Assembly: GCA_000934665.2 (NCBI GenBank)
Contig: KZ538199.1
Location: 1 to 64,000 of the forward strand
Length of the DNA: 64,000 bases
Direction of reading: 5' to 3'
From: Catajapyx aquilonaris
Lineage: Eukaryota
Shown here: one piece after another, positions 1 to 64,000 of the stretch
How the letters are laid out: each line of letters begins with the position of its first letter
Numbering within the stretch: the first letter of the stretch is position 1
The notes under the pieces: generated by a model
The model's database searches: none
What the model was told of the DNA's origin: nothing
The model's input: the letters and a program-made list of their open reading frames with translations, nothing else
Program-made: the position numbers and the translations under genes

Positions 1-846
1 TTTTTTCCCGCCAATTTTGAAGGCACTTTTAAATGTGCCGTAATTTATCCAGTAATGTCATTTTGATGCAACAGAGTGATGGAATGTATGTTTACAGACA
101 TGGGCTAGCTAGTTATGAACAAAAATCCCAAATCCCAGACCAAGGCTACTTCCCCATTATGAGTCACGAGGATGGTAAGGAAATGAAAAGAGATATGTAT
201 AATAATTGGTGTAACCATCACATTTGAGTGCCCTATGATGCCAAAATCAGTGCATTTCAACTTTATTCTTCTTCCAGCACACTGACAGAGTGCTGCAATT
301 ATCATGGCACACCCTCAGATTTAAGAATACATTTTAACCATGAAAACCAGTGTGAAGAGAGTTATTAAGTTAGAAGTTATTAATATACTAGTATATTATC
401 TGTATTTCAATCACGCCATTTAATTTTTTAAATCATCAACATGTACTTCTCACTAACACACAAAATGTGTAAGTGAGATACGTATGTGTTGGTGAAGTTT
501 CGTGGTATTTTTGTGACCGACCAAAAGTTCAAACTCCTGCAGCAGCCTTGAGGATCATTTGCATAGTACCTAGACATAGGGCCCATCTCGACTCTCGAGC
601 GCTTGGTAAAGATTTATGGTCATTTTCGTCCCACTGCTAGTTACTTCTAACTTAGCAGTACCAGTGTTGGTACTGGAATAGCTAAGTTAGCAGTAACGGT
701 TAACGTCACTTTCAGGAACGTCATGATTCCAGGGTTAATTAACTACTGTACTTTATAATCCCTTAAATCAGGTTTAATCAAAATAATAAAATTTTCCATA
801 GATTTTTAATTTGTCTTCTGGAAAAAGTCTGATACATATCCTCCAA

Positions 847-1655
847 GGAACCTCTCGAAGTGTCACTCGAAGTTCAAGGTGAAATCTTTTTTTTCGGGTT
901 CCTTATCATCTAGAAGGACAACACCCTTCTGGAGAAATCCTCGATCTCAAGCGTTTTCGAGATACAGGGGTCAAAAGGTCAAGAATGGACCACTTTATGA
1001 AGGCCCCGAGGAAGCTATCATTAGTGCTATCGGCGAGATTTTTGGGATCTAGAGGTTTCTTGGGATGGGGAATACAGTGGCATAACCAAAAATCATGAAT
1101 TATGCACATGAAGGGTACTTCTCAGGGAAGGGGGTGGGAGGTGGGGAGACAAAGTATTTTCTACTCCTTACGTCTTTAGACAGCACTGACTGGACACCCA
1201 AGTTGGTGAATTTTATTAACTACATCATGTAAACATGAATTATGTAGAATTTCTGAAGCACTCCTCTTGACGAAATTCACCAACTCGGGTGTCCAGTCAG
1301 TGCTGTCTAAAGACGTAAGGAGTAGAAAATACTTTGTTTAGAGTAAGTTTTGTCCCCCCACCTCCCACCCCCTTCCCTGAGAAGTACCCTTCATGTGCAT
1401 AATTCATGATTTTCGGTTATGCCACTGTATTCCCCATCCCAAGAAACCTCTAGATCCCAAAAATCTCGCCGATAGCACTAATGATAGCTTCCTCGGGGCC
1501 TTCATAAAGTGGTCCATTCTTGACCTTTTGACCCCTGTATCTCGAAAACGCTTGAGATCGAGGATTTCTCCAGAAGGGTGTTGTCCTTCTAGCTGATAAG
1601 GAACCCGAAAAAAAATATTTCGCCTTGAACTTCGAGTGACACTTCGAGAGGTTCC
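847..1655. mobile_element. Long foldback (inverted-repeat) element, probably a non-autonomous DNA transposon
   Basis: Arm 847-1213 is the near-perfect reverse complement of 1273-1655. The right arm has a ~14-nt insertion near 1338-1351 and the spacer is 59 nt. Weaker outer match AAAAGTCTGA (823-832) / TCAGACTTTT (1689-1698). The two almost identical 67-aa ORFs (906-1109 -, 1393-1596 +) are mirror images produced by this symmetry. Confidence 0.85.
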
Positions 1656-1825
1656 CTTTAGTCCTTAGTGAGACATATTGATATTCTTTCAGACTTTTAT
1701 TGCTAACCTTTTTTTTTTTGGCAATGCATGGATAATTGGGAGTACAGTGGAATGCTATTTTTCACACTGAGTAGCCTCATGGTCATATAGTTGCCTGAAG
1801 AGATGATATAAAACAAAAAATTAAC

Positions 1826-2299
1826 CGATCTCATCCATGTCCAGTGCTTGGCATGCAAACTGAACCATCTGGAGCTCAGAAGTCAGAAGCCACTTACATC
1901 TGGGACAGCTTGAATCTCTTCATCTTCTTGGACTCATTAGGTCGGCCATGTTCCTTCAGTGAATACTCCATCTGTTTTAGCTTGTTGCAGAATGCTATCA
2001 TGTGGCCGAACCTGGTCCGATATGACTTGACCTCGAGTGGTATGGGCTGCTTGCCTGAGCTTCCTTCCCCTTGACCGTCCTGTTTCTTCCCAAGGGATCC
2101 TCCTGGCTTGTAGTCCATCTTGGTTAGCATGACAAATTCTTTGTTGTCACTTGTAAGGGCAGCCTCCAGGATTCCCAGGGGCTTGAAAGGCTGGCTGAGG
2201 TGCTCATTCATCACCTGGCGATGCTTGTTTTGGTCTTGAGTACACTGCTCCTGATGGCGGTGGCGGTGGCGCAGGCCTGGTCTCACATTCTCGGACAGA
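1826..2299 (-). pseudogene. Decayed G-patch domain protein 11 (GPATCH11/CCDC75)-like exon
   Basis: Translation ENVRPGL...SDNKEFVMLTKMDYKPGGSLGK...QPIPLEVKSYRTRFG matches the G-patch pattern (NKGFxMLxKMGYxxGxGLGK...PIxxxxKxxRxGxG) but conserved glycines are replaced (G>E, G>D). A stop at 1894-1896 and a frameshift precede ELQMVQFACQALD, which resembles the downstream GPATCH11 segment. Bounded by acceptor cctttcag (AG at 2301-2300) and a possible donor gttaat (1825). Confidence 0.7.
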
Positions 2300-4007
2300 C
2301 TGAAAGGTTTATGAGATTGTGTTAATAGGTGCCTATAATACAGGGCAGTCTCTCATCCTTAGGCATAAGGCAGGTCCCACCCACCACCTATCTTCATGCC
2401 ACCCACTCCACAATAATTTCTTCCAAGTAAGGAAAAATTGAGGAATATAGCCCCATCAATCAGTGGTCATTTAGTGTGAGGGTCCTCTGCCCATGTAAAT
2501 CATCCTCCTGTTAATCCTCTGCTGTCACGTGTACTGACCCATGAGTTAATCATTTAGCGACTCATTTTTAATTCAATTAAGAACTTTCAATAAAATGGAA
2601 ACTTCTTCAACTCTCTGAGCAAGGTTTATTCTTAGTGTTTGCTCACACTTATACTCCTTTTATTATAGTGATTTGTTTCCCCCCCCCCAAATCACTCTAA
2701 TAAAAGGAGAATAAATGTGAGCAAATGTGGATGTCGGAGTGGCTGGACAGGATCCTGCTGGCCGGCACATGGTGCTCAGGGAACCTGCCACCCTGTCCGT
2801 CGTCTGAGATGGGCAGGGTTGGGGAGTGGGGAGTGGGACAGGTAGTTAATAGTTTTATTTTGACAAGTTTTAATTTAGTTCATAATTATGTGGAGTTAAC
2901 TTGCATCTCCCTTCATCGCTGGCGCTCAAGTATCCTGGCCTTCTGGTTACCCCAGCTTAAAACTAACATGTTGCTCTGTGCACAAAAATTTGGAAGAAAA
3001 ACTGGCCAAGCATCATCTGGTTGGTAAATGTGTTTTAATTTCCTACCACCTGGAAGAATTGGTGACTCTCCAGCAGAACAAATTATGTAATTGGCAAAGT
3101 TGCATGCTTTTAGGTCAGTCATGAATTCGAATCCATTTCTGTGATGGAACAACATTAACCCAATGTTGAAGTGCTTTCAAACATATGTTGCACTGCTGGT
3201 AGAAGAGGACGATTTTTAAGGTGGGCTTCTCTAACTATTGCTCTAAAGCCCACCATTGTTTCCCTACCAGCGTTGGGACACCACAAAACTACAAAACCAA
3301 AGACGGAAATTATTAACCAACAAAAGAAAACACCAAAACAACCAAAAAAACGGAGGTGATATACACCAAAAAAACGCTCTAAAAAGAATTCTCGTGGTAA
3401 GGCGTCCATATGTGGTCACATTAACGACCAATACACTTGCAACCTAAAACTAAAACCTTAAAAGTTAAAACCCAAAAGAATTCCACCGTCCAGCGGTGGA
3501 GCAAGTAGCAACCGACCTGCCATCAAATGATTATCCCCACGGGGAGAAGCCTTAGGAGTAAAGTTGCAATAAATGCCTAAATCAAAGCGCCAAATGAAGA
3601 AAAAGCCCGGGACCTGATCCAGGAACCCAAAGATTCCTCCCCAAACACCACCTCGGCAAGTAGGCGTTGATCAGGCCCAAGCTACCCATTCTCCTCACTT
3701 AAAATTTTCTATATCTAAGTAAAAATTTAAATGCACTGACACCCACACCAAACTATGTTCACGCATTCTCCTCTGACAGAAAGGTGTCAAACACATGTTG
3801 CACTGTGATTACCGAACGCCAGGTGACAAAATTTAGCATTCTTATGGTGAATTGCAATTCGTGGCACTGGGTGGGCCCTTGCTTGTGGGTGACACTATTT
3901 AACCTGGCGACATGTAAATTCTTGCAGCTCATTGGTCGGCCAAGTTGAAAAGTGAGTGGAGCTTTTGTCACAACCCAGGAAGAGTAGTAATAAATTATGT
4001 TCTCTTA

Positions 4008-4333
4008 GGGGAGGCGGAGTGGTGCTGCGGTAACGCACGCGCCCACGGATGTTAAGGTCCCGGGTTTGATCCCAGCCCGGGGACACCCCCTTCATCTCGT
4101 GCAGAGTTAAGTGGTCGTCTCTGGCTTCGTCTCGGGTGGTATTTCCGTTAAGACAAACCACCTGGGGGAGTTCACAAAATGACCACAGCGTCAGATGCAC
4201 TGCACCTTGCACATCCCCTCCTGTCATCCTGCCCGTGGGCCCGGGCGATACACCATGTACTATGTATACACCAACAGCTAATAATAAAGGTCCATGTGAT
4301 AAACCCTGATGGGTGAAAGCATCTACCCAACCA

Positions 4334-4392
<59 letters not shown>
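4008..4392 (+). mobile_element. tRNA-derived SINE with (TAT)n tail, copy 1
   Basis: Pol III A-box-like TGGTGCTGCGG (4020-4030), B-box-like GGTTTGATCCC (4063-4073), (TAT)n tail. 16-bp target-site duplication TAAATTATGTTCTCTT at 3991-4006 and 4393-4408. Homologous to 7854-8237. Confidence 0.9.
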
Positions 4393-4395
<3 letters not shown>

Positions 4396-5299
4396 ATTAT
4401 GTTCTCTTGAACTTGACAACCCCCTTTGCAAATCAGAAACCCAAACAGTTTCAACTTTCAGAATTACACTGGTTGAATTTAGAATTACCCTGTAGAGGTT
4501 TATATCAGGCTGGTATAGCCATGATGTAGCACCAGTGTAAGCACTGAATTTGCTATGCATTTTTCCAGTTGCTTGATCTTACCACTCCTTCAGAAAGTCA
4601 TCCGACTTCCCCTCAGCCTGCATGCATCTCTCACTCGACACCTCGCTCGACACGGGTCCAGAAATCTCCAGCAAACTATGCTACCAGAGACGCACGCTAT
4701 TCAAAATTTGACGCCATCTTGAACATCACTTCCTATCATAATTGATATTTAGTCACTCATAACCAATGCTTTACCTTTAATGATTATATATCTATAAATT
4801 TCTTAATTATTACCTTAAAATGTTCATGCTATAGTTTACCAATGTGAGCTTAATTGTTTTATAAAACCGCCATCTCATTTAGTCAATTCCGAATGTATCT
4901 TTTACAGAAAATGAACACCAACTCATTATATTAAATCTGATAACTATATTTACGGACCTCATCAGTCGGTCCTGCCATCTTCCGGGAATTGCCTGCACCC
5001 AGCGGCGGAAACAAAAGTTGTGGTCTGATCCGGGAAGATTGCCCCGTAACCTTGGCCTCTTCTTCAGGAAACTTCCCTAACCCCCCAACCACCCTGTCCT
5101 TTTTTTCCCCCCCTAGTGCGAGGGGGTGGGTCAAACTCTATATAGATTTTTTTTTTGGGTAGTGTGGCCGTGGGGGAGTAGTTTTTCGGGGGCTGTTGTC
5201 TGATGGGTCGAGCCTGGCAGGGTTTGACTGGTGGTTCCCCTGGCTGCTGTTGCTTGCATCTCCTGCCTGTATCAGTCGGCTTGGTGCATGGCGTGAACG

Positions 5300-5760
5300 A
5301 GCTAAGACGGGCCAAATCTCGGGAGAGAGACGATGCAGTGGGATGGAGAGGAGACGTCAGGGAGACGAAGGAGGAGGCGAGACAACATGTGCGCACAGGG
5401 GATGTTTTTCGACTTCCTACAGCCAGGTATGAGACCATGTGACAACTCAAATTTGCAGCTAAAAATCTGTACTGGTGATGTGTAAGGTCGGAGTACTGGC
5501 TGGCTGAAACGGAAAAGGTTGTCAGGTAGTGTGCCGACTAGGTAGAAAAACACCCACCCAGACACTGAAAATTTGTATGCCATGGTTTACTGGGTGTCAT
5601 GCGGGATGAAGACAAATTAAGATGCTGAAGTCTTGCCAAGAGTCTTGCATGAATAATAAAAGTGCAGGTCCTGCAGTTATTACTTTCAGATCCCATTTGT
5701 GGCCTAATGTACCATATCGCTACGCTCACTGTCTGGGCAGTGAGGCACCTTGAAGTCACA
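5300..5760 (-). mobile_element. Probable degraded Gypsy LTR-retrotransposon pol C-terminal (integrase GPY/F region) fragment
   Basis: Frameshifted translations HARLLARL... and YKFSVSGWVFFY...RFSQPVLRPYTSPV...RKSKNI...HMLSRL resemble the FxxGDxV...KFxPxYxGPY...HVSRLK layout of Gypsy integrase tails. Recognised by eye only. Confidence 0.35.
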
Positions 5761-5864
5761 AATTAATTGTGAGGCCAGTTCATGTGGTCGTGTCGCATAG
5801 ATTTTAACAAAGTTGAGTTTAGACTTTATCACCCAGTCCGCCCAGTGTTCTCTGTATTTTTTAA

Positions 5865-6149
5865 CCCTGGAACTGTGCCGTGGGGTCTTTTTGGACCCCA
5901 AGGAATTAAAATGCATTAAAATGATAATTACAATGCACTTTTGCCATTTTTTTTACAGTATATAACAGGAAGTGCAGGTTTATTTTGAATTATCGCTCAT
6001 TGTAGGCATTGTTCAAAGAATGATTGTATATAGTCAATGCATTGAAAAATATTATATATTAATGAATTAAAATTAAAATATGGATGGGGGCCGAAAAGAC
6101 CCCACGGCACGGTTGCCGTAATACGTTCAGGCACGGCACTGTTCCAGGG
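5865..6149. mobile_element. piggyBac-family MITE
   Basis: TTAA at 5861-5864 and 6150-6153. TIRs CCCTGGAAC(T/A)GTGCCGTG match 17/18. Asymmetric subterminal repeat CCGTGGGGTCTTTT(T/C)GG(A/C)CCCC lies next to the left TIR and ~30 bp inside the right TIR, as in piggyBac ends. Confidence 0.9.
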
Positions 6150-6177
6150 TTAATAGTAAATTTGGGAAATTGCAGTA

Positions 6178-6338
6178 CAGTGTTGGTCATATATCGAGGT
6201 AACCGCCAGCGACATTTTCCGAAGCGGCAGAAGAAGGAATCAAAGATAAGCATACTTACAAGCCAGGCGAGCAAGATTCCTTCTTCTGCCACTTCGGAAA
6301 ATGTCGCTGGCGGTTGCCTCGATATATGACCAACACTG
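6178..6338. mobile_element. Palindromic TA-flanked MITE
   Basis: TA|CAGTGTTGGTCATATATCGAGG...CCTCGATATATGACCAACACTG|TA. Arms 6178-6241 and 6275-6338 are nearly perfectly complementary, with a 33-nt spacer. Confidence 0.85.
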
Positions 6339-7351
6339 TACTGTGTTAATATGGTTTGGGATGCTCTCACACTGGATGGCAAATGCATAGCGGCGCAGTT
6401 TTTTTGATGCATGATTTGTTAATGACAGCATGGCTGGAATTAAAACTTAGTTGCAGCACTGAGCTGATTTGGTGTGACAGCTTCCATTCCTTTCTGTGGT
6501 CTTAAAAAACTGCACCTTGCAACACCCTTAGAGTACTTGGTGTGACCTGGGGTATGAGATGCAATATTTTTACTCAGTACTTTTGGCTTGCAGTTAGTAC
6601 ACTGTGAAAAGTCAGCAAGGGCTCATCCATAAATTCATCACGCTGAGTTTCAGCCAGGAATTGTCTGTACCTTAACATCATGCGCAGATGAAAGGCCAGG
6701 CTTCACATTTAAGAAGCATAAACTATTTTGGAAATATCCTCCACTTCCCCCCTGGATATGCATAGGTTACTGTATTTGCAAATGTAGGAGTCCGTGGTTT
6801 GAAACAGGAACTTGTCATTATTTCAAGAAGGCATATGAAATGTAATGAAAGCAAATATGGGCAAAGGAACCAGGAGGTGCACTTCACAACATTTCTAGTA
6901 ATATTTAAAATTGTTATTCGAAGCATTAACTAGCCAGCTACTAAATGCTTGACTACCATATTACAGTATGACTATTTAGTATGGTGACTACACCCCAATA
7001 CCTGTACATCAGTGTCTGTTATGCAGGTCTTGATCCCCGATTGAACCCTGTTAGCATCATGTATTAACATGCCAAGTAAGACCTATTGGAATGAAAAAGG
7101 TGTGGAAAGAATGTTCCCTCAAAAAATTATGGCACATGGCGTTAGCTATACTAAAGCACACAATTACCATATGATGTGCATTTTTTGGACAGTGGAACCA
7201 GAATTTGTTCGTCCTTGTTCAGACACTTCCCACCAAGCGAAGTCTTTTAACTTATCAGTCCCCAATTCTTGTCTGCCAAAAATGTCTCTTCTTGAAACAA
7301 GTGAAGGTCACTCCTCCAAAGTTGGGACTCAGTGGATGATGATCAAATATG

Positions 7352-7569
7352 CAGGGTGTTCCAAGTGTGTTGGTCGCATTAGTTACAGGAAATTTAGCTC
7401 CAAGCTATTTTTTTTTGTAACTTGTTGTGCCCCCATCCAGGTGCCCTGCTATATTCAACCACCTGAAAGTAATTGAGCACCTGCATCGGGGTGCAAAAAG
7501 CGACACAAAAATAACTACTTCAGGCGGTATTAGCAATGACTAAAAAACCCAGATACCTGGAACACCCTG
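7352..7569. mobile_element. Tc1/mariner-type MITE (older copy)
   Basis: TIR CAGGGTGTTCCA...TGGAACACCCTG followed by TA (left flank is TG, a presumably mutated TA). Degenerate internal symmetry. Confidence 0.75.
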
Positions 7570-7853
7570 TACACCACGTGAACTCTTTGGAAGCACAACA
7601 ATGGGTGACTTCACACCACTTTCGGTATACCTGCATTGCTGACAGTCTCAAGCAGTTCAAGTGATACATCATTGAGCATCTGCCACCTGGCCATGCACCG
7701 AGTGATTTTCACTTGTTTTCCCACCCCAGGAAAATTTTTGCCATCTGCAAGTCAGGTAGGCCTAGCGACAAAGAGACAAAAGACCTGGCATGGCAGTGAG
7801 CATGTTAGACATTGGCTGACAAAAGCCGGTGTCACTACTGCAGTCATCACCGC

Positions 7854-8180
7854 GGGGAGGCGGAGTGGTGCTGCGGTAACGTATGCGCCCACGGATGTTA
7901 AGGTCCCGGGTTTGATCCCAGCCTGGGGACACCCCCTTCATCTCGTGCAGAGTTCAGGGTCACCTCTGGCTTCGTCTCGGGTGGTATTTCTTGACTAAAC
8001 CACCCGGGGGAGTTCACTAAAAATGGCCACATAATGACATTGCACTGCACCTTGCACATCCCCTCCTGTCACCCTGCCCGTGGGCCCAGGCGCTACGTCA
8101 TCAGGTCCAATGTATACTGTATATGAGTAATAATAAAGGTCCGTGCCATATAACTCGTAAGGAGTTCGTGCACTACCCGG

Positions 8181-8237
<57 letters not shown>
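7854..8237 (+). mobile_element. tRNA-derived SINE with (TAT)n tail, copy 2
   Basis: Same head as copy 1 (GGGGAGGCGGAGTGGTGCTGCGGTAAC...GGTTTGATCCC) and (TAT)n tail. 19-bp target-site duplication ACTACTGCAGTCATCACCG at 7834-7852 and 8238-8256. Confidence 0.92.
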
Positions 8238-8239
<2 letters not shown>

Positions 8240-8256
8240 TACTGCAGTCATCACCG

Positions 8257-8432
8257 GGCCGCCCCGAGGCAGTTGATATCTGCTGCTGCCCCTCCCCCCA
8301 TATGTCGCTTAAAAATTTAATTTTTCTCCTGTGTTGTCGCCTTTGTTATATTTTATTTAAAAATAATTATATTACAACTTGTGGCCGCCCCTAGGCAGTT
8401 GCCTACCCTTCCTATTGGGAAATCCGGCCCTG
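8257..8432. mobile_element. Partial hAT-like MITE end
   Basis: Repeated GGCCGCCCC(G/T)AGGCAGTTG motif and terminus AAATCCGGCCCTG (reverse complement CAGGGCCGGATTT, a common hAT MITE end). The matching other end was not found. Confidence 0.4.
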
Positions 8433-9041
8433 AAAAGAAACTATTACATCCCTTACCGTAGGTTATAAATACTGAGAGGTTTGAGTGGATGACATAAAGT
8501 AATGAGATTTGTTAACTGTCTTCATCCTGGATAGTAATCTCATATTAGGAAATGGCTGCTGTTGACTGCATGATCTCAAAAACTTAAGTGTAACCTGCTG
8601 ATACGTTGCATCCAGTATTGAAAATAAGATGCAAGTGAGGCATCAGCATGCTAGGCTTGTGCTCAGTCACTCAAAAAGCCAATAATCACACCTCAATGAC
8701 CTGCAACTCCCAAGCAAGGTCATGGTGAGATTTTTCTTCATGTTCTGGTACTTTAACAAAATAGGTTTACATCATAGTGAAGATACTTCGTTATATGTAT
8801 TCCTAAATACAGTTTATTTCACCCACCAAAAAATATTTCAAATGTTATATCAAGATGAAAATTTTAGCAGATGAAAATTTTGCACTTTCCAATGAGTCAA
8901 ATATAGCTGCAGTTAATAATAATAATCATCATCATCATCATCATCCTTGTGTTGTTCCAGGACTTTATTCATGAGCAAGATTTTTAAGCTCTTTGCATTA
9001 ATCTATTTAAATAGCTCTGCAATTGAAACTGAAAGTATGTA

Positions 9042-9252
9042 CCCCCGTGAGCATAAAGATGGAGACGGCAGGCCCTTTTCTGACCTTTCTTTATCCGACT
9101 CAAATTAATGAACTCTTTTTGGACCGAGTTAGCTGCTTCAGTCGTGTGTTCGTGTATTTATGACAGTATATTTGATACCGTAATAGCTGAGATTGGCAAT
9201 GCAGCCTGCCGAAGGTGAGGGCCTGCCGTCTCCATCTTTATGGTCGCGGGTG
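9042..9252. mobile_element. TA-flanked Tc1-like MITE
   Basis: TA|CCCCCGTGAGCATAAAGATGGAGACGGCAGGCCC ... GGGCCTGCCGTCTCCATCTTTATGGTCGCGGGTG|TA: ~34-bp TIRs with 3 mismatches and a TA duplication. Confidence 0.82.
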
Positions 9253-9649
9253 TACAAGTATCTGGTGTACAAGTTGGTGGAAAGAGAGTGTTTATGAAGT
9301 TAATGCTCCAATCTTGGCTTGATGGAATGGTGTTTAAGAGAGGACATACCCCATTCACATTGTGCACCGTGTGTGATGTGCCCGATGTTTGCAGCAATAT
9401 TTCTGCACTATTTGTACTTCGCATGTAGTTGTGTGGGTATAAGGCAGGCACATGATGACATGAATGATTTTTTAAAAACGGCATGTTTCAATTATGCAGT
9501 TGTGGTGGTTGGCCGAACCCCTATCCGTACACATCCAAGTCACTGTCGATCAATTGGGAATCTACTACCCTCTACTAGCTTAATGTATTTTATTGCCCCA
9601 TCCCCCATAGCAAGAAAAGAATGCACAATGTAATTAATCAGATTGCCAT

Positions 9650-10700
9650 TTTGCACTTGATGCACAAGTTATGAACCCTAGTATAATCTTGCTTCATTGC
9701 AAGCTTGTTTTTCAGTATCAGGGGAGGTTGATACGTGAAGGCCAGCCCTAATCACCTGCTCTAGCCACTTTCACCAAGCCTGTTCTGACATGCTTGCATC
9801 CCCTTGAGGAAAGTGGACAAGTCTGAAGTGATGCAGCACAATTTTTCTCACCATTTACAACTTGTGTGTCAAGCAGTATTTGTTCCTTCACACTGTGGTT
9901 GGGCTTGCCTCCATATGACTAATTGTTGGTTGTCTTTTCTGTCTTGATATTTATTAATGAGGTTTACACAACAATGATTTTGCAGCGCTGGTTCTGTTGC
10001 CCTAGCGCAGTCCTAGATAATGCAAGCTTCTGTCCAGAAGATATCTATTTGAAATTGTGGGGTAGCAGGGGGTAAGAACAACCAGGTTGGTAGGATGGAG
10101 AAATCTCTCAGCCACCCTACCCATGTTGCTCGTGACAGCTTCTGGTAGCCCACAATCAGGAATAGAAATTGCCTGGAGAAAAGTTTCATTTTCTACATCC
10201 ATGCAATGTGCATTAAACCTGGTTTTGCTCTTGCATCATAGCCTGTGAGTCAGACAACACACTTCCCTCTTCCTTCCGGCCCTGTTTGAGGTCATTCATG
10301 TGTTCATACAGACTGCATACTGTACAACCAACATGTAGTGGTGCCTGGGGAAAATATGCATCCCGATGACCGTTTGATTTCTACCATGAGGATAGGCCAG
10401 GATAGGAGCGAGCCATTATCACCACCAACATAACCCATCCTCAGCAAGCCAACTCTCAACATGCGAATCTCTTAAGGTGGAAGGAGGCCGCTTCGATGCT
10501 ATGCTGTTGCCACTTCATATTGGTGGCACACTGTACAATACTATCTGCCAAATATTGTGAACATGCTTTATTGCAGGTATCCTGCGAGCGCCACTACCTG
10601 TGGCACTCGCCTCACATGTGTCAAGTTGTGAATGTGTCGCAGGCACTGGCACGCACAGGACATATGAAAGAAAGTGTGTCCAAGAAAATATTTGGCTGCA
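9650..10700 (-). mobile_element. Heavily degraded DDE DNA-transposase relic (Kolobok-like DGRxDSPG type)
   Basis: Ordered, frameshifted motifs on the minus strand: ICPVRASAC...ECHRxWRSQ; SDS[fs]GYDAR; MDVENETFL; NQQLVIWRQAQ; W[fs]RKIVLHHF; RVHNLCIK. These parallel CPxC..HxxxWxSQ, DSPGHSAK, MDxxTxKIL, HxFDVWHxAK, WxxSIxNHL and SFHN. By-eye recognition. Confidence 0.4.
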
Positions 10701-12849
10701 AGTACATGTAAGGCTGAAATACTGAGCTTTTCATAGTAATGGCCTTGTCGCCTGCTAGTGGCGCAGGGTGGTCATCGAACAACTTGGAACAGTTCATGGG
10801 GTTGTCTGGTAGCAAGTATTGTGCATGCAGTACATGATTGCTGTTATTTTCTGTCTGGTATGGGTCCAGTGGAAGTGAAGCATTGCTTCAGTAATTAGTT
10901 ATCCAGTTGGCACTGCCGTGATTAAAACACTCATTGTCATTGCACTTGTGCTATGCAGGCCAGGTGTTCATACGTCAGGCATAATTGCAACCGTGACAAT
11001 GAGGGCGGGGCTGTCGATCCCGCGTGTATGGCATGACATGCGAGGGCGTGTCACCGATTGGTCCAGAAGACCAAGACGGTGGCGGGAAAGGAAAAGGGCG
11101 GGACGCCAGCTGAGGTCGACGACCGTGACTGCTTGGAGAGGGAGGGAAAAAAAAGATAAGGTGCGTTCAGTCGTGACACCTGATACGTCATACCCAATGG
11201 AGCGATGTAGGGTCTGTAATGAGTGACGTCACGGGGAGGCTTACCTTGGACCGGGGCTGGGCAGGATCAAGTCAGTGCTTGCTATAGGGAGGGCCCATCT
11301 GATGTCTTGAAGGAGGCGGAGGAGGCTGAGGTCTGCACCGGTTTTTTTGGCCAGTGGGTCACCTGACACGCTTCTTGGCTGGTCACGCCTCGTCGTGTCT
11401 GCTGGGAAAAAAGGAGCCGGCTTGCGTATGATTGCAGGTGACTTGATAGCGGCGGTAATGCGAGCGTGGGAGTAGGTCAGGGTCACGGTGGTGCATCGTA
11501 TTATGCAGGGTGTTTTGTCAACATTGGGTGGGTGCCAGTGCAGGTGGTTGGGATGCTGAGATGATGCAATAGTGGTAAGGAGCAGGTTTGGGGGGATGGC
11601 CAGGGTAGGGGTCGTGTCGGTGACCTCGTGAGGGGAGGGGGGGGGGGGATTTTAATTGAAGGGGCTTGTTTTGTGCAGGGTGCTCGCCTGGCGGTTTTTC
11701 AGGTAGGGTACAAGGTGTGTCAGGCTGAAAAGGGCTACGATGATTCAAATATGATACTTATAATATACAGTTTATTGATTCCACCAGGGGGTAGTAGTGA
11801 CGTCAATTGTTGGGTTCATTGACTGTTGACAGCTACTGTGACGTGTGGTTTCAGCAATAATAGTGCCCGGGAATAGTCCGTGTACACGAAAAAAATGAGA
11901 CGAGTGAAGTCCACACACCCATCTCCTCGTGTACAGTGTCCAGGTGAATCGACATGTTGTTACGAGTATTAGGTACTCCTTAGGGGCTGTCCATAAAGTA
12001 GTGGCTGCTACTTTTGGATATTTTAGACTCTTCCCCCGGCCTCAATTCCCATGTCACGAACAACCACGATGCCCCCTCAAAAATGTATCACTGCTGTTGA
12101 AGGATAGGAAGTGGGACCATATAGGGACTCCACCGATTTTGATTTTTTTACCCATGAAGTAATTTACGTAAAGCAATTAACAATACTGAAGCAGCTTGGT
12201 TATATTCAGGACGGGATTTGTTATTATTTACCCTAGAGCTCACATATAAAAGTTAACAGCAATACCGCGGGGGAGTTGCTCATTCCCAGTACACATCATA
12301 CCCCTTGGCATCGACCTGCCTATAGCTGTGAATACTATGAATATTATTTTATTAGGTCATTCACAAAATGACTAACGTGTGAGAACTTATTTTTACCTTC
12401 GAGCATGACATGATTGACATCATAATTATTCGGATTACCCCCACGTCACCCTGGCAGCAATCTTATTACACATCCCTTATTACACAGTTACCGTCCGTCT
12501 GCTACTGTCTATGACCATTGAAAGACTATGCTTGGTTGAATGAAGTAATCCTATTTTTAAATTATTCCCAATTGAAATCCGAGATAAATATTTTAGAATG
12601 ACCCTCCAAGTATACCCATTGTATTCCCTGGTCAATGATAATCCCTTTTTCCAAAGCCAGTTCTCCTTGTAGTGGTCAAAATGACGCTTCGACGACCCTT
12701 GCTACAAATATAGTGTTGTACATTTTTGCTGGGTATGCAAATGGTTCCAAACCACAATTAACTTCCTTTGCGGCTTTATCTGGGAAGCAGTGGAAAAAAC
12801 TTGAAATTTCTTTTGCCTTCCATTCAACTTGCTAGAATGGATAAGTAGG

Positions 12850-13330
12850 CTACTTGATAATCGGAAATGTCAGTGCGCGTCCGTAAAGCCGAACCGTAAA
12901 TATTTTGCAAATATTAGCCTGTTTACCTCATAGCCATACCGCCTCCACGACATGTGGCCGACATATGACAACGGCCACATTCAGTTATGCGTCTGTAGTT
13001 TGCGGGTGTTAGGATGAGGATGTGTCGTGCCATATCCGCTGAAGTAAACAGTGTGTGGTCAGGTAGGGAAAAATGTCAACATGTGCCAGCACGCAGCCGA
13101 ATCTAAGTACAGTGTATGTTCGCCCCCCGTCGACTTCAAGGCCATGCTATCGATACGTTTTACAATATATTCTCGTACGCAGTATATGTCAACCGGTGAA
13201 CCTGACAGACACATGTGCCGAGCGTTAAACCCTTCAATTAATTTTGCTGGCCAGAATTTATTGCCGGGCCAGCAGAAAAAAAGGGCAGCCTGCCCTTTGC
13301 CGTTCTGAACCCTTGTAAACAAGTGACAGG
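12850..13330 (+). promoter_or_regulatory. Putative promoter and first exon of the BH3-only gene
   Basis: Apparent onset of CpG-rich sequence. Inr-like TCAGTT at 12981-12986. Donor CAG|GTAGGG at 13062/13063 could splice to acceptor atctgcag|tt (exon start 15559). Forkhead cores TGTTTAC 12920-12926, GTAAACA 13044-13050 and GTAAACAA 13315-13322. Confidence 0.45.
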
Positions 13331-14178
13331 TGTCTTTGGTAAATGCATGCAAGGCGATAAAGGCGAAAAGGGCACACTTTGATAACGCAGTGAGTCATCC
13401 GACACTTGTTCAGTATTAAGACGCCGTGATTTCATTCGGCCTTCGCATCTTATCAATCCCTGGTCGGCCACTGATGAAGACGCTCTAGTAATGTGCGTCG
13501 CAAGTTATACCCTTCCCCCGGACATTGGGTTTGCATATAACATACCCGTGGGTGATGTCACCAAGGGATGCACCACCGCAATGAAGTAGATATGTGACGG
13601 GAGGAATAATGATGATGGGAGGAGAGTTGACAAGACTAACCCTTTTTCCAGGGGACATTGTTTTTTCCCCCCGGTTGGAAAACACCGGGTAAAGCGCGCA
13701 ACCCCTCAGGATAATAAGCAGAATAATAATTGGATCACAGGGCGGATTAAGAGTCAGGATGACGAATGAGATGCGAGCTGAGTCTCCTCAGCTAATGAAG
13801 TGGACTCCCAGCAAGAGATGACACTTGGCGCTAAATTCATTAAGTCTGTTGCACTTGGAGTTGTCACCCAATGGGGGAAAAATGCGGGTCCAATTAACCC
13901 CTGCGAAATAAGGAGCTTCCGAGGGGCGGAGGGAGGTGTGGAATTACTCAATTAAAACCTCGGTTCCTTTTTTTTTTGTTTTAAAAAGTCTGTGTTTAAA
14001 TATCGGGGCTTATTAAAATTCTGGGGAGGCAGAAACCGGGGGTCTGGGAAATAGCTTCCGCGGTTTCGGGTTTCAGCGGGCGATGGGGAATAATGGAGCA
14101 CTTCATTTCCATCGGGCGCTGATGCTGAGGGAAAGAAACTTGCTTATCTCTTGCGGTTTGAGGAGGAGGAGGGGGGGG

Positions 14179-14311
14179 NNNNNNNNNNNNNNNNNNNNNN
14201 NNNNNNNNNNNNNNNNNNNNNNNNNNNNNNNNNNNNNNNNNNNNNNNNNNNNNNNNNNNNNNNNNNNNNNNNNNNNNNNNNNNNNNNNNNNNNNNNNNNN
14301 NNNNNNNNNNN
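14179..14311. other. Assembly gap (N run) between a G run and a C run
   Basis: 133 N bases flanked by poly-G and poly-C tracts. Confidence 1.
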
Positions 14312-15581
14312 TCCCCCCCCCCCCCCTCCCCCCACACGGGTGCACTTGACACGTCCATTTCAGCCTCGTCACGTTTTCCGGCCCCAGAGGCCAAAGTGTC
14401 ATTTCGGCATCACTCGAGGCAACTGGGTGCATATGAAACGTGGAATAAGGTGGAAGTGGAGACACGAGGCCTGCTCCGGTAAAGTGGAGGTAGATTTTTT
14501 GGAGACTGTCCTTATATGCGGCTGGTTCCTTCTGAAGGGATTCTCCCCCTCCCGAGACTCAATTCGAATCTGCCCCCGAGGGGAATTGGGATAGAGAGAC
14601 GTACGTCTTGTGTGCAGGGAAATGCGATTATTCTGATGGATACAAGATGGAACCAAGGGAGAGACAGAGAGGGGCCTATCAATATCAGGTTGCGGGCCAC
14701 GAATGACCAATGCCTGGGGACACTTTGCATCTTGTCGGAGCATTTGATATCTCACTCGATTCAATATGCACAAGGGAGCGTTCTCTGGTTTCCATGATAT
14801 GGAGCTGTTTGGTGCTGTATAGGCACTGCTATACAGCTGTGTGTGACCCATGCCTGCTTCATCGAGTCAATAACACTTTTTTAATGGTTCCTGGTTTAAC
14901 CATCATCACCTCTATCACCCTCGTAAAATAATTTTATAGGGTGATTGTGTGTGTCTTATATTTGGTGTAGTGTTCTTGCCTTTGTGCGGTTGATATTTTT
15001 CTCACGACAACGGATGCGGAAACTGGCTTCTTGTTCCACACATGTCGAGTGCGGTCAGAATTGAAATACGAGATACGCAGTGGAGGTCTATCCTGTAGGG
15101 AACGGTACATTGATGGTTATGTATAGCATTTTTCATCGCTTATTATTAGCATACAGGCCTGTAAAACGTCGAACAGCTATTGTACACATAGTATGGTAAC
15201 AAGTATAACTTGCGAACATCCTGCCTGCGCTAGGTTTATGGACTTTGCCACTGATTAAGGCTATATATAGATGTTATTCGAGAGCAATAATGTGTCATAT
15301 ATAGGAACGCTGTCATCAGCGCAACTCGATATTGGTTAGCGCAGAGCGTCCAATATGATACAGCATAGTTTAACTTATGGGACTCGGATGTAATTACTAC
15401 TTTGCTGATTGAGCCGAGCGGAGGCTGTTTAGTTTGTAGCCGATACGTGTTGAGTATATTGTGAATTATATGCGTATACAGGGTTGTCAATATCTGTGGC
15501 AAGCACAATTCATTGTTCCTGGGCCACATAGGTGACCATATGTGTTGTCAATCTGCAGTTGGAGACGAAGCGGCAGTAGCA

Positions 15582-15963
15582 ATGATGGAAGACGACGTCT
15601 TTGAGGACTGCCTGGATCCGGTGGAGATGTGCGTTCTGGGCGACGGGCAGCTGCCTGCCGCCATATCCAGCGGCAGCATGCCCAGCAGCATCTTCGTCAG
15701 AGGAAGTGCTGGTGTTCCAGGCCAGGTCCATCGCGGAGGTGCTCGACCCAGGACGTCGTGGCGACGCGACAGCGGATATGAGCCCTCGCCCGGGGAGCTG
15801 TCTTTTCCATTCTCGCAGCCTTGCAGCCCTGGACACTCCAGGCTGGACCCCATCCAACTACAGGGCGACAGTTCCAATGCTCAGGAGGAAGAGGAGACAG
15901 GAAACACAGCCGGAAGGGACTCGAGCCCGCCCGTCACCATTCCACAACCTCCGTTACGTTTCA
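15582..15963 (+). CDS. BH3-only (Bim/Bmf/Bad-like) protein, coding exon 1 (MMEDDVF...PPLRF)
   Basis: Acceptor atctgcag ends at 15558 and ATG is at 15582 in context GCAATG. Contains EDDVF and RRDSGYEPS. Donor TTCA|GTAAGG at 15963/15964, phase 1. Confidence 0.85.
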
Positions 15964-16035
15964 GTAAGGATTCACATAGCTGGTTCTTGTTCGTTTGGAG
16001 TGTGGGGCGACTCATGGGGTATGTCTCTTCCGTAG

Positions 16036-16344
16036 CTCCAGATGCTGAACTGATGGAGTTGGAGAGCGGCTACGCCATGTCTATGCAAGGTGATGACGAG
16101 CTGGGGGCATGTTGTGTTGGTGGGCCCGAGGGCGAACCTCTTCGGAAGATCAAGCGTGCTCCACCCCCGCCCCTGGAGCTGATTCCGATGGAGCCTGATG
16201 ACCAAGGCTACCTGGACGGAGATGGTCTGCTGGACAGTCGTGGGAGCGACGACCTGGAGGCCAGGAGCATAGGCACCCAGACACCCAGCTCCAGCTTTGT
16301 GTTCACCTTCTCACCAGTGCAGGGCACCTATGGCTTCTTTTCAG
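16036..16344 (+). CDS. BH3-only protein, coding exon 2 (MAPK D-motif and LC8 TQT motif)
   Basis: Acceptor tctcttccgtag ends at 16035. Encodes RKIKRAPPPPLELIP and RSIGTQTPS. Donor TCAG|GTAGGC at 16344/16345, phase 1, matching the next exon. Confidence 0.85.
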
Positions 16345-19300
16345 GTAGGCTTGCATTGATTCATTTGTCGGTACCGAGCCTGCACCACACTGATCGAAAG
16401 TTGAATTTTCCGCCAGTATATAGAGCGCGGAGAAAAGTCGTCACGTCGCGTCGGTTTGAACTTGGCCGGGAAAGGGCCCCGATTCAGATTCGATGCATAA
16501 ATCGAATCAGCATTTTTCAAATATGATTGGGAGGGTTTTCAACATACTGGTCGCAGTTGAAGGGCGTAATGTAACATGGAGATGTGTGAGGGTGGGGAGT
16601 CCTTGTCCCGGCGAAGCAATTGGAAATCGTTTCCATATTGACTACCGCCGCTTTTGAAATCCCCTCCCTCCCTGGTGCAGTGGCGGATGGAATCAGTTCC
16701 AAGTCATCTGCTCCGCTGGGAAGCGTCCCCTATACGGAAAACTGGCACGAACATAACGTGACAAAAAAGAAAACGAGCAAAAGAAGGGGCTAACCTCCTC
16801 GTCGGCTCTTCTCGGCCGCCAGCGGGGAGGGAAAATTTTTGGGAAATATTGCCCTCCGATTTACATTCGAAGTTTTTCATTGAAAAAGAAAAGAGCGGCT
16901 GGAGGGGGTGGGTGGGNGGGGGAGAAACGAGGGTATATCGCTCAGCTCATTCGTTTATGTGGAGAATAACCGGGGGGACATAAATATTCGGTCGCCTTTT
17001 ACGATACGTCACTCGGGAGGTGGAAGTAAATGTATTGTGACTGAATGGGCGCCGGATTATGTTTTTGCGAAAGGGAAAGAGGGTAAAGAATAAAAAAATA
17101 TATATATTAGAGTCGAGATTAGGCGAGAGTCCCGCGAGACACTTGGTCCCTGTCATTTTGTCGTAAACACGAAGTCGTAATTCCAGGCCCAGTCCATCAT
17201 ATCTGGGAGCTGTATTTTCCCGCGGACTTATATTATTACGGTTTCCACTTTATCGGGGGGAGGGGTGGGGGGGGGGGGACGTCTTTTCGCATTCCAATGG
17301 ACTCCCACCAAATGAGCCGAAACAGGGCGCCCACCCCCCACACACTCGCATACTAGACCTCCGCATTTTTATGTGGCAGAATGTAAAGTAGCTGGGTTGC
17401 TCGGATTTGGTCCTCGGGAATGTCAAAATAGGAATATTTCGGGCGTGAAAAACTCGCGAAACTTTCTTGGCTGCTTTCCACGATGGTCTTGCGTCATATA
17501 GCTTCTGATGCGTCTGCTATATGTTCAGTAAGAAAATTATAAATTATAATTTATTATATTGTGAATGAAATGTTAATTCATGTTTTTTGATATTGACTGG
17601 CAATGGCGAAGTAAATTGTTCCTGAGGTTCTTTTGAATCGGGCGATGACAGGACAGGTATGGGGGCTGAGGAGATCGTGACTGCATCCTCTTGTCTGTTG
17701 GAAGCTGGTTTTCTTACCAGCTGAAGTCCACACGTGTTCTTTCAATTTGTTGCGGTTGAGTCCTCCCAATCAGTGATTTTCATTCCACCGCACAAAACGT
17801 TATTAAGTCGCTTCGCACAGCCACGGAACGAGCTCTCTAATCTCCTCTGATTGTGTAGATCCTGGGCTTTTTCTCTCTCTCTCTCCCCCCCCCCCGCCCT
17901 CCCCCTATACGTCCCACCCTCATCCCAACTGCTGCACGGCCTTCTTTTATACAAAAAGTGGCAGGCGAACAAAAGCGGACACTGCCAACTGATATTGGAT
18001 TTGTGGATTGGTTCCCTGGGAGTCGCAAAGACAAGATGAGCCTTGAATTTGTGGCGCTATACAGCTCACGTTTACACTCGTCCACATTGTCGGTGCATAG
18101 ATGATGGCCGATATTTTTTTTTGTAGCATTATGGGCATGTTGGCGTGGTTCAAGAAATAAACAAAATGGGCCTGTCTCATATGCTGACAGTTATAGTTGC
18201 GTAATAAGTTATTTGAATAGTGCGGGCCGTACTTGGCGAACTAACCGGTACCTGTACATTAGATGACACAGTGAACTCGGTGAGTTGTGATCGCTTAAAA
18301 GAAAATAGATGCGAGTTTTTTCACGTTTGAAATGGCTACAGGGGGTGCTTGGAAACTTTGCGAATTTAATTGTGAATTTTTATGGCGCAGGTGGCCCCAA
18401 ATATTATGGGGTTTTATATTTGCGCTACACTGGCATTTATTGATATTGCACTATTGCAATACCCGACTGTGCGACCTGTTGCTGGCAGTCGTTTTAAACT
18501 TCGGCTTCAGTTAGCAGTATAAGCAGCTCTGAAAAATTAGTCGGATAAAAATTATTAAACGGCCCATTTAATTTGAAACCAATTAGGAAATTCGTGACTT
18601 TCTCATCCAAATTTTCACAAAGTTAAGAGGAAGACAACTACTGCGTGACTGGACTTTCCATCGATCGCTGCCAGTACATTTTGTATACAGTATAGGATAT
18701 TTGCATCTGAACTACCTCTGTATCCGGATGACTTGCACTGCAATTAGCAACGCCTTGTTAGAAGGATTGTCATTGAAAACTGGGACACTAACGCAGTTAG
18801 TCGACGCAGTTTAAAAATGAATGAAATTAATATGGAGCGTTCCATATTCCGTGTCAACCGAGGAAGGAGGGGGGGGGGGGTTAGAATACTGCATTATCTA
18901 GTCAAGAAAATCTGAATGGTGCATTCAGATGTCACTGGCTGGCGCCTTCGCATATGATCCGTGTCGACCTGCGGGCTCTTAATCCTGCGTTTTCTTAGCT
19001 GCCCTCATGTCGACTGTCAAGATGTCAGCATCCTTGGAAACGAACAAGGATCCCAATTAGACTTGGCCTCTGATAAGCTGGCTGGGAAATCAATCTGGGT
19101 TTTTTTCTTCTTCTTCTTTCCCATCTACCTCCCACCCCCCCCTATACCCCAGCATCTCTCTCTCTTTTTTTTATGGTTCGACTAGTTGGGATGGGTTTTT
19201 GTTTGCGGATTTATTTATGGGGGGGTTAATTTGGCGTTCGACAGAGTGGTTCGGCAGCGGCAAAAAGAGTCCGAAGGCCCTCTTCAGCCGAGGATAAAAA

Positions 19301-19833
19301 GTGTTATTGTGGACGGGAGTTGGGATTTGAGTGGAGCGTTTGATTTAATTCGCCTTGGCAGTGCGTAACTTGTGCTCGATTGTCTCCTGGTGCTTTGGGT
19401 GGTCTCTGGGACTTTTTGTACGCACTTTGGGTAGTCCGGGTTTTATTTTTAATGCGGTGGATTTGTACTGGTGCTAGCAGCAAAGAGTTCAGGGTGTGGG
19501 TATGAAAGTGATAGTTGGATTGCGGAATTTGTGCTTGATTCCGGTTTTGTACTAAGTAGGTACAATGTCTGTCAGGTACTGTACCTGCCTGTGCAGGAGA
19601 TCCGGCAAAATATCCGGGGATAGGGCAGTAGTGACGGCTTGCGGGGACCGTTGACTAAAAATGGCGACGGAAATGGTCAAACCTCCGCATAATCGAGTAA
19701 GAATTTTGACGCTATAATATTTTATTATACCATCAAACGACAAGGGACTCGGGGTTATCCCAAACATGTATGTCGTCCGGGTCAATCCGGAGTTAGACAG
19801 TATGTACGAACAGTACAGTACAACATTGATACC

Positions 19834-22800
19834 GGTTCATACTGGCAATCCGTCTAGGGCCTATTGGCCGGGTCGACCCTTGAAGTCCCTGTCTAAGTGC
19901 GCACTCATCATTTACAAGTACAGTACTGTATCAATGCTGCTTATGTTATGGATACACGCCGCCAGGTGACAGCATGTTACCACGACCATGCCGAGGAGTG
20001 TAACAGCGCCTCTGGCGAGGGCATCAGTCGGTCAGAGAAGCGTCCTTGTTGGCGTTTTCGATGTGTGCTGACCTTCTGCCCCGGGGGGCTCTCACCGGAC
20101 TTGCGGACTATTGGCGACTTGACTTAGAAAGTGGGAACTTTTGTGCTCGGAAAACCAGTCATCAGTGGTGAATCCAAGCAATAGTGGGGCCGGCCCAGGG
20201 CAGACCACGTGGGTTCGGACTCCGGAGCCATGGGTGGAACCAGCGGGGGACCGATACAGTTTGATCCCGCAGATGGTCCAAGCTACGCTGGCGTCGGCAG
20301 AGAGGTAGGACGTAGGAGCCAGGGGCGGACAAGGGGCAAAAGGGGGGGTGTGCGGAAGGGCAGGGTTGGGGCAGTTGGGGGTGGGTGGGTGGGTGGAAGA
20401 GAGGCGTGCAGGCATGCATAGACCAGAATATCAAAGATGGCTGGATTTGGAAGATCAAAGATTGCGGTATTGGTCTTTTGGACCTGGCAACCTTTGTGAT
20501 TTCAGGTTAGGTTTTGGCGGGTTTTGCCAACGGATAAGGTGATTCAAACTAGCAGGAGTTGTCAGAGGTGTTCCTGTACATCAGCAATGCGACTTAACGT
20601 TGTGTCGTGGTTGTGGCAGTAGGCCACGTGCACCAAAAGGAAGGTTCATACTGGCAATCCCGGGCAAACCTAAGTGCGCACCCACCGGCACCCACCAATT
20701 GTACGGTACTGTAGCAATGCGGCTTATGTTTTGGGTGTACGCCACCAGGTGACAGCGTGTTACCACGACCCCACGACCACGAGGAGAAGTGTAACAGGCT
20801 AACAGCGCCTCTGGCGAGGGCATCAGTCAGTCAGTCAGTCAGAGAAGCGTCTCTTCCTCGAGGTCTTCCTGCATTTTGCGTGTAATGTATTGGTCGATGT
20901 AACCCTTTGCCGAGCCCTTTGCGCTTGGGTTTTCGGTGTGTGGTGTCCTTCTGCCCGAACTTCTGCCCGAACTTGTTGGCGACTTGACTTTAGAAGTGGG
21001 AACATTTGTGACTGGAAAACCAGTCGTCAGTGGTGAATCCAAGCAATATTGGGGCCGGACCAGGGCAGACCACATGGGTTCGGACTCCGGAGCCATGGAT
21101 GGAACCAGCGGGGGACCGATACTGTTGGATCCCGCTGATGGTCCAAGCTATATGAAGGCGTCGGCAGAGAGGTAGGAGCCAGGGGCGGACAAGGGGCAAA
21201 AGGGGTGTGTGCGGAAGGGCAGGGTTGGGGGTGGGTGGGAGGGAGGGAGGGAGGGAGGGAGAGATGGCGTGCAGGCATGAATAGACCAGAATATCAAAGA
21301 TGGCTGGATTTGGAAGATCAAAGGATTGAGGTGTTTGTCTTTTGGGCCTGGCAACCTTTGTGACGTCAGTCGATCAATATTGCTTTCGCTTAGGTTTTGA
21401 CGGGTTTTTCCAACGGATAAGGTGACCGTTATTTTCAAACTTGCAGGAGTTGTCAGAGGTATTCCTGTACATCAGCAATGCGACTTAAGGTTGTGTCGTG
21501 GTGGCAATAGGCTACGTGCACCAAAAGGAAGGTTCATACTGGCAATCCCGGGCAAACCTAAGTGCGCACTCAGCAATTGTACGGTACTGTAGCAATGCGG
21601 CTTATGTTATGGGTATACGCCACCAGGTGACAGCGTGTTACCACGACCCCACGACCACGAGGAGAAGTGTAACAGCGCCTCTGGCGAGGGCATCAGTCAA
21701 TCAGTCAGAGAAGCGTCTCTTCCTCGAGGTCTTCCTGCATTTTGCGTGTAATGTATTGGTCGATGTAACCCTTTGCGCTTGGGTTTTCGGTGTGTGGTGT
21801 CCTTCTGGCCCCGGGGCGGGAGGGGGGCGGCTCTGACCGAACTTGTTGGTGACTTGACTTTAGAAGTCGGAACATTTGCTACTGGAAAACCAGTCATCAG
21901 TGGTGAATCCAAGCAATATTGGGGCCGGACCAGGGCAGACCACATGGGTTCGGACTCCGGAGCCATGGATGGAACCAGCGGGGGACCGATACAGTTGGAT
22001 CCCGCTGATGGTCCAAGCTATATGAAGGCGTCGGCAGAGAGGTAGGAGCCAGGGGCGGACAAGGGGCAAAAGGGGGGTGTGCGGAAAAGCAGGGTTGGGG
22101 TGGGTGGGTGGGAGGGAGGGAGGGAGAGATGTCGTGCAGGCATGCATAGACCAGAATATCAAAGATGGCTGGATTTGGAAGATCAAAGGATTGAGGTGTT
22201 TGTCTTTTGGACCTGGCAACCTTTGTGACGTCAGTCGATCAATATTGCTTTCGCTTAGGTTTTGACGGGTTGTTCCAACGGATAAGGTGGCCGTTATTTT
22301 CAAACTAGCAGTTGTTGTCAGAGGTATTCCTGTACATCAGCAATGCGACTTAATGTTGTGTCGTGGTTGTGGCAATAGGCCACGTGCACCAAAAGGAAGG
22401 TTCATACTGGCAATCCCTGGCAAACCTAAGTGCGCACTCAGCAATTGTACGGTACTGTAGCAATGCGGCTTATGATATGGGTGCACGCCACCAGGTGACA
22501 GCATGTTACCACGACCACGAGGAGAAGTGTAACAGCGCCTCTGGCGAGGGCATCAGTCAGTCATTCAGAGAAGCGTCTCTTCCTCGAGGTCTTCCTGCAT
22601 TTTGCGTGTAATGTATTGGTCCATGATTGTAACCCTTTGCGCTTGGGTTTTCGGTGTGTGGTGTCCTTCTGGCCCCGGGGCGGGAGGGGGGCGGCTCTGA
22701 CCGAACTTGTTGGTGACTTGACTTTAGAAGTCGGAACATTTGTGACTGGAAAACCAGTCGTCAGTGGTGATTCCAAGCAATATTGGGGCCGGACCAGGGC

Positions 22801-23219
22801 AGACCACATGGGTTCGGACTCCGGAGCCATGGATGGAACCAGCGGGGGACCGATACAGTTGGATCCCGCTGATGGTCCAAGCTATATGAAGGCGTCGGCA
22901 GAGAGGTAGGAGCCAGGGGCGGACAAGGGGCAAAAGGGGGGTGTGCGGAAGGGCAGGGTTGGGGGTGGGTGGGAGAGATGGCGTGCAGGCATGCAGAGAC
23001 CGGAAGATCAAAGATTGCGGTGTTGGTCTTTTGGACCTGGCAACCTTTGTGACGTCAGTCGATCAATATTGCTTTCGCTTAGGTTTTGGCGGGTTTTCCC
23101 AACGGATAAGGTGACCGTTATTTTCAAACTAGCAGGAGTTGTCAGAGGTGTTCCTGTACATCAGCAATGCGACTTAACGTTGTGTCGTGGTTGTGGAAAT
23201 ATGCCACGTGCACCAAAAG
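19834..23219. repeat. Intronic tandem array of four ~810-890-bp units
   Basis: GGTTCATACTGGCAATCC starts at 19834, 20643, 21531 and 22399, and the last unit ends at GTGCACCAAAAG (23219). The ORF track shows the same peptides recurring (e.g. MAPESEPMWSALVRPQYC). Confidence 0.95.
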
Positions 23220-23309
23220 CCGTAATGGATGTATTGTCGTTTTAAGTTGAAAAAACTGCTGGTACAGTGAAGAGTAATTAAACCGTATTATAGTGTTTTT
23301 ATGTGGCTG

Positions 23310-23383
<74 letters not shown>

Positions 23384-23510
23384 GCAGCAGCAGCAGTAAT
23401 AATAATAGCAATAGTAGCAGTAGTAGTAGTAGTAGTAGTAGTAGCAGTAGTAATAATACTTAGCAATAGTACCAGTAATCATAATAATAGCAATAGTAGC
23501 AGTAATGATA
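23310..23510. repeat. Compound microsatellite (TAG)n/(TAA)n/(CAG)n
   Basis: Directly visible trinucleotide runs. Confidence 0.95.
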
Positions 23511-23577
23511 ACCACCAAAAACATTTCTGTAAAAAAGGCCAAGTTCTCCTGACTGCTTGGTCGTCAAAAGTGGTGAC

Positions 23578-23936
23578 ATCTGAAATACGGCCAAGTTAAA
23601 CGTCGTACTCATTACTGGCATTCTTAAATAATTCTTCAACCTAAACCACTAACTTTATTTTTCCAGATCGACCTTAAGTTTAATCATCAAAAAATTTTAA
23701 TGTAATTTCTCCTGATGTCACTTGGCCATTGCTCTTAAAACATTGAAACAGTTGTAGAATTCAACAATATCTCGGACATGAGCAATGGCCAAGTGACATC
23801 AGGAGAAATTACATTAAAATTTTTTGATGATTAAACTTAAGGTCGACCTGGAAAAATAAAGTTAGTGGTTTAGGTTGAAGAATTTAAGAATGCCAGTACT
23901 GATGAGTACGACGTTGAACTTGACCGTATTTCAGAT
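23578..23936. mobile_element. Foldback element / long inverted repeat
   Basis: 23578-23734 is the near-perfect reverse complement of 23780-23936, with a 45-nt spacer. Confidence 0.85.
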
Positions 23937-23949
23937 CTCCGTGCCCCCT

Positions 23950-23983
23950 AATAGCAATAGTAGCAGCAGTAGTAGTAGCAGCA

Positions 23984-24040
<57 letters not shown>

Positions 24041-24108
24041 TAATAATAGTATCAGTAATAATGATGATGAAAATAAGCCTGCTGCTGTTATTGTTGTTGT
24101 TGTTGTTG

Positions 24109-24178
<70 letters not shown>
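23950..24178. repeat. Compound microsatellite (AAT)n ... (TTG)n(TAT)n
   Basis: Directly visible trinucleotide runs. Confidence 0.95.
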
Positions 24179-24179
<1 letters not shown>

Positions 24180-24274
24180 GGGTTTGCACGGACATTGATC
24201 CATCAGTACCTAACTCAAGCTGCTGTGATATACCCTAAGTTACGATATATCTCATGCTCACCTGCAATCCAGGA

Positions 24275-24435
24275 GTGCGATTCAAATTTTTGGAGGGTGG
24301 CTGCTGACGAAAGGAAGGCGCCCAAACCTTCTCGGCTGGCAACGACGTCGTTTCTTGCCGCCCACCGACATGGGAAAGACATTTACTCCCAACTTGGGCA
24401 AGTCATTTGGACCAATAATTGGAATAATACTTGTG
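24275..24435 (+). repeat. Chimeric local duplication of three downstream segments
   Basis: 24275-24302 = 25375-25402 (28 bp); 24303-24415 matches 27143-27255 (113 bp, 4 mismatches); 24421-24435 = 27345-27359 (15 bp). Confidence 0.9.
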
Positions 24436-27400
24436 GGGGACTGGATTTTAGCTGCTCCATATATCAATTTCGGCTCCAATAATTAAGTGTCTCAGCGCAT
24501 TCGATCTCATTTCGATCAGTTTTTAGACTTATAACCCTTAATTATAGTTATTTGCCTCTTTCTATTTTTTTTTTTTTTAATCCATGAAATTCCTCTCAAC
24601 TGTAGCGCCACGGAGTGGGCAGGCAGTCAAACACGAAGGAGCAGAGTTGTAGCGGCCAGAATGTTGCAAATTTGAGAATATGGTTGTTGTTTTTACGTTT
24701 GAAATGGCCACCAAATGCGACAGGAACCTGCAAAGTATATTAATAAATTTAATATTCGTGGCATTCGTAGATGATTCCCTATTTTACAATCTTCTTAGCT
24801 GAAACTGATCTCAATGAATTTTGAATAGTTATCCACGTGCCAGCATTTTCGAGAAATATGAGTAATAGGTTGATATCACTGTACTACTCAAGCCTGCTTG
24901 ACTCACAGTCTGCTTGAACAGTTGAACCGTAATATACGTTTCAGCGATATGCGGTTCAGTCTCATGTTACAGCACGCGAGAATGATCACGGGGACCCGGT
25001 TTCCCTTTTGACACACAACGTCATTTGGTTAAAAGTGCAAGAAAACTACAGGCAGGTCGTTTGAACCACGAAGTGTGAACATCGGAGAAGGATAATTCGA
25101 GAGCCGAGCACACGCGCTGGAATAAAAGCGTGTAATATCCTAATGGAGAAACCGAGATGGGCACGTCAAACGCACTCGCAGAGAGAATGATAATAATGAG
25201 CGAAAGAGAGTATCCGGGAGGTCTTTTGTGGATTGTGCATTCATACGTGGATCAAAAGCAGGCGACTGACGAATGTTGGCAAGCAATGCGCCCAAAAAAG
25301 AGGAGACAAAAGGCCCATCGATCACCCCCAACGCTGTTCAGTCACGCTCCGGTGTCCATTGACTCTGCATTTCTGTGCGATTCAAATTTTTGGAGGGTGG
25401 CTTCTGGGTGTGCGTTAGGTTGTAAAAACAAGTCACCTGTTTGGGCAACTTGACTGCTGGGGACGATCAGCGATAAGGAGATAGTGTGCACATGTATATA
25501 TATAGGGAAGCAGCGGTGGCAAGCGATGATGAGTCGGATAATGATGATGAGAGAGTGGCCGCGGGACTTGTCCAATGGCTTCCATAACACCATATCAGAG
25601 CCGGCGCATATAAAGTCATGCGAGTTGTGGCCTTTAGGGCTGGCGCGTTAGGGGCTGCCACACTTTATGCTGGCCATCAAGTCCAAATCAAGCACAAATT
25701 CATGCAGCGTCCTGCGCTCCCTTTACGACGCCTCCTCTGCATGGGCCCATGCTGGCTGCTGGGGGGGATTTGCTGCTGTTACTGCATCTCGTGCAGGGGG
25801 CCAGATATTGCCACCTTTGGGAATGACCTGGGTCATCCACAAAACGCTGCGTCGCTATTATGGCACGCAGATTGTGAGCCCGGAGAGGGCGAAGGGCGGG
25901 ATTTTTATTATTTTTTTTATTTTTTGTAATGGGCGCGTGCACTTTGTATGCATTCTGGTATTGTGGAGCAAGAAGACGGGCTCATGTGAGCAATCATGGG
26001 GGTGTGTGGGTATCTACCCCGAATGGACGATATCAGTCATGGTTATAAGGAGTGATGCATGCGGGGCTGGCCAGGGGCCCCCAGTAACATTTTTATTGAC
26101 ACCATTGATATTTGGCAGGTTTATGGGTGTTTCACATGGGGACGTGGCGCGGCTATAAGGTTTAGGCATGACGGTGCTGGGGAGGCAAGCGGAAGATGGC
26201 CGTGTTATATCCACCCTATAGCTTTTCATCTTCTCTCCTCGGCAGCAGAAGATGCTTTCTGGGCGATTGATTTTAATTGATCGTGGCTTGGCTGTTCGCC
26301 TCTTTTTTTTCACCCCCTCTCCGGCTATCATATCTGCTCCCCAAACCTTATGAGGGAGCTGTAAAAGGGGTTTATGGGCCGCCACACCAAGCTGCTGATG
26401 AAGCTCCAGTTGGGGTAGATATATGTAGGGGGACACCCTCTTGGGCTGTACGACAGCGCCCACAACCGGGACCCCGCCGATGGGGCTTTTATTTTATTTT
26501 ATTAGGTTGACTGGGATCCTGTATAGCAGTCCCCTGCCTCATATTCCCAATGGACTTCGGCTATCTATCGCCAGCCATCATTCTTTCCTCGGCATCATTC
26601 CGGACGTGAATTCCGCTCGTTGCTGCCGACGGGAGCCCCCCCTCTCTTGCCCTCCTATAAAAAGGACTCGTACTCCAGCAAGTAACAACTCCATGATCCA
26701 ATAAGCAGGATTTTCTCAACCTCGAAGGTCATTCTCTTTTAAACCTACTCAACCGGCGTAATTGAAGCGGAACAAGTGATAAAGTAGCGCTTTTAAAACG
26801 GACGGAATGGTCGCTTTCAAATTATGACCGCTGCCGGTACGGTCGAGTCAGCTCAAAGTGTGTGTACAAGGTGATCATTAAGTTGCGCAACAATATAGTG
26901 GCGAGCGAAGGAACGTAGTGTGGGTAGACAATGGCGAGTAGAGGGAAATGTCGTGTGGAGGCGAGAAGCGGAAGGGCTTTTTATCTGGTGTCCCTTTTCC
27001 CGGAGTCCAAAAGGCCGGAAGGCGAGCTTGGAGAGGAACGGAAACGAGCCCAAGGATTGTTGCCACCCTCCGCGGCCAATATTCATTGGGCGAATTTTCT
27101 TCCCCGCGTTTTCTGTGTAGCCTGCCAGAATGCTCGCATTCCGCTGACAAAAGGAAGGCGCCTGAACCTTCTCGGCTGGCAACGACGTCGTTTCTTGCCG
27201 CCCACCGACATGGGAAAGACATTTACTCCCAACTTGGGCGAGTCATTTGGACCAACAAGGGAAGATGGTCGGGCGCGATAAGGAAGGCCGTATTTCGAAT
27301 CGCACCACAGTATAAAACAGTAACGCACTTCCATCTGGGTGCCGGGAATAATACTTGTGTCAAGTCAGCCATTTCATATCAGGAAGAGGGGAGGTGAGGG

Positions 27401-29347
27401 TGGGATTTTTTTATTTTATTTTATTAGTCCGCTGTCAATCTTTATACGGTGGCAAATTTTGCGACTCCAGTAATCCCATTGTTTGCTTTTATTGTCGGAT
27501 CCAACCGTATCGCATCGTTGTCGTGCATAACGGGCACCTATGAAAGCCATCACGTTGCTTTCAAAGGGTAGTGCAAGGGGTTTTGAGTGCCGTTATAGAG
27601 GTTTAGGAGGATTCGCATCAGCCCAAGTCTTTCCCTCCCCTGGGTCCCCTCGCACGCATACACACACTTACTCACATACTCGGGTGTGGGGCCCTCAGCA
27701 AAAATCGTATGTGGAATAATGGCCTTCGTGATGAATGGCGGGATTGTAGAGCAGCCAGCAAAACCTAATAATGCGCTCGGCTACACTCCAGAATTACCAT
27801 CAAGACGCTGATTCACACACACACACTCACTCACTCGGAGCCACAATGGCCGTTGGGGAGATTTGTAACCCAAGTACCAGCATGTGGGAATGACCCTGCT
27901 GAGTATATGGGGTTCCCATTTTGCCACTTTCCCTTCACCTCGCTCACACATGCCTTTGCTTGCACTTCACCACACGGGCCATTATTGTGTGCGGCAGTGG
28001 TGGCTTGATCCCCCTTCACACCCAATCCCGTGTCAGCATATACCAACGCAATCACCGGATTTAATAATTCAGGTCTCATCCGGAGGCTACTCAGATGCCA
28101 GGAAGACGGTGCAATTTATTAATTTGCGGCGAAACAAGGCTCATATTAGGGAGGGAGGAAGATCAGGCTGATTGAAATGCAAAGAATCCCTAATGACATT
28201 GTTGCAGGCGCCCTCCTGTTCACTTTGGCACCACTCATCTCGCCATGCAGAACTAATTCCTGCTGCGGTGCCCTCTGGGGTTACACTCTAATCCACAAAC
28301 ACCGGAACCAGTCTAACCGCATTAAACTTGTATTTCGCAGGAGAAAAAAACCGGGTGCGCGTAATGAACACTCACTTTGAATTACTTAGGGGGCCGCCTT
28401 TCTCACGCAGACCGATTTGTAGGAAACAGGAATCAGAAATAATGTATTGAGAAGGTGGCTGCTGCGACAAACGCGACTGGTGTAAACTACCATTGCGTTT
28501 ACAAGTAAGCGGTTGAGTCACGGCATTTCCGTGTTCTTGGCTCGCAGCTCATGGGGAGCAAAAAGCTGCGATCTTGACAGAAAACGTTGGGGTACTGCTG
28601 TTACGTAATGAAATGCTAAGAAAAAATTGTGCATTTTTAGATGCACCCTGTATAGATCTGTTATGCAACCTCAGCATGTAACTGGTCGTCGTGACTTATT
28701 GACTTTGAGCAGTGGGCACAATGGTTGGTGAGGGCGTGATGTTTTCCAGGACGATGGGCGGGAGAGATTGCTTGATGCGCGACCATCAGATAGGCGCGGA
28801 ATACTCGATATATGCATGTAGCGCATTATATGGGGTGGTTGTTGGTCTGAGCTGATGGGCTTGGAAGAGGATTGATGATGTCGCTTGACAAAAACCTGGG
28901 AGACGACGGGCGGCAGACAAAAGTAATGGTCCGCACCCCGGAATAAATCCCCTTGTCAATGGCACGCTCGCCTCCTATAGAGAAAACCAATTCGCCGATG
29001 CGCCTGTAGCCAAGAGGGTGTTTATTCGGCCAGCCTTAACTGACCTGCCGACTCTTTTGTCACGCCGCCCCCACCCCCCTCGCTAGTCTCCATAAGTCAT
29101 TAAATTACGCCAAGAATTTATATACACACTCGCTTTGCCAACATCTGTTTCTTTCTCATTGTTTATTTTTTTTTCGTATTCCCCCCTTCGGATAATTTAT
29201 CAATGGCGACACCCCTCTGCGGCAGGGAAAAAATAACAGCTATTTTAATCGCCTATGCCAGGGACGTAACTACTGGTCTTGTGCAAGTTTTGCGTTGTCA
29301 CTGCAGTTGAATTTATGTAAAAAGAGTGTTTTAAATGTTATTTTCAG

Positions 29348-29535
29348 ACGGTTCTCCAGCAGGAGGAGGCCACATGTCTGTAAGCAGCCCAGTTCTTCCA
29401 CTGCCCGATCTGGTTCCGGAGGCCTTCTCTGATCATCGTCGTCGCCGCTCGACGACCCGAAGCTGCCCAGAGGTGGAAGGCCGCACCCTCCGCATCCTTG
29501 GCGACGACCTGGACCTGTCTCGGGCCGCCGATTTG
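29348..29535 (+). CDS. BH3-only protein, coding exon 3 (BH3 motif)
   Basis: Acceptor ttattttcag ends at 29347 (phase 1, G+AC = Asp). GC-rich coding-like island encoding HRRRRSTTRSCPEVEGRTLRILGDDLDLS, i.e. LxxxGD at 29488-29505. Donor TTG|GTGAGT at 29535/29536, phase 0. Confidence 0.88.
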
Positions 29536-30098
29536 GTGAGTCACCTTGCTTGCCCGTTTCGTTTATTGGCCGGGGTCCCTGTCCGAACTGGTTGCTGACG
29601 TTGAAAGGATGCCTCCATAAAGCCCGCGGTTTTATGTCCGCGCCTAGACATGTGGGGTAATTATAGGTGTCGTTACTGCGAAAGTCCCTGCGTTTCCAAG
29701 TGAATCCGCACCCCGACTTTATTAAGGCAGTATAAATAAATCATATCGGCCATCACTCGGGAGGGGTTTCATGACTCGGGATCCGGCTCCCATTACAATC
29801 TCTCTTAACCGGGGTTTCATCATGGCGCCCCATTAAAAGGCTTGTTTCGACAGGCCCGGCAATTTGGGGGCCGTTCAGACAGAAATGCACGCAACATGCA
29901 CCCGGGAAAACCTATTGACATCCATCCGTGATTGCTGCGTTTGTGAAATTAAACTAAAATGGGTATAGCCACCCAATTCGGGGTCCTCTCGAATGCAGCG
30001 TTTTTTTCGGGGCCCGGTGTACAACCCGGTTGCATCAATCAACGTGGAATTAACTATTTAAATTCCAATTATCCTAGCGCGCCCGAGTGGGCAAGAAA

Positions 30099-30169
30099 CT
30101 CGGGGGAAAATACCGTGAATGACCCCCGTCGTTGCTCGGGCAAAATACCGGGGATGACCCCCGTCGTTG
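30099..30169 (+). repeat. Two-copy ~35-bp tandem duplication
   Basis: CTCGGG..AAAATACCG...ATGACCCCCGTCGTTG occurs at 30099-30134 and 30135-30168. Confidence 0.8.
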
Positions 30170-33100
30170 CAGTGATTAATTAGGGGGGGATGGGGTGGGG
30201 GTTGCCTCCGATCTGGTGTCAAAGTTGCAGCCGCAGCTTTGTGACGTGCTAATCAAATTTTGCGTGCGAATTCACACCTCCGGGCAACCGGCAGTCGGAA
30301 TGATTATTATCACCCGGGGGGGATCCGGGTCCGAAAATCACCGGATCACGGAAGCAACAAAGAGTCCCCCTCCGAAAATCCCGCGTTTTGCTGGGCTGAG
30401 CCGGTTCCAAGTCGGGCCCTGGGCCGCCTTATCGCGGGGGCTGCCCCCCCTGTTTGCCCAATTAAGCTCCACACACCTGTCGCTTCCTAAAGCCGCACCT
30501 ATTTGCACGTGTTAGGCCCGCTAATCCAACACCACACTCCCCGCCTTCCAGATACCATCGCGGCGGTAAAGGAAGACTTTTTTTCCGGGGACGGAGAAGT
30601 GGAGGGGAAAGCTTGTATAATTCGATTCTATCATCGATTCGGCAGGGGAGAACCCCACAGAAACGCACTTCTCCGGCACCCGGGCTGACTCGGCCGGCTT
30701 GGCCAATGTGATTAACTTATGGGGAAGGATATTTAATCAGTGGGCACCGTAACTTTCTGGGTGTTGTGCTTGTCCCGTCACTGGGTGTCTCCGGTGAAGA
30801 CTTCACGCTAGACACCCAGTAGTAGCTCCCGTGATGTTACTTTAAAGTTGGGTGGTGGTATGCCATCCAGTCCAAATTACCCGAGAGAGGGTGGGTGGGT
30901 CCCGCTTTGATGGGACTAAGCGACTGTCTCCAAGTGCACAAAGGTCTTGGAGAGGGTGTCGCTCCCCTCCTGCTGCTTGCAGTGATTTCCTCCGCCGATC
31001 GGTTTGTGTGGAAATGCTGGGGCCAGGAAGGAAAGAAGGCAAACGGGGTCTAGAAGCTTCATATCCGCGGCATTAGTCACGCGCTGGCAAGGGGAGCGCG
31101 GGTCTGCTGGACCAGAACGATTGGTGCGTGAGGAATTGCGTAAACTTTCATATATGGAAACAGTGGGAGCCTCAGGTGGTGACGGACACTGTACGGATCT
31201 CCGTTAGTCACGAGCCGGCCCCCGAGTCATTCTCCAGACTAACTGCTTTGGAATTTCATACCCTGGATGGTGGGTTACTCATCCCGCAAGGGCGCTGGAT
31301 GACTCCTTTTAGGTGTCCCGCCACCTGTTCCCCCCCGCTCCAGGAAAGCACCTCCCCTCCAGGGACGTGCGAGCGATATTTCCCCCCGCAGCGAGAATGT
31401 GCAATTAGCGTTGTGGAAGGGGTTGAGTGCGTTATTTATAGTTCTAAGGAAATTATTGCCCGGCCGAAAATATGGGGCTTCACACCCAAATTCTGTTACG
31501 CCCTCCAGGGTCCGATATGATCAGAGCTGACCGCGATTATGTCTCATTAACCGACGGAGCGATGAATTTGGGGGTTTTGCAGTACGTCATTTTGGCCGGT
31601 TTCATAATTTTGGGAGCCAAGTGGTCGTTCGGCGGTGGGATTTTGGCGGCCAGTGGTCATTGACTGCGGCGTGTGTTGGCGGGGGGATGACTTGCAGGGT
31701 GTTGGGTAGGATGCCTGGAAAAGCTTAAAACGAGGGTAACGCCACCCTCCCCGGATGCATTGTGGCCTGGCTGATTGAATCATGGGCGGCTAACGAAGGC
31801 AGGGCAGGCCTTCCCTTTTGTTGGCCCCTGTGTCCGCTGTGTGTGTGTATACCAGAGTGCCTAGTCCACATGAGGTGGGATCGGGGAGGTTGCTGGGTTT
31901 AGCTTCAATTTGTTCCTCTCTGCTGGTGGCCGGCCCGGCACGTGCTGCTTCGGCCGGACCTTCATTAGCGGCCATTCCCAGTGGACAGGAAGTGGAGGAG
32001 CATCGACGCCGCTCTTAAGAGCTTGCCCACGCTTTTCATCCATTGGTCATTCTTGATGGCATCGAGGGGGGTTGTCGAGAGAGAGATTTGGGGCTGATGC
32101 AGAAAAGGGTTGCGGGCATTCATCCTTCACGACTCGCCGTGTGTATATAGTGTAGGTTTGCCTACTTGTCATGGATGAGAAAATAATGGATATGGGGGGG
32201 GGGGGGGGNGAGGATCGATGGACAGTGCCACTGATTGCTGTTATGATGAGTAATTCTTGCGGAGTTAAACATCTTCTGGGAAGGGGGGGCAGGATTCTAT
32301 CAGTTCTGGTGATTAGCCGACTGCTTGAGTATTGAGCATGGTTGAAGGCGATGTTGCCGGGCGGCGCGGATGCTTGGGGATTGATTTTCGGCAACACAAC
32401 TCGGGTACTGTAGTGCAGGTGAAAATGGCTAATTATTATTAACGTTAATCGCTTGTTGGGTTTGCCATCACGCAACACGCTCGTATTGATTAGAATATTG
32501 TTGATTCAACACAGCCTACAAAAATAATTTGGGTGCCTCCAGTCTTACATTGTATATAGTAGGCTTCCCAGTGTGCAGATAATGCTTCAAACATTGTTGT
32601 AGAGGGGCGCATTTAGATTGTGACTGAAGGCTCCAGTGAACATTATAGGGTGGTGCAAAATGTGCCAAATGAATGGAGCCGGGGGGCAGACAAGGTAATG
32701 TTAGATGAACGGACAAATACCCTTTGGAGGCGAGCAAATTGAATCCTATATGCACAGAGGGAGTGATAGGAATGGAGTATTGGCGGGGAACGGTGGCGAA
32801 GGGGGGGCGCAACAGGCATCCGTTGAAAAAGGTCTCTGGAGCAGCATGCTGGAGTAGTGTATTTGTGGTTCCCAAGCGCGGAAATGGGTTGGAAAGGCCC
32901 ATTTGGCAGGCGGACAAGTGTGGTCGCGCGCCTCTCGTTTCACGCTCCTGCTTTGCTAATGCGAATTCATACTCACATCCACACTTGTCTCTCCGCGGGA
33001 GTAGAGGATCTCTTCCGCACCATGCACGCACTCCCACCCCTCCCATTCCGACTGCACCACGATCCAATTTTCTAATTATGCATTCTGGCCCCCATTTGCC

Positions 33101-36100
33101 TCCGCCAGCTCGGTCCTATAGAGACGGGCGGCCAGGTCGGTTGGGCACATTCATGGCGCGGATCATAATTTGGCATCACCTTATATTCATGGCGATTCAA
33201 ACTCATGGGTTTTGATATATGCTGGGATATGCGCGGTTGGCAAACACCGCCTGTGTGCGCGGAATATGCAATGTACGGGGTCAGGTCTAGTTAATTGCGA
33301 GTGACTAAGGAGATGCGAGATTATTCGTCAAGTCGGCACGAACCATGCCAAGATTGTTGATACACAAACGTACAGTGATGGGTTGGGCTTGTAACGCAGC
33401 TGAACGTGTTCTCTAGCGGGGTAGTGGGATCAATAGATTCATAGTATCCGGAACAGCTGTATAGAATGTAAACAGAGTTAACTCTTGGCGTGCATGTGCA
33501 CATGGCTGCTCAGGTGTGTATGTTAGTCATATTGTTTTAATAAACAACGTCCGTTAGGTGGTAGGGCGGACCATCTCCGCGGGCTACATGGGAAGCCCCT
33601 TTTTTGTAGTAGTACTTGAAGTATAATGTGTGTGTACTCTGAACCAAGAGAACCGAGTGAAACAGGAGAATAAGAAGCCGAAGAAAAAAAAAATCGAGTG
33701 CCTTCACAGACCGAGTGGTACAAATGGGTCTGTTTCGGGCCCGCAGCTATTGGTACAACTTATTGTGTTGAATTGGGCACTTGGAGAGTCCACTTAGTCC
33801 TGAGCATCTCTTCTGGACCCGGTTACAAAGGAAGGTGCGGGTATATAAATTTCCCGCCTGAAAACCCCTTTCAAGGATTGTTCCTCGAAGGCCGTCAAAG
33901 GATATATATGGAGTGCACTGGGAAAAGCAGCAGCAAAGACACAGGAGGGGGAAATCAATATATCTGAGCCGTGTATATCAGGGGTGGTGGCTGAAAAGGT
34001 AAATGTGGGAGAGTGTTCTCGGCGGAGTTGTCAGCACGCGCCTTTGTGGGTTCTTGGTTCGCGGTTAAATGGCTTCATCAAGAAGACTGATTACCGATCG
34101 TAACCACAAAGCCTGGGAAGATGTCGCCCATTCCCGCTTCCCAACACCCGCCGGGAAATTGTATTACTATTCCCGAAGCCCTCCCCCTGAAACTTTTTTG
34201 AAGGAGGGTTAGAAAAGAGCAGGAGGGGTGGGCCATGCCCCCCCCCNTCCCCCACTTTTTTACCAAAAGGTGGAAGTGGCGTGTTCTTTTGATAGCCGAT
34301 GAATTGGAGGGCGGGCTGCGGTATTTTTCAACTCCGGACTGGGCCCCCCGGATGGAATGACCATATTAGTGCCAAGTGCTGGGGAAGGATGGAGATGAAG
34401 TGGGCTGCGTCATTAGTATAGCCAGGCCCTTTTTCGCTTCTTAGCCTTGATGAATCCAAGATTATGCAAACATTTGAGACGTTCGGGCCTTTAGGGCTTG
34501 GGTGACAGTCACACGTGGGTTAATTTCTGAGACAGCCTGTTAGGTCATGAATGGAAGTGCATCTGCAGTGTCTCCATATAGGACCCGGGGGCGCCTTCCA
34601 ACGCAGTAATTAAAATTCAGGGAGGGATCCGCGGGATCATTAGGGGGGTGGTTTGCAGCCGCGTCTGAAATGGAAGCAGCGTTCCTTTTGATGGTAGGCC
34701 CGGGCCGAAAGGGTCTGTTTGTGTGTGTCTCTCTCTCTCCCCCAGCTTTTGTTTTCTCATCGGGGAAGCCAGCCAGCGTGTGTGTCGGCTGGGCCATGAG
34801 TGTGTGGCAGGCTTGATACGCCCCGCGGGGCGAATGCGGCAGCTTCAGTAGCCCATGCATGCGGCCCTCAGATGATAGTCCTACTTGTCCCACGTGTGGC
34901 CTCATTAGCTCCGCCCGTTTTCCCAAAGTAATGAGCTGTTGATTTATCTTTACAAGGCTGGAATCGCCTCTGCCCGCCGCATGCATTAGCCCGAGTTGCC
35001 TTTCTTGATCCCACCTATTGTGCCACTTGATATCCGTCCTTGTCGTTCGTGCAAAAAATTGCGCTCATTTTGATGGGACGCACGTGCCCGGCTTGCAGAT
35101 GATGGTGTGTACACATCCCACCTGAATGCAAACATGTCGGACTCAGGGAAAAAGCGAATGTGTCAAAAAGTGCGGGCGATATGCACGTCATATGTTGGGG
35201 GGGGGGGGGGAGCTTGAAATATGCATATCGGTTGTGGCCAGCGTTTCTCACCGGGTTGTGGAAGCAATACAAGAACAAACTATCAGCGCCTGCCACATTG
35301 CCCGCGGGGCCTTGACAACTTTATGCAAATGGGGCAGATAATTTTCGATGCTCAACTTTTTTTTTTCCTGGCCATCGTATGAACTGGAACGGGAAATATT
35401 CGCCTCGTCGATCCATAAAGCGATGTGGACCTTATCCGGCTCGCATAATACTCACTGGGAAATGTCTCATAATCATGAAAACGCGGTAGATAATGGGGAA
35501 ATATTGGTGGATTTTTAATCTCAACAATAGGCCAATGTCCTGTGCAGGACATTTGATGACCCGTGTCCATCACGCGTTACAGCAAATTCTATGCCCCGCG
35601 GTCTGACACCGCATGCCATTTGGCCACTATATACGAGCGCCTTTTTAGATTATAATATTATTAACGTTAACACGTTACGCATGACTGGCGCGGCATCCGT
35701 ATAGGAACGGGCGCGGCAATATTGAACGCGATTAATTTTTGTGAAAATCTGATTCCAGCGCCACGCGTCAATATTCCCGTCTGACCATATATGATGCCGC
35801 GGGGAAAATCTGCCTTGGGATTATTGGCGCAACAGTGTATGTAGAGCTATAGGTGATAATAGATGTGGAGGGCAGAGTTGGGCCTAGCTAATCCGGAGGA
35901 TCGAGGCTTGCTGAACTGGGGCTTGGCAACAGCAGTCGAGTGTGTGTGTGTGCATGTATGTGGGTGGGGGGGAAGGGGGATGGGGGTGGTATATAGAGCA
36001 GCAGAGCAGACAGGCAATCCCATCCCCAAACTATTACACAGCAGATTGACGCCCGATTGTCACTCCGATTAATCAAAATGAGATGCGCAAACAGTAATTG

Positions 36101-39100
36101 ACATTGAAATTGCCCATATAGGCTCCATTATTCCAGCAGGCCACTTTTAATATTATAAGCGAGCTGCGAGCCGGCCCTGTAATACTATTAATGGCCGCAT
36201 AGCGATTATTTGGGGGCGTGTGTGTGTATGTGGAGGATATGTGTGCGAGTAGGTGGGTTGGAAAGGGGGACATATGGGATTACGCGTGTCCGTGTTGATG
36301 AACCAAGTAATGATGGCAGCCTTTGAAACGCGCGGGATTAAGCCATGGGGGGTAGGGGGTGGGCGGGGAACATGATTAGGGATGATTGTAATAAAAGTGC
36401 TCACCTATATGGATCGGGTGCTGGGTTCTTATTGCCCACCCTCCTTTTTATTAGGTTGCTCCCCGCCAAGTTGGGATTGTTTCACCCACCCCAAACCCCC
36501 CTCTGGCTGTAGGAGCATTCATATGGTTCATGTGCTTATGGGTTCTGCTTCTAAAAGTGGCACATATATGGCCAGCAACCCCCCTTTGTTTTCAGGCGCA
36601 ATGTTGTGTGTGGAACGTAATCAGAAGGACAAAAGGCCGCAGTGCCCTTCAACTGGACGCGCGTCAAGCCTCTATATACTCGACATTCAGTGACTATTGC
36701 CTAATAACTGCAGGGCCAGTATTGAAAGCCACACGTCATTCCCGCTGGGTGGATGCGTGGATTATCTCTGCGGGGTCTCAGACTCGGGTGCTTGGGTCAG
36801 TGCATCCACACTGGTACACTGGGCCCAAACTGCAGTGTATATATGCTCTAAAGTTGGTAACGACGTGGCTATGCGACCTGTCTCGTTGTCGTCATGTTGA
36901 TTGATGAGAGTTATATTCGAGCTCGCTTATAATTGAGTATGTAGCCTATTTACTCTCAACCGCGAATGGCTCCATGTAACCATGTCGTGTAATGGAATCG
37001 ATATATTGAATAGCTCAATGTTATATGTAACTATTCGGCTGAGTGATATACATGCAAACACATAGTTTAGTTGCAAGAAAAAGTCCTATTCAGAGCTATA
37101 TGATTAGCGTAGGGTTGCTATGCGCATGGTGAATTGTGTTAAGCCTGCGGTGCAGTGCTGGATGGGGGCAACTTTTAAATTGCAGTAACCGGATTAGGAA
37201 TTAATCTGCGACGTAAATTTTACTTCATCCAGTTCTGCGGAATTTTGTATGGTAGGATGGCCCAGTACTGCACTGCGGAAATGAAAATATTTAATAGCTA
37301 TTAACTAGGTACAGTATTGTAAGACGCGGTAATACGTAAACCGCGAGTAAATTTGAATTCAGGCGAGGTGTATTGTGGGTGTACTGTACAATTAAGTTGC
37401 ACGAGTTGTTCGGGGATCGCAGACCCGTCACCACGCATGCCATAACTTACAGTGTACAGTTTGATTTTGGTGCCGATACGAGTAACATTTCACAGCCTGT
37501 TTAGAACCGTACGAAAACAATGAGGCTTTTGTATAAAGCTATTGTTTTCATTCCTAATTATGAGTTGTTTGCATGAGCACGTTGTGATAAACGATTGCAC
37601 ATCGTTTGTGAATACCCTGAGCTGCAAATTTTGTTGTCGATGTGATGGATCTCACGCGCATTGAACCTCCAGCTGCTTCCTAATGGAAAATTCTCCGGTT
37701 CAATTAACAGGTCATTATTAATATTTTGCAAGTGCAGGGGCGTTTAATTGGATGAAACAAAAGCACAAAAGAGAGGCGCATTCCAGCTCGCATTACCCTG
37801 GTGGCCGTTGCTGCACCAACCCCACAAAATGCACAACCAACACTGTGACGCCAACTGACCCAGATAAAGTCGCAACACTGGTAGTGCCTGCCACCCCATC
37901 CCTCCCATCAATCCAGCCACCTCTTGGCTATGCTTGTGCGACTATTCGCCCACCCTCTCATGAGTGGCATGCAAATGAAGCCACCCAGTCCTCCCTCAGG
38001 CGAGTAGTCAACAGGCGTGATCAATCCATTATAGTTGGGGGATGCGTACTGATACACTCCTTTTCCCTCCCCGGGTCTCTCTCCCCACCCCACCCCTCCC
38101 AGTGCACATCACACATGTGATTCAGCATCCCACACAATAGGGGGTTGAGGGAGAGAGGAAGGGGGAGCTGCCGACGTCCCACATTGTCGACGACGCCCGC
38201 CTGCAGCCAGCGACGTCGCCGGCGCCGCGGGAAGCGCTCTAATTGCCCCCCCCCCCCAACCACCCCTCCCTTTCCTCCTTCCCCCTACCCCTGCTGCACA
38301 CCACAGACACATTCTGCATGCATCGCCAGCCTCACTTTTGGAAGGGGGGGACAATAGAACCACCCTCTACACTTCCATTCTGCATGTCTAGCCGGATTTT
38401 GCCGTCTTTATAAATACAAGCTCCCACGGACGTCCACAAGGATGGCAGGGGGGGTAGAAAGCGGGAACATCGCTTTCAATCAATTGAGCTTATTATCCTG
38501 GCAATTTTCAACTGATTAGAGCCTCGCATTCTGTGCAAACTTGGGCTGTCAGAAGCGCGCACCGGGTGCGGTGCTGGGTGTTTTGACCTCTTGCCTATCC
38601 TGGGCGTTAGATTTCCGTGCGGACAGATGAGGCTTGGTGGGGGTACCCCTGAACTGGTAGGATAACTGGGCGAGTTGAACGGTATTTTATTAGCTCCCTA
38701 GTTTAATCCGGATTATGCCGATCTGCGGTATTTCCCCCATGGCATTGATTGATTGGTTGATATTTTAATGGCATAAAAGGCGACTGCAATGCAGGCAGTT
38801 GCTACGTCGTATAAACTACCGGATGTGTTAAAAAAGAGTTGGGAGCAATCTGAGCCGGAATTGGTTCTCCTTGGACAATAGGAAGCTCGGCGTGGACCTT
38901 GTCCTTTTAGCAGATAACGGGGGTGACGATGAACCAGATGCTTGCAGCTATGCGGCAGCTGCGTAAGGGGAAATGATTATGCGGGAGTGTATATAAGGCG
39001 CATAGTGCGTGGAGATTGCGGCGTTAAAATCCCAGTTGGAAGTCGTTTTCCGGCCAGGGTGATTAGGAGTTACTGGGTGAGGAGGGAGCACCTCTTTCTC

Positions 39101-39686
39101 GGCTTTTTTTTAAAGGGAGGGGTGATGGTGGTCCTTTTTGGAGTTGGCCACATGACACTAACTTCCAACCTGCGTCAGCACGCAGCTTGGTCCTCTTTTG
39201 TTTCCAGCTCTGGATTTACAATCCATAAAGGGCGTTTTGGGCGTGTGTAGGACGCGCACTGCCAGACTCAAACAAAACATAAACCAAGTCCCCTCTGCAG
39301 CGGCTTTTTACGACGGCTTTTTTTTCTCTCCAAAAGAGATAGAGAGAAGCGACCCCCCCCCCCACCCACCCATCTCCACACCCCCTTCTTTACAGAAAAA
39401 AAAAGGGCTGCAGCCAGTTGTCGGCCGGCAAGGCGGATCTGTCTTCTTTCCTTATCCTTATTCTTACCCCCTTCTTTTCTGGGTTTCTTCTTTTTTGGGT
39501 CCCCTCTCATCCCACTGGGTCGTAAAAATGGTGGGGGCTGGGATCATTAGACAGGAGGCGGTGGGGCACGTGTTGGGCCTAAGTCAATCAAACTAAGTCG
39601 CGCGTGCTTTACGAGCGACTGGCAACCTAAACGGCATTTGCAGCCCTTTTACTCAGCCCTTAAAAAAGCCCTGTTGGCAGCCCCCC

Positions 39687-39715
39687 NNNNNNNNNNNNNN
39701 NNNNNNNNNNNNNNN
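39687..39715. other. Assembly gap (N run) inside a poly-C tract
   Basis: 29 N bases. Confidence 1.
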
Positions 39716-40465
39716 CCCCCCCCCCCCCACCCCCGAAAAGAATCGGGGGCCCGAACCCCTCTCGGCGAGACGCGGGGGTAGGTGATTTGTACCGGATTGT
39801 TGGAGTTTGCGAGGTGTTTGCGACTTGAGTGCTGCCTGGCTTCGTATATGGCGGTGTGGAGATGTCAGGGTTAGCCGGCCGGCATGTCTCAAATGATCCG
39901 AGGCACATGGGGCTTCAGCAGACTGTATATATGGGGAACGTGGTAGTCACAAGTCGGGGGAGTGTCAGTTTGGGTTTTTGCAGGGGAAAATCGGGGTGTG
40001 GGATAACACGCGTGAAGACAGGTTTCTTCGTTAGGTAAGAAGTGTCCTCGGTACGCGCAACCGGCTTTTTTTTAAATGCAAGGTAATTGGCAATTGCGGT
40101 TGGGGACTTTGGCCAAAAGGGTTGTTTGGCAACTCGTGTGCTACACCACTTTTGATGGCCGTCAAGTATACAAGTGAAGCATTTCTCTATTGAGGCCCCT
40201 CATATACTGCTTGCCACAAATTGGCCTTAGGGAGCGGTTCTGGTGCTTCGCTAATGATGACGTGTGTGACAGTAAAAACGGCAGAATTACGAGAGTAAAC
40301 AAACTCCGGGTCCGTTAATTCATACCGAGAACGCAACTCCGCCAGTCAACATGGTTACGTGACCAAATAGCTGAACCACACTCCACTCTTTTTCGATGGT
40401 CGCCATCAAAGAGGGGGGTCTCTATTAGAAACAGTGGGTGAAGCATGGACCGTCTCTTCCAGATA

Positions 40466-40884
40466 CAGGGTGATTCCAGTATCTTTGGCAAAAATCACAG
40501 GGTGGGTAGAGGCCCCATAGGCAAGTATTTTGAGCTTCGGTACCCATGTCCGGAAATGCCCCCATACGGCGGTACGGCCGTTTCACCTTTAGTATGTTGC
40601 GCCTGGTGGGTAGGCAACCCATCATATTCGAAGGTTGCGTTCATCAGGTTTTGCACTTGACACTCGCAATTGTTTTTACCTTCGTCTCATCCACACGCGA
40701 CACACCTGATGAACGCAAGTTTCGAGTACGGTGGGTTGCCTACCCACCAGGCGCAACAGACCAAAGGTGGAAACGGCCGCACGTACGGGGGCATTTCCGG
40801 ACATGGGTACCGAAGCGCAAAATACTTGCCTATGGGGCCTCGACCCACCCTGTGATTTTTGCCAACGTTGACGGAATCACCCTG
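40466..40884. mobile_element. Palindromic Tc1/mariner-type MITE
   Basis: TA|CAGGGTGATTCC...GGAATCACCCTG|TA. Arms 40466-40649 and 40704-40884 are complementary along nearly their full length. TA duplication at 40464-40465 and 40885-40886. Confidence 0.92.
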
Positions 40885-43800
40885 TATATCGACCTACTGT
40901 ACAACCGTGAGATTTGTTCCCATGACCGAATAAGCTAGTGCCCACACGAGCTGCATAGGAAATCCAGTAAAACTGGCTTCAGCTTGCAAAACGCTGGTTA
41001 CGTTTCCCCCCCTCTATTTAATGCGTGTCAGGAAGAACTCGCATGAATCCTGAATCAGTTCCATTTAGCCTCTTCATATTTTTGAGCTTGGCTTGGTGCG
41101 CAAGTACTATGCATCGGAAAAGCGCTGCTGGTAGACGGCAGCACTTAACCTGAAAGATTAATGCGAAGCATGTCCTTATTACACACGCGTGCATGCACCC
41201 CAATGCTAAACGCAGGCTAAAACGGAGGGTGGGAGAGAGAACCAGGAGGGGTGGGGGAGAAAGAGGAATTATGCATACCCCACATATGAAGGATGACTGC
41301 ACACATACACACGTATTCACATGTACGTCTTCTGGTCCCATGGAAAACCTCCAATGTGACAATGGGGACTTGTGTTTAAATAACCACGCGGGGGCCACGC
41401 CCATGATAAAAATGGGAGAGGAGGACTGGGGGAGGTAAAGTGCATAAGTGGATGGGTGATACATGAGCCTTCCCGGAGGAGCATGTGGAATTACTTCAGC
41501 TGCCCGCTGGAGTGTTAATTGTTCCATTTTGCAGCGTTCGTCATGAGTGCCGTGATGTATGGCGCCATGCAACACTGAGGAGGAGGGGGGAAAATGAGCT
41601 AGCGCCTAGTGTACGGGGGTAAAGAGCAGGGGGTGGAGGGGTGAAGAGAAGGTTGCATGGGTTTCAGAGCTGGGGGGACATGTCGCCACCATGCACTGCT
41701 ATTTATCCAGTGGGCAGAATAGGTGGGGGCTCAATGAGCGGGGATTGTTGACAGGTCGGCTGTCATCGCTGAGCCTAGTTCGGCGTCAGAGTGGGTGCTG
41801 CTATTCGGTTCAAACTGGGGTTTGCTCTTTTGTCCCTTCTAAATTAATGACGCGGCTGAACTTGTTGAAATTTAATGATGTAATATTGCAAGTGGCGTGT
41901 TGGGCGCATATTGTGAGTCAGCTGTCGATCCGGGTGAAGACCTGACGGCAGGGCTTTTGGGTGTCCAGGTCAAAAACTGCTTTTTACATTGACATGCTCT
42001 GAATCGGTCCATTAGCGTCTATGGCGGGAGCAAAATAAGCAATGAAAAATAATTTGGCTAAATGCGAGCCTTATTGCATTTGTTATGAGCAGTTCCAGTG
42101 AACAAGCGCGACGTAAATCACAATGATACACTGCACTATATAGACGTCAGGTTAGGCACGGGGATAAACACTCCCCTTATGCTACTTGACATGAATGATC
42201 TATCGGCTTGATCTAGGCGGGTAATTCCAATCCAGTTTGCGTTAATGCGTTTTCTCTGCAGATAACCGTGCATTTATATGCAAATAACCCTTTTGTTCCA
42301 TTCCTCGAATTGGGAAGACGCACGATAACTTGCATTATAGCCGGCGCGTGCGGAGCTTTTATTGCACTGCACATATCTAAATCAAGATGCAGATTTTTAA
42401 AAAATTCGGACCCGGTCATGACCAAGTGCAACTGGGTGTGACGAATGTTTTTATTTCCCTCCTGGGGTTAGGATGCAGTTGAACAGGGTGCAGCCGACAT
42501 GCTTCAAGCACCGGCGATTTCCAACAAAAGTCGCATGGACAGATTGCAACTTGCAACTGTTACAATTGCTCCGAGCATGCCACAGTGTGCGGCAAATAAA
42601 CAACCGGGCTCGTCCCATTAGCAAGTCATGGGTGTTTACATAGGGCCTCACCCACTGACCGATACCCACCAGCAGATTAACACGCGAATCCGTGTCACCT
42701 TTTTTTCCCCCCCTCATCACATTCAAATGACGAAGGAGCGCGGAAAAATAAAGAAGTGTCATCGGTTGTGAGTGACGTGTTAAAAGAGGCACATTCCATC
42801 CGGGACGCATTCACACGCCCTGATTTCATAGGGGTGTCCTCTCCTGACTGTCGAGCGATGTGACGACGAGAAGAAGAAGAAAAAAAAGTAATGACTGCGG
42901 CCTTTTCACAGGGGGGCGCACAAAAGGAAGGAGAAACGCGATATGGTTTTAATTCTCGATCTAAAAAAAAATGTGTATAGGAGTGGAAACATCTCGTCGT
43001 AATTCCCTCCCGCAGTAATAATCTAAGCTCGGGGAGTGACAGCGGAATAACGGGGTCGCTGGGGAATCCATTCGAAAAAACTTATCAGGGCTCATTTGCA
43101 TAAAAATTGTCGGTGGAGAAATGCTGTGCGAAGGGAAGACGACTGGCGCTTCCACCTCGTAACTCCTGCTTTATGTTGTTCTGTTTCAAATCCTCCATAA
43201 AAACTCGGGGGCCGCGCCATATTCAAGCTACACTGCCCCACAAGAGGAGGGGGGAGTGTTATTATTATTATTACGCCCGGATTTGCATAACTTGGGAGGC
43301 TCAAAGGTTATTTCACGCCAATAATAAGACTCCTGTCATCACAGCGGAGGAAAAGGTTGGCAGTCTGCGAAATTTTCTCAGCTGCCCAGCACTCAGACGT
43401 TTACGGCCGGCATGGTATACGAGTGTGCAGGGGTGGGGGACGACGGGAATGGCCCTAGCATAATCCTTTCATTAAACATTGTTCGTGCATTAATTAAAAC
43501 CATATAGAGGCTGCATATAGCGTGCTGTTCTGGAGCTGCACACGTAAGGATTTGCATTGACAGCGTAATTTTTTAGCGAGTGAGTCATGCTGTAATGTGT
43601 GATGGGCTATATCAGCTCTGTGCGCATTGTTGTCAACCGAGCACACTGTGTATTAACCTCGTATACATCACTGAGCAGAAGGTAGATACAGTGCCTCGTC
43701 GCACCTGATAGGGGGAAATGGATTTTAAGAATGATTTGTGTTCGCCTGCCTGTTGCTCGTGTATACTGTACGTATATGAGGGGATGGTATACTGCCATTG

Positions 43801-46800
43801 AACTATGGCGTACGCCACATAAAATATGTCAGAACTTTTGTTCACTTTCGACCTGTATGACTATTCAATACGAGCGCGCAATATGGTGCGAGCTAATCAC
43901 ACAACAGTTGCTAGGTGCGGTAATTGCATCCGGACATGAACATAGTGTGAGGTATTGGCCGGTCAGGATACGGCTGTAGAGTTGGGAGTGACAGGAAGGA
44001 AAACAACAATGCCGGTGCTAAAGAGGTCTCATGTGACAGCCAAGTAGTATTTGGAAGGCCGTAAGTCAGTGTACCGTAGATGGCAATCGAGAGTCCGCGC
44101 TGGCAGGCCGACTTGTAGATAGGTCCTATCTACATTTATCGTGGTCGTTTGAACGTGTGACAGATACAGGCAGGTAGCACGCGACGCGTCCTTTTGCCCG
44201 GGACTCCGTCACAGGTGACGGCGCACGGCAAGTCGTAAATATGCCCCGCTGCTATTTACGGCGCTGATAGTTCATCTTCACCTGTATCGCACAAAGGACC
44301 TAATTAAAGTCTAAGTGAGCCCGTCTGTTAAAACCCGCCTGGTTGACTCTTGCGTTGTATGATCTCCCCCCCCCCTCCCCCCTCCCCATTCTTTTGGGGG
44401 ATGGATGGACTTTTTGTCGTTCAGTTCGTGACAGCGGCTGATATGCTAAGTAGGTGGGAGAGAATTGATTCAGGTAACTATTATACCGTATGCTGTGGTT
44501 GGATATATTCCTGCATGTGTTAACTTATACCTGCCGGGTGTGGTTTATAGGGCGGATGGCCTTTTTTTTTAAAAAAAAAAAAAACGGCAGAGGTCGTAGG
44601 GTTCCGAGTTGTAAACGTCATTTCAGTCTTAAATGTCGTACATGACACGGGGCCGCTTCTGTCACTGTCGTATTCTGGGATTTTTCTTTAGTGTCAAGTT
44701 TATGGTGCAGTGAGTTCTCAGAAATCTTGCCATTGCAGGACGGTACATTTTTCATCTCGTGCCAGGGAAGGCGTGCTTTGGGGGAGGGGGGGGGGAGGAG
44801 GAGGAGGGACGAAATATTTTAAACATCTGTGCTCAACCGGTTGTCAGCGTCTGGCGAAGCACATATTTGTCAATTTAATATCGCGCAAATATTTTTGTGA
44901 CATGCTGTTCAATGAAACTCTGTGTATATGACAAGAGTATGCTTCCAGCATTTGACTGGAGTGGAGCCGGAGCCGCATTTAGGAAGCGGATTTCCACGTG
45001 GAAGGGAACCAGTGGACGTGTAGCGGAGATAGCAGGACATTTTGTCACCAAGTGTAGAATTGGCAAGCCGAGGGAGATTAATGTGAGGCCGGTACTCGCA
45101 ACATCGTCGACTGCACCCCCGCAGAAGGCCGGAACATGCTCGGGGAGAATGGGTTGCAAGTTAAGCGTGCCATGGGTATATATAGTGCTTGGAGTCGTGG
45201 AAGTCGACAGGATCTCCTGGTGAGAGTTTGTCGGGCAAACTTGTAACGAGCACATAGGCATCATAATTTCAGCTTGCGTAATGCGAAAAGGAAGGCGGCT
45301 GATGGCGGGGAAAGGCGTGTTTGGGCGTCACGCTATAATTACCGTGTACAAAGCCGCTATTTATCGCTCTCGCCTTTCCTTCCCTTGCTACAGATCATTG
45401 AAATTAACGAGTGGATGGGGCTTAAGCACATTATCGTTAGTGTTCGGTGGGTCGAGTCCTCCAGGAGCACAAACCCCGGGACCTTCCTCATTCCATCCCC
45501 CCACTTTGCCTGCAGACGGCTTTTATAGGCAAATCCGGTGGTCATTCCCAGCCTCCGGAATGGAGTCGCTAGGGCTCTCCCGGACCCACTTAGGCGGCCT
45601 TATGAATTTCTGCCACTGGCAAGCAAGACACTGGTTTATGACGGCACTGGACGCAATCCGGGTCCCCGTGTCCCCAGCAGGGGGCCATTCCGGATTAACC
45701 AACCTTTAACGTCGCTTCCGAATTGGGTTCGCGCTACCAGAAAATCAGATCGGTCTTATATGGGGCGTAAAATTTAGACCCACTGTTATTATCTGCTCTT
45801 GAAATGCCCAGCTTCCTAAATATGCGATGATGGATGCTGCAGGAGTGGAACAGCACAAATTCAGGGAGGATATGTGCACCAAACTGTAGATACATGTTTT
45901 GGGTGTATTTAAAAAGTTCACACGTGTTGATGGTGGATCTAATGGGAAATAGATGAGGTCTTGGTTGCGTGTCCAAGCAGCAGGAGTTTTAGGGGCAAGA
46001 GAAGTGCGGGCGGGGGCATCCATTGGGCACTTAGGCCATGATGGATGCCAGATCGGGTGAGAAGTGCCAGCGGAGCCCGGGAAGAAATGGAGCTTCGGTC
46101 CCCAAAATCAATCAGGCGTTTCGGGTGTGCAGCCGCATCCATCTCCGCACCGCGATCATCATCAGATGGATCGGGAGAAGCAAACCTCATCCGATTGGCC
46201 CCATTTGATTGCCATTAGCATGGCTAGCCTGATGCAGCTCGGGGAGAAGCTATATGGGACTGCTAATAGGAGTGGAAGGGTGGCCGTCCAAATCAGCTCC
46301 AATCTCTTCAGGCTTCTGACTTACGAGCTTCTTATTACCATTTAGCAGTAGCACCTAGAGAAGTATACAAAAAGATGCGTGTTTTCGCAAGTGGCGTCTA
46401 TTGTGCTGTTCAAGTGCCATCCAAGTCACCCCCCCTCTTCTCCGTTTTTTTATGGGTTGGTGGGCAGTTATGGGCGCCATCCATCCGTGTTGTTGGTTCG
46501 GGCCAAATCGGGGCCCAAATTAAATAAAACATTTTAAAGTTGAAAGCAGGCAGATTTGGATGTCTCAATAAAAATCCGGAGGGAAGGCAACCCCTCTCTC
46601 TCTCTCTCTCGCCGGGGGATAATCTATGTGCGTATATAGACGGCTTACAAGTAAAGCGCCGCTTTGCCATTTTTAGGAGGGCGCCATAAAGAGCCGGGGG
46701 AGAAGAGGGGACAAGAGTTATACGGGCGATCTTCTTTTCACTCCTTCGGCGCATACACAAGAAATCACGTGAAAAGCGGGATTGATTTACAGGCGGGGGG

Positions 46801-49800
46801 GTTTTTGTACCGGCGGGATGTAAAGAGAGGTGTATACACACGTTACTTGCACCTACGAAGTTGATGGCAGGGCGTTTGGGCTGACAAATTGCCGGCGTCT
46901 CCTTCAAGTATCGGGGAGCTCATAATGGGCCAATTAGAATATTGGGCAAGAAGCCGGGGCGGCGCGAGTAATGGATCGTGTTTAGCAAGTCCTCAGGCAC
47001 TTAAGAGCAACTTATGCGTGAAAGCTCCGGATTTATTGCCGGGGCCCCGCACGCATAAGGAGGAATCCGGCTCCTACGGTATATCACCAGGAATTACAAC
47101 TTCGCGTTTCCATTATCCTTCTAGGCCGCCGCTTTTTTTTTTTTTTAAACATAGCCTCCCTCCCTGGGTTTCCCTGTTACTTTGGCATCTACAAGGGGTT
47201 TAGGTTGATTTCTGAGTGCTCCCGTTAAAGTTTTTATTGCGGGCCCAAGGATGGTTTTGGTCCAAATGCCACGCTCGGGGACACTTAAGTCACAATGGTG
47301 CGGGACACACCATCCCCTTGCTAACATTACGGATAATCCCTCATTAGTGCCTTGTGTTTATCATCGGCAAGGAGAGGAAAGGATGGTTTACGGCCGCTTT
47401 TCGCTTGTAAAAATGGTTCGTGCACTTGCAGTCAGGCGCCATATATGGGCCGGCAGAGGCGTAATGGATTCCGTATATCATGTACGGGCTGGCGAATGCG
47501 CTTGTACCTTGGCAGGGACAGTGACGGTGATATTATAGCTCATATAATTGAGTAGGATGATTTACTTATTCATGAAACTGTCACACAGGGTTACGTAGGA
47601 AGTCGTGCGATTTAATGGATTTCCCTCGAATATTATGGGGGTCGACTGCCAGACACGAGTCTGGTCTGGTCCCTTTGGGAAACAATTGTAGTCGTTAGGT
47701 GGTTGTCGACATCGTTTGAAAGGTCGTGAAAAGCGATTTCCGAGAGAACATTTTGAAAGTGACGGCTGCTGGCCCATCCAAAAAGACATGCGCCGTTAAA
47801 CGCCGCGGCCATTCTTGCAGAGTTTGGGACATATTTTACATAGATGGACGTCGGCTTGGGAGTCAGTGTCCTTATTGGGCGCTTCAAAATGGCTGCCATT
47901 AGGGGCCAAAAGGCACGGATGGCGAGTGGGTGATAAGACGGAGGTGACTCAACGAACCCTGGCTGCCTTGCCGAGTCCGGAGGCCTCCGCAAGAACTGGC
48001 GAGGGGAGAGGAAAAATCCGTGGACTTGTTCCGGGAGTGTTTACGATGTCGTAAGGGGTCGAATGGGACAAGGGAGGTCATTGGTTGGGAAAGATGGACT
48101 TTGGTCTCCTGGCGGGTGGTTTGCTTTATGGAGGTCGTCAACGGCCTTCCGGGCCTTTCCTCCGGCCTTGTTTTTGCTCCCTCGTGTCTGGCTGGCTCTT
48201 CTTCAACTTCTTCTGGCTCAGGGAATGGATGAGGAGGATGGCCGTTTTCGGGCCTTTGCAATGGTCAGATCGCTTTGGATCCTCGTAAAGGTCAAGTGCA
48301 TGGAAGATACCGGGCGGTTGGCCAGTCCATGCTTATGCCCTGATTGGCCTCATTGTGGGTTGGGGGAGACGGTCATTTGCGAAATTCGTCTATGGGCGAG
48401 CGAATATGCCTTGTAATCAGACGACTGTATATGGCATGTGCTATATAGGGAACAATGTTAGACAAAGTCAGGCAGTAAGCACCTCGTAAAATGGAAGTGA
48501 ATTAGGAGCCGTGCACCTGTAGGGTTCGAGTGGAACTATCCGGTGCGTGCAGGCTGTGCACACAAGTGACAATAATGGGTCCTGTACATCCCGTTGTGAA
48601 AGTTGACATAAAAAGGCGAAAAACTCCGGGGATATCTCGCGTGACTTGTACCGGAGACTATTATAAGTGAGTCAGGACACGAAATCTCTCAAAGGGTTGG
48701 GTGTAAGACTTAGCTTGATCCCTTATAGTCGACCCGTTAATCTTGTGGCTGCACCCACAGAAGCGTGCCCTGCATGCGAAAAGATCGACAGGAAGTAATT
48801 GTCCATCTCAGGAGGTAACTCGGATGTATATTTTTATGTTTATGTGCCTTTCTCGCGCTTTTTTTTTTTTTTCTTTTGCGGAGGCGAGTGGGTTAGCTAT
48901 CTTGGGCATTATTTGGGAGGCAATTCTAATGGGAAAAGTCGGAACTGGTTGATTTGTGCTCTTGATGAATGAGGCTCATTCCAGCCTTGATGGGAGTGGG
49001 TGAGACGGGGGTGGGGAGCAAGGCACAGGAACCAAATCGACATTTTCCGCACAGGAAATATGTCCTGCTGGCATGCTCCAACCCACTCGTTTGTCACGGA
49101 CACCTGTCCAGAAGTCGATGTTTCAGCCCGTGAGATGCGTCACGTGGGTTCATACCACCAGTTTTTTTTCTCAAGAAATAAACAAGAAAAAAGTAGGCAT
49201 AATTATACCAGGATCTTGCAGTTGCAGTCGTGCATATACGGGCTATGATCATTAATGTCGAGAGCAGTGGGTGATTAGAGCACGTGTGCATATAAAACGT
49301 GATGGAAATGAATCTGTGCTAACCCCCCCCCCCCCTCACCTGCCAGTTCTCGTGAAAGGCCCCAAAGGAAAAGTGAGGAGGGGGATCTTGCTCCACACAA
49401 AAGGCTCCGTGAAGGCAAAAGAAACTCGAGCGCACTTTTCTTTAGAGAAGCAACCGGTCCTGCATGGTGCCGATCCAGGATAGGCCTCAAAGACTTCCTG
49501 ATGGATGGGTCAGGGTTTTTTTTTTTTTCTCCCGGGGGTCCATCCCCTACCCATGCACCTGGATTCATATAATATACGGGAGATTCATCCACACCCTTTT
49601 GATTAAGTCCTCATCGTTTGTCACCATGTCGCTATATATCCGGGTGTCCTTTCATCTCGGCTGGCTCATTACAGACTCTGGTTCTGGTCCAAAAGCACCG
49701 ACTCTTTTTCCTCGAATTATGTTTGCAGGGTGTATACTTTGGGGTGTGGGCTTCGGGATGGCTGCGGCAGCGGCTTCCCCATATCTCCTGTGGAGAGGTT

Positions 49801-52800
49801 GCTCCATAAATGGGCGAAGGGCGTTTGTTGAGAGTGGGAACCGCAATCCGACTCGTTTTTTTTTCGCACGATGAACGTCTGATTAGACTTGGGAGGGAAG
49901 TTTTACGAGAAACGTTTGGTGTCCTTCAGAGCAGGATTGGGGCGGGGTGGGTGGGTTGGGGTTGGATGGAAATCTCTGGATTTGCCCGGCAAGCACTGTT
50001 GCCGAGGAAGAAGCGACGCCAAGATTATGGCCCATAATCCAACTGGGCTAAGTAGTCTCCATTAAGTGGATCCTTCCAAATTGGCGCCATCAAAATTCCC
50101 AAATGGGATCAAACGTTGGGTAATCGCCGCCCTAAAGAAGATGCGGGTTGCATGCGCATCTTTTTTTTTTCCGTCTTCTCCCCTCCCCACCACCCCCCTG
50201 CGTTATCCATCGGATAGGAGATAGGAACTTCCCCCAACCTATGCATGCATAAGTCACGGCGGGGATGCTAGCCTTAAATCAGCAGTTTTTACCATTCATG
50301 GCCCACGTCAAAAATGACGGATGGTCCTGTGTTGTCGCTTGCGAGGTTTGTCCCAGAGCGGAATCGAGCTGCCATACCAAACACCCCACTCCCTCACCTC
50401 TCTCTCCCGCGGATTCCAATCAGAATTTGGGATGATGTGCGCCGGATTGATCCTCTTCTTTTGGGTGGAAACCCCCCGGTCCTCGAAACGCGACACATGA
50501 GCAAGCTTAAGGCAATTAGCGCTGGGAGTCCGGCTTAGCGTAATTGGATTCATGCGGGGATTGCCCCGTATATCCCTCGCGTACGGTAGATATAGACCGT
50601 AACCCAGATCACGGGTTGGTGCACTCGGAATAAATAATAAAAAAGCCGTCTGAAAAGAAGGCCTCTTGACTCGTCATTTGCGCCCTACCGCAATACAAGC
50701 AAGGCTGGATGCTCCTTGTCAATGGAGCAACATCAGCTCACATCCAGGGGGCCCTCTCAAACAACATATCCAATCACAGGATTCCTCTTCTGGTCTCCCC
50801 CTGATTTTTTTTTTCTATATCTGCATCTGACATGGCAACAATATGTCTGCCCTGAGATGCTCTCAGTGTTCCTGTCCATTTCCCATCGTCGGCCCTTCAT
50901 ATTATTTTTTTCAAGTGTATTGCATTTCGGGATTTTGGGGGTCTGGGAATGATGTCAAAATTATTTTGAATGTAGGCTATACCGTTTTTGCCCAAGATAT
51001 CTCCAGTTATTGCTGCTCGGAGGATAGTCCATGGTTGGATGATTTGTGATGATTGTTGTCAACATAAACATGACAATAGCAAGAATGCAGCATCCTCCAT
51101 GCATGGACCTGTGGTCTTTTAGGCTAGGTGTCGTTTGAACGGTATATAGTTACATTGAACTATTTCAGTGGGCGAGATTGTCTTGGACGGGAATGGTTTG
51201 GGCCCAGTGTTTCGTGACATTTTCCCAAAACACCTGAAAGGGCAGGTTGTCACATTAGCGGAATCGCACGGCGCCCGTGTGACTGCCTGAATCCCGCTGA
51301 CGTCATCTGAAGTTTCAGTTTCCGGCAGATTGGCAGGAAGCCGGTGTCGAACCGCATGAAAACTTGGAGACTTATCGTGTGGAGTGGGAAAAGACGAATG
51401 TTTGGGCTGACAAATCACCTCGTCCCTTCCGCTCAGCTTCCGTTTCTTCCGCGCTCTCCTTTCCGCCCAAATCACGCTTTTTTCCTGGGAAAAATACTGC
51501 TGACTCCCAGCTTGTTTTAATCTGGGCATTTTTCACGTTTCTTTGGTAGAGTCGCACCCCGCTGTGGGTGCATGCCTTTTTTTTCCCTGGGCGTTTTTCA
51601 GCGGGGGAAATAATCCGGCCTGTTATTGCTAGGGTCGAGGAAGCTTTAAAAAATCACAATATTAATAATCATGTAATAGTAGGGGACGGGAGCAATCACT
51701 GATTTGAACAGACTTGACAAGAGGTAGGCCCTCCCTTTCTATCGGCTTGAGAGGCTTATCAAGAATTCCATTAGTAGCTTGTTGAGGGATTCCAAGAAAG
51801 AGAGGGAAAAGGAGGAAAAAATGTAACCGGATTATCTCGTGTTGTGGGGGTGGTGCTTTTTTTTTCTTCCTTAGTTCCCTGGGGCTGCAATAACTCACCT
51901 TCTAGAATATTAAAGCAGAATCGTCGTTTTGGAAGTAAGGGACTTTCATTTCTTGGGAGGAAACCAGGCAGAATTGTAAAAATAATTGCTCTGAAAAGGC
52001 AGAGCATCCGGATTTTAATACCCAGTGTTGTGTACCGTACAGCAAACCATCGCATGAATTTGAGACTTTTCAAGATCCGACGCCGTTATGTCATGACTCA
52101 CGTTAGATTTCAGCACTAGTTGATTGATACCATATTTGATATTTCCACTGAATTTGACGCTTCTTGATTGCGGAATGAATCCCTCCGCAGATACAGTGTA
52201 TAGGGACACCGGGAGCGTTGCTGATCCATCTGTGATGGGCACAACAAGCAGTATCCGGGCATTCATCTTATTTGGGGTGGGGAGTCTTGTTATTCATGAA
52301 TGTGAGCGGAAGGTGGTCGCTGACGCCGGAAGCAGGCCATATTCAAAGGCAGCCGCCATCAATCATGCTTCCTCAGATCAATCACTTTTTGCTTTCTCTC
52401 ATTCTCCCTCTTCGGCACCCAATTCTCTCTCCGCCCCACTTGATCTGCTGGCTATCCCCGGCACCCTCGACACCACTCATGCCCGAAGTGACACTGGCCT
52501 CCCTCCCGGATTTTTCTTTTCCGGAACGTGCATGTGTGTGATCTGTATTTGTGTCATCCAAAGAGTTTTTTTAAACGGGGGGAGGCCTGCACTTATTTGA
52601 TTTTGGTGCGAGCTCCATGGGAATGGGCGAGGTGGTCGACGGATCAGATCGGATGTGGATCTGGAATGGAAAAAAATGAGTTTTGGCCTAATTCCGGGTC
52701 CAGGTGCTTGGATTCTCACGGGCGTGATGGATCTGCGATACGGACGACAAAATTACAAGCTAGGCGGTTCGAAAATAAATATCGAAAATCTGACGTGCAT

Positions 52801-55800
52801 TGGTAAATTTATTTCGGCTCTCTTGTTCGGAACGGTCAGTTTCCATAATATATTCAGTAGGCAACAATGACTCAACAATGTGTGACGTCAGTATACGATT
52901 CAAAGGTAGCTTGGCGCATGCATTTTACGCTTGAGATATGACCCTCGATCGAGCCTTTGTAGCGAGTGATATTTGTGTGTTAGGTGTCCGAGTGGTATGC
53001 CACCGAGCATAACATTGTATTGGGGGGCGGGGGGGATAGATCGAGGAGGGGGAGAGACCTTGTTGAGATTCTGGAACGGACAGGACGGTAACCTTAATTC
53101 GGGAAATCCTATCTGCGGAGATTGGGCCGGATTGTGACTCGCTTGGATTCTTCCCCTCGCACGCTGGGATAATTTCAATCAAGGAGCATTGGACTGAGCC
53201 GTGTCCAGCGACGAAATCCTGTAACAATCACACCATAATGGAGGGAAGAAAAATGATGAAGATGCTCTAGATCCGTAATCCTTGAGCATATAAGTGTGTA
53301 GTTTCGCTATCAAGATTGAGTTTGGGTTTTTTTTTTGCAAGCTTCTCTCTGCACATTTGGTTGCAGGACCGCACTTTTACGATATGAATGTTCCGGGTCG
53401 GAAGATAATCTGCATCGCAATATGGATGCTTTAGCCGGAGGCAGCAGACGTAATTCCTGTCCATTTCGCGGGATGTCCGAGGTTGGAGGCGAAGCCTGAC
53501 ATTGTGAACTTTCATTAACCATCAGAGATAAAGGGTTGGGAATGGTCGGCGATAAGCTTATTCAGCAGCGGCAGTGCAGAGGGACCGGACAGAAGCAGCA
53601 AACGAAGCCCTACAACAAAGGCACGGCGGCTTAGGTAGAAATGACAATGCCACCAAGAGGACACGTAATGAGTCGGAACAAAAGGGTCCATCTCGAAACA
53701 ATTAAGTGGCAGCTACATTATTTGCGGCGGAGAACAGCCAAGTGACAGGGGCTTCCAATCCTATATGCCACAGCATGCCGGAGCTCCGCCATTAATTTCC
53801 AGACTCATTTCCTATGAGCAGCCGAGATGGAATGATCACTCTTCATCTGTGGGCTCGCAGGAAAAGCTGAAATCATGCGGCGGGTCTTCACCTGACTCAA
53901 AGGGGTTCGACTTCCGTCGATGATCCATCGTGGCGGGGAGGCCGATCTTCGAGATCGTTGGCTTGATCCAGAGTGGTGGGTGTTTGTGTGAGACTGTATA
54001 CACATTGACAGTACAGCAGCGGGTTGGGGTAGCCTCAAAGCGGCCTATATACACCCTACACTTGACTAGTGTATCTGTTGGAGAGGGGAAGAAAGATTGA
54101 TGAGCGGCGTCATTAGGGCCTTATCGCGCCCCGATTTGTCCCCGAGTCACCCGCCCCAAATCACCATGGACACTAAATGGAGGACATCGTGCACTCGGAG
54201 GCTGCCGGAACGTGGTCTTCATTTGCGATCCCATTATGCAGCAGCCCTATGGACGTGACTCCACTTCCCTACTGCCGACTTACTCCGATCTGTCATCATC
54301 ATTCAGATGTGTGTTTACTTGGGGGTCAGCTGCTGTCCGGCGACCTGTTTTGCCCGATTTGATACTTGCTAGCAAACACCAGAACCTGTTGTGGAGCGTT
54401 GTTTGCAATTCGCATGTATACTCCCCGGTATAAGGTTGTTTAAAAAAATTATACGAGAGGTTCCGTGGGTACATGAGCATGCAGTTGGCAATATTTGGCA
54501 TAAAGGCTAAGAATAGCCTGTGAAGTAATGAGCAAGCGGAGTCCGACCGTGTGCGTATGGGTGGGCGGATTGGCGCGTGGGCCATATGTGGGAAGAATGA
54601 TGGTATCATATAGCAGTTGGACATGTCCGTAATTGCAGCACGCGTCCACCCACATGACTTGTCCACATAATCACTCACTGCGTTTTTAGTGGGTGCAAAT
54701 TACATGCTGCTAATCCTGCCCCTCATTTTCTGCCATCATGTCGACTTAATAAGTACAATATTGGCAGCAATTTTCCTTCGGAGGGGCCACGTTTCATATT
54801 TAGGCTAGCGTCTGAAAAATGGGTATAAAGTAGTGTGGCTGCCCCCCCCCCTCCCCCCCCAGAAAACACAAGCTGGTGATCTATGGCGCACCTGCACCAA
54901 TTCCAACCCCCGCCACCGATCCGGGCTGCGTTTGGAAGCCATATTAAACAGCATATGCAGAGGGCGCGATCCGGGCTCTAGAGGGTTAGGCAATGATGAT
55001 GGCAGTCATTGTTCGGATGGCTGGCTTTATTTGCCGCGCCTAATGATCCAAAATGACTGACAATTCGAGGAGGAGGAGGAAGAGCTCGGTGCTGCTGGAT
55101 TGGGACAGAGCTGGAGCGGCTCTCTGGACCCCATGGACAACAGTTGTTGGGTAGGGAGTGGGTGGGAGGGAGGGGGGGGGGACTGCTGCTGATGCCTAAT
55201 GATGCCCCCCTCAATGGAGTTAGTGAGCGAATGAGTGCTGGCGGAAAAAAAGGGGAAAAAATCCGATATGTCATGATGGGTGGGGGGTGAAGGAGATCGC
55301 CCTCCCCATAATCAGCCATTATTCATTCCCACCACTCGATCGGCTCGCGTTGGAACAAAGCCGCGGGCTACCAGGGCAGGTGCCACTAATTAACCCGCGC
55401 CCCCCACCCTCCCACCTCGACGCACCCCAATGCACACTCTTGTCTACAAATCACAATATCGACGTATCCGTGAAAATTCGGGGGCTTGACCATATGCTGA
55501 AAAGGTTAGGACCTGTTCGAAAGTGGCATACGTCGCACTTGTTGGTAGCAAGTAGTACATAGCCGCTTCCTAAAGTTATACAATCTGGCCTGTATTGCCG
55601 TCTAGGGAGCCGTAATGATCCGAAAGCGTTTGGGGAAAGAAAGAAAAAACGCGGCGTGACGTCACGAAGTGAGACACCATATGTGAGGAGGCGACAACCT
55701 TACGGTCCAGTGGACAGCGCTTAAAGGACGTCAATTGGCGTTTGGGGTGACAAGTAATGGGAAGACATTGGCTCACCCTCTCCTTTTATTTTATTAATGC

Positions 55801-58800
55801 TCGCTGGAAGTTAGGTTGGGGGGTCGCGGAGTTTGTGAGGAAGGGGGGCGAGGAAAGAGACACAATTCATTTGAATATTGGGGGGAGGGGGGGGGGTTGG
55901 ATAGTGGCGCTGTTTCCGGCCAATTTGCATGGGCAGGGCGACTTTGGCAGCGCCTTCCGCTTGCCTGTCGGGTCTCTTTTAATGCGATTGGACAGGCAGA
56001 AGGAGACGTACGTATGTGTTGCAGGGTGCTGTGGTGTTAGGGGACAAGGGTGGGGTTGGGAGCTTTTCAGACCTGATCCCTTTGAGGTTTGACTGCTGGC
56101 GGGATGGGGGTGGGCAGGACGTCTTTTTCGGAAATCAAGGGATGATTTCATGTGGGACAGTAGGCTTCGGAATGGCTTTTTGCCCGCTGAGCACCAGTTC
56201 AGGCGCTCACGCCGATTTGCATCCAGGAACTCGTCGCTTCCGACACTCTTTGTGATTATTTTTATTGGGGAGGCTGTTCATTTGGAGGGCCTGTCGCGGG
56301 GAAGTGCTAAATATCAGGCAGGAGCTTCCTAGTGCCGTTAAACAATAACAGGGCTATGGCTTTATGGCCAAAAACAATATTGCGTCATTTACGGGAGGCT
56401 GGGCTGAAGGATGGGGTGGACGATCGAGCACGTGCGGTGTTGAGTTAAATATGTGCTGGGGTTTTACGCGCGAGGTGTCACCTTGTATGAATGAGACAAT
56501 GCCTGGGTCGCGATTTACGAGGCTTGATTTCGTCTTGTAACTGCACATCGCAACTCATACGAAGCCATTATGCTTGTTCATTGTCAGGTTACAAAATGTT
56601 ATACAACATGCACTGATCATGTGACAGACCTCACAAGGGCTGTAAATAAAGATGTACACATTGTACAACACCTAATAGCGTGTGACTTTGTAGACGACAT
56701 GTCAACATTTAATTCGACCTGCTTAAGTCACATAATTATACGACAACATACAGACATGCTCGGTGCGCGCGTATTTGAGCATATATGCTGATACAATAAG
56801 ATCCCATCAGCACGTCGTGGGCGGGAGAAAATTGTGACCGAAATGTAGTAAAGGTGGGACAAACAAAATATGCAGTTAGGCTGAGCGATTGAGTTGCAGA
56901 TAATGGTGGAAGAATGGCTGAATCACTTACTATACGTATATCTGAGCACAAGCGGCCGAAACGCGTATAAATAAGCAAATGGCGTGCACGTCACGCATAG
57001 GTGCAGCCCCTCGGGGTAAATAATAAAAAAAGGCATAACGCTCTGGTCAAAGGTGAGACAGACGGCGCATTTGCGTGTTAGATTCATTTTTGCTGCTCTG
57101 CATATACGGAAGGGGGGAAACAATTGCAGGTTTAGACAGGAAGGACGTTCCCGCTTTTGCTGATTGACTCGAGACATATCGGTCTTGCGATCTGAGATAC
57201 GTAACATGTGCGTCACTTTGTTAGGCGACTATACAACTTTTTGATTCATTAGGTTGCTCGCCAAATAAAATGGCATTGTATAGTGGGCTGTTAACGGCGT
57301 GGGGGCAGTGTAAATTGACTTTAAATGGGGGTGTGCAATTATTTATCCGGTAAATAAATATAAACATTATGATTGTGACTTCTTCTGAGAAGTCTATCGA
57401 GGTCACTGCTTGCTACTGATGGTTCACTTTTATTAATCCTCTTATGGGACGTTTATGGGATAAGCACACTAATGGTGGGCTAATACTCCCGGGCTGTCCA
57501 GTAGAGAGGGTTGTTCCTCCCCCTAACCTGCTTCATGCTTAGTGTTCACAATGTGCCAGGTCTCCAAGAGGGTGATTTGAATCTACTTTGATACCATGAA
57601 AAATGCTTCGGGTCACTACTTTGAAAATCCTCTGAAGAAAAACGCCTCGCGAATTAATTTTGGTGACATGTACGTACAACAACAAAAAATGGATGGCAAT
57701 ATATCATGCGTGCGGTGCAATGGGTTGACACTAGAAGAGGGCCATAGTTCAAGTCTCGAAAGGCTGAGTAGGCACATGGTTTGGAGCAGGCAGGAACTTG
57801 AAGGGGATAAAAATGGATGGGTGGTCGGAAATAATAACAAGCATCTCTGTGGAGCCCAATAATAATAAGCACGTGAAGGAGAGCATTCTGGACAGACATG
57901 TGGAAGTGTAATCAGGTTGAACCACCAGCCCAGTTATCATTTGGAAGAAGAAGAAAAAAAAGCTAATCTCATCTGCGTGAGTAGCATCCTTGGCCTCCTT
58001 TGCTATTGTCAAGTATACGCTCGGAAAGAGAAAAAAATATCTTTGGAAAGGGGGGTGGGAGGTGGGGAGGAGAAGAAAAAAAAAAGGGTCCTTTGTGAGT
58101 GAGCGAATCTGCATGTGAATCGAAGCAGGATCGCCTGGAGAGATCCTTCAACCGGCATCTTCGGCCACAATTGGCTGTGTTTGTTATTCTATCCGCATTG
58201 CATCCACGCAGATGGACATTGGCCATTCAACCTCTTTTTTTTTTTTTCCTATCTACGAATTTTTTGAGGGGGGTGCTGCGATATTTCAGGGCTTGTTTAG
58301 AGGAAGAAAGAGAAAGCAAATCCAATTTTGTCCAGGGGGTTGTGATTAGATTACGACGACTCGATGGATACACCCACGTGACCAGGACTCTGTCAAAGTC
58401 GAATTCTTTTAAGCCTAAGAAAAGGACGTTCGTGTAGTGTTTACAGTACTGTATATGTGGAATTGCCCGTGTTTACAAGCAATATTTTTGATATCTGACT
58501 TGGGTGGATAGGTAGCACGAGTTCATTTCGAATGTGGCGTAATTACGGCCTGCTGGCACCTGTTGAAAGGAGGTCCTTTTGGCGTGGGATTAATTATTGC
58601 TATCAGAAATCACTTTTATGACGTTACAGCTTAATTGAGCAGGGTTGGTTTGTTGGGGGGGAGGGGGGGGGAGGGAAAAAAATCAAGTTGCGCGCGCTTG
58701 AACTCCGCGTTCCACATGAAAAGCAGTAACGACGCGGCCCCCAAAATAAGTCGCACCGATATGAAATACGGCTCGGGGTCACGCACGTTTGTGCGCTATG

Positions 58801-61800
58801 CCTTGTGTCGTGAGGGGGCATTAAAGGTGCTGGCCTAGCCCCAATTTGGTGGGTATTGGAGAGGGTGGGGGGTACAAAGGGGGAGGGAGGTCCACGTGGC
58901 AGCAGGCACTCTTTTGACACATTGCCTGCTGCTACTAATTACCTCCTAATGTGCCATTCTCACGTGCCTTGTGCTCGAATGCCCTCTTGTCTCACCTGTC
59001 GCGCTCTGGCCAGCACGCGTTTCCTTGCTCCATCAACACTTTTGGCCATGATGAGACGAGGTGCCATGCTAGTGTCCTCACCAGTGGGGGACAGATGGTC
59101 GCACCTTAGCACTAGCATAGAGAACAATTTGAGGGAAGGAAAAAAAATCAATTGCAGAATTTCCCCACGTGGTTCGATTTTTTTTTTTTTTTTTTTTTTT
59201 GCTGAGAATGAGGATGGGGGAAGGAATAGGGGAGAGGGGGAAGCGAATAATTTTGGGTGCATCTCCAGCCCCTCTTTTGGGCGTCAACTAAGTGTCGAGG
59301 AGCTGTCGGGGGACATTGTGTCATTAGAGAAGAGTGCAGTCTGACGGCCACCTCCTTTTTTCTCTTTAATAACCAANGGTTGTGTCGTCCCCCCACCCCC
59401 CACCCCCATGACACTCCCTATTGTGTTTTGGGGGCGCATAAAAGCCCGTGCTCGTTTGAGCATGGCGCCAACAAATTAATTGCTTAATTCCCAAAGTGAT
59501 TTAATTAGCGCTCTTACGCATCCGCACGTGAAGAAGAGTGCCTTTCAGCCACCGCATTTCCGACGGTTCACTTGTTAGCCAATGGGCCAATTTGGGGAAT
59601 GTGTGTCCAGATATGTCGCCAGAAATTGTTGTGGATGGACGGTCGAAGTGGTGGTTTCCGTGCGTTCATTTGCTAATGACGAAAATCGCTCACACACTCG
59701 TGGAAGTTGTGAGTAAGGGCGTATATGCAAAGTATCTTTGTAGTGCAGTTAGCCAGGGGCAGATATGTCCGGCCGTGTGAAAGACGACAGTTGCCAGTGT
59801 TGTTTCGGGCACCTCCTTGGCCGCGGGGTCACATCTGCTCCGACCAACGAACCGACCATCCGAATTACGCGGACCAGTGACTCCCACTGCCCTTATTCCT
59901 ATTCTGTGTTCTTTGTGCGGACCCAGTTCCACAAACACGCTTCCGATGCGATTTTCACAGGCGCCCCGAGGCAACCCCAGTTTTCCTATCAACTGTTCTG
60001 ATAGTACGGATTTTTATCCCCCTATGCCATTTTTCCGGGGGGGGTTTTCTTTTGGAGGGTTTGGGATTTTTTTTTCCATTTTTTGAGCGGAATATGCACA
60101 GTGGGTTGTTGGGAAGAAAAATGGAGCAATGATGGTTTGCAAGGTGACGTGTTCCGACTTATATGGGAGGTGGGAGTGCTGCTACATTTCGAGTAGTTGA
60201 ACTCCAATTATGATAATAGCTCCTTAATAGGATAAAGAGTTGGTAACAATATGGTTGATGATTGCCCAGTGGTTTCTAAGCGAGCCATCTGCTGACCACC
60301 CGATATTAATTCACGGATAATTTGCGAAGAGTTTTGCGAGGGGATTCCCGGGGCGCATGCGTCCCCCGTTTTTTTTATATTTTTTGCGCCAGTCATACGC
60401 ACATGTGACATATGTTGAGCCTCGCCCATATAATTATAGGCGTACGTATGAAATAATCCAATTGTAAAGAGATAGTTGCGCGGAAACTCGTGAAAAATTG
60501 TCCTAATCTCCTTCGTAATCAGTTCTCCGAATTTATACCATATTAGTGACATGCTTTCTGTTTTTTTGCCGTTTTTTTTTTCTTCTTTGCGATGATGGCA
60601 CCAACCCGCTTATTAACTTACGCACTGCTCATTTTTTTTCACCACACGTCACCGCATATTTTTTTGACTCTTCCCGAGGGGGCGTCCTGATCATCAACGT
60701 TACGCGAATGTAATTGCGATTAATGAGGAGGACTCACGGCCAAGAGTGGAATTTTTTATTGCTAGTAGGCATGCTACTAGGCAAATTTCAGTGGTGGAAA
60801 TGAGTGGGTTTCAAGGCTTTTGGACTGTTGTATTTAACCTCCAATCGCATTTTTTTTGCGTGTTTGATGGCGCTAAACGACAGACGTTAATGTGTATTGA
60901 GATTTATGTGAACCAGAGCTTTAGATTATTGAAAATTACGTGATATATACACAGCATATGATGATGAATCAAATATGGTCGGTCCTTATAGGACCCAAAC
61001 ATGGTGTTGGTCCGTGGTACAATTGTTTTAGTTGGATGCACTGTAACATTGCGCGCATGATGAATAGACACTGTGGAGACATTAATTTAAGCACATGTAA
61101 CTCATAGCATGTGGGGACAATATTACGAGATTTATATGCCTGCATGAGTGGGCGAGGGATAATTTCCACTGGGAAATAACGACTTGGGTCGCAATTTGCG
61201 GGAGTTCAGGAAATGAGTGTTGAATGTTTGGATCCTCGGAACGAAAGGACGGAGTCAAATCAATTCTGGGGGAGAATCGAGAAGGATCATTTATCAGAAT
61301 GTCGTGTCCCGGATCAGCGTGTAAGTCCAGGGTACATCCACTCCCGACTGATGAAATTTCCTGGGCAGATATACACATGTCGCAAATCACGCCTTCACTT
61401 TCGGATGGGGAGAGAATAAGAAAAGAAAAGGAACTGCTACCGGATTCAACATGCTGGGCACGCATTATTGCGCTTCAGGGCTAGGGGAAAAAAAAGCAGC
61501 ATGTTATACAGTAACTTGCTTGACTGAAAACCCAAGTTGTAATACTGTAGTAGTAGCAGTTTTTGTGGCAAGAGAAGATGTGGTCACGTCCAGCAAGAAG
61601 TGTCCCGAGGCTACTGGTCAGCTTATCCTGGCCCATAATTACCTCAACCGGTTAGGTAGTTTTTTTCTGTACTTTTTTTTGTGTAACTGCTTGGCGGCTA
61701 CTGTGCTACCCTTCACGTCATGACTTCCACGAATTGCTCGCGCCCAACCCTGTCATTACTCACTTCTCGAGCATATCATATTGGTTCAACCCTGGCCTCC

Positions 61801-62720
61801 TCTTCTCTTCTCTCTTTTTTTTCCACTCAGCTAGTACATTTTGCTACATCTCTTGGTTGGGTGTTGTAGTGTTGCTGTGGACAAGGAGGGCAAATTGGAT
61901 CGGTTGGCATGAAAATGGCGGCATCCATCTCATGCGAACTGCGACAGCTGTGTGAATTTGTGCGGTTGGAAGAGATCAAAGGAACCACCGCTTCACCACA
62001 TTGGTTTCCACAAAAAAGCATTACACGCTGGGAATGTGCCATCCAAAAGGCCCCCTTCGCCAACTCGCCATTTGGCAGCGGAGTTGGGGACAGATATTGA
62101 CTTTTAAGGCCGCTCAATTAGTCGCACATGACTGAATCATATTGCGACGCTTCACATGTTCAGTGCTTGTATAAAATGATGCTGGATAGTATTTAATTGC
62201 TGTATATTGCGAAATTTTTGTGCAGGAAAAAAAAACGCAAGTAATCTACCCTCATATAGAGGTGGTGGAATCGGGCGTGTGACACTTATCGAATGTTCTG
62301 TAGTCCAGCCTGAAAGGCAGACGCATAATGCCCAGGGCCCCTATGAATGTGTGCGGATGAGATGAGAAGTTAATGGAGGTGGTACGGCACCCCCCCTGAG
62401 AAAAGTAAACCCAAGATATCCAAGCCGACTCGAATCGCCTGCCCTTTCAGCAGGGGCCAGTTTGACCTGCGTCTCTGCCCGCCTGATTTGCATATGAGTA
62501 CACTGCTGCTCGGTTACTTATCAAAAAGCAACTGAGTTCTAACCAGTTTCCAAGTGTCCCCGGGGCCATTACCTCCCTTCTGCAACCATGAACCCTTCAA
62601 GTTTTTTTTTAAGTTTTTTTTTGTACAGTGTAAAGGCGGGGTGTTACGTGACATCGCAGTGCAAAATGCAAAATGAAGCTTTCCCGGCATAACTAAGCGT
62701 ATCCTTGTTTGTCGTTCCAG

Positions 62721-62909
62721 AACCGAGAGGTGTATAACGAGGATGACCCCCGTGCTGAGAACGGCATCGCTTGGGGTAGCCTGAGCCTGTCTTTTTTGTG
62801 GAGCTTTGGGCGTCAGCAGGAGGACCAAGAAGAGCAAGAGGATGGGCCGTTGCCCCGTCCGCCTCGGGGCCGCCCCAGGAGCCGCTCCGTGGGTGCCTTT
62901 ATCTCCTGA
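62721..62909 (+). CDS. BH3-only protein, terminal coding exon (NREVYNEDD...SVGAFIS*)
   Basis: Acceptor atccttgtttgtcgttccag ends at 62720, phase 0, matching exon 3. GC-rich coding-like island with a short hydrophobic stretch GIAWGSLSLSFLWSFG and RGRPRSRSV. Stop TGA at 62907-62909, followed by AU-rich UTR-like sequence. The total CDS is 1068 nt (355 aa). Confidence 0.75.
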   Translation, partial: NREVYNEDDPRAENGIAWGSLSLSFLWSFGRQQEDQEEQEDGPLPRPPRGRPRSRSVGAFIS

Positions 62910-63848
62910 TCCTGTTGCGCAAGACAGCGGCCCGCCACGCAACCTGAATCAAGAGAGAAAATCTGGCTAATCAGGTGACACCCAATGCCCTTGTGGAGCC
63001 ATTAAAATCATTGCTCAAAAATCCAGTTTTTGGCAATCGGGATAGACGAAAGTTGAGGGAAAACTAGTGCCATTATTTTTGCACATTTGATAGACGTTTA
63101 AAGCACCCATTTTGGTAAGATCCGAAGAGGGAGAAGAAAGGTGGTGCTACACGTTTTTGGTCTTCCGGATTGCGAAATAAACCAAATCGTAACTTGTGAT
63201 TTGTTAGGACTGAATTTATACTCGTCTGCTACAGATTTTTTGAGATAACGTGTATAGTTGAATACTCGAATTTTTTCACTCAGTGATTTACACGTACACG
63301 GTGTGAGCTTGCCTAAGTTAGGGTGCTGAAAAATTATATCCATGTGTACGATGGATTTTTGCTCATAGCTTATGCAATTTGAATTGAATTTGACATAATT
63401 TCGTTCGTGTTTTTTTTTTTCTTCGTCTGAAGCAGTCTTATTTATTTAGGAAAGACCAATTGCACACAGGCCGTGTTTATTATATCATTGTATTTATTTA
63501 TTCGTACGAATTATTTACCGCTTTTTAAGCGACGTTTGGTAATCACTGTCAATTTATGTACATATAATGAATGTTTGTAAGGTCCTGTGTAGTCTGAGTC
63601 TCAATGCGTCGCCGTGGTACTCTTGGATTTACAACTATGCGGTATCAGTGCAGAATTTCTGGATGGAGTGTGCCGGCCACATATACCATATTCTCAGAGC
63701 CCCATTGGCCTTTCATTCCGAGATTAGAGCTGGCAGAGGATTATAATAGTACTTGTGCACATACTTGTATCATACTGGCGGCGCATTGAGACTTAGCATT
63801 ACGAATTCAACAGAGTTGGAACTTCTGCTTGCATTAAGAGCAAATAAA
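62910..63848 (+). promoter_or_regulatory. Putative 3' UTR with AU-rich elements, Pumilio element and poly(A) signals
   Basis: TTATTTATTTA 63438-63448, TATTTATTTATT 63491-63502, TGTACATA 63557-63564, and AATAAA near 63176 and 63843. Confidence 0.55.
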
Positions 63849-64000
63849 CATCTACTTTACACAAAGATGATGTGTAAAGGACCGGTAGGTACGGGCTTCA
63901 TTATGCCCATGATGTGTTTTCTGTTTAGAGCGATGTAAAGAGGGGGGAAATCCGCGACATTGTGAACGGATTGATTTCCACATTGTTATGGAAAAAATCA

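Follow-up and report, generated by a model that had tools for sequence, protein, structure and literature searches.

BH3-only proteins are stress sensors that start Bcl-2-controlled apoptosis, and, to our knowledge, they are largely unidentified outside vertebrates and nematodes, a few single cases apart. A 64,000-nt stretch of a Catajapyx aquilonaris contig (the window) raises the question of whether it holds an overlooked gene for such a protein. An earlier interpretation, made from the DNA letters alone (the sequence-only reading), had proposed one and had regarded BH3-only proteins as rarely described in non-nematode protostomes, a view that is partly dated since such proteins have been validated in Schistosoma (PMC7022251) and in Drosophila, where the protein is named Sayonara (PMC10107002). 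In molluscs, no BH3-only protein had yet been identified according to PMC8917759, and PMC8998228 reports that orthogonal searches over protostome branches failed.

Gene model and coding evidence

The locus probably represents a four-exon gene of approximately 47 kb with a 355-aa product, as judged from the DNA (Table 1). With GT...AG at each junction, exons of 382, 309, 188, and 189 nt join into 1068 nt (355 codons plus TGA) with intron phases of 1, 1, and 0, which confirms the proposal that four segments are linked by GT-AG introns in these phases into a stop-free frame of 355 aa; all junctions and the frame were rechecked. The splice sites are near-consensus and all four exons are intact, the generic scores of intron 1 being weak (donor 0.24, acceptor 1.2), and exon 3 has in-frame alternative acceptors at 29360 and 29363. 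Exon 1 encodes the acidic N-terminus of the product. Since intron 1 is in frame and free of stops, exons 1 and 2 share one stop-to-stop ORF of 353 aa (15465-16526), the longest of the window's 161 ORFs with 90 aa or more (runner-up, 227 aa), and retention of this intron would add 24 residues, mostly hydrophobic. The introns are very large for such a coding length. Intron 2 contains a tandem array of four copies of an approximately 866-bp unit (approximately 19.9-23.3 kb), together with tri-nucleotide microsatellites. The first AATAAA past the stop is a weak candidate for a polyadenylation signal, as this hexamer occurs as often as 86 times in the window.

Table 1. Features of the candidate gene and its product, in window coordinates (a slash marks the exon boundary)
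Feature	Position	Strand	Details
Coding exon 1	15582-15963	+	ATG at 15582, second ATG at 15585; 127 codons + 1 nt; donor /GTAAGG
EDDVF	15588-15602	+	exon 1
Intron 1	15964-16035	+	72 nt; GT...AG; phase 1; in frame, no stop
Coding exon 2	16036-16344	+	309 nt; donor CAG/GTAGGC
LC8/dynein-light-chain-type motif RSIGTQTP	16263-16286	+	residues 204-211; exon 2
TQT anchor	16275-16283	+	
Intron 2	16345-29347	+	13.0 kb; phase 1
Coding exon 3 (second-to-last)	29348-29535	+	188 nt; acceptor TTATTTTCAG/, donor /GTGAGT
Basic Ser/Thr cluster RRRRSTTRS	29437-29463	+	5 residues upstream of the BH3-like 13-mer, 13 before the core Leu
BH3-like 13-mer EGRTLRILGDDLD	29476-29514	+	residues 274-286
BH3 core LRILGDDL	29488-29511	+	
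Intron 3	29536-62720	+	33.2 kb; phase 0
Coding exon 4 (terminal)	62721-62909	+	189 nt: 62 codons + TGA; acceptor TTGTCGTTCCAG/
Hydrophobic patch IAWGSLSLSFLWSF	62766-62807	+	14 residues, 309-322 of 355; exon 4
RGRPRSRS	62865-62888	+	basic tail of exon 4
First AATAAA past the stop	63176-63181	+	267 nt downstream; possible polyadenylation signal, weak

Base composition and codon usage both distinguish the exons from their surroundings. The GC content of the four exons is approximately 0.60-0.64 (0.617 in exon 1 and 0.595 in exon 2), compared with 0.40-0.51 in the flanks and 0.49 in 15963-16037, which covers intron 1 and three flanking nucleotides. Ten islands in the window reach a GC content of at least 0.62, four of which are the exons, while a single tandem repeat accounts for four others and the last two are non-coding and rich in homopolymers. 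Codon models were cross-trained, such that exons 1 and 2 served to score exons 3 and 4 and vice versa. Under the exon 3-4 model, exon 1 scores +24.4 bits, with the remaining five frames negative, and exon 2 scores +31.9 bits, whereas the in-frame codons preceding the ATG (-30.9 bits), the 25 in-frame codons of 15963-16037 (-13.0 bits), and the read-through beyond 16344 (-30.1 bits) are all negative. Under the exon 1-2 model, the only positive scores among 41 splice-bounded candidates for an internal exon (+ strand, 16345-64000) belong to the three acceptor variants of exon 3 (+18.3 to +19.2 bits; next, -5.9), and exon 4 is the best of 277 splice-bounded terminal-exon candidates (22.2 bits vs. 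3.1 for the next). Exon 3 outranks 383 of 385 stop-free null windows and exon 4 all 385. Stops lie close outside the splice sites of both exons: the ORF in the frame of exon 3 spans 29335-29595 only, and that of exon 4 starts just 24 nt before its acceptor. Neither strand of the window yielded another coding-like segment, and no further convincing one was found in intron 3. Because exons 3 and 4 are the sole strong downstream candidates and each is in the phase required by the preceding exon, the four-exon model is more than a product of chance and is well supported by intrinsic evidence.

Composition and motifs of the predicted product

The predicted product is acidic (net charge -27) and, by composition only, disordered, with 71.5% disorder-promoting residues. 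The C-terminal hydrophobic stretch pointed out earlier does exist as a 14-residue patch, with 33 further residues, polar or basic, between it and the C-terminus, but it is not a membrane anchor: this possibility was rejected on a maximum 19-residue Kyte-Doolittle mean of 0.88. The reported absence of BH1 and BH2 segments was borne out, as Pfam returned no family for any exon at E<=10, including Bcl-2 (PF00452), and nothing for the 353-aa ORF of exons 1 and 2 at E<=0.01, while the same library does recover PF00452 in the viral protein used below as a docking partner (E 5.4e-17). By the lack of a PF00452 match, the product does not have the helical bundle with BH1 and BH2 that marks the multi-motif Bcl-2 family (Bcl-2, Bax, Bak, and Bok).

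Homology searches returned no relatives. The 254-aa reading through exon 1, intron 1, and exon 2 (residues 1-229 plus intron 1) had no match at E<=0.001 among 1,835,955,588 representatives. Word-indexed searches, which also covered exons 3 and 4 with exon-wise queries rather than the joined 355-aa product, yielded 704, 200, and 23 word-sharing candidates but no homologue. Exon 3 matched no PDB sequence at E<=10, Atlas gave no match, and metagenome contigs gave 96 pattern matches, none of which was confirmed.

The BH3-like stretch VEGRTLRILGDDLD is located in exon 3, which encodes the whole motif. LRILGD (residues 278-283; 29488-29505) satisfies the minimal BH3 definition, L-X(3)-[G/A/S]-D, given in PMC10107002. 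In the extended scheme described in PMC9171138, four hydrophobic positions (HP1-HP4) lie on one face of a helix, with an acidic residue between HP3 and HP4 that usually follows a Gly. Three of the four are occupied here by Leu278 (HP2), Leu281 (HP3), and Leu285 (HP4), and Gly282-Asp283, followed by Asp284, fits the acidic position, whereas HP1 falls on Glu274, with Val273 one residue out of register. The motif fits the minimal published definition and the greater part of the extended scheme. The eight-residue core pattern has a single match in the six-frame window, compared with 0.065 expected from 200 block shuffles, which scales to a chance of approximately 2 in 10,000 for 355 residues. The neighbouring RRRRSTTRS cluster is a possible target of basophilic kinases, whose consensus we presume it to match.

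The TQT motif in exon 2, which the sequence-only reading had underplayed, is of the type bound by the dynein light chain LC8. Its flanks (Pro at +2, Ser at -4, a small, non-bulky residue at -2, and no proline before the anchor) fit the rules of PMC6607443 and are favourable. Position -3 is Ile, not the basic residue preferred in the looser consensus of PMC3078936, and many TQT peptides are reported to fail to bind LC8 (PMC6607443). The product contains a single TQT, whose anchor lies 70 residues upstream of the BH3-like motif, and the probability of finding any TQT in a 355-aa product of this kind is 0.017-0.047. Together, the two motifs would point specifically to the Bim/Bmf type.

Docking of the BH3 segment was modelled with residues 30-62 of exon 3 and residues 1-150 of a stand-in viral Mcl-1-like protein, which belongs to the Bcl-2 family by Pfam (PF00452) and has Mcl-1 as its closest solved relative (E 1.2e-19). 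The complex scored 0.76 compared with 0.02 for the best control. The mark of this test is attained by 51 of the 78 solved complexes and by 2 of the 108 mismatched pairs, and peptides and disordered chains form a class on which the test is unproven. At least 88% of contacts agree between runs, and the partner has a pLDDT of at least 69. In the model, the Asp touches Arg87, Asn84, and Gly86 of the NWGR motif of the partner and the three Leu residues lie in the groove, such that the segment is predicted to dock canonically. Because many BH3-groove complexes have already been solved, this pass may reflect only likeness to them. The modelling proposed earlier for the BH3 peptide with a Bcl-2-family protein has thus given the canonical pose, but with a viral stand-in and subject to this reservation. 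A single-sequence AlphaFold2 model of exon 3 has low confidence (pLDDT 62.8, pTM 0.20) and places short strands, rather than a helix, over the motif.

Comparison with known proteins and alternative explanations

According to PMC12811263, the combination of a dynein-light-chain motif upstream of a BH3 is unique to Bim and Bmf. The candidate resembles them in being disordered as judged by composition, in carrying a putative TQT-type motif upstream of a single BH3-like motif, and in having Thr-Pro inside that motif. Bim is reportedly phosphorylated by JNK within its TQT motif, and the N-terminus of Bmf presumably also has EDDVF, the same five residues as in the candidate. Bim additionally has a C-terminal hydrophobic segment for membrane targeting, and no anchor of that kind is present in the candidate. 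Further differences from both proteins include Ile at -3 of the LC8 motif, Glu at HP1, the very large introns relative to coding length, and the lack of sequence homology to Bim or Bmf detectable in representative, word-indexed, and Pfam searches. The 355-aa product is also longer than human Bmf (184 aa; PMC12811263) and than human BH3-only proteins in general (54-198 aa; PMC7022251). As in multivalent or single-motif LC8 (DYNLL) clients, the TQT anchor of this putative binder sits in a presumably disordered region and is flanked by Pro at +2 and, at -4, by a polar residue (PMC6607443); the product has only one TQT.

Outside vertebrates, Bim/Bad/Bmf-like candidates have been named in hemichordates, cephalochordates, and echinoderms, the last including proteins of 373 aa in S. 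purpuratus and 350 aa in A. planci (Suraweera et al. 2022, PMC8998228). Compared by description rather than by sequence, these echinoderm candidates and the present one are of similar length (approximately 350-373 vs. 355 aa) and share predicted disorder, a BH3 on a single exon, and computational status; none of them was among the matches of any homology search carried out here. EGL-1 of C. elegans, the Schistosoma BH3-only protein, the Hydra candidates, and Sayonara likewise have a single BH3 as their only Bcl-2 homology, and act in a pro-death manner via Bcl-2-family partners (PMC7022251, PMC10107002). They differ from the candidate in that no LC8 motif is reported for them in the passages of these two sources that were considered, and Sayonara also in its coiled-coil domains (PMC10107002). 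These proteins are deemed phylogenetically unrelated to each other (PMC8998228, PMC10107002). Since similar echinoderm candidates have already been published and our case is based on sequence and modelling, the weight of the present candidate is limited.

On this evidence, the candidate is a plausible BH3-only protein of the Bim/Bmf type, and a real four-exon gene encoding a disordered acidic protein of that type is the reading that we favour with moderate confidence. The gene model, the motif fit, and the modelled docking speak for the BH3-only interpretation offered by the sequence-only reading, and the missing membrane anchor, Glu at HP1, and the absence of homologues in the searches above speak against it. 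These last two points also fit an alternative in which a real gene specifies a disordered client of LC8, or else a different protein with a regulatory or scaffolding function, and the BH3-like stretch is a fortuitous short linear motif without a Bcl-2 role. BH3-like patterns are degenerate, with poor predictive value and many false positives (PMC9171138), ApoL2 is described as having a BH3-like domain yet not the behaviour of a BH3-only protein (PMC4611713), the product has about twice the length of its human BH3-only counterparts, and docking cannot separate a functional BH3 from a look-alike. However, the scarcity of the core pattern in the shuffled window, its co-occurrence with TQT, and the canonical contacts in the model make a fortuitous BH3 rather unlikely.

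It is also conceivable that the chain is partly wrong, either because exons 1 and 2 form a gene of their own that ends nearby or is spliced to other sequence, with exons 3 and 4 part of a different transcript, or because small or non-coding exons are missing. The junctions are predicted, two introns are long (13 and 33 kb), exons 1 and 2 can be read as one ORF to the stop at 16524-16526, and exon 3 is overlapped by a 156-aa antisense ORF, a local-background model scoring its antisense frame about as high as the sense one (0.058 vs. -0.019 per codon). Nevertheless, both phase matches hold, the negative read-through score disfavours the continuous reading, codon usage is common to both halves in either training direction, and the window offers neither better candidates for exons 3 and 4 nor additional coding-like segments; such an error is therefore improbable. 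The suggestion that there is no functional gene at all, only open frames brought together by chance or a pseudogene in decay, could draw on the missing homologues and the low-complexity sequence, but it is very hard to reconcile with the longest ORF of the window, a strong in-frame codon signal with all other frames negative, four intact exons with near-consensus splice sites, and an exon 1-2 sequence that is identical in contigs from three runs (all of the likely source sample), and we give it very little credence.

Proposed mechanism and significance

For the favoured BH3-only reading, what is observed is the anatomy of the sequence and a coherent gene model, upon which the following mechanism may be proposed. 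In healthy cells, the TQT motif would dock as a beta-strand on LC8, which would dimerise or sequester the protein, and the Thr-Pro within this motif and the basic Ser/Thr clusters beside the BH3 and at the C-terminus would be likely sites of regulatory phosphorylation. Upon stress, the protein would be released or induced, and residues of approximately 270-290 would fold into an amphipathic helix whose Leu278, Leu281, and Leu285 enter the groove of a pro-survival Bcl-2-family protein, with Asp283 pairing with the conserved BH1 arginine, a binding step that is modelled only. Neutralisation of the pro-survival protein would then permit Bax/Bak-type death signalling.

With a BH3 and a dynein-light-chain motif in one protein, such a candidate would offer a directly testable handle on the triggering of the death switch in this lineage and on whether the Bim/Bmf design is ancient. 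True descent of this non-vertebrate gene from a Bim/Bmf ancestor is possible but doubtful. If such descent holds, the design of an LC8-tethered, kinase-released BH3 sensor would be older than vertebrates, and annotation and homology searches would miss such genes since only short motifs and exon layout are conserved. Codon-usage-guided chaining of exons can recover genes of this sort from raw DNA where homology searches fail, and, given true descent, the conserved features could help to track down BH3-only genes still missing in molluscs and other phyla.

Gene model and coding evidence

The four-exon chain that the sequence-only reading had proposed, with matching phases 1, 1 and 0, was reproduced in its coordinates, its GT-AG introns (all three of them) and its 355-codon open frame, the joined exons amounting to 1068 nt, that is, 355 codons plus TGA. 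The donor of exon 2 reads CAG/GTAGGC and that of exon 3 GTGAGT; exons 3 and 4 have acceptors preceded by pyrimidine-rich tracts. The window has a GC content of 0.476 and contains six N runs, none of them within the exons. Because intron 1 is in frame and lacks a stop, exons 1 and 2 lie inside a single stop-to-stop ORF of 353 aa, the longest among the 161 window ORFs of at least 90 aa (runner-up 227 aa). Exon 3 lies in a frame that stays open from 29335 to 29595 only, and the frame of exon 4 opens only at 62697. Retention of intron 1 would add 24 residues, largely aromatic or hydrophobic, within an otherwise acidic disordered protein, and such a form could be an alternative isoform.

Coordinates of the gene model, the landmarks of its predicted product and the repeats in the window (nucleotide positions unless marked as residues)
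Feature	Position	Details
Exon 1	15582-15963	
Intron 1	15964-16035	72 nt
Exon 2	16036-16344	
Exon 3	29348-29535	
Additional in-frame acceptors of exon 3	29360 and 29363	CAGCAG tandem; their use would change the start of exon 3 by 4 or 5 residues
Exon 4	62721-62909	
ORF containing exons 1-2	15465-16526	
Acidic N-terminus with EDDVF	residues 3-7	
RSIGTQTP	residues 204-211	
Basic Ser/Thr cluster RRRRSTTRS	residues 261-269	
BH3-like 13-mer	residues 274-286	EGRTLRILGDDLD
Exon 3/4 junction		6 residues past the BH3 13-mer
Hydrophobic patch	residues 309-322	IAWGSLSLSFLWSF
Basic tail with RGRPRSRS	residues 342-349	
Inverted repeat	847-1655	near-perfect; 307-nt arms, 98% complementary; 195-nt spacer
Second pair nested in its loop	1149-1213/1273-1337	
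Repeat pair	4008-4256 and 7854-8101	92-96% alike, 3.85 kb apart
Perfect (ATT)n	4334-4394 and 8181-8238	about 20 units, one after each copy of the pair
Tandem array inside intron 2	19918-23264	about four copies, unit ~866 bp, 63-99% alike
Microsatellite cluster	23310-24180	GTA, TAA and TTA; imperfect inverted repeats around its core
Hairpin core of the cluster	23630-23884	105-nt arms, 99% complementary

Since 47 kb contain AG and GT dinucleotides by the thousand, some open chain can always be assembled, and the model needs tests that are independent of the motif, and the exon tests were accordingly chosen to ignore BH3. The GC content of the four exons is 0.60-0.64, compared with 0.40-0.51 in their flanks and 0.49 for the 75 nt of 15963-16037 (intron 1 plus three flanking nucleotides). 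A 186-nt sliding window over the 64 kb revealed ten islands with a GC content of at least 0.62, comprising the four exons, four islands from one ~866-bp tandem repeat at 20-23 kb and two homopolymer-rich non-coding stretches.

A forward codon model was trained on exons 1 and 2 only, with local composition as background, and applied to the other half of the gene. Exon 4 outscored all 385 stop-free 62-codon windows drawn from both strands elsewhere in the window and exon 3 outscored 383 of them, each lying above all 62 null windows with a GC content of at least 0.56; an antisense frame of exon 3 scored slightly higher than its sense frame (0.058 vs -0.019 per codon). Exons were then enumerated on the plus strand downstream of exon 2, using generic, hand-set splice weights that make this step a coarse filter. 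Among 41 internal-exon candidates with passable splice scores, a positive coding score was obtained only for exon 3, in its three acceptor variants (+18.3 to +19.2 bits; next candidate -5.9), all of which match the phase required by exon 2. The 277 terminal-exon candidates were topped by 62721-62909 at 22.2 bits (second, 3.1), and its phase is the one required by exon 3.

In the reverse direction, under a model trained on exons 3 and 4 only, the proposed frame reached +24.4 bits in exon 1 and +31.9 bits in exon 2, with the five remaining frames all negative. Negative scores were also returned for the in-frame stretch upstream of the ATG (-30.9 bits), for intron 1 (-13.0 bits) and for read-through past 16344 (-30.1 bits), so the other half of the gene supports the start codon, intron 1 and the donor of exon 2 alike. 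Several further stretches were considered as exons and rejected: 30261-30567 and 38034-38395 are homopolymer-rich, 55061-55141 is GAG-rich and has no acceptor, and the GC islands at 20-23 kb are part of the tandem repeat.

Words from exons 1-2 occurred in five sequencing runs, none of them listed as an RNA run: four are DNA runs from what is likely the source sample, and the remaining one, of unknown kind, contains next to none of the words. DNA contigs of three runs match 14320-16910, which spans exons 1-2, without difference, while a fourth run gave no contig there; they probably derive from the source sample and do not constitute independent evidence, and the lack of variants or joints in this interval carries no information on splicing or selection. 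Taken on the exon tests, it is highly probable that the gene is real and that its exon chain is essentially the one proposed.

Repeats and CpG content in the window

The window contains several repeat structures. The pair at 4008-4256 and 7854-8101 either reflects a local duplication or consists of two repeat-element copies, and the inverted repeat at 847-1655 is a MITE-like or foldback element. Each copy of the tandem array inside intron 2 carries a G-rich tract (GGGTGGGTGGG...), and four of the window's ten GC-rich islands belong to this array.

The observed/expected CpG ratio, calculated in 2-kb bins, is 0.41-0.61 in positions 1-12000 and 0.69-0.97 in 12001-64000, a region that includes the gene. 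This sharp change near 12 kb could mark the boundary between a methylated and an unmethylated domain, and the pattern hints at a mosaic-methylated, non-vertebrate genome. In the first 12 kb no gene was recognized, the only Pfam match being a sub-threshold one to G-patch (E 0.005, 1897-2352, minus strand).

The motifs of the product and the search for relatives

The predicted product is rich in Ser (42), Pro (39), Gly (39), Asp (30), Leu (29), Arg (29) and Glu (28) and has a net charge of -27, and disorder-promoting residue types make up 71.5% of its length. No segment of the 355 residues reaches transmembrane-level hydropathy. The peptide VEGRTLRILGDDLD is indeed present in exon 3 and the TQT in exon 2, as the sequence-only reading had claimed. 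An identical EDDVF occurs near the N-terminus of vertebrate Bmf.

The motif, which in the gene model lies wholly within exon 3, satisfies the minimal BH3 definition, L-X3-[G/A/S]-D, given in PMC10107002. The scheme in PMC9171138 has four hydrophobic positions (HP1-HP4) and one acidic, the latter usually preceded by Gly; HP2, HP3, HP4, Gly and Asp are all found here, while the HP1 position is occupied by Glu274, which adjoins Val273. A stricter 8-residue core pattern, built from a PROSITE-type signature, matched once across the six frames of the window, compared with a mean of 0.065 in 200 block shuffles. PMC9171138 also cautions that such patterns predict BH3 function poorly, and the motif match by itself is therefore weak evidence.

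The LC8 motif is described in PMC6607443 as eight residues with a TQT anchor at -1 to +1, with preferences for Pro, Asp or Glu at +2, for hydrogen bonding at -4 and for a large basic side chain at -3, and as disfavoured by prolines before the anchor or a bulky hydrophobic residue at -2; many TQT peptides fail to bind LC8. In RSIGTQTP the anchor fits these rules, as do the Pro at +2, the Ser at -4, the Gly at -2 and the lack of any proline ahead of the anchor; the Ile at -3 departs from them. The chance of any TQT in such a product is 0.017 from its own composition and 0.047 from the six-frame rate of the window. The TQT peptides of Bim and Bmf occur in LC8 papers. Because a TQT-Pro is followed by a core BH3 within a single product that is disordered by composition, the predicted protein leans towards the Bim/Bmf type specifically.

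Searches for relatives covered several collections. A word-indexed search of 5.8 billion clusters returned no relative for the 254-aa exon 1-intron 1-exon 2 reading at near lengths, nor for exons 3 and 4 among longer proteins (E ≤ 10), and phmmer found nothing for the 254-aa reading among 1,835,955,588 representatives at E ≤ 0.001. In Pfam, the four exons matched no family at E ≤ 10, and only chance matches below threshold were obtained for the 115 window ORFs of at least 100 aa searched together with exons 3 and 4, and for the 122 flank ORFs of 50-99 aa, so that no conserved gene was recognized elsewhere in the window by this route. PDB sequences gave no match to exon 3, the protein Atlas no relative, and Rfam no match across the window; none of 96 pattern matches in metagenome contigs was confirmed as a relative. 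Since there was no self-match either, the product is absent from the predicted proteins of the searched collections, for which, at least, the description of the gene as unannotated fits. On paper the working of the candidate resembles that of Bim and Bmf, whereas phmmer and Pfam did not place it with them by homology.

Similar candidates are already in print. PMC8998228 describes candidates from echinoderms that are 350 and 373 residues long and have their BH3 within one exon, like the present product in size and character and likewise computational, and also names hemichordates and cephalochordates, with lophotrochozoans "potentially present". BH3-only proteins have been validated in nematodes, schistosomes and Drosophila, with candidates in Hydra (PMC7022251 and PMC10107002), and none has been identified in molluscs according to PMC8917759. 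In the literature searched, whose coverage was limited to partial texts, no BH3-only protein from outside the vertebrates was found to be reported with an LC8 motif.

Docking to a viral Bcl-2 homologue and a possible mechanism

As a partner for docking, a degenerate BH1-signature pattern was run against a viral contig collection, giving six loci (a stricter BH1 pattern gave none). One of these, a 178-aa protein on a 208.5-kb contig (L005, 933-1466, minus strand), matches Pfam Bcl-2 (PF00452) with an E-value of 5.4e-17 and 62.6 bits against a cut-off of 31.4, and its nearest solved relatives are Mcl-1 chains (E 1.2e-19). An uncultured large virus encodes this Mcl-1-like Bcl-2 homologue, whose BH1 motif reads NWGR and which ends in a hydrophobic C-terminal tail.

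The pairing of BH3 with a Bcl-2 protein that the sequence-only reading had envisaged was modelled with this viral stand-in (residues 1-150) and residues 30-62 of exon 3. The three runs scored 0.76, 0.77 and 0.76 (best control 0.02), values that measure model confidence, for a peptide or disordered chain, a class outside the validation of the test, and for a partner from another host; of 78 solved complexes 51 attain the score mark of the test, as do 2 of 108 mismatched pairs. Contact agreement among runs was at least 88% and partner pLDDT at least 69. In the models, the BH3 Asp contacts Arg87, Asn84 and Gly86 of the partner NWGR, and three BH3 leucines (Leu278, Leu281 and Leu285) lie against Leu44, Thr73, Val77, Val89, Leu91 and Phe94; the confidently modelled contacts are textbook BH3-groove contacts. 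Since many BH3-groove complexes have been solved, this favourable outcome may show mere BH3 likeness, and the docking counts as modest support. AlphaFold2 of exon 3 alone, in single-sequence mode, is too uncertain to argue either way (mean pLDDT 62.8, pTM 0.20), its low-confidence model drawing residues 25-32 as a helix and the BH3 as two short strands.

Stress kinases phosphorylate Bim inside its TQT motif. By analogy, the product may be a disordered stress sensor that would be held or dimerized on LC8 via RSIGTQTP, be released possibly by phosphorylation at the Thr-Pro of this motif, and perhaps be restrained by basophilic kinases at its Arg-rich Ser/Thr clusters, and in the free protein residues ~270-290 would then fold as a helix within the groove of a pro-survival member of the Bcl-2 family. 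Groove binding by the BH3 segment comes from the docking model; beyond this and the anatomy of the product, we infer the steps from the biology of Bim, Bmf and Bad. A BH3-only function of the Bim/Bmf type is plausible and somewhat favoured; taken together, the motifs, the exon layout and the docking allow an experimental test that would be both sharp and cheap.

Follow-up and report, generated by a model that had tools for sequence, protein, structure and literature searches.

A candidate BH3-only gene of Bim/Bmf type with a predicted LC8-binding site and putative ERK/p38-RSK inputs in Catajapyx aquilonaris

The best reading of the window analysed here, a stretch of 64,000 nucleotides of the Catajapyx aquilonaris genome (GCA_000934665.2, contig KZ538199.1, positions 1 to 64,000 of the forward strand), is that it encodes a Bim/Bmf-like BH3-only protein under the control of LC8 and of ERK/p38-RSK signalling, with a probability of about 0.6. 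The window probably holds a four-exon gene for a disordered protein of about 355 residues, of which the splice joins and the last exon are predicted. Considering the results below, we propose the following scenario. The BH3 helix would occupy the groove of prosurvival Bcl-2 proteins, as in our structural model, and the segment RSIGTQTP, as a beta-strand, would by the motif rules bind the LC8 dimer, thereby dimerising, stabilising or tethering the protein. Phosphorylation of Thr210 would block LC8 binding, by analogy with Thr116 of Bim and Thr72 of Bmf. The kinase input may come from ERK/p38 plus RSK rather than through JNK docking, judging from the D-motif class, FxF and DDVF, and DSG/ESG degrons may route the protein to beta-TrCP.

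The motifs lie in an open frame of 353 codons. Its middle part has coding-like scores in a synonymous-codon model for which 717 codons, taken from six conserved exons of the same genome, served as the training set (null of 542 stop-free stretches: mean -0.10, 95th percentile 0.026). The first coding exon (15582..15963, +; codon score 0.106) begins with ATG ATG, the second of which (15585) has a better start context than the first (15582), and ends in phase 1; the part of the frame upstream of it scores -0.072. A probable in-frame GT..AG intron of 72 nt follows (15964..16035, +; codon score -0.070), with a weak donor (0.57) and an alternative acceptor at 16041, and it may be retained in the mRNA. 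This phase 1 intron is stop-free. Splicing from its donor straight to the BH3 exon is also possible and would yield a product that lacks the D-motif and TQT. The second coding exon (16036..16344, +; 309 nt, phase 1 to 1, codon score 0.119) ends at the phase 1 donor CAG followed by GTAGGC (at 16345), and read-through beyond 16344 scores -0.22. By predicted splicing it joins in frame a third coding exon 13 kb downstream, the BH3 exon (29348..29535, +; 188 nt, phase 1 to 0, codon score 0.083), which has good splice sites; skipping of the second exon would retain the frame and the BH3 motif and lose TQT. In a scan of positions 16400-105959 (89 kb), the BH3 exon headed both the 101 phase-compatible internal candidates and, with 13.0 against 8.2 for the runner-up, the 426 non-overlapping candidates of any phase. 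The acceptor matrix of this ranking was retuned after the exon had missed the first threshold (acceptor 1.13 versus 1.5); with the first matrix its sum would be about 11 versus 8.6 for the next forward-strand downstream candidate.

A tentative last exon in phase 0 (62721..62909, +; codon score 0.040) encodes a short hydrophobic stretch followed by an acidic/basic tail, and polyA-like hexamers occur at 63001 and 63176. It is the best phase-0 candidate within the window, but only third of 245 contig-wide. The hydrophobic stretch is 11 residues long and not terminal, and no clear membrane anchor was found in this exon. Two hydrophobic-looking candidates at 42262 and 36455 were rejected, their codon scores being those of non-coding DNA. 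The protein would comprise 293 residues from three exons and 355 with the tentative last exon, and 71% of its residues are disorder-promoting by composition only. Elsewhere in the window, the large intron carries several near-identical repeat copies around 20000-22900, seen as recurring translations, and a degenerate G-patch fragment (1897-2352, minus strand; PF01585, E 0.005, below the cut-off) with a coding-like codon score is probably a piece of a pseudogene.

The BH3-like motif EGRTLRILGDDLD (29476..29514, +) agrees with eight of the nine defined positions of the 13-residue consensus as given in PMC6124574, and the core L-x-x-h-G-D-x-h is present as LRILGDDL at 29488. Position h1 is Glu, so that the full consensus with a hydrophobic h1 is absent. 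The core was found in 3% of shuffles and 10 times in the six frames of the 106-kb contig, only one of the 10 matches lying inside a phase-compatible exon candidate. None of the exons had a Pfam match, PF00452 being matched on other contigs only; BH1 and BH2 are thus absent, and the chain is largely disordered by composition, as defines a BH3-only protein. We regard a BH3-only gene as likely. A 35-residue BH3 peptide was modelled on the prosurvival-type Bcl-2 protein of the same genome (contig G000:C2545) with a score of 0.65, the best of three controls reaching 0.02, with contact agreement of at least 82% and partner pLDDT of at least 62 across model runs. The score mark was reached by 51 of 78 solved versus 2 of 108 mismatched microbial pairs, and by 39 of 65 solved versus 2 of 126 unrelated eukaryotic pairs, in a calibration made up of pairs without peptides. 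The modelled register is canonical, Gly/Arg of WGR lying opposite Gly/Asp of the BH3 motif. Since BH3-groove complexes have been solved many times over, passing this mark indicates likeness rather than binding.

The initial annotation had described a Bim/Bmf-type switch made of an LC8 motif and MAPK docking sites, and its three elements, RSIGTQTPS (16263-16289), RKIKRAPPPPLELIP (16143-16187) and FVFTF (16296-16310), were all recovered at these positions in one shared forward frame. The candidate LC8-binding octamer RSIGTQTP (16263..16286, +), which contains Thr210 (16281-16283) as its T-P site, has an allowed or favoured residue at every position under the rules described in PMC6607443: basic at -5, polar at -4, large at -3, small at -2, then TQT and Pro at +2. 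Among 20,000 composition shuffles of the 293-residue three-exon protein, at least one match to the full rule occurred in 0.08%, to TQTP in 0.17% and to TQT in 1.7%; TQT by itself is frequent, with 17 matches across the six frames of the window. The supplement rows of PMC6607443 list the octamers CDKSTQTP of BIM, EDKATQTL of BMF, VAQGTQTP of BSN and RSIDTQTP of GLCCI1. RSIGTQTP is one residue away from that of human GLCCI1, a known LC8 partner in that list, and has the core GTQTP in common with the listed binder BSN (PMC6607443). The same source cautions that numerous TQT peptides fail to bind LC8 (PMC6607443). We consider it quite likely that the octamer binds LC8, as the motif rules predict. 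The LC8 part of the proposed switch thus holds up well as a prediction from sequence rules, and its D-motif and FxF parts are weak. According to PMC12811263, p38 phosphorylates Bmf Thr72, and by analogy the chances that phosphorylation of Thr210 frees LC8 in vivo appear about even. Sequestration by LC8, as invoked at first, needs a broader wording: release of the Thr116 type is known for Bim, but LC8 is now also described as dimerising and stabilising Bim/Bmf, beyond sequestration alone (PMC12811263, PMC12017986), and Bim in blood cells is described as free of microtubule association (PMC4695108).

The DDVF at residues 4-7 (15591..15602, +), present in 1.3% of shuffles, is a candidate RSK docking site. 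DDVF is described as an RSK docking motif in PMC11984722, whose table places DDVF of human BMF at residues 12-15 and records docking on RSK in five of five models, and the Bim accession is absent from the rows of that table. A basophilic kinase site within a beta-TrCP-like degron, RR-DSGYEPS (15762..15788, +), is followed by S-P, and a second degron-like motif, ESGYAMS, was found by motif scan at 16062..16082 (+). DSGYEPS and ESGYAMS recall the ERK-RSK-beta-TrCP control of BimEL turnover (PMC6193418), each being weak alone, and the degron pattern has at least one match in 17% of shuffles. The RxRxxT-type basophilic site RRRRSTT directly before the BH3 motif (29437..29457, +) is likewise weak (20% of shuffles).

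The BH3 exon also bears on the relationship with Bim. Exon 4 of Bim covers residues 132-166 in the isoform table of PMC4695108, and its phases, derived from the alternative tails in that table, are 1 before and 0 after, the same as those predicted for the BH3 exon here. From the BH3 Asp to the junction there are 10 codons here versus 9 in Bim (an inferred value), and from the TQT Gln to the earlier junction 21 versus 16. Because phases 1 then 0 are expected by chance in about one case in seven by our estimate, they lend modest support to homology. Family profiles gave no match: BMF PF15185 found nothing in the genome, and Bim PF08945 (Bclx_interact) had no match at the locus. Both profiles were probably built on vertebrates. 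One match to PF08945 on another contig (G000:C599, L005:1495-1560; E 0.83, below the cut-off) has no proper core and was set aside as probably due to chance. The likening to Bim and Bmf gains support from the in-frame BH3 exon, the Bmf-like N-terminal DDVF and the Bim-like phases, and none from the profiles.

No orthologue was found with the first two exons read through, or with the BH3 exon among longer proteins, and no homologue in Atlas, viral or metagenome contigs; one prokaryote locus (39% over 47 residues) was provisionally taken as a chance match. In PDB sequence searches, the BH3 piece and the TQT piece each had one chance match, a search of the genome for paralogues returned only the protein itself in one case and itself plus one match at E 5.1 in another, and no conserved neighbour gene was found on the contig. 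A genuine Bcl-2-family protein of this genome served as a control: searched at E 1e-5 against the same collection of 5.8 billion, it likewise found no homologue, although it matches 119 PDB sequences, so the empty homologue searches say little. With the profiles unmatched, h1 atypical and no orthologue found, membership of the Bim/Bmf family is likely but unproven, and from the sequence features we slightly favour true homology with Bim/Bmf.

The chief alternative is that the protein is BH3-only and Bim/Bmf-like in function but not homologous, its LC8 site, DDVF and degrons having been gained in arthropods. BH3 motifs arise easily by convergence, and short motifs are argued to have arisen de novo in the fly protein Sayonara (PMC10107002); moreover, there is neither alignable similarity nor a profile match to Bim/Bmf, and the prosurvival Bcl-2 protein of this genome has an unrelated LC8-type motif of its own. 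The common order DDVF, degron, TQT-P and BH3, together with exon phases and junction distances like those of Bim, nevertheless exceeds what convergence of single motifs would give, and we consider convergence unlikely. If it were true, nothing would follow on a deep origin of the regulation.

A disordered LC8-binding scaffold with a non-apoptotic role, for example of GLCCI1/FAM117 type, in which the BH3-like string would be there by coincidence or the downstream exon would belong elsewhere, is less probable still. The octamer is nearest to that of GLCCI1, and the Glu at h1 and the occurrence of BH3 cores in shuffles and elsewhere on the contig are compatible with such a scaffold, but the exons have no FAM117 Pfam match, the BH3 exon is the best downstream candidate in the right phase, and the modelled BH3 peptide docks in the canonical register. 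A FAM117 search of the whole genome had no match anywhere and is uninformative. Returning to the Bim/Bmf-like protein, its kinase input can be considered from the docking elements.

The basic proline-rich segment RKIKRAPPPPLELIP (16143..16187, +) is a candidate ERK/p38-type D-motif of the greater DCC or MEF2A class; we take it to fit the class I SH3 ligand pattern as well. The loose D-motif, in the form in which the initial annotation gave it, occurred in 91% of 20,000 shuffles, and the real protein has five overlapping matches in four places; in shuffles of the 293-residue protein, a stricter two-basic form occurred in 12% and the proline-rich class in 12%. The segment matches the greater DCC/MEF2A-class pattern, as do 12-49% of shuffles. 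The class definitions are given in PMC4670726, which states that pattern matching for D-motifs yields many false positives. In its account, longer-linker proline-rich D-motifs address ERK and p38, and JNK accepts only the short-linker JIP1 and NFAT4 classes (PMC4670726). The JIP1 regex had no match in the segment, which, judged by eye, does not match NFAT4 either. The D-motif thus matches the ERK/p38 type, not the JNK type, and carries low information; the pattern claimed at first is present, and the JNK classes are unmatched. A functional D-motif is possible though somewhat doubtful, and docking of JNK through it appears very unlikely.

FVFTF (16296..16310, +), found by motif scan, is an imperfect DEF-like element, and a second FxF (15804-15812, +) follows RR-DSGYEPS and its S-P. 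The DEF consensus is F/Y-x-F/Y-P after S/T-P. This strict form had no match in the protein, and FVFTF has no adjacent proline; FxF occurred in 32% of shuffles and FxF after S/T-P in 10%. As the ERK docking element named at first, FVFTF is weak. Four S/T-P sites lie downstream of the basic segment, so that the kinase target is not necessarily Thr210. The shuffles indicate that the LC8 motif (0.08%) exceeds chance and that the two MAPK docking elements do not clearly do so; the patterns for the D-motif, FxF, the degrons and the basophilic sites turn up in 10-91% of shuffles, and the motifs having been selected after the fact, these chance figures are not to be multiplied. The exact circuit originally suggested, in which JNK docked at the D-motif phosphorylates the TQT-P Thr and releases the protein from dynein sequestration, is highly improbable: JNK phosphorylates Bim Thr116 inside the LC8 motif and releases Bim (PMC4695108), and a T-P is present here, 32 residues beyond the basic/proline segment, but the D-motif falls outside the JIP1/NFAT4 classes (PMC4670726), Bim associates with microtubules in some cell types but not in all, and LC8 has its further roles noted above.

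The genome contains candidate partners for the scenario with LC8 and ERK/p38-RSK inputs. Three Bcl-2-family matches were found, which are read from their sequences as a prosurvival-type, a Bok-like and a Bax-like protein, the last two names being labels that we assume. The prosurvival-type protein matches 119 PDB sequences, with Bcl-xL nearest. An LC8 gene was found, as was an RSK exon with an intact KAKLGM docking loop; the loop pattern had 19 genome matches, nine of which were translated and one of the nine was a kinase exon. The disordered N-terminus of the prosurvival protein carries a textbook LC8 octamer, TDVSTQTE (L002:1933-1956, minus strand, contig G000:C2545), and if this is real, LC8 could bind the trigger and its target alike. 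To our knowledge, there is no such LC8 site in vertebrate prosurvival proteins. Other observations made in the genome were an LC8-like match with two stops, likely a pseudogene (L007, G000:C2934); a cox1 copy split into several frame pieces, likely a nuclear mitochondrial copy (L016, G000:C5905); a mitochondrial-type contig, possibly nuclear in origin or a contaminant, on which a tRNA with UAA anticodon (detected by Rfam and missed by ARAGORN) stands after cox1 and before cox2, an order that marks Pancrustacea; and matches to the arthropod cuticle family PF00379 in 66 of 70 candidates.

BH3-only proteins have long been held absent from flies, and the single fly case reported is convergent (PMC10107002). 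The survey in PMC8998228 gives unconfirmed BH3-only candidates in lophotrochozoans and deuterostomes, and the portion of PMC8336254 drawn on here covers tick Bcl-2 and Bax only. The literature searched, with subscription journals mostly outside it, yielded no account of a Bim/Bmf-like arthropod protein that carries an LC8 site. If the reading is true, a pancrustacean whose genome also has Bcl-2, Bax-like, Bok-like, LC8 and RSK genes would offer a case in which to test whether a vertebrate-style trigger with its LC8 and MAPK regulation is older than the protostome-deuterostome split. It is possible, though somewhat less likely than not, that the protein is the arthropod descendant of one bilaterian ancestor of Bim/Bmf (perhaps also of Bad and Puma) and still combines an LC8 site with a MAPK release site, docking for RSK and degrons for beta-TrCP, which vertebrate paralogues later divided among themselves. 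In the event of such descent, arthropods would have inherited the canonical control of apoptosis by BH3-only proteins, flies would have lost it, and in Bmf the DDVF would be an old putative RSK docking site. A question is thereby raised for mammals, namely whether the N-terminal DDVF of Bmf recruits RSK.

Among known systems, GLCCI1 of the FAM117 family has a near-identical LC8 octamer but differs in that the present protein matches no FAM117 profile. Drosophila Sayonara (PMC10107002) is likewise an arthropod protein with a BH3-like motif; it is described as a coiled-coil protein (PTHR21974) whose BH3 arose convergently in flies, whereas the protein here is predicted to be disordered and has Bim/Bmf-type motifs. 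The predicted BH3-only proteins of echinoderms and lophotrochozoans in PMC8998228 are also long (350-373 residues in two echinoderms) and disordered, with a single-exon BH3; the passages of the survey used here name no arthropod. Bmf resembles the protein in having DDVF within the first 15 residues, a TQT LC8 site and a BH3 motif near the C-terminus, and differs in that its TQT is followed by Leu instead of Pro, PF15185 is unmatched here and the proline-rich basic segment is extra. Bim (BCL2L11) has no alignable similarity and is shorter (198 versus about 355 residues), the BH3 h1 here is Glu, there is no clear hydrophobic tail and DDVF is not listed for Bim in the table rows of PMC11984722; yet in both proteins a TQT-P LC8 site lies upstream of a BH3 motif on its own phase 1-to-0 exon, and the TQT segment here could be skipped in frame, as in BimS.
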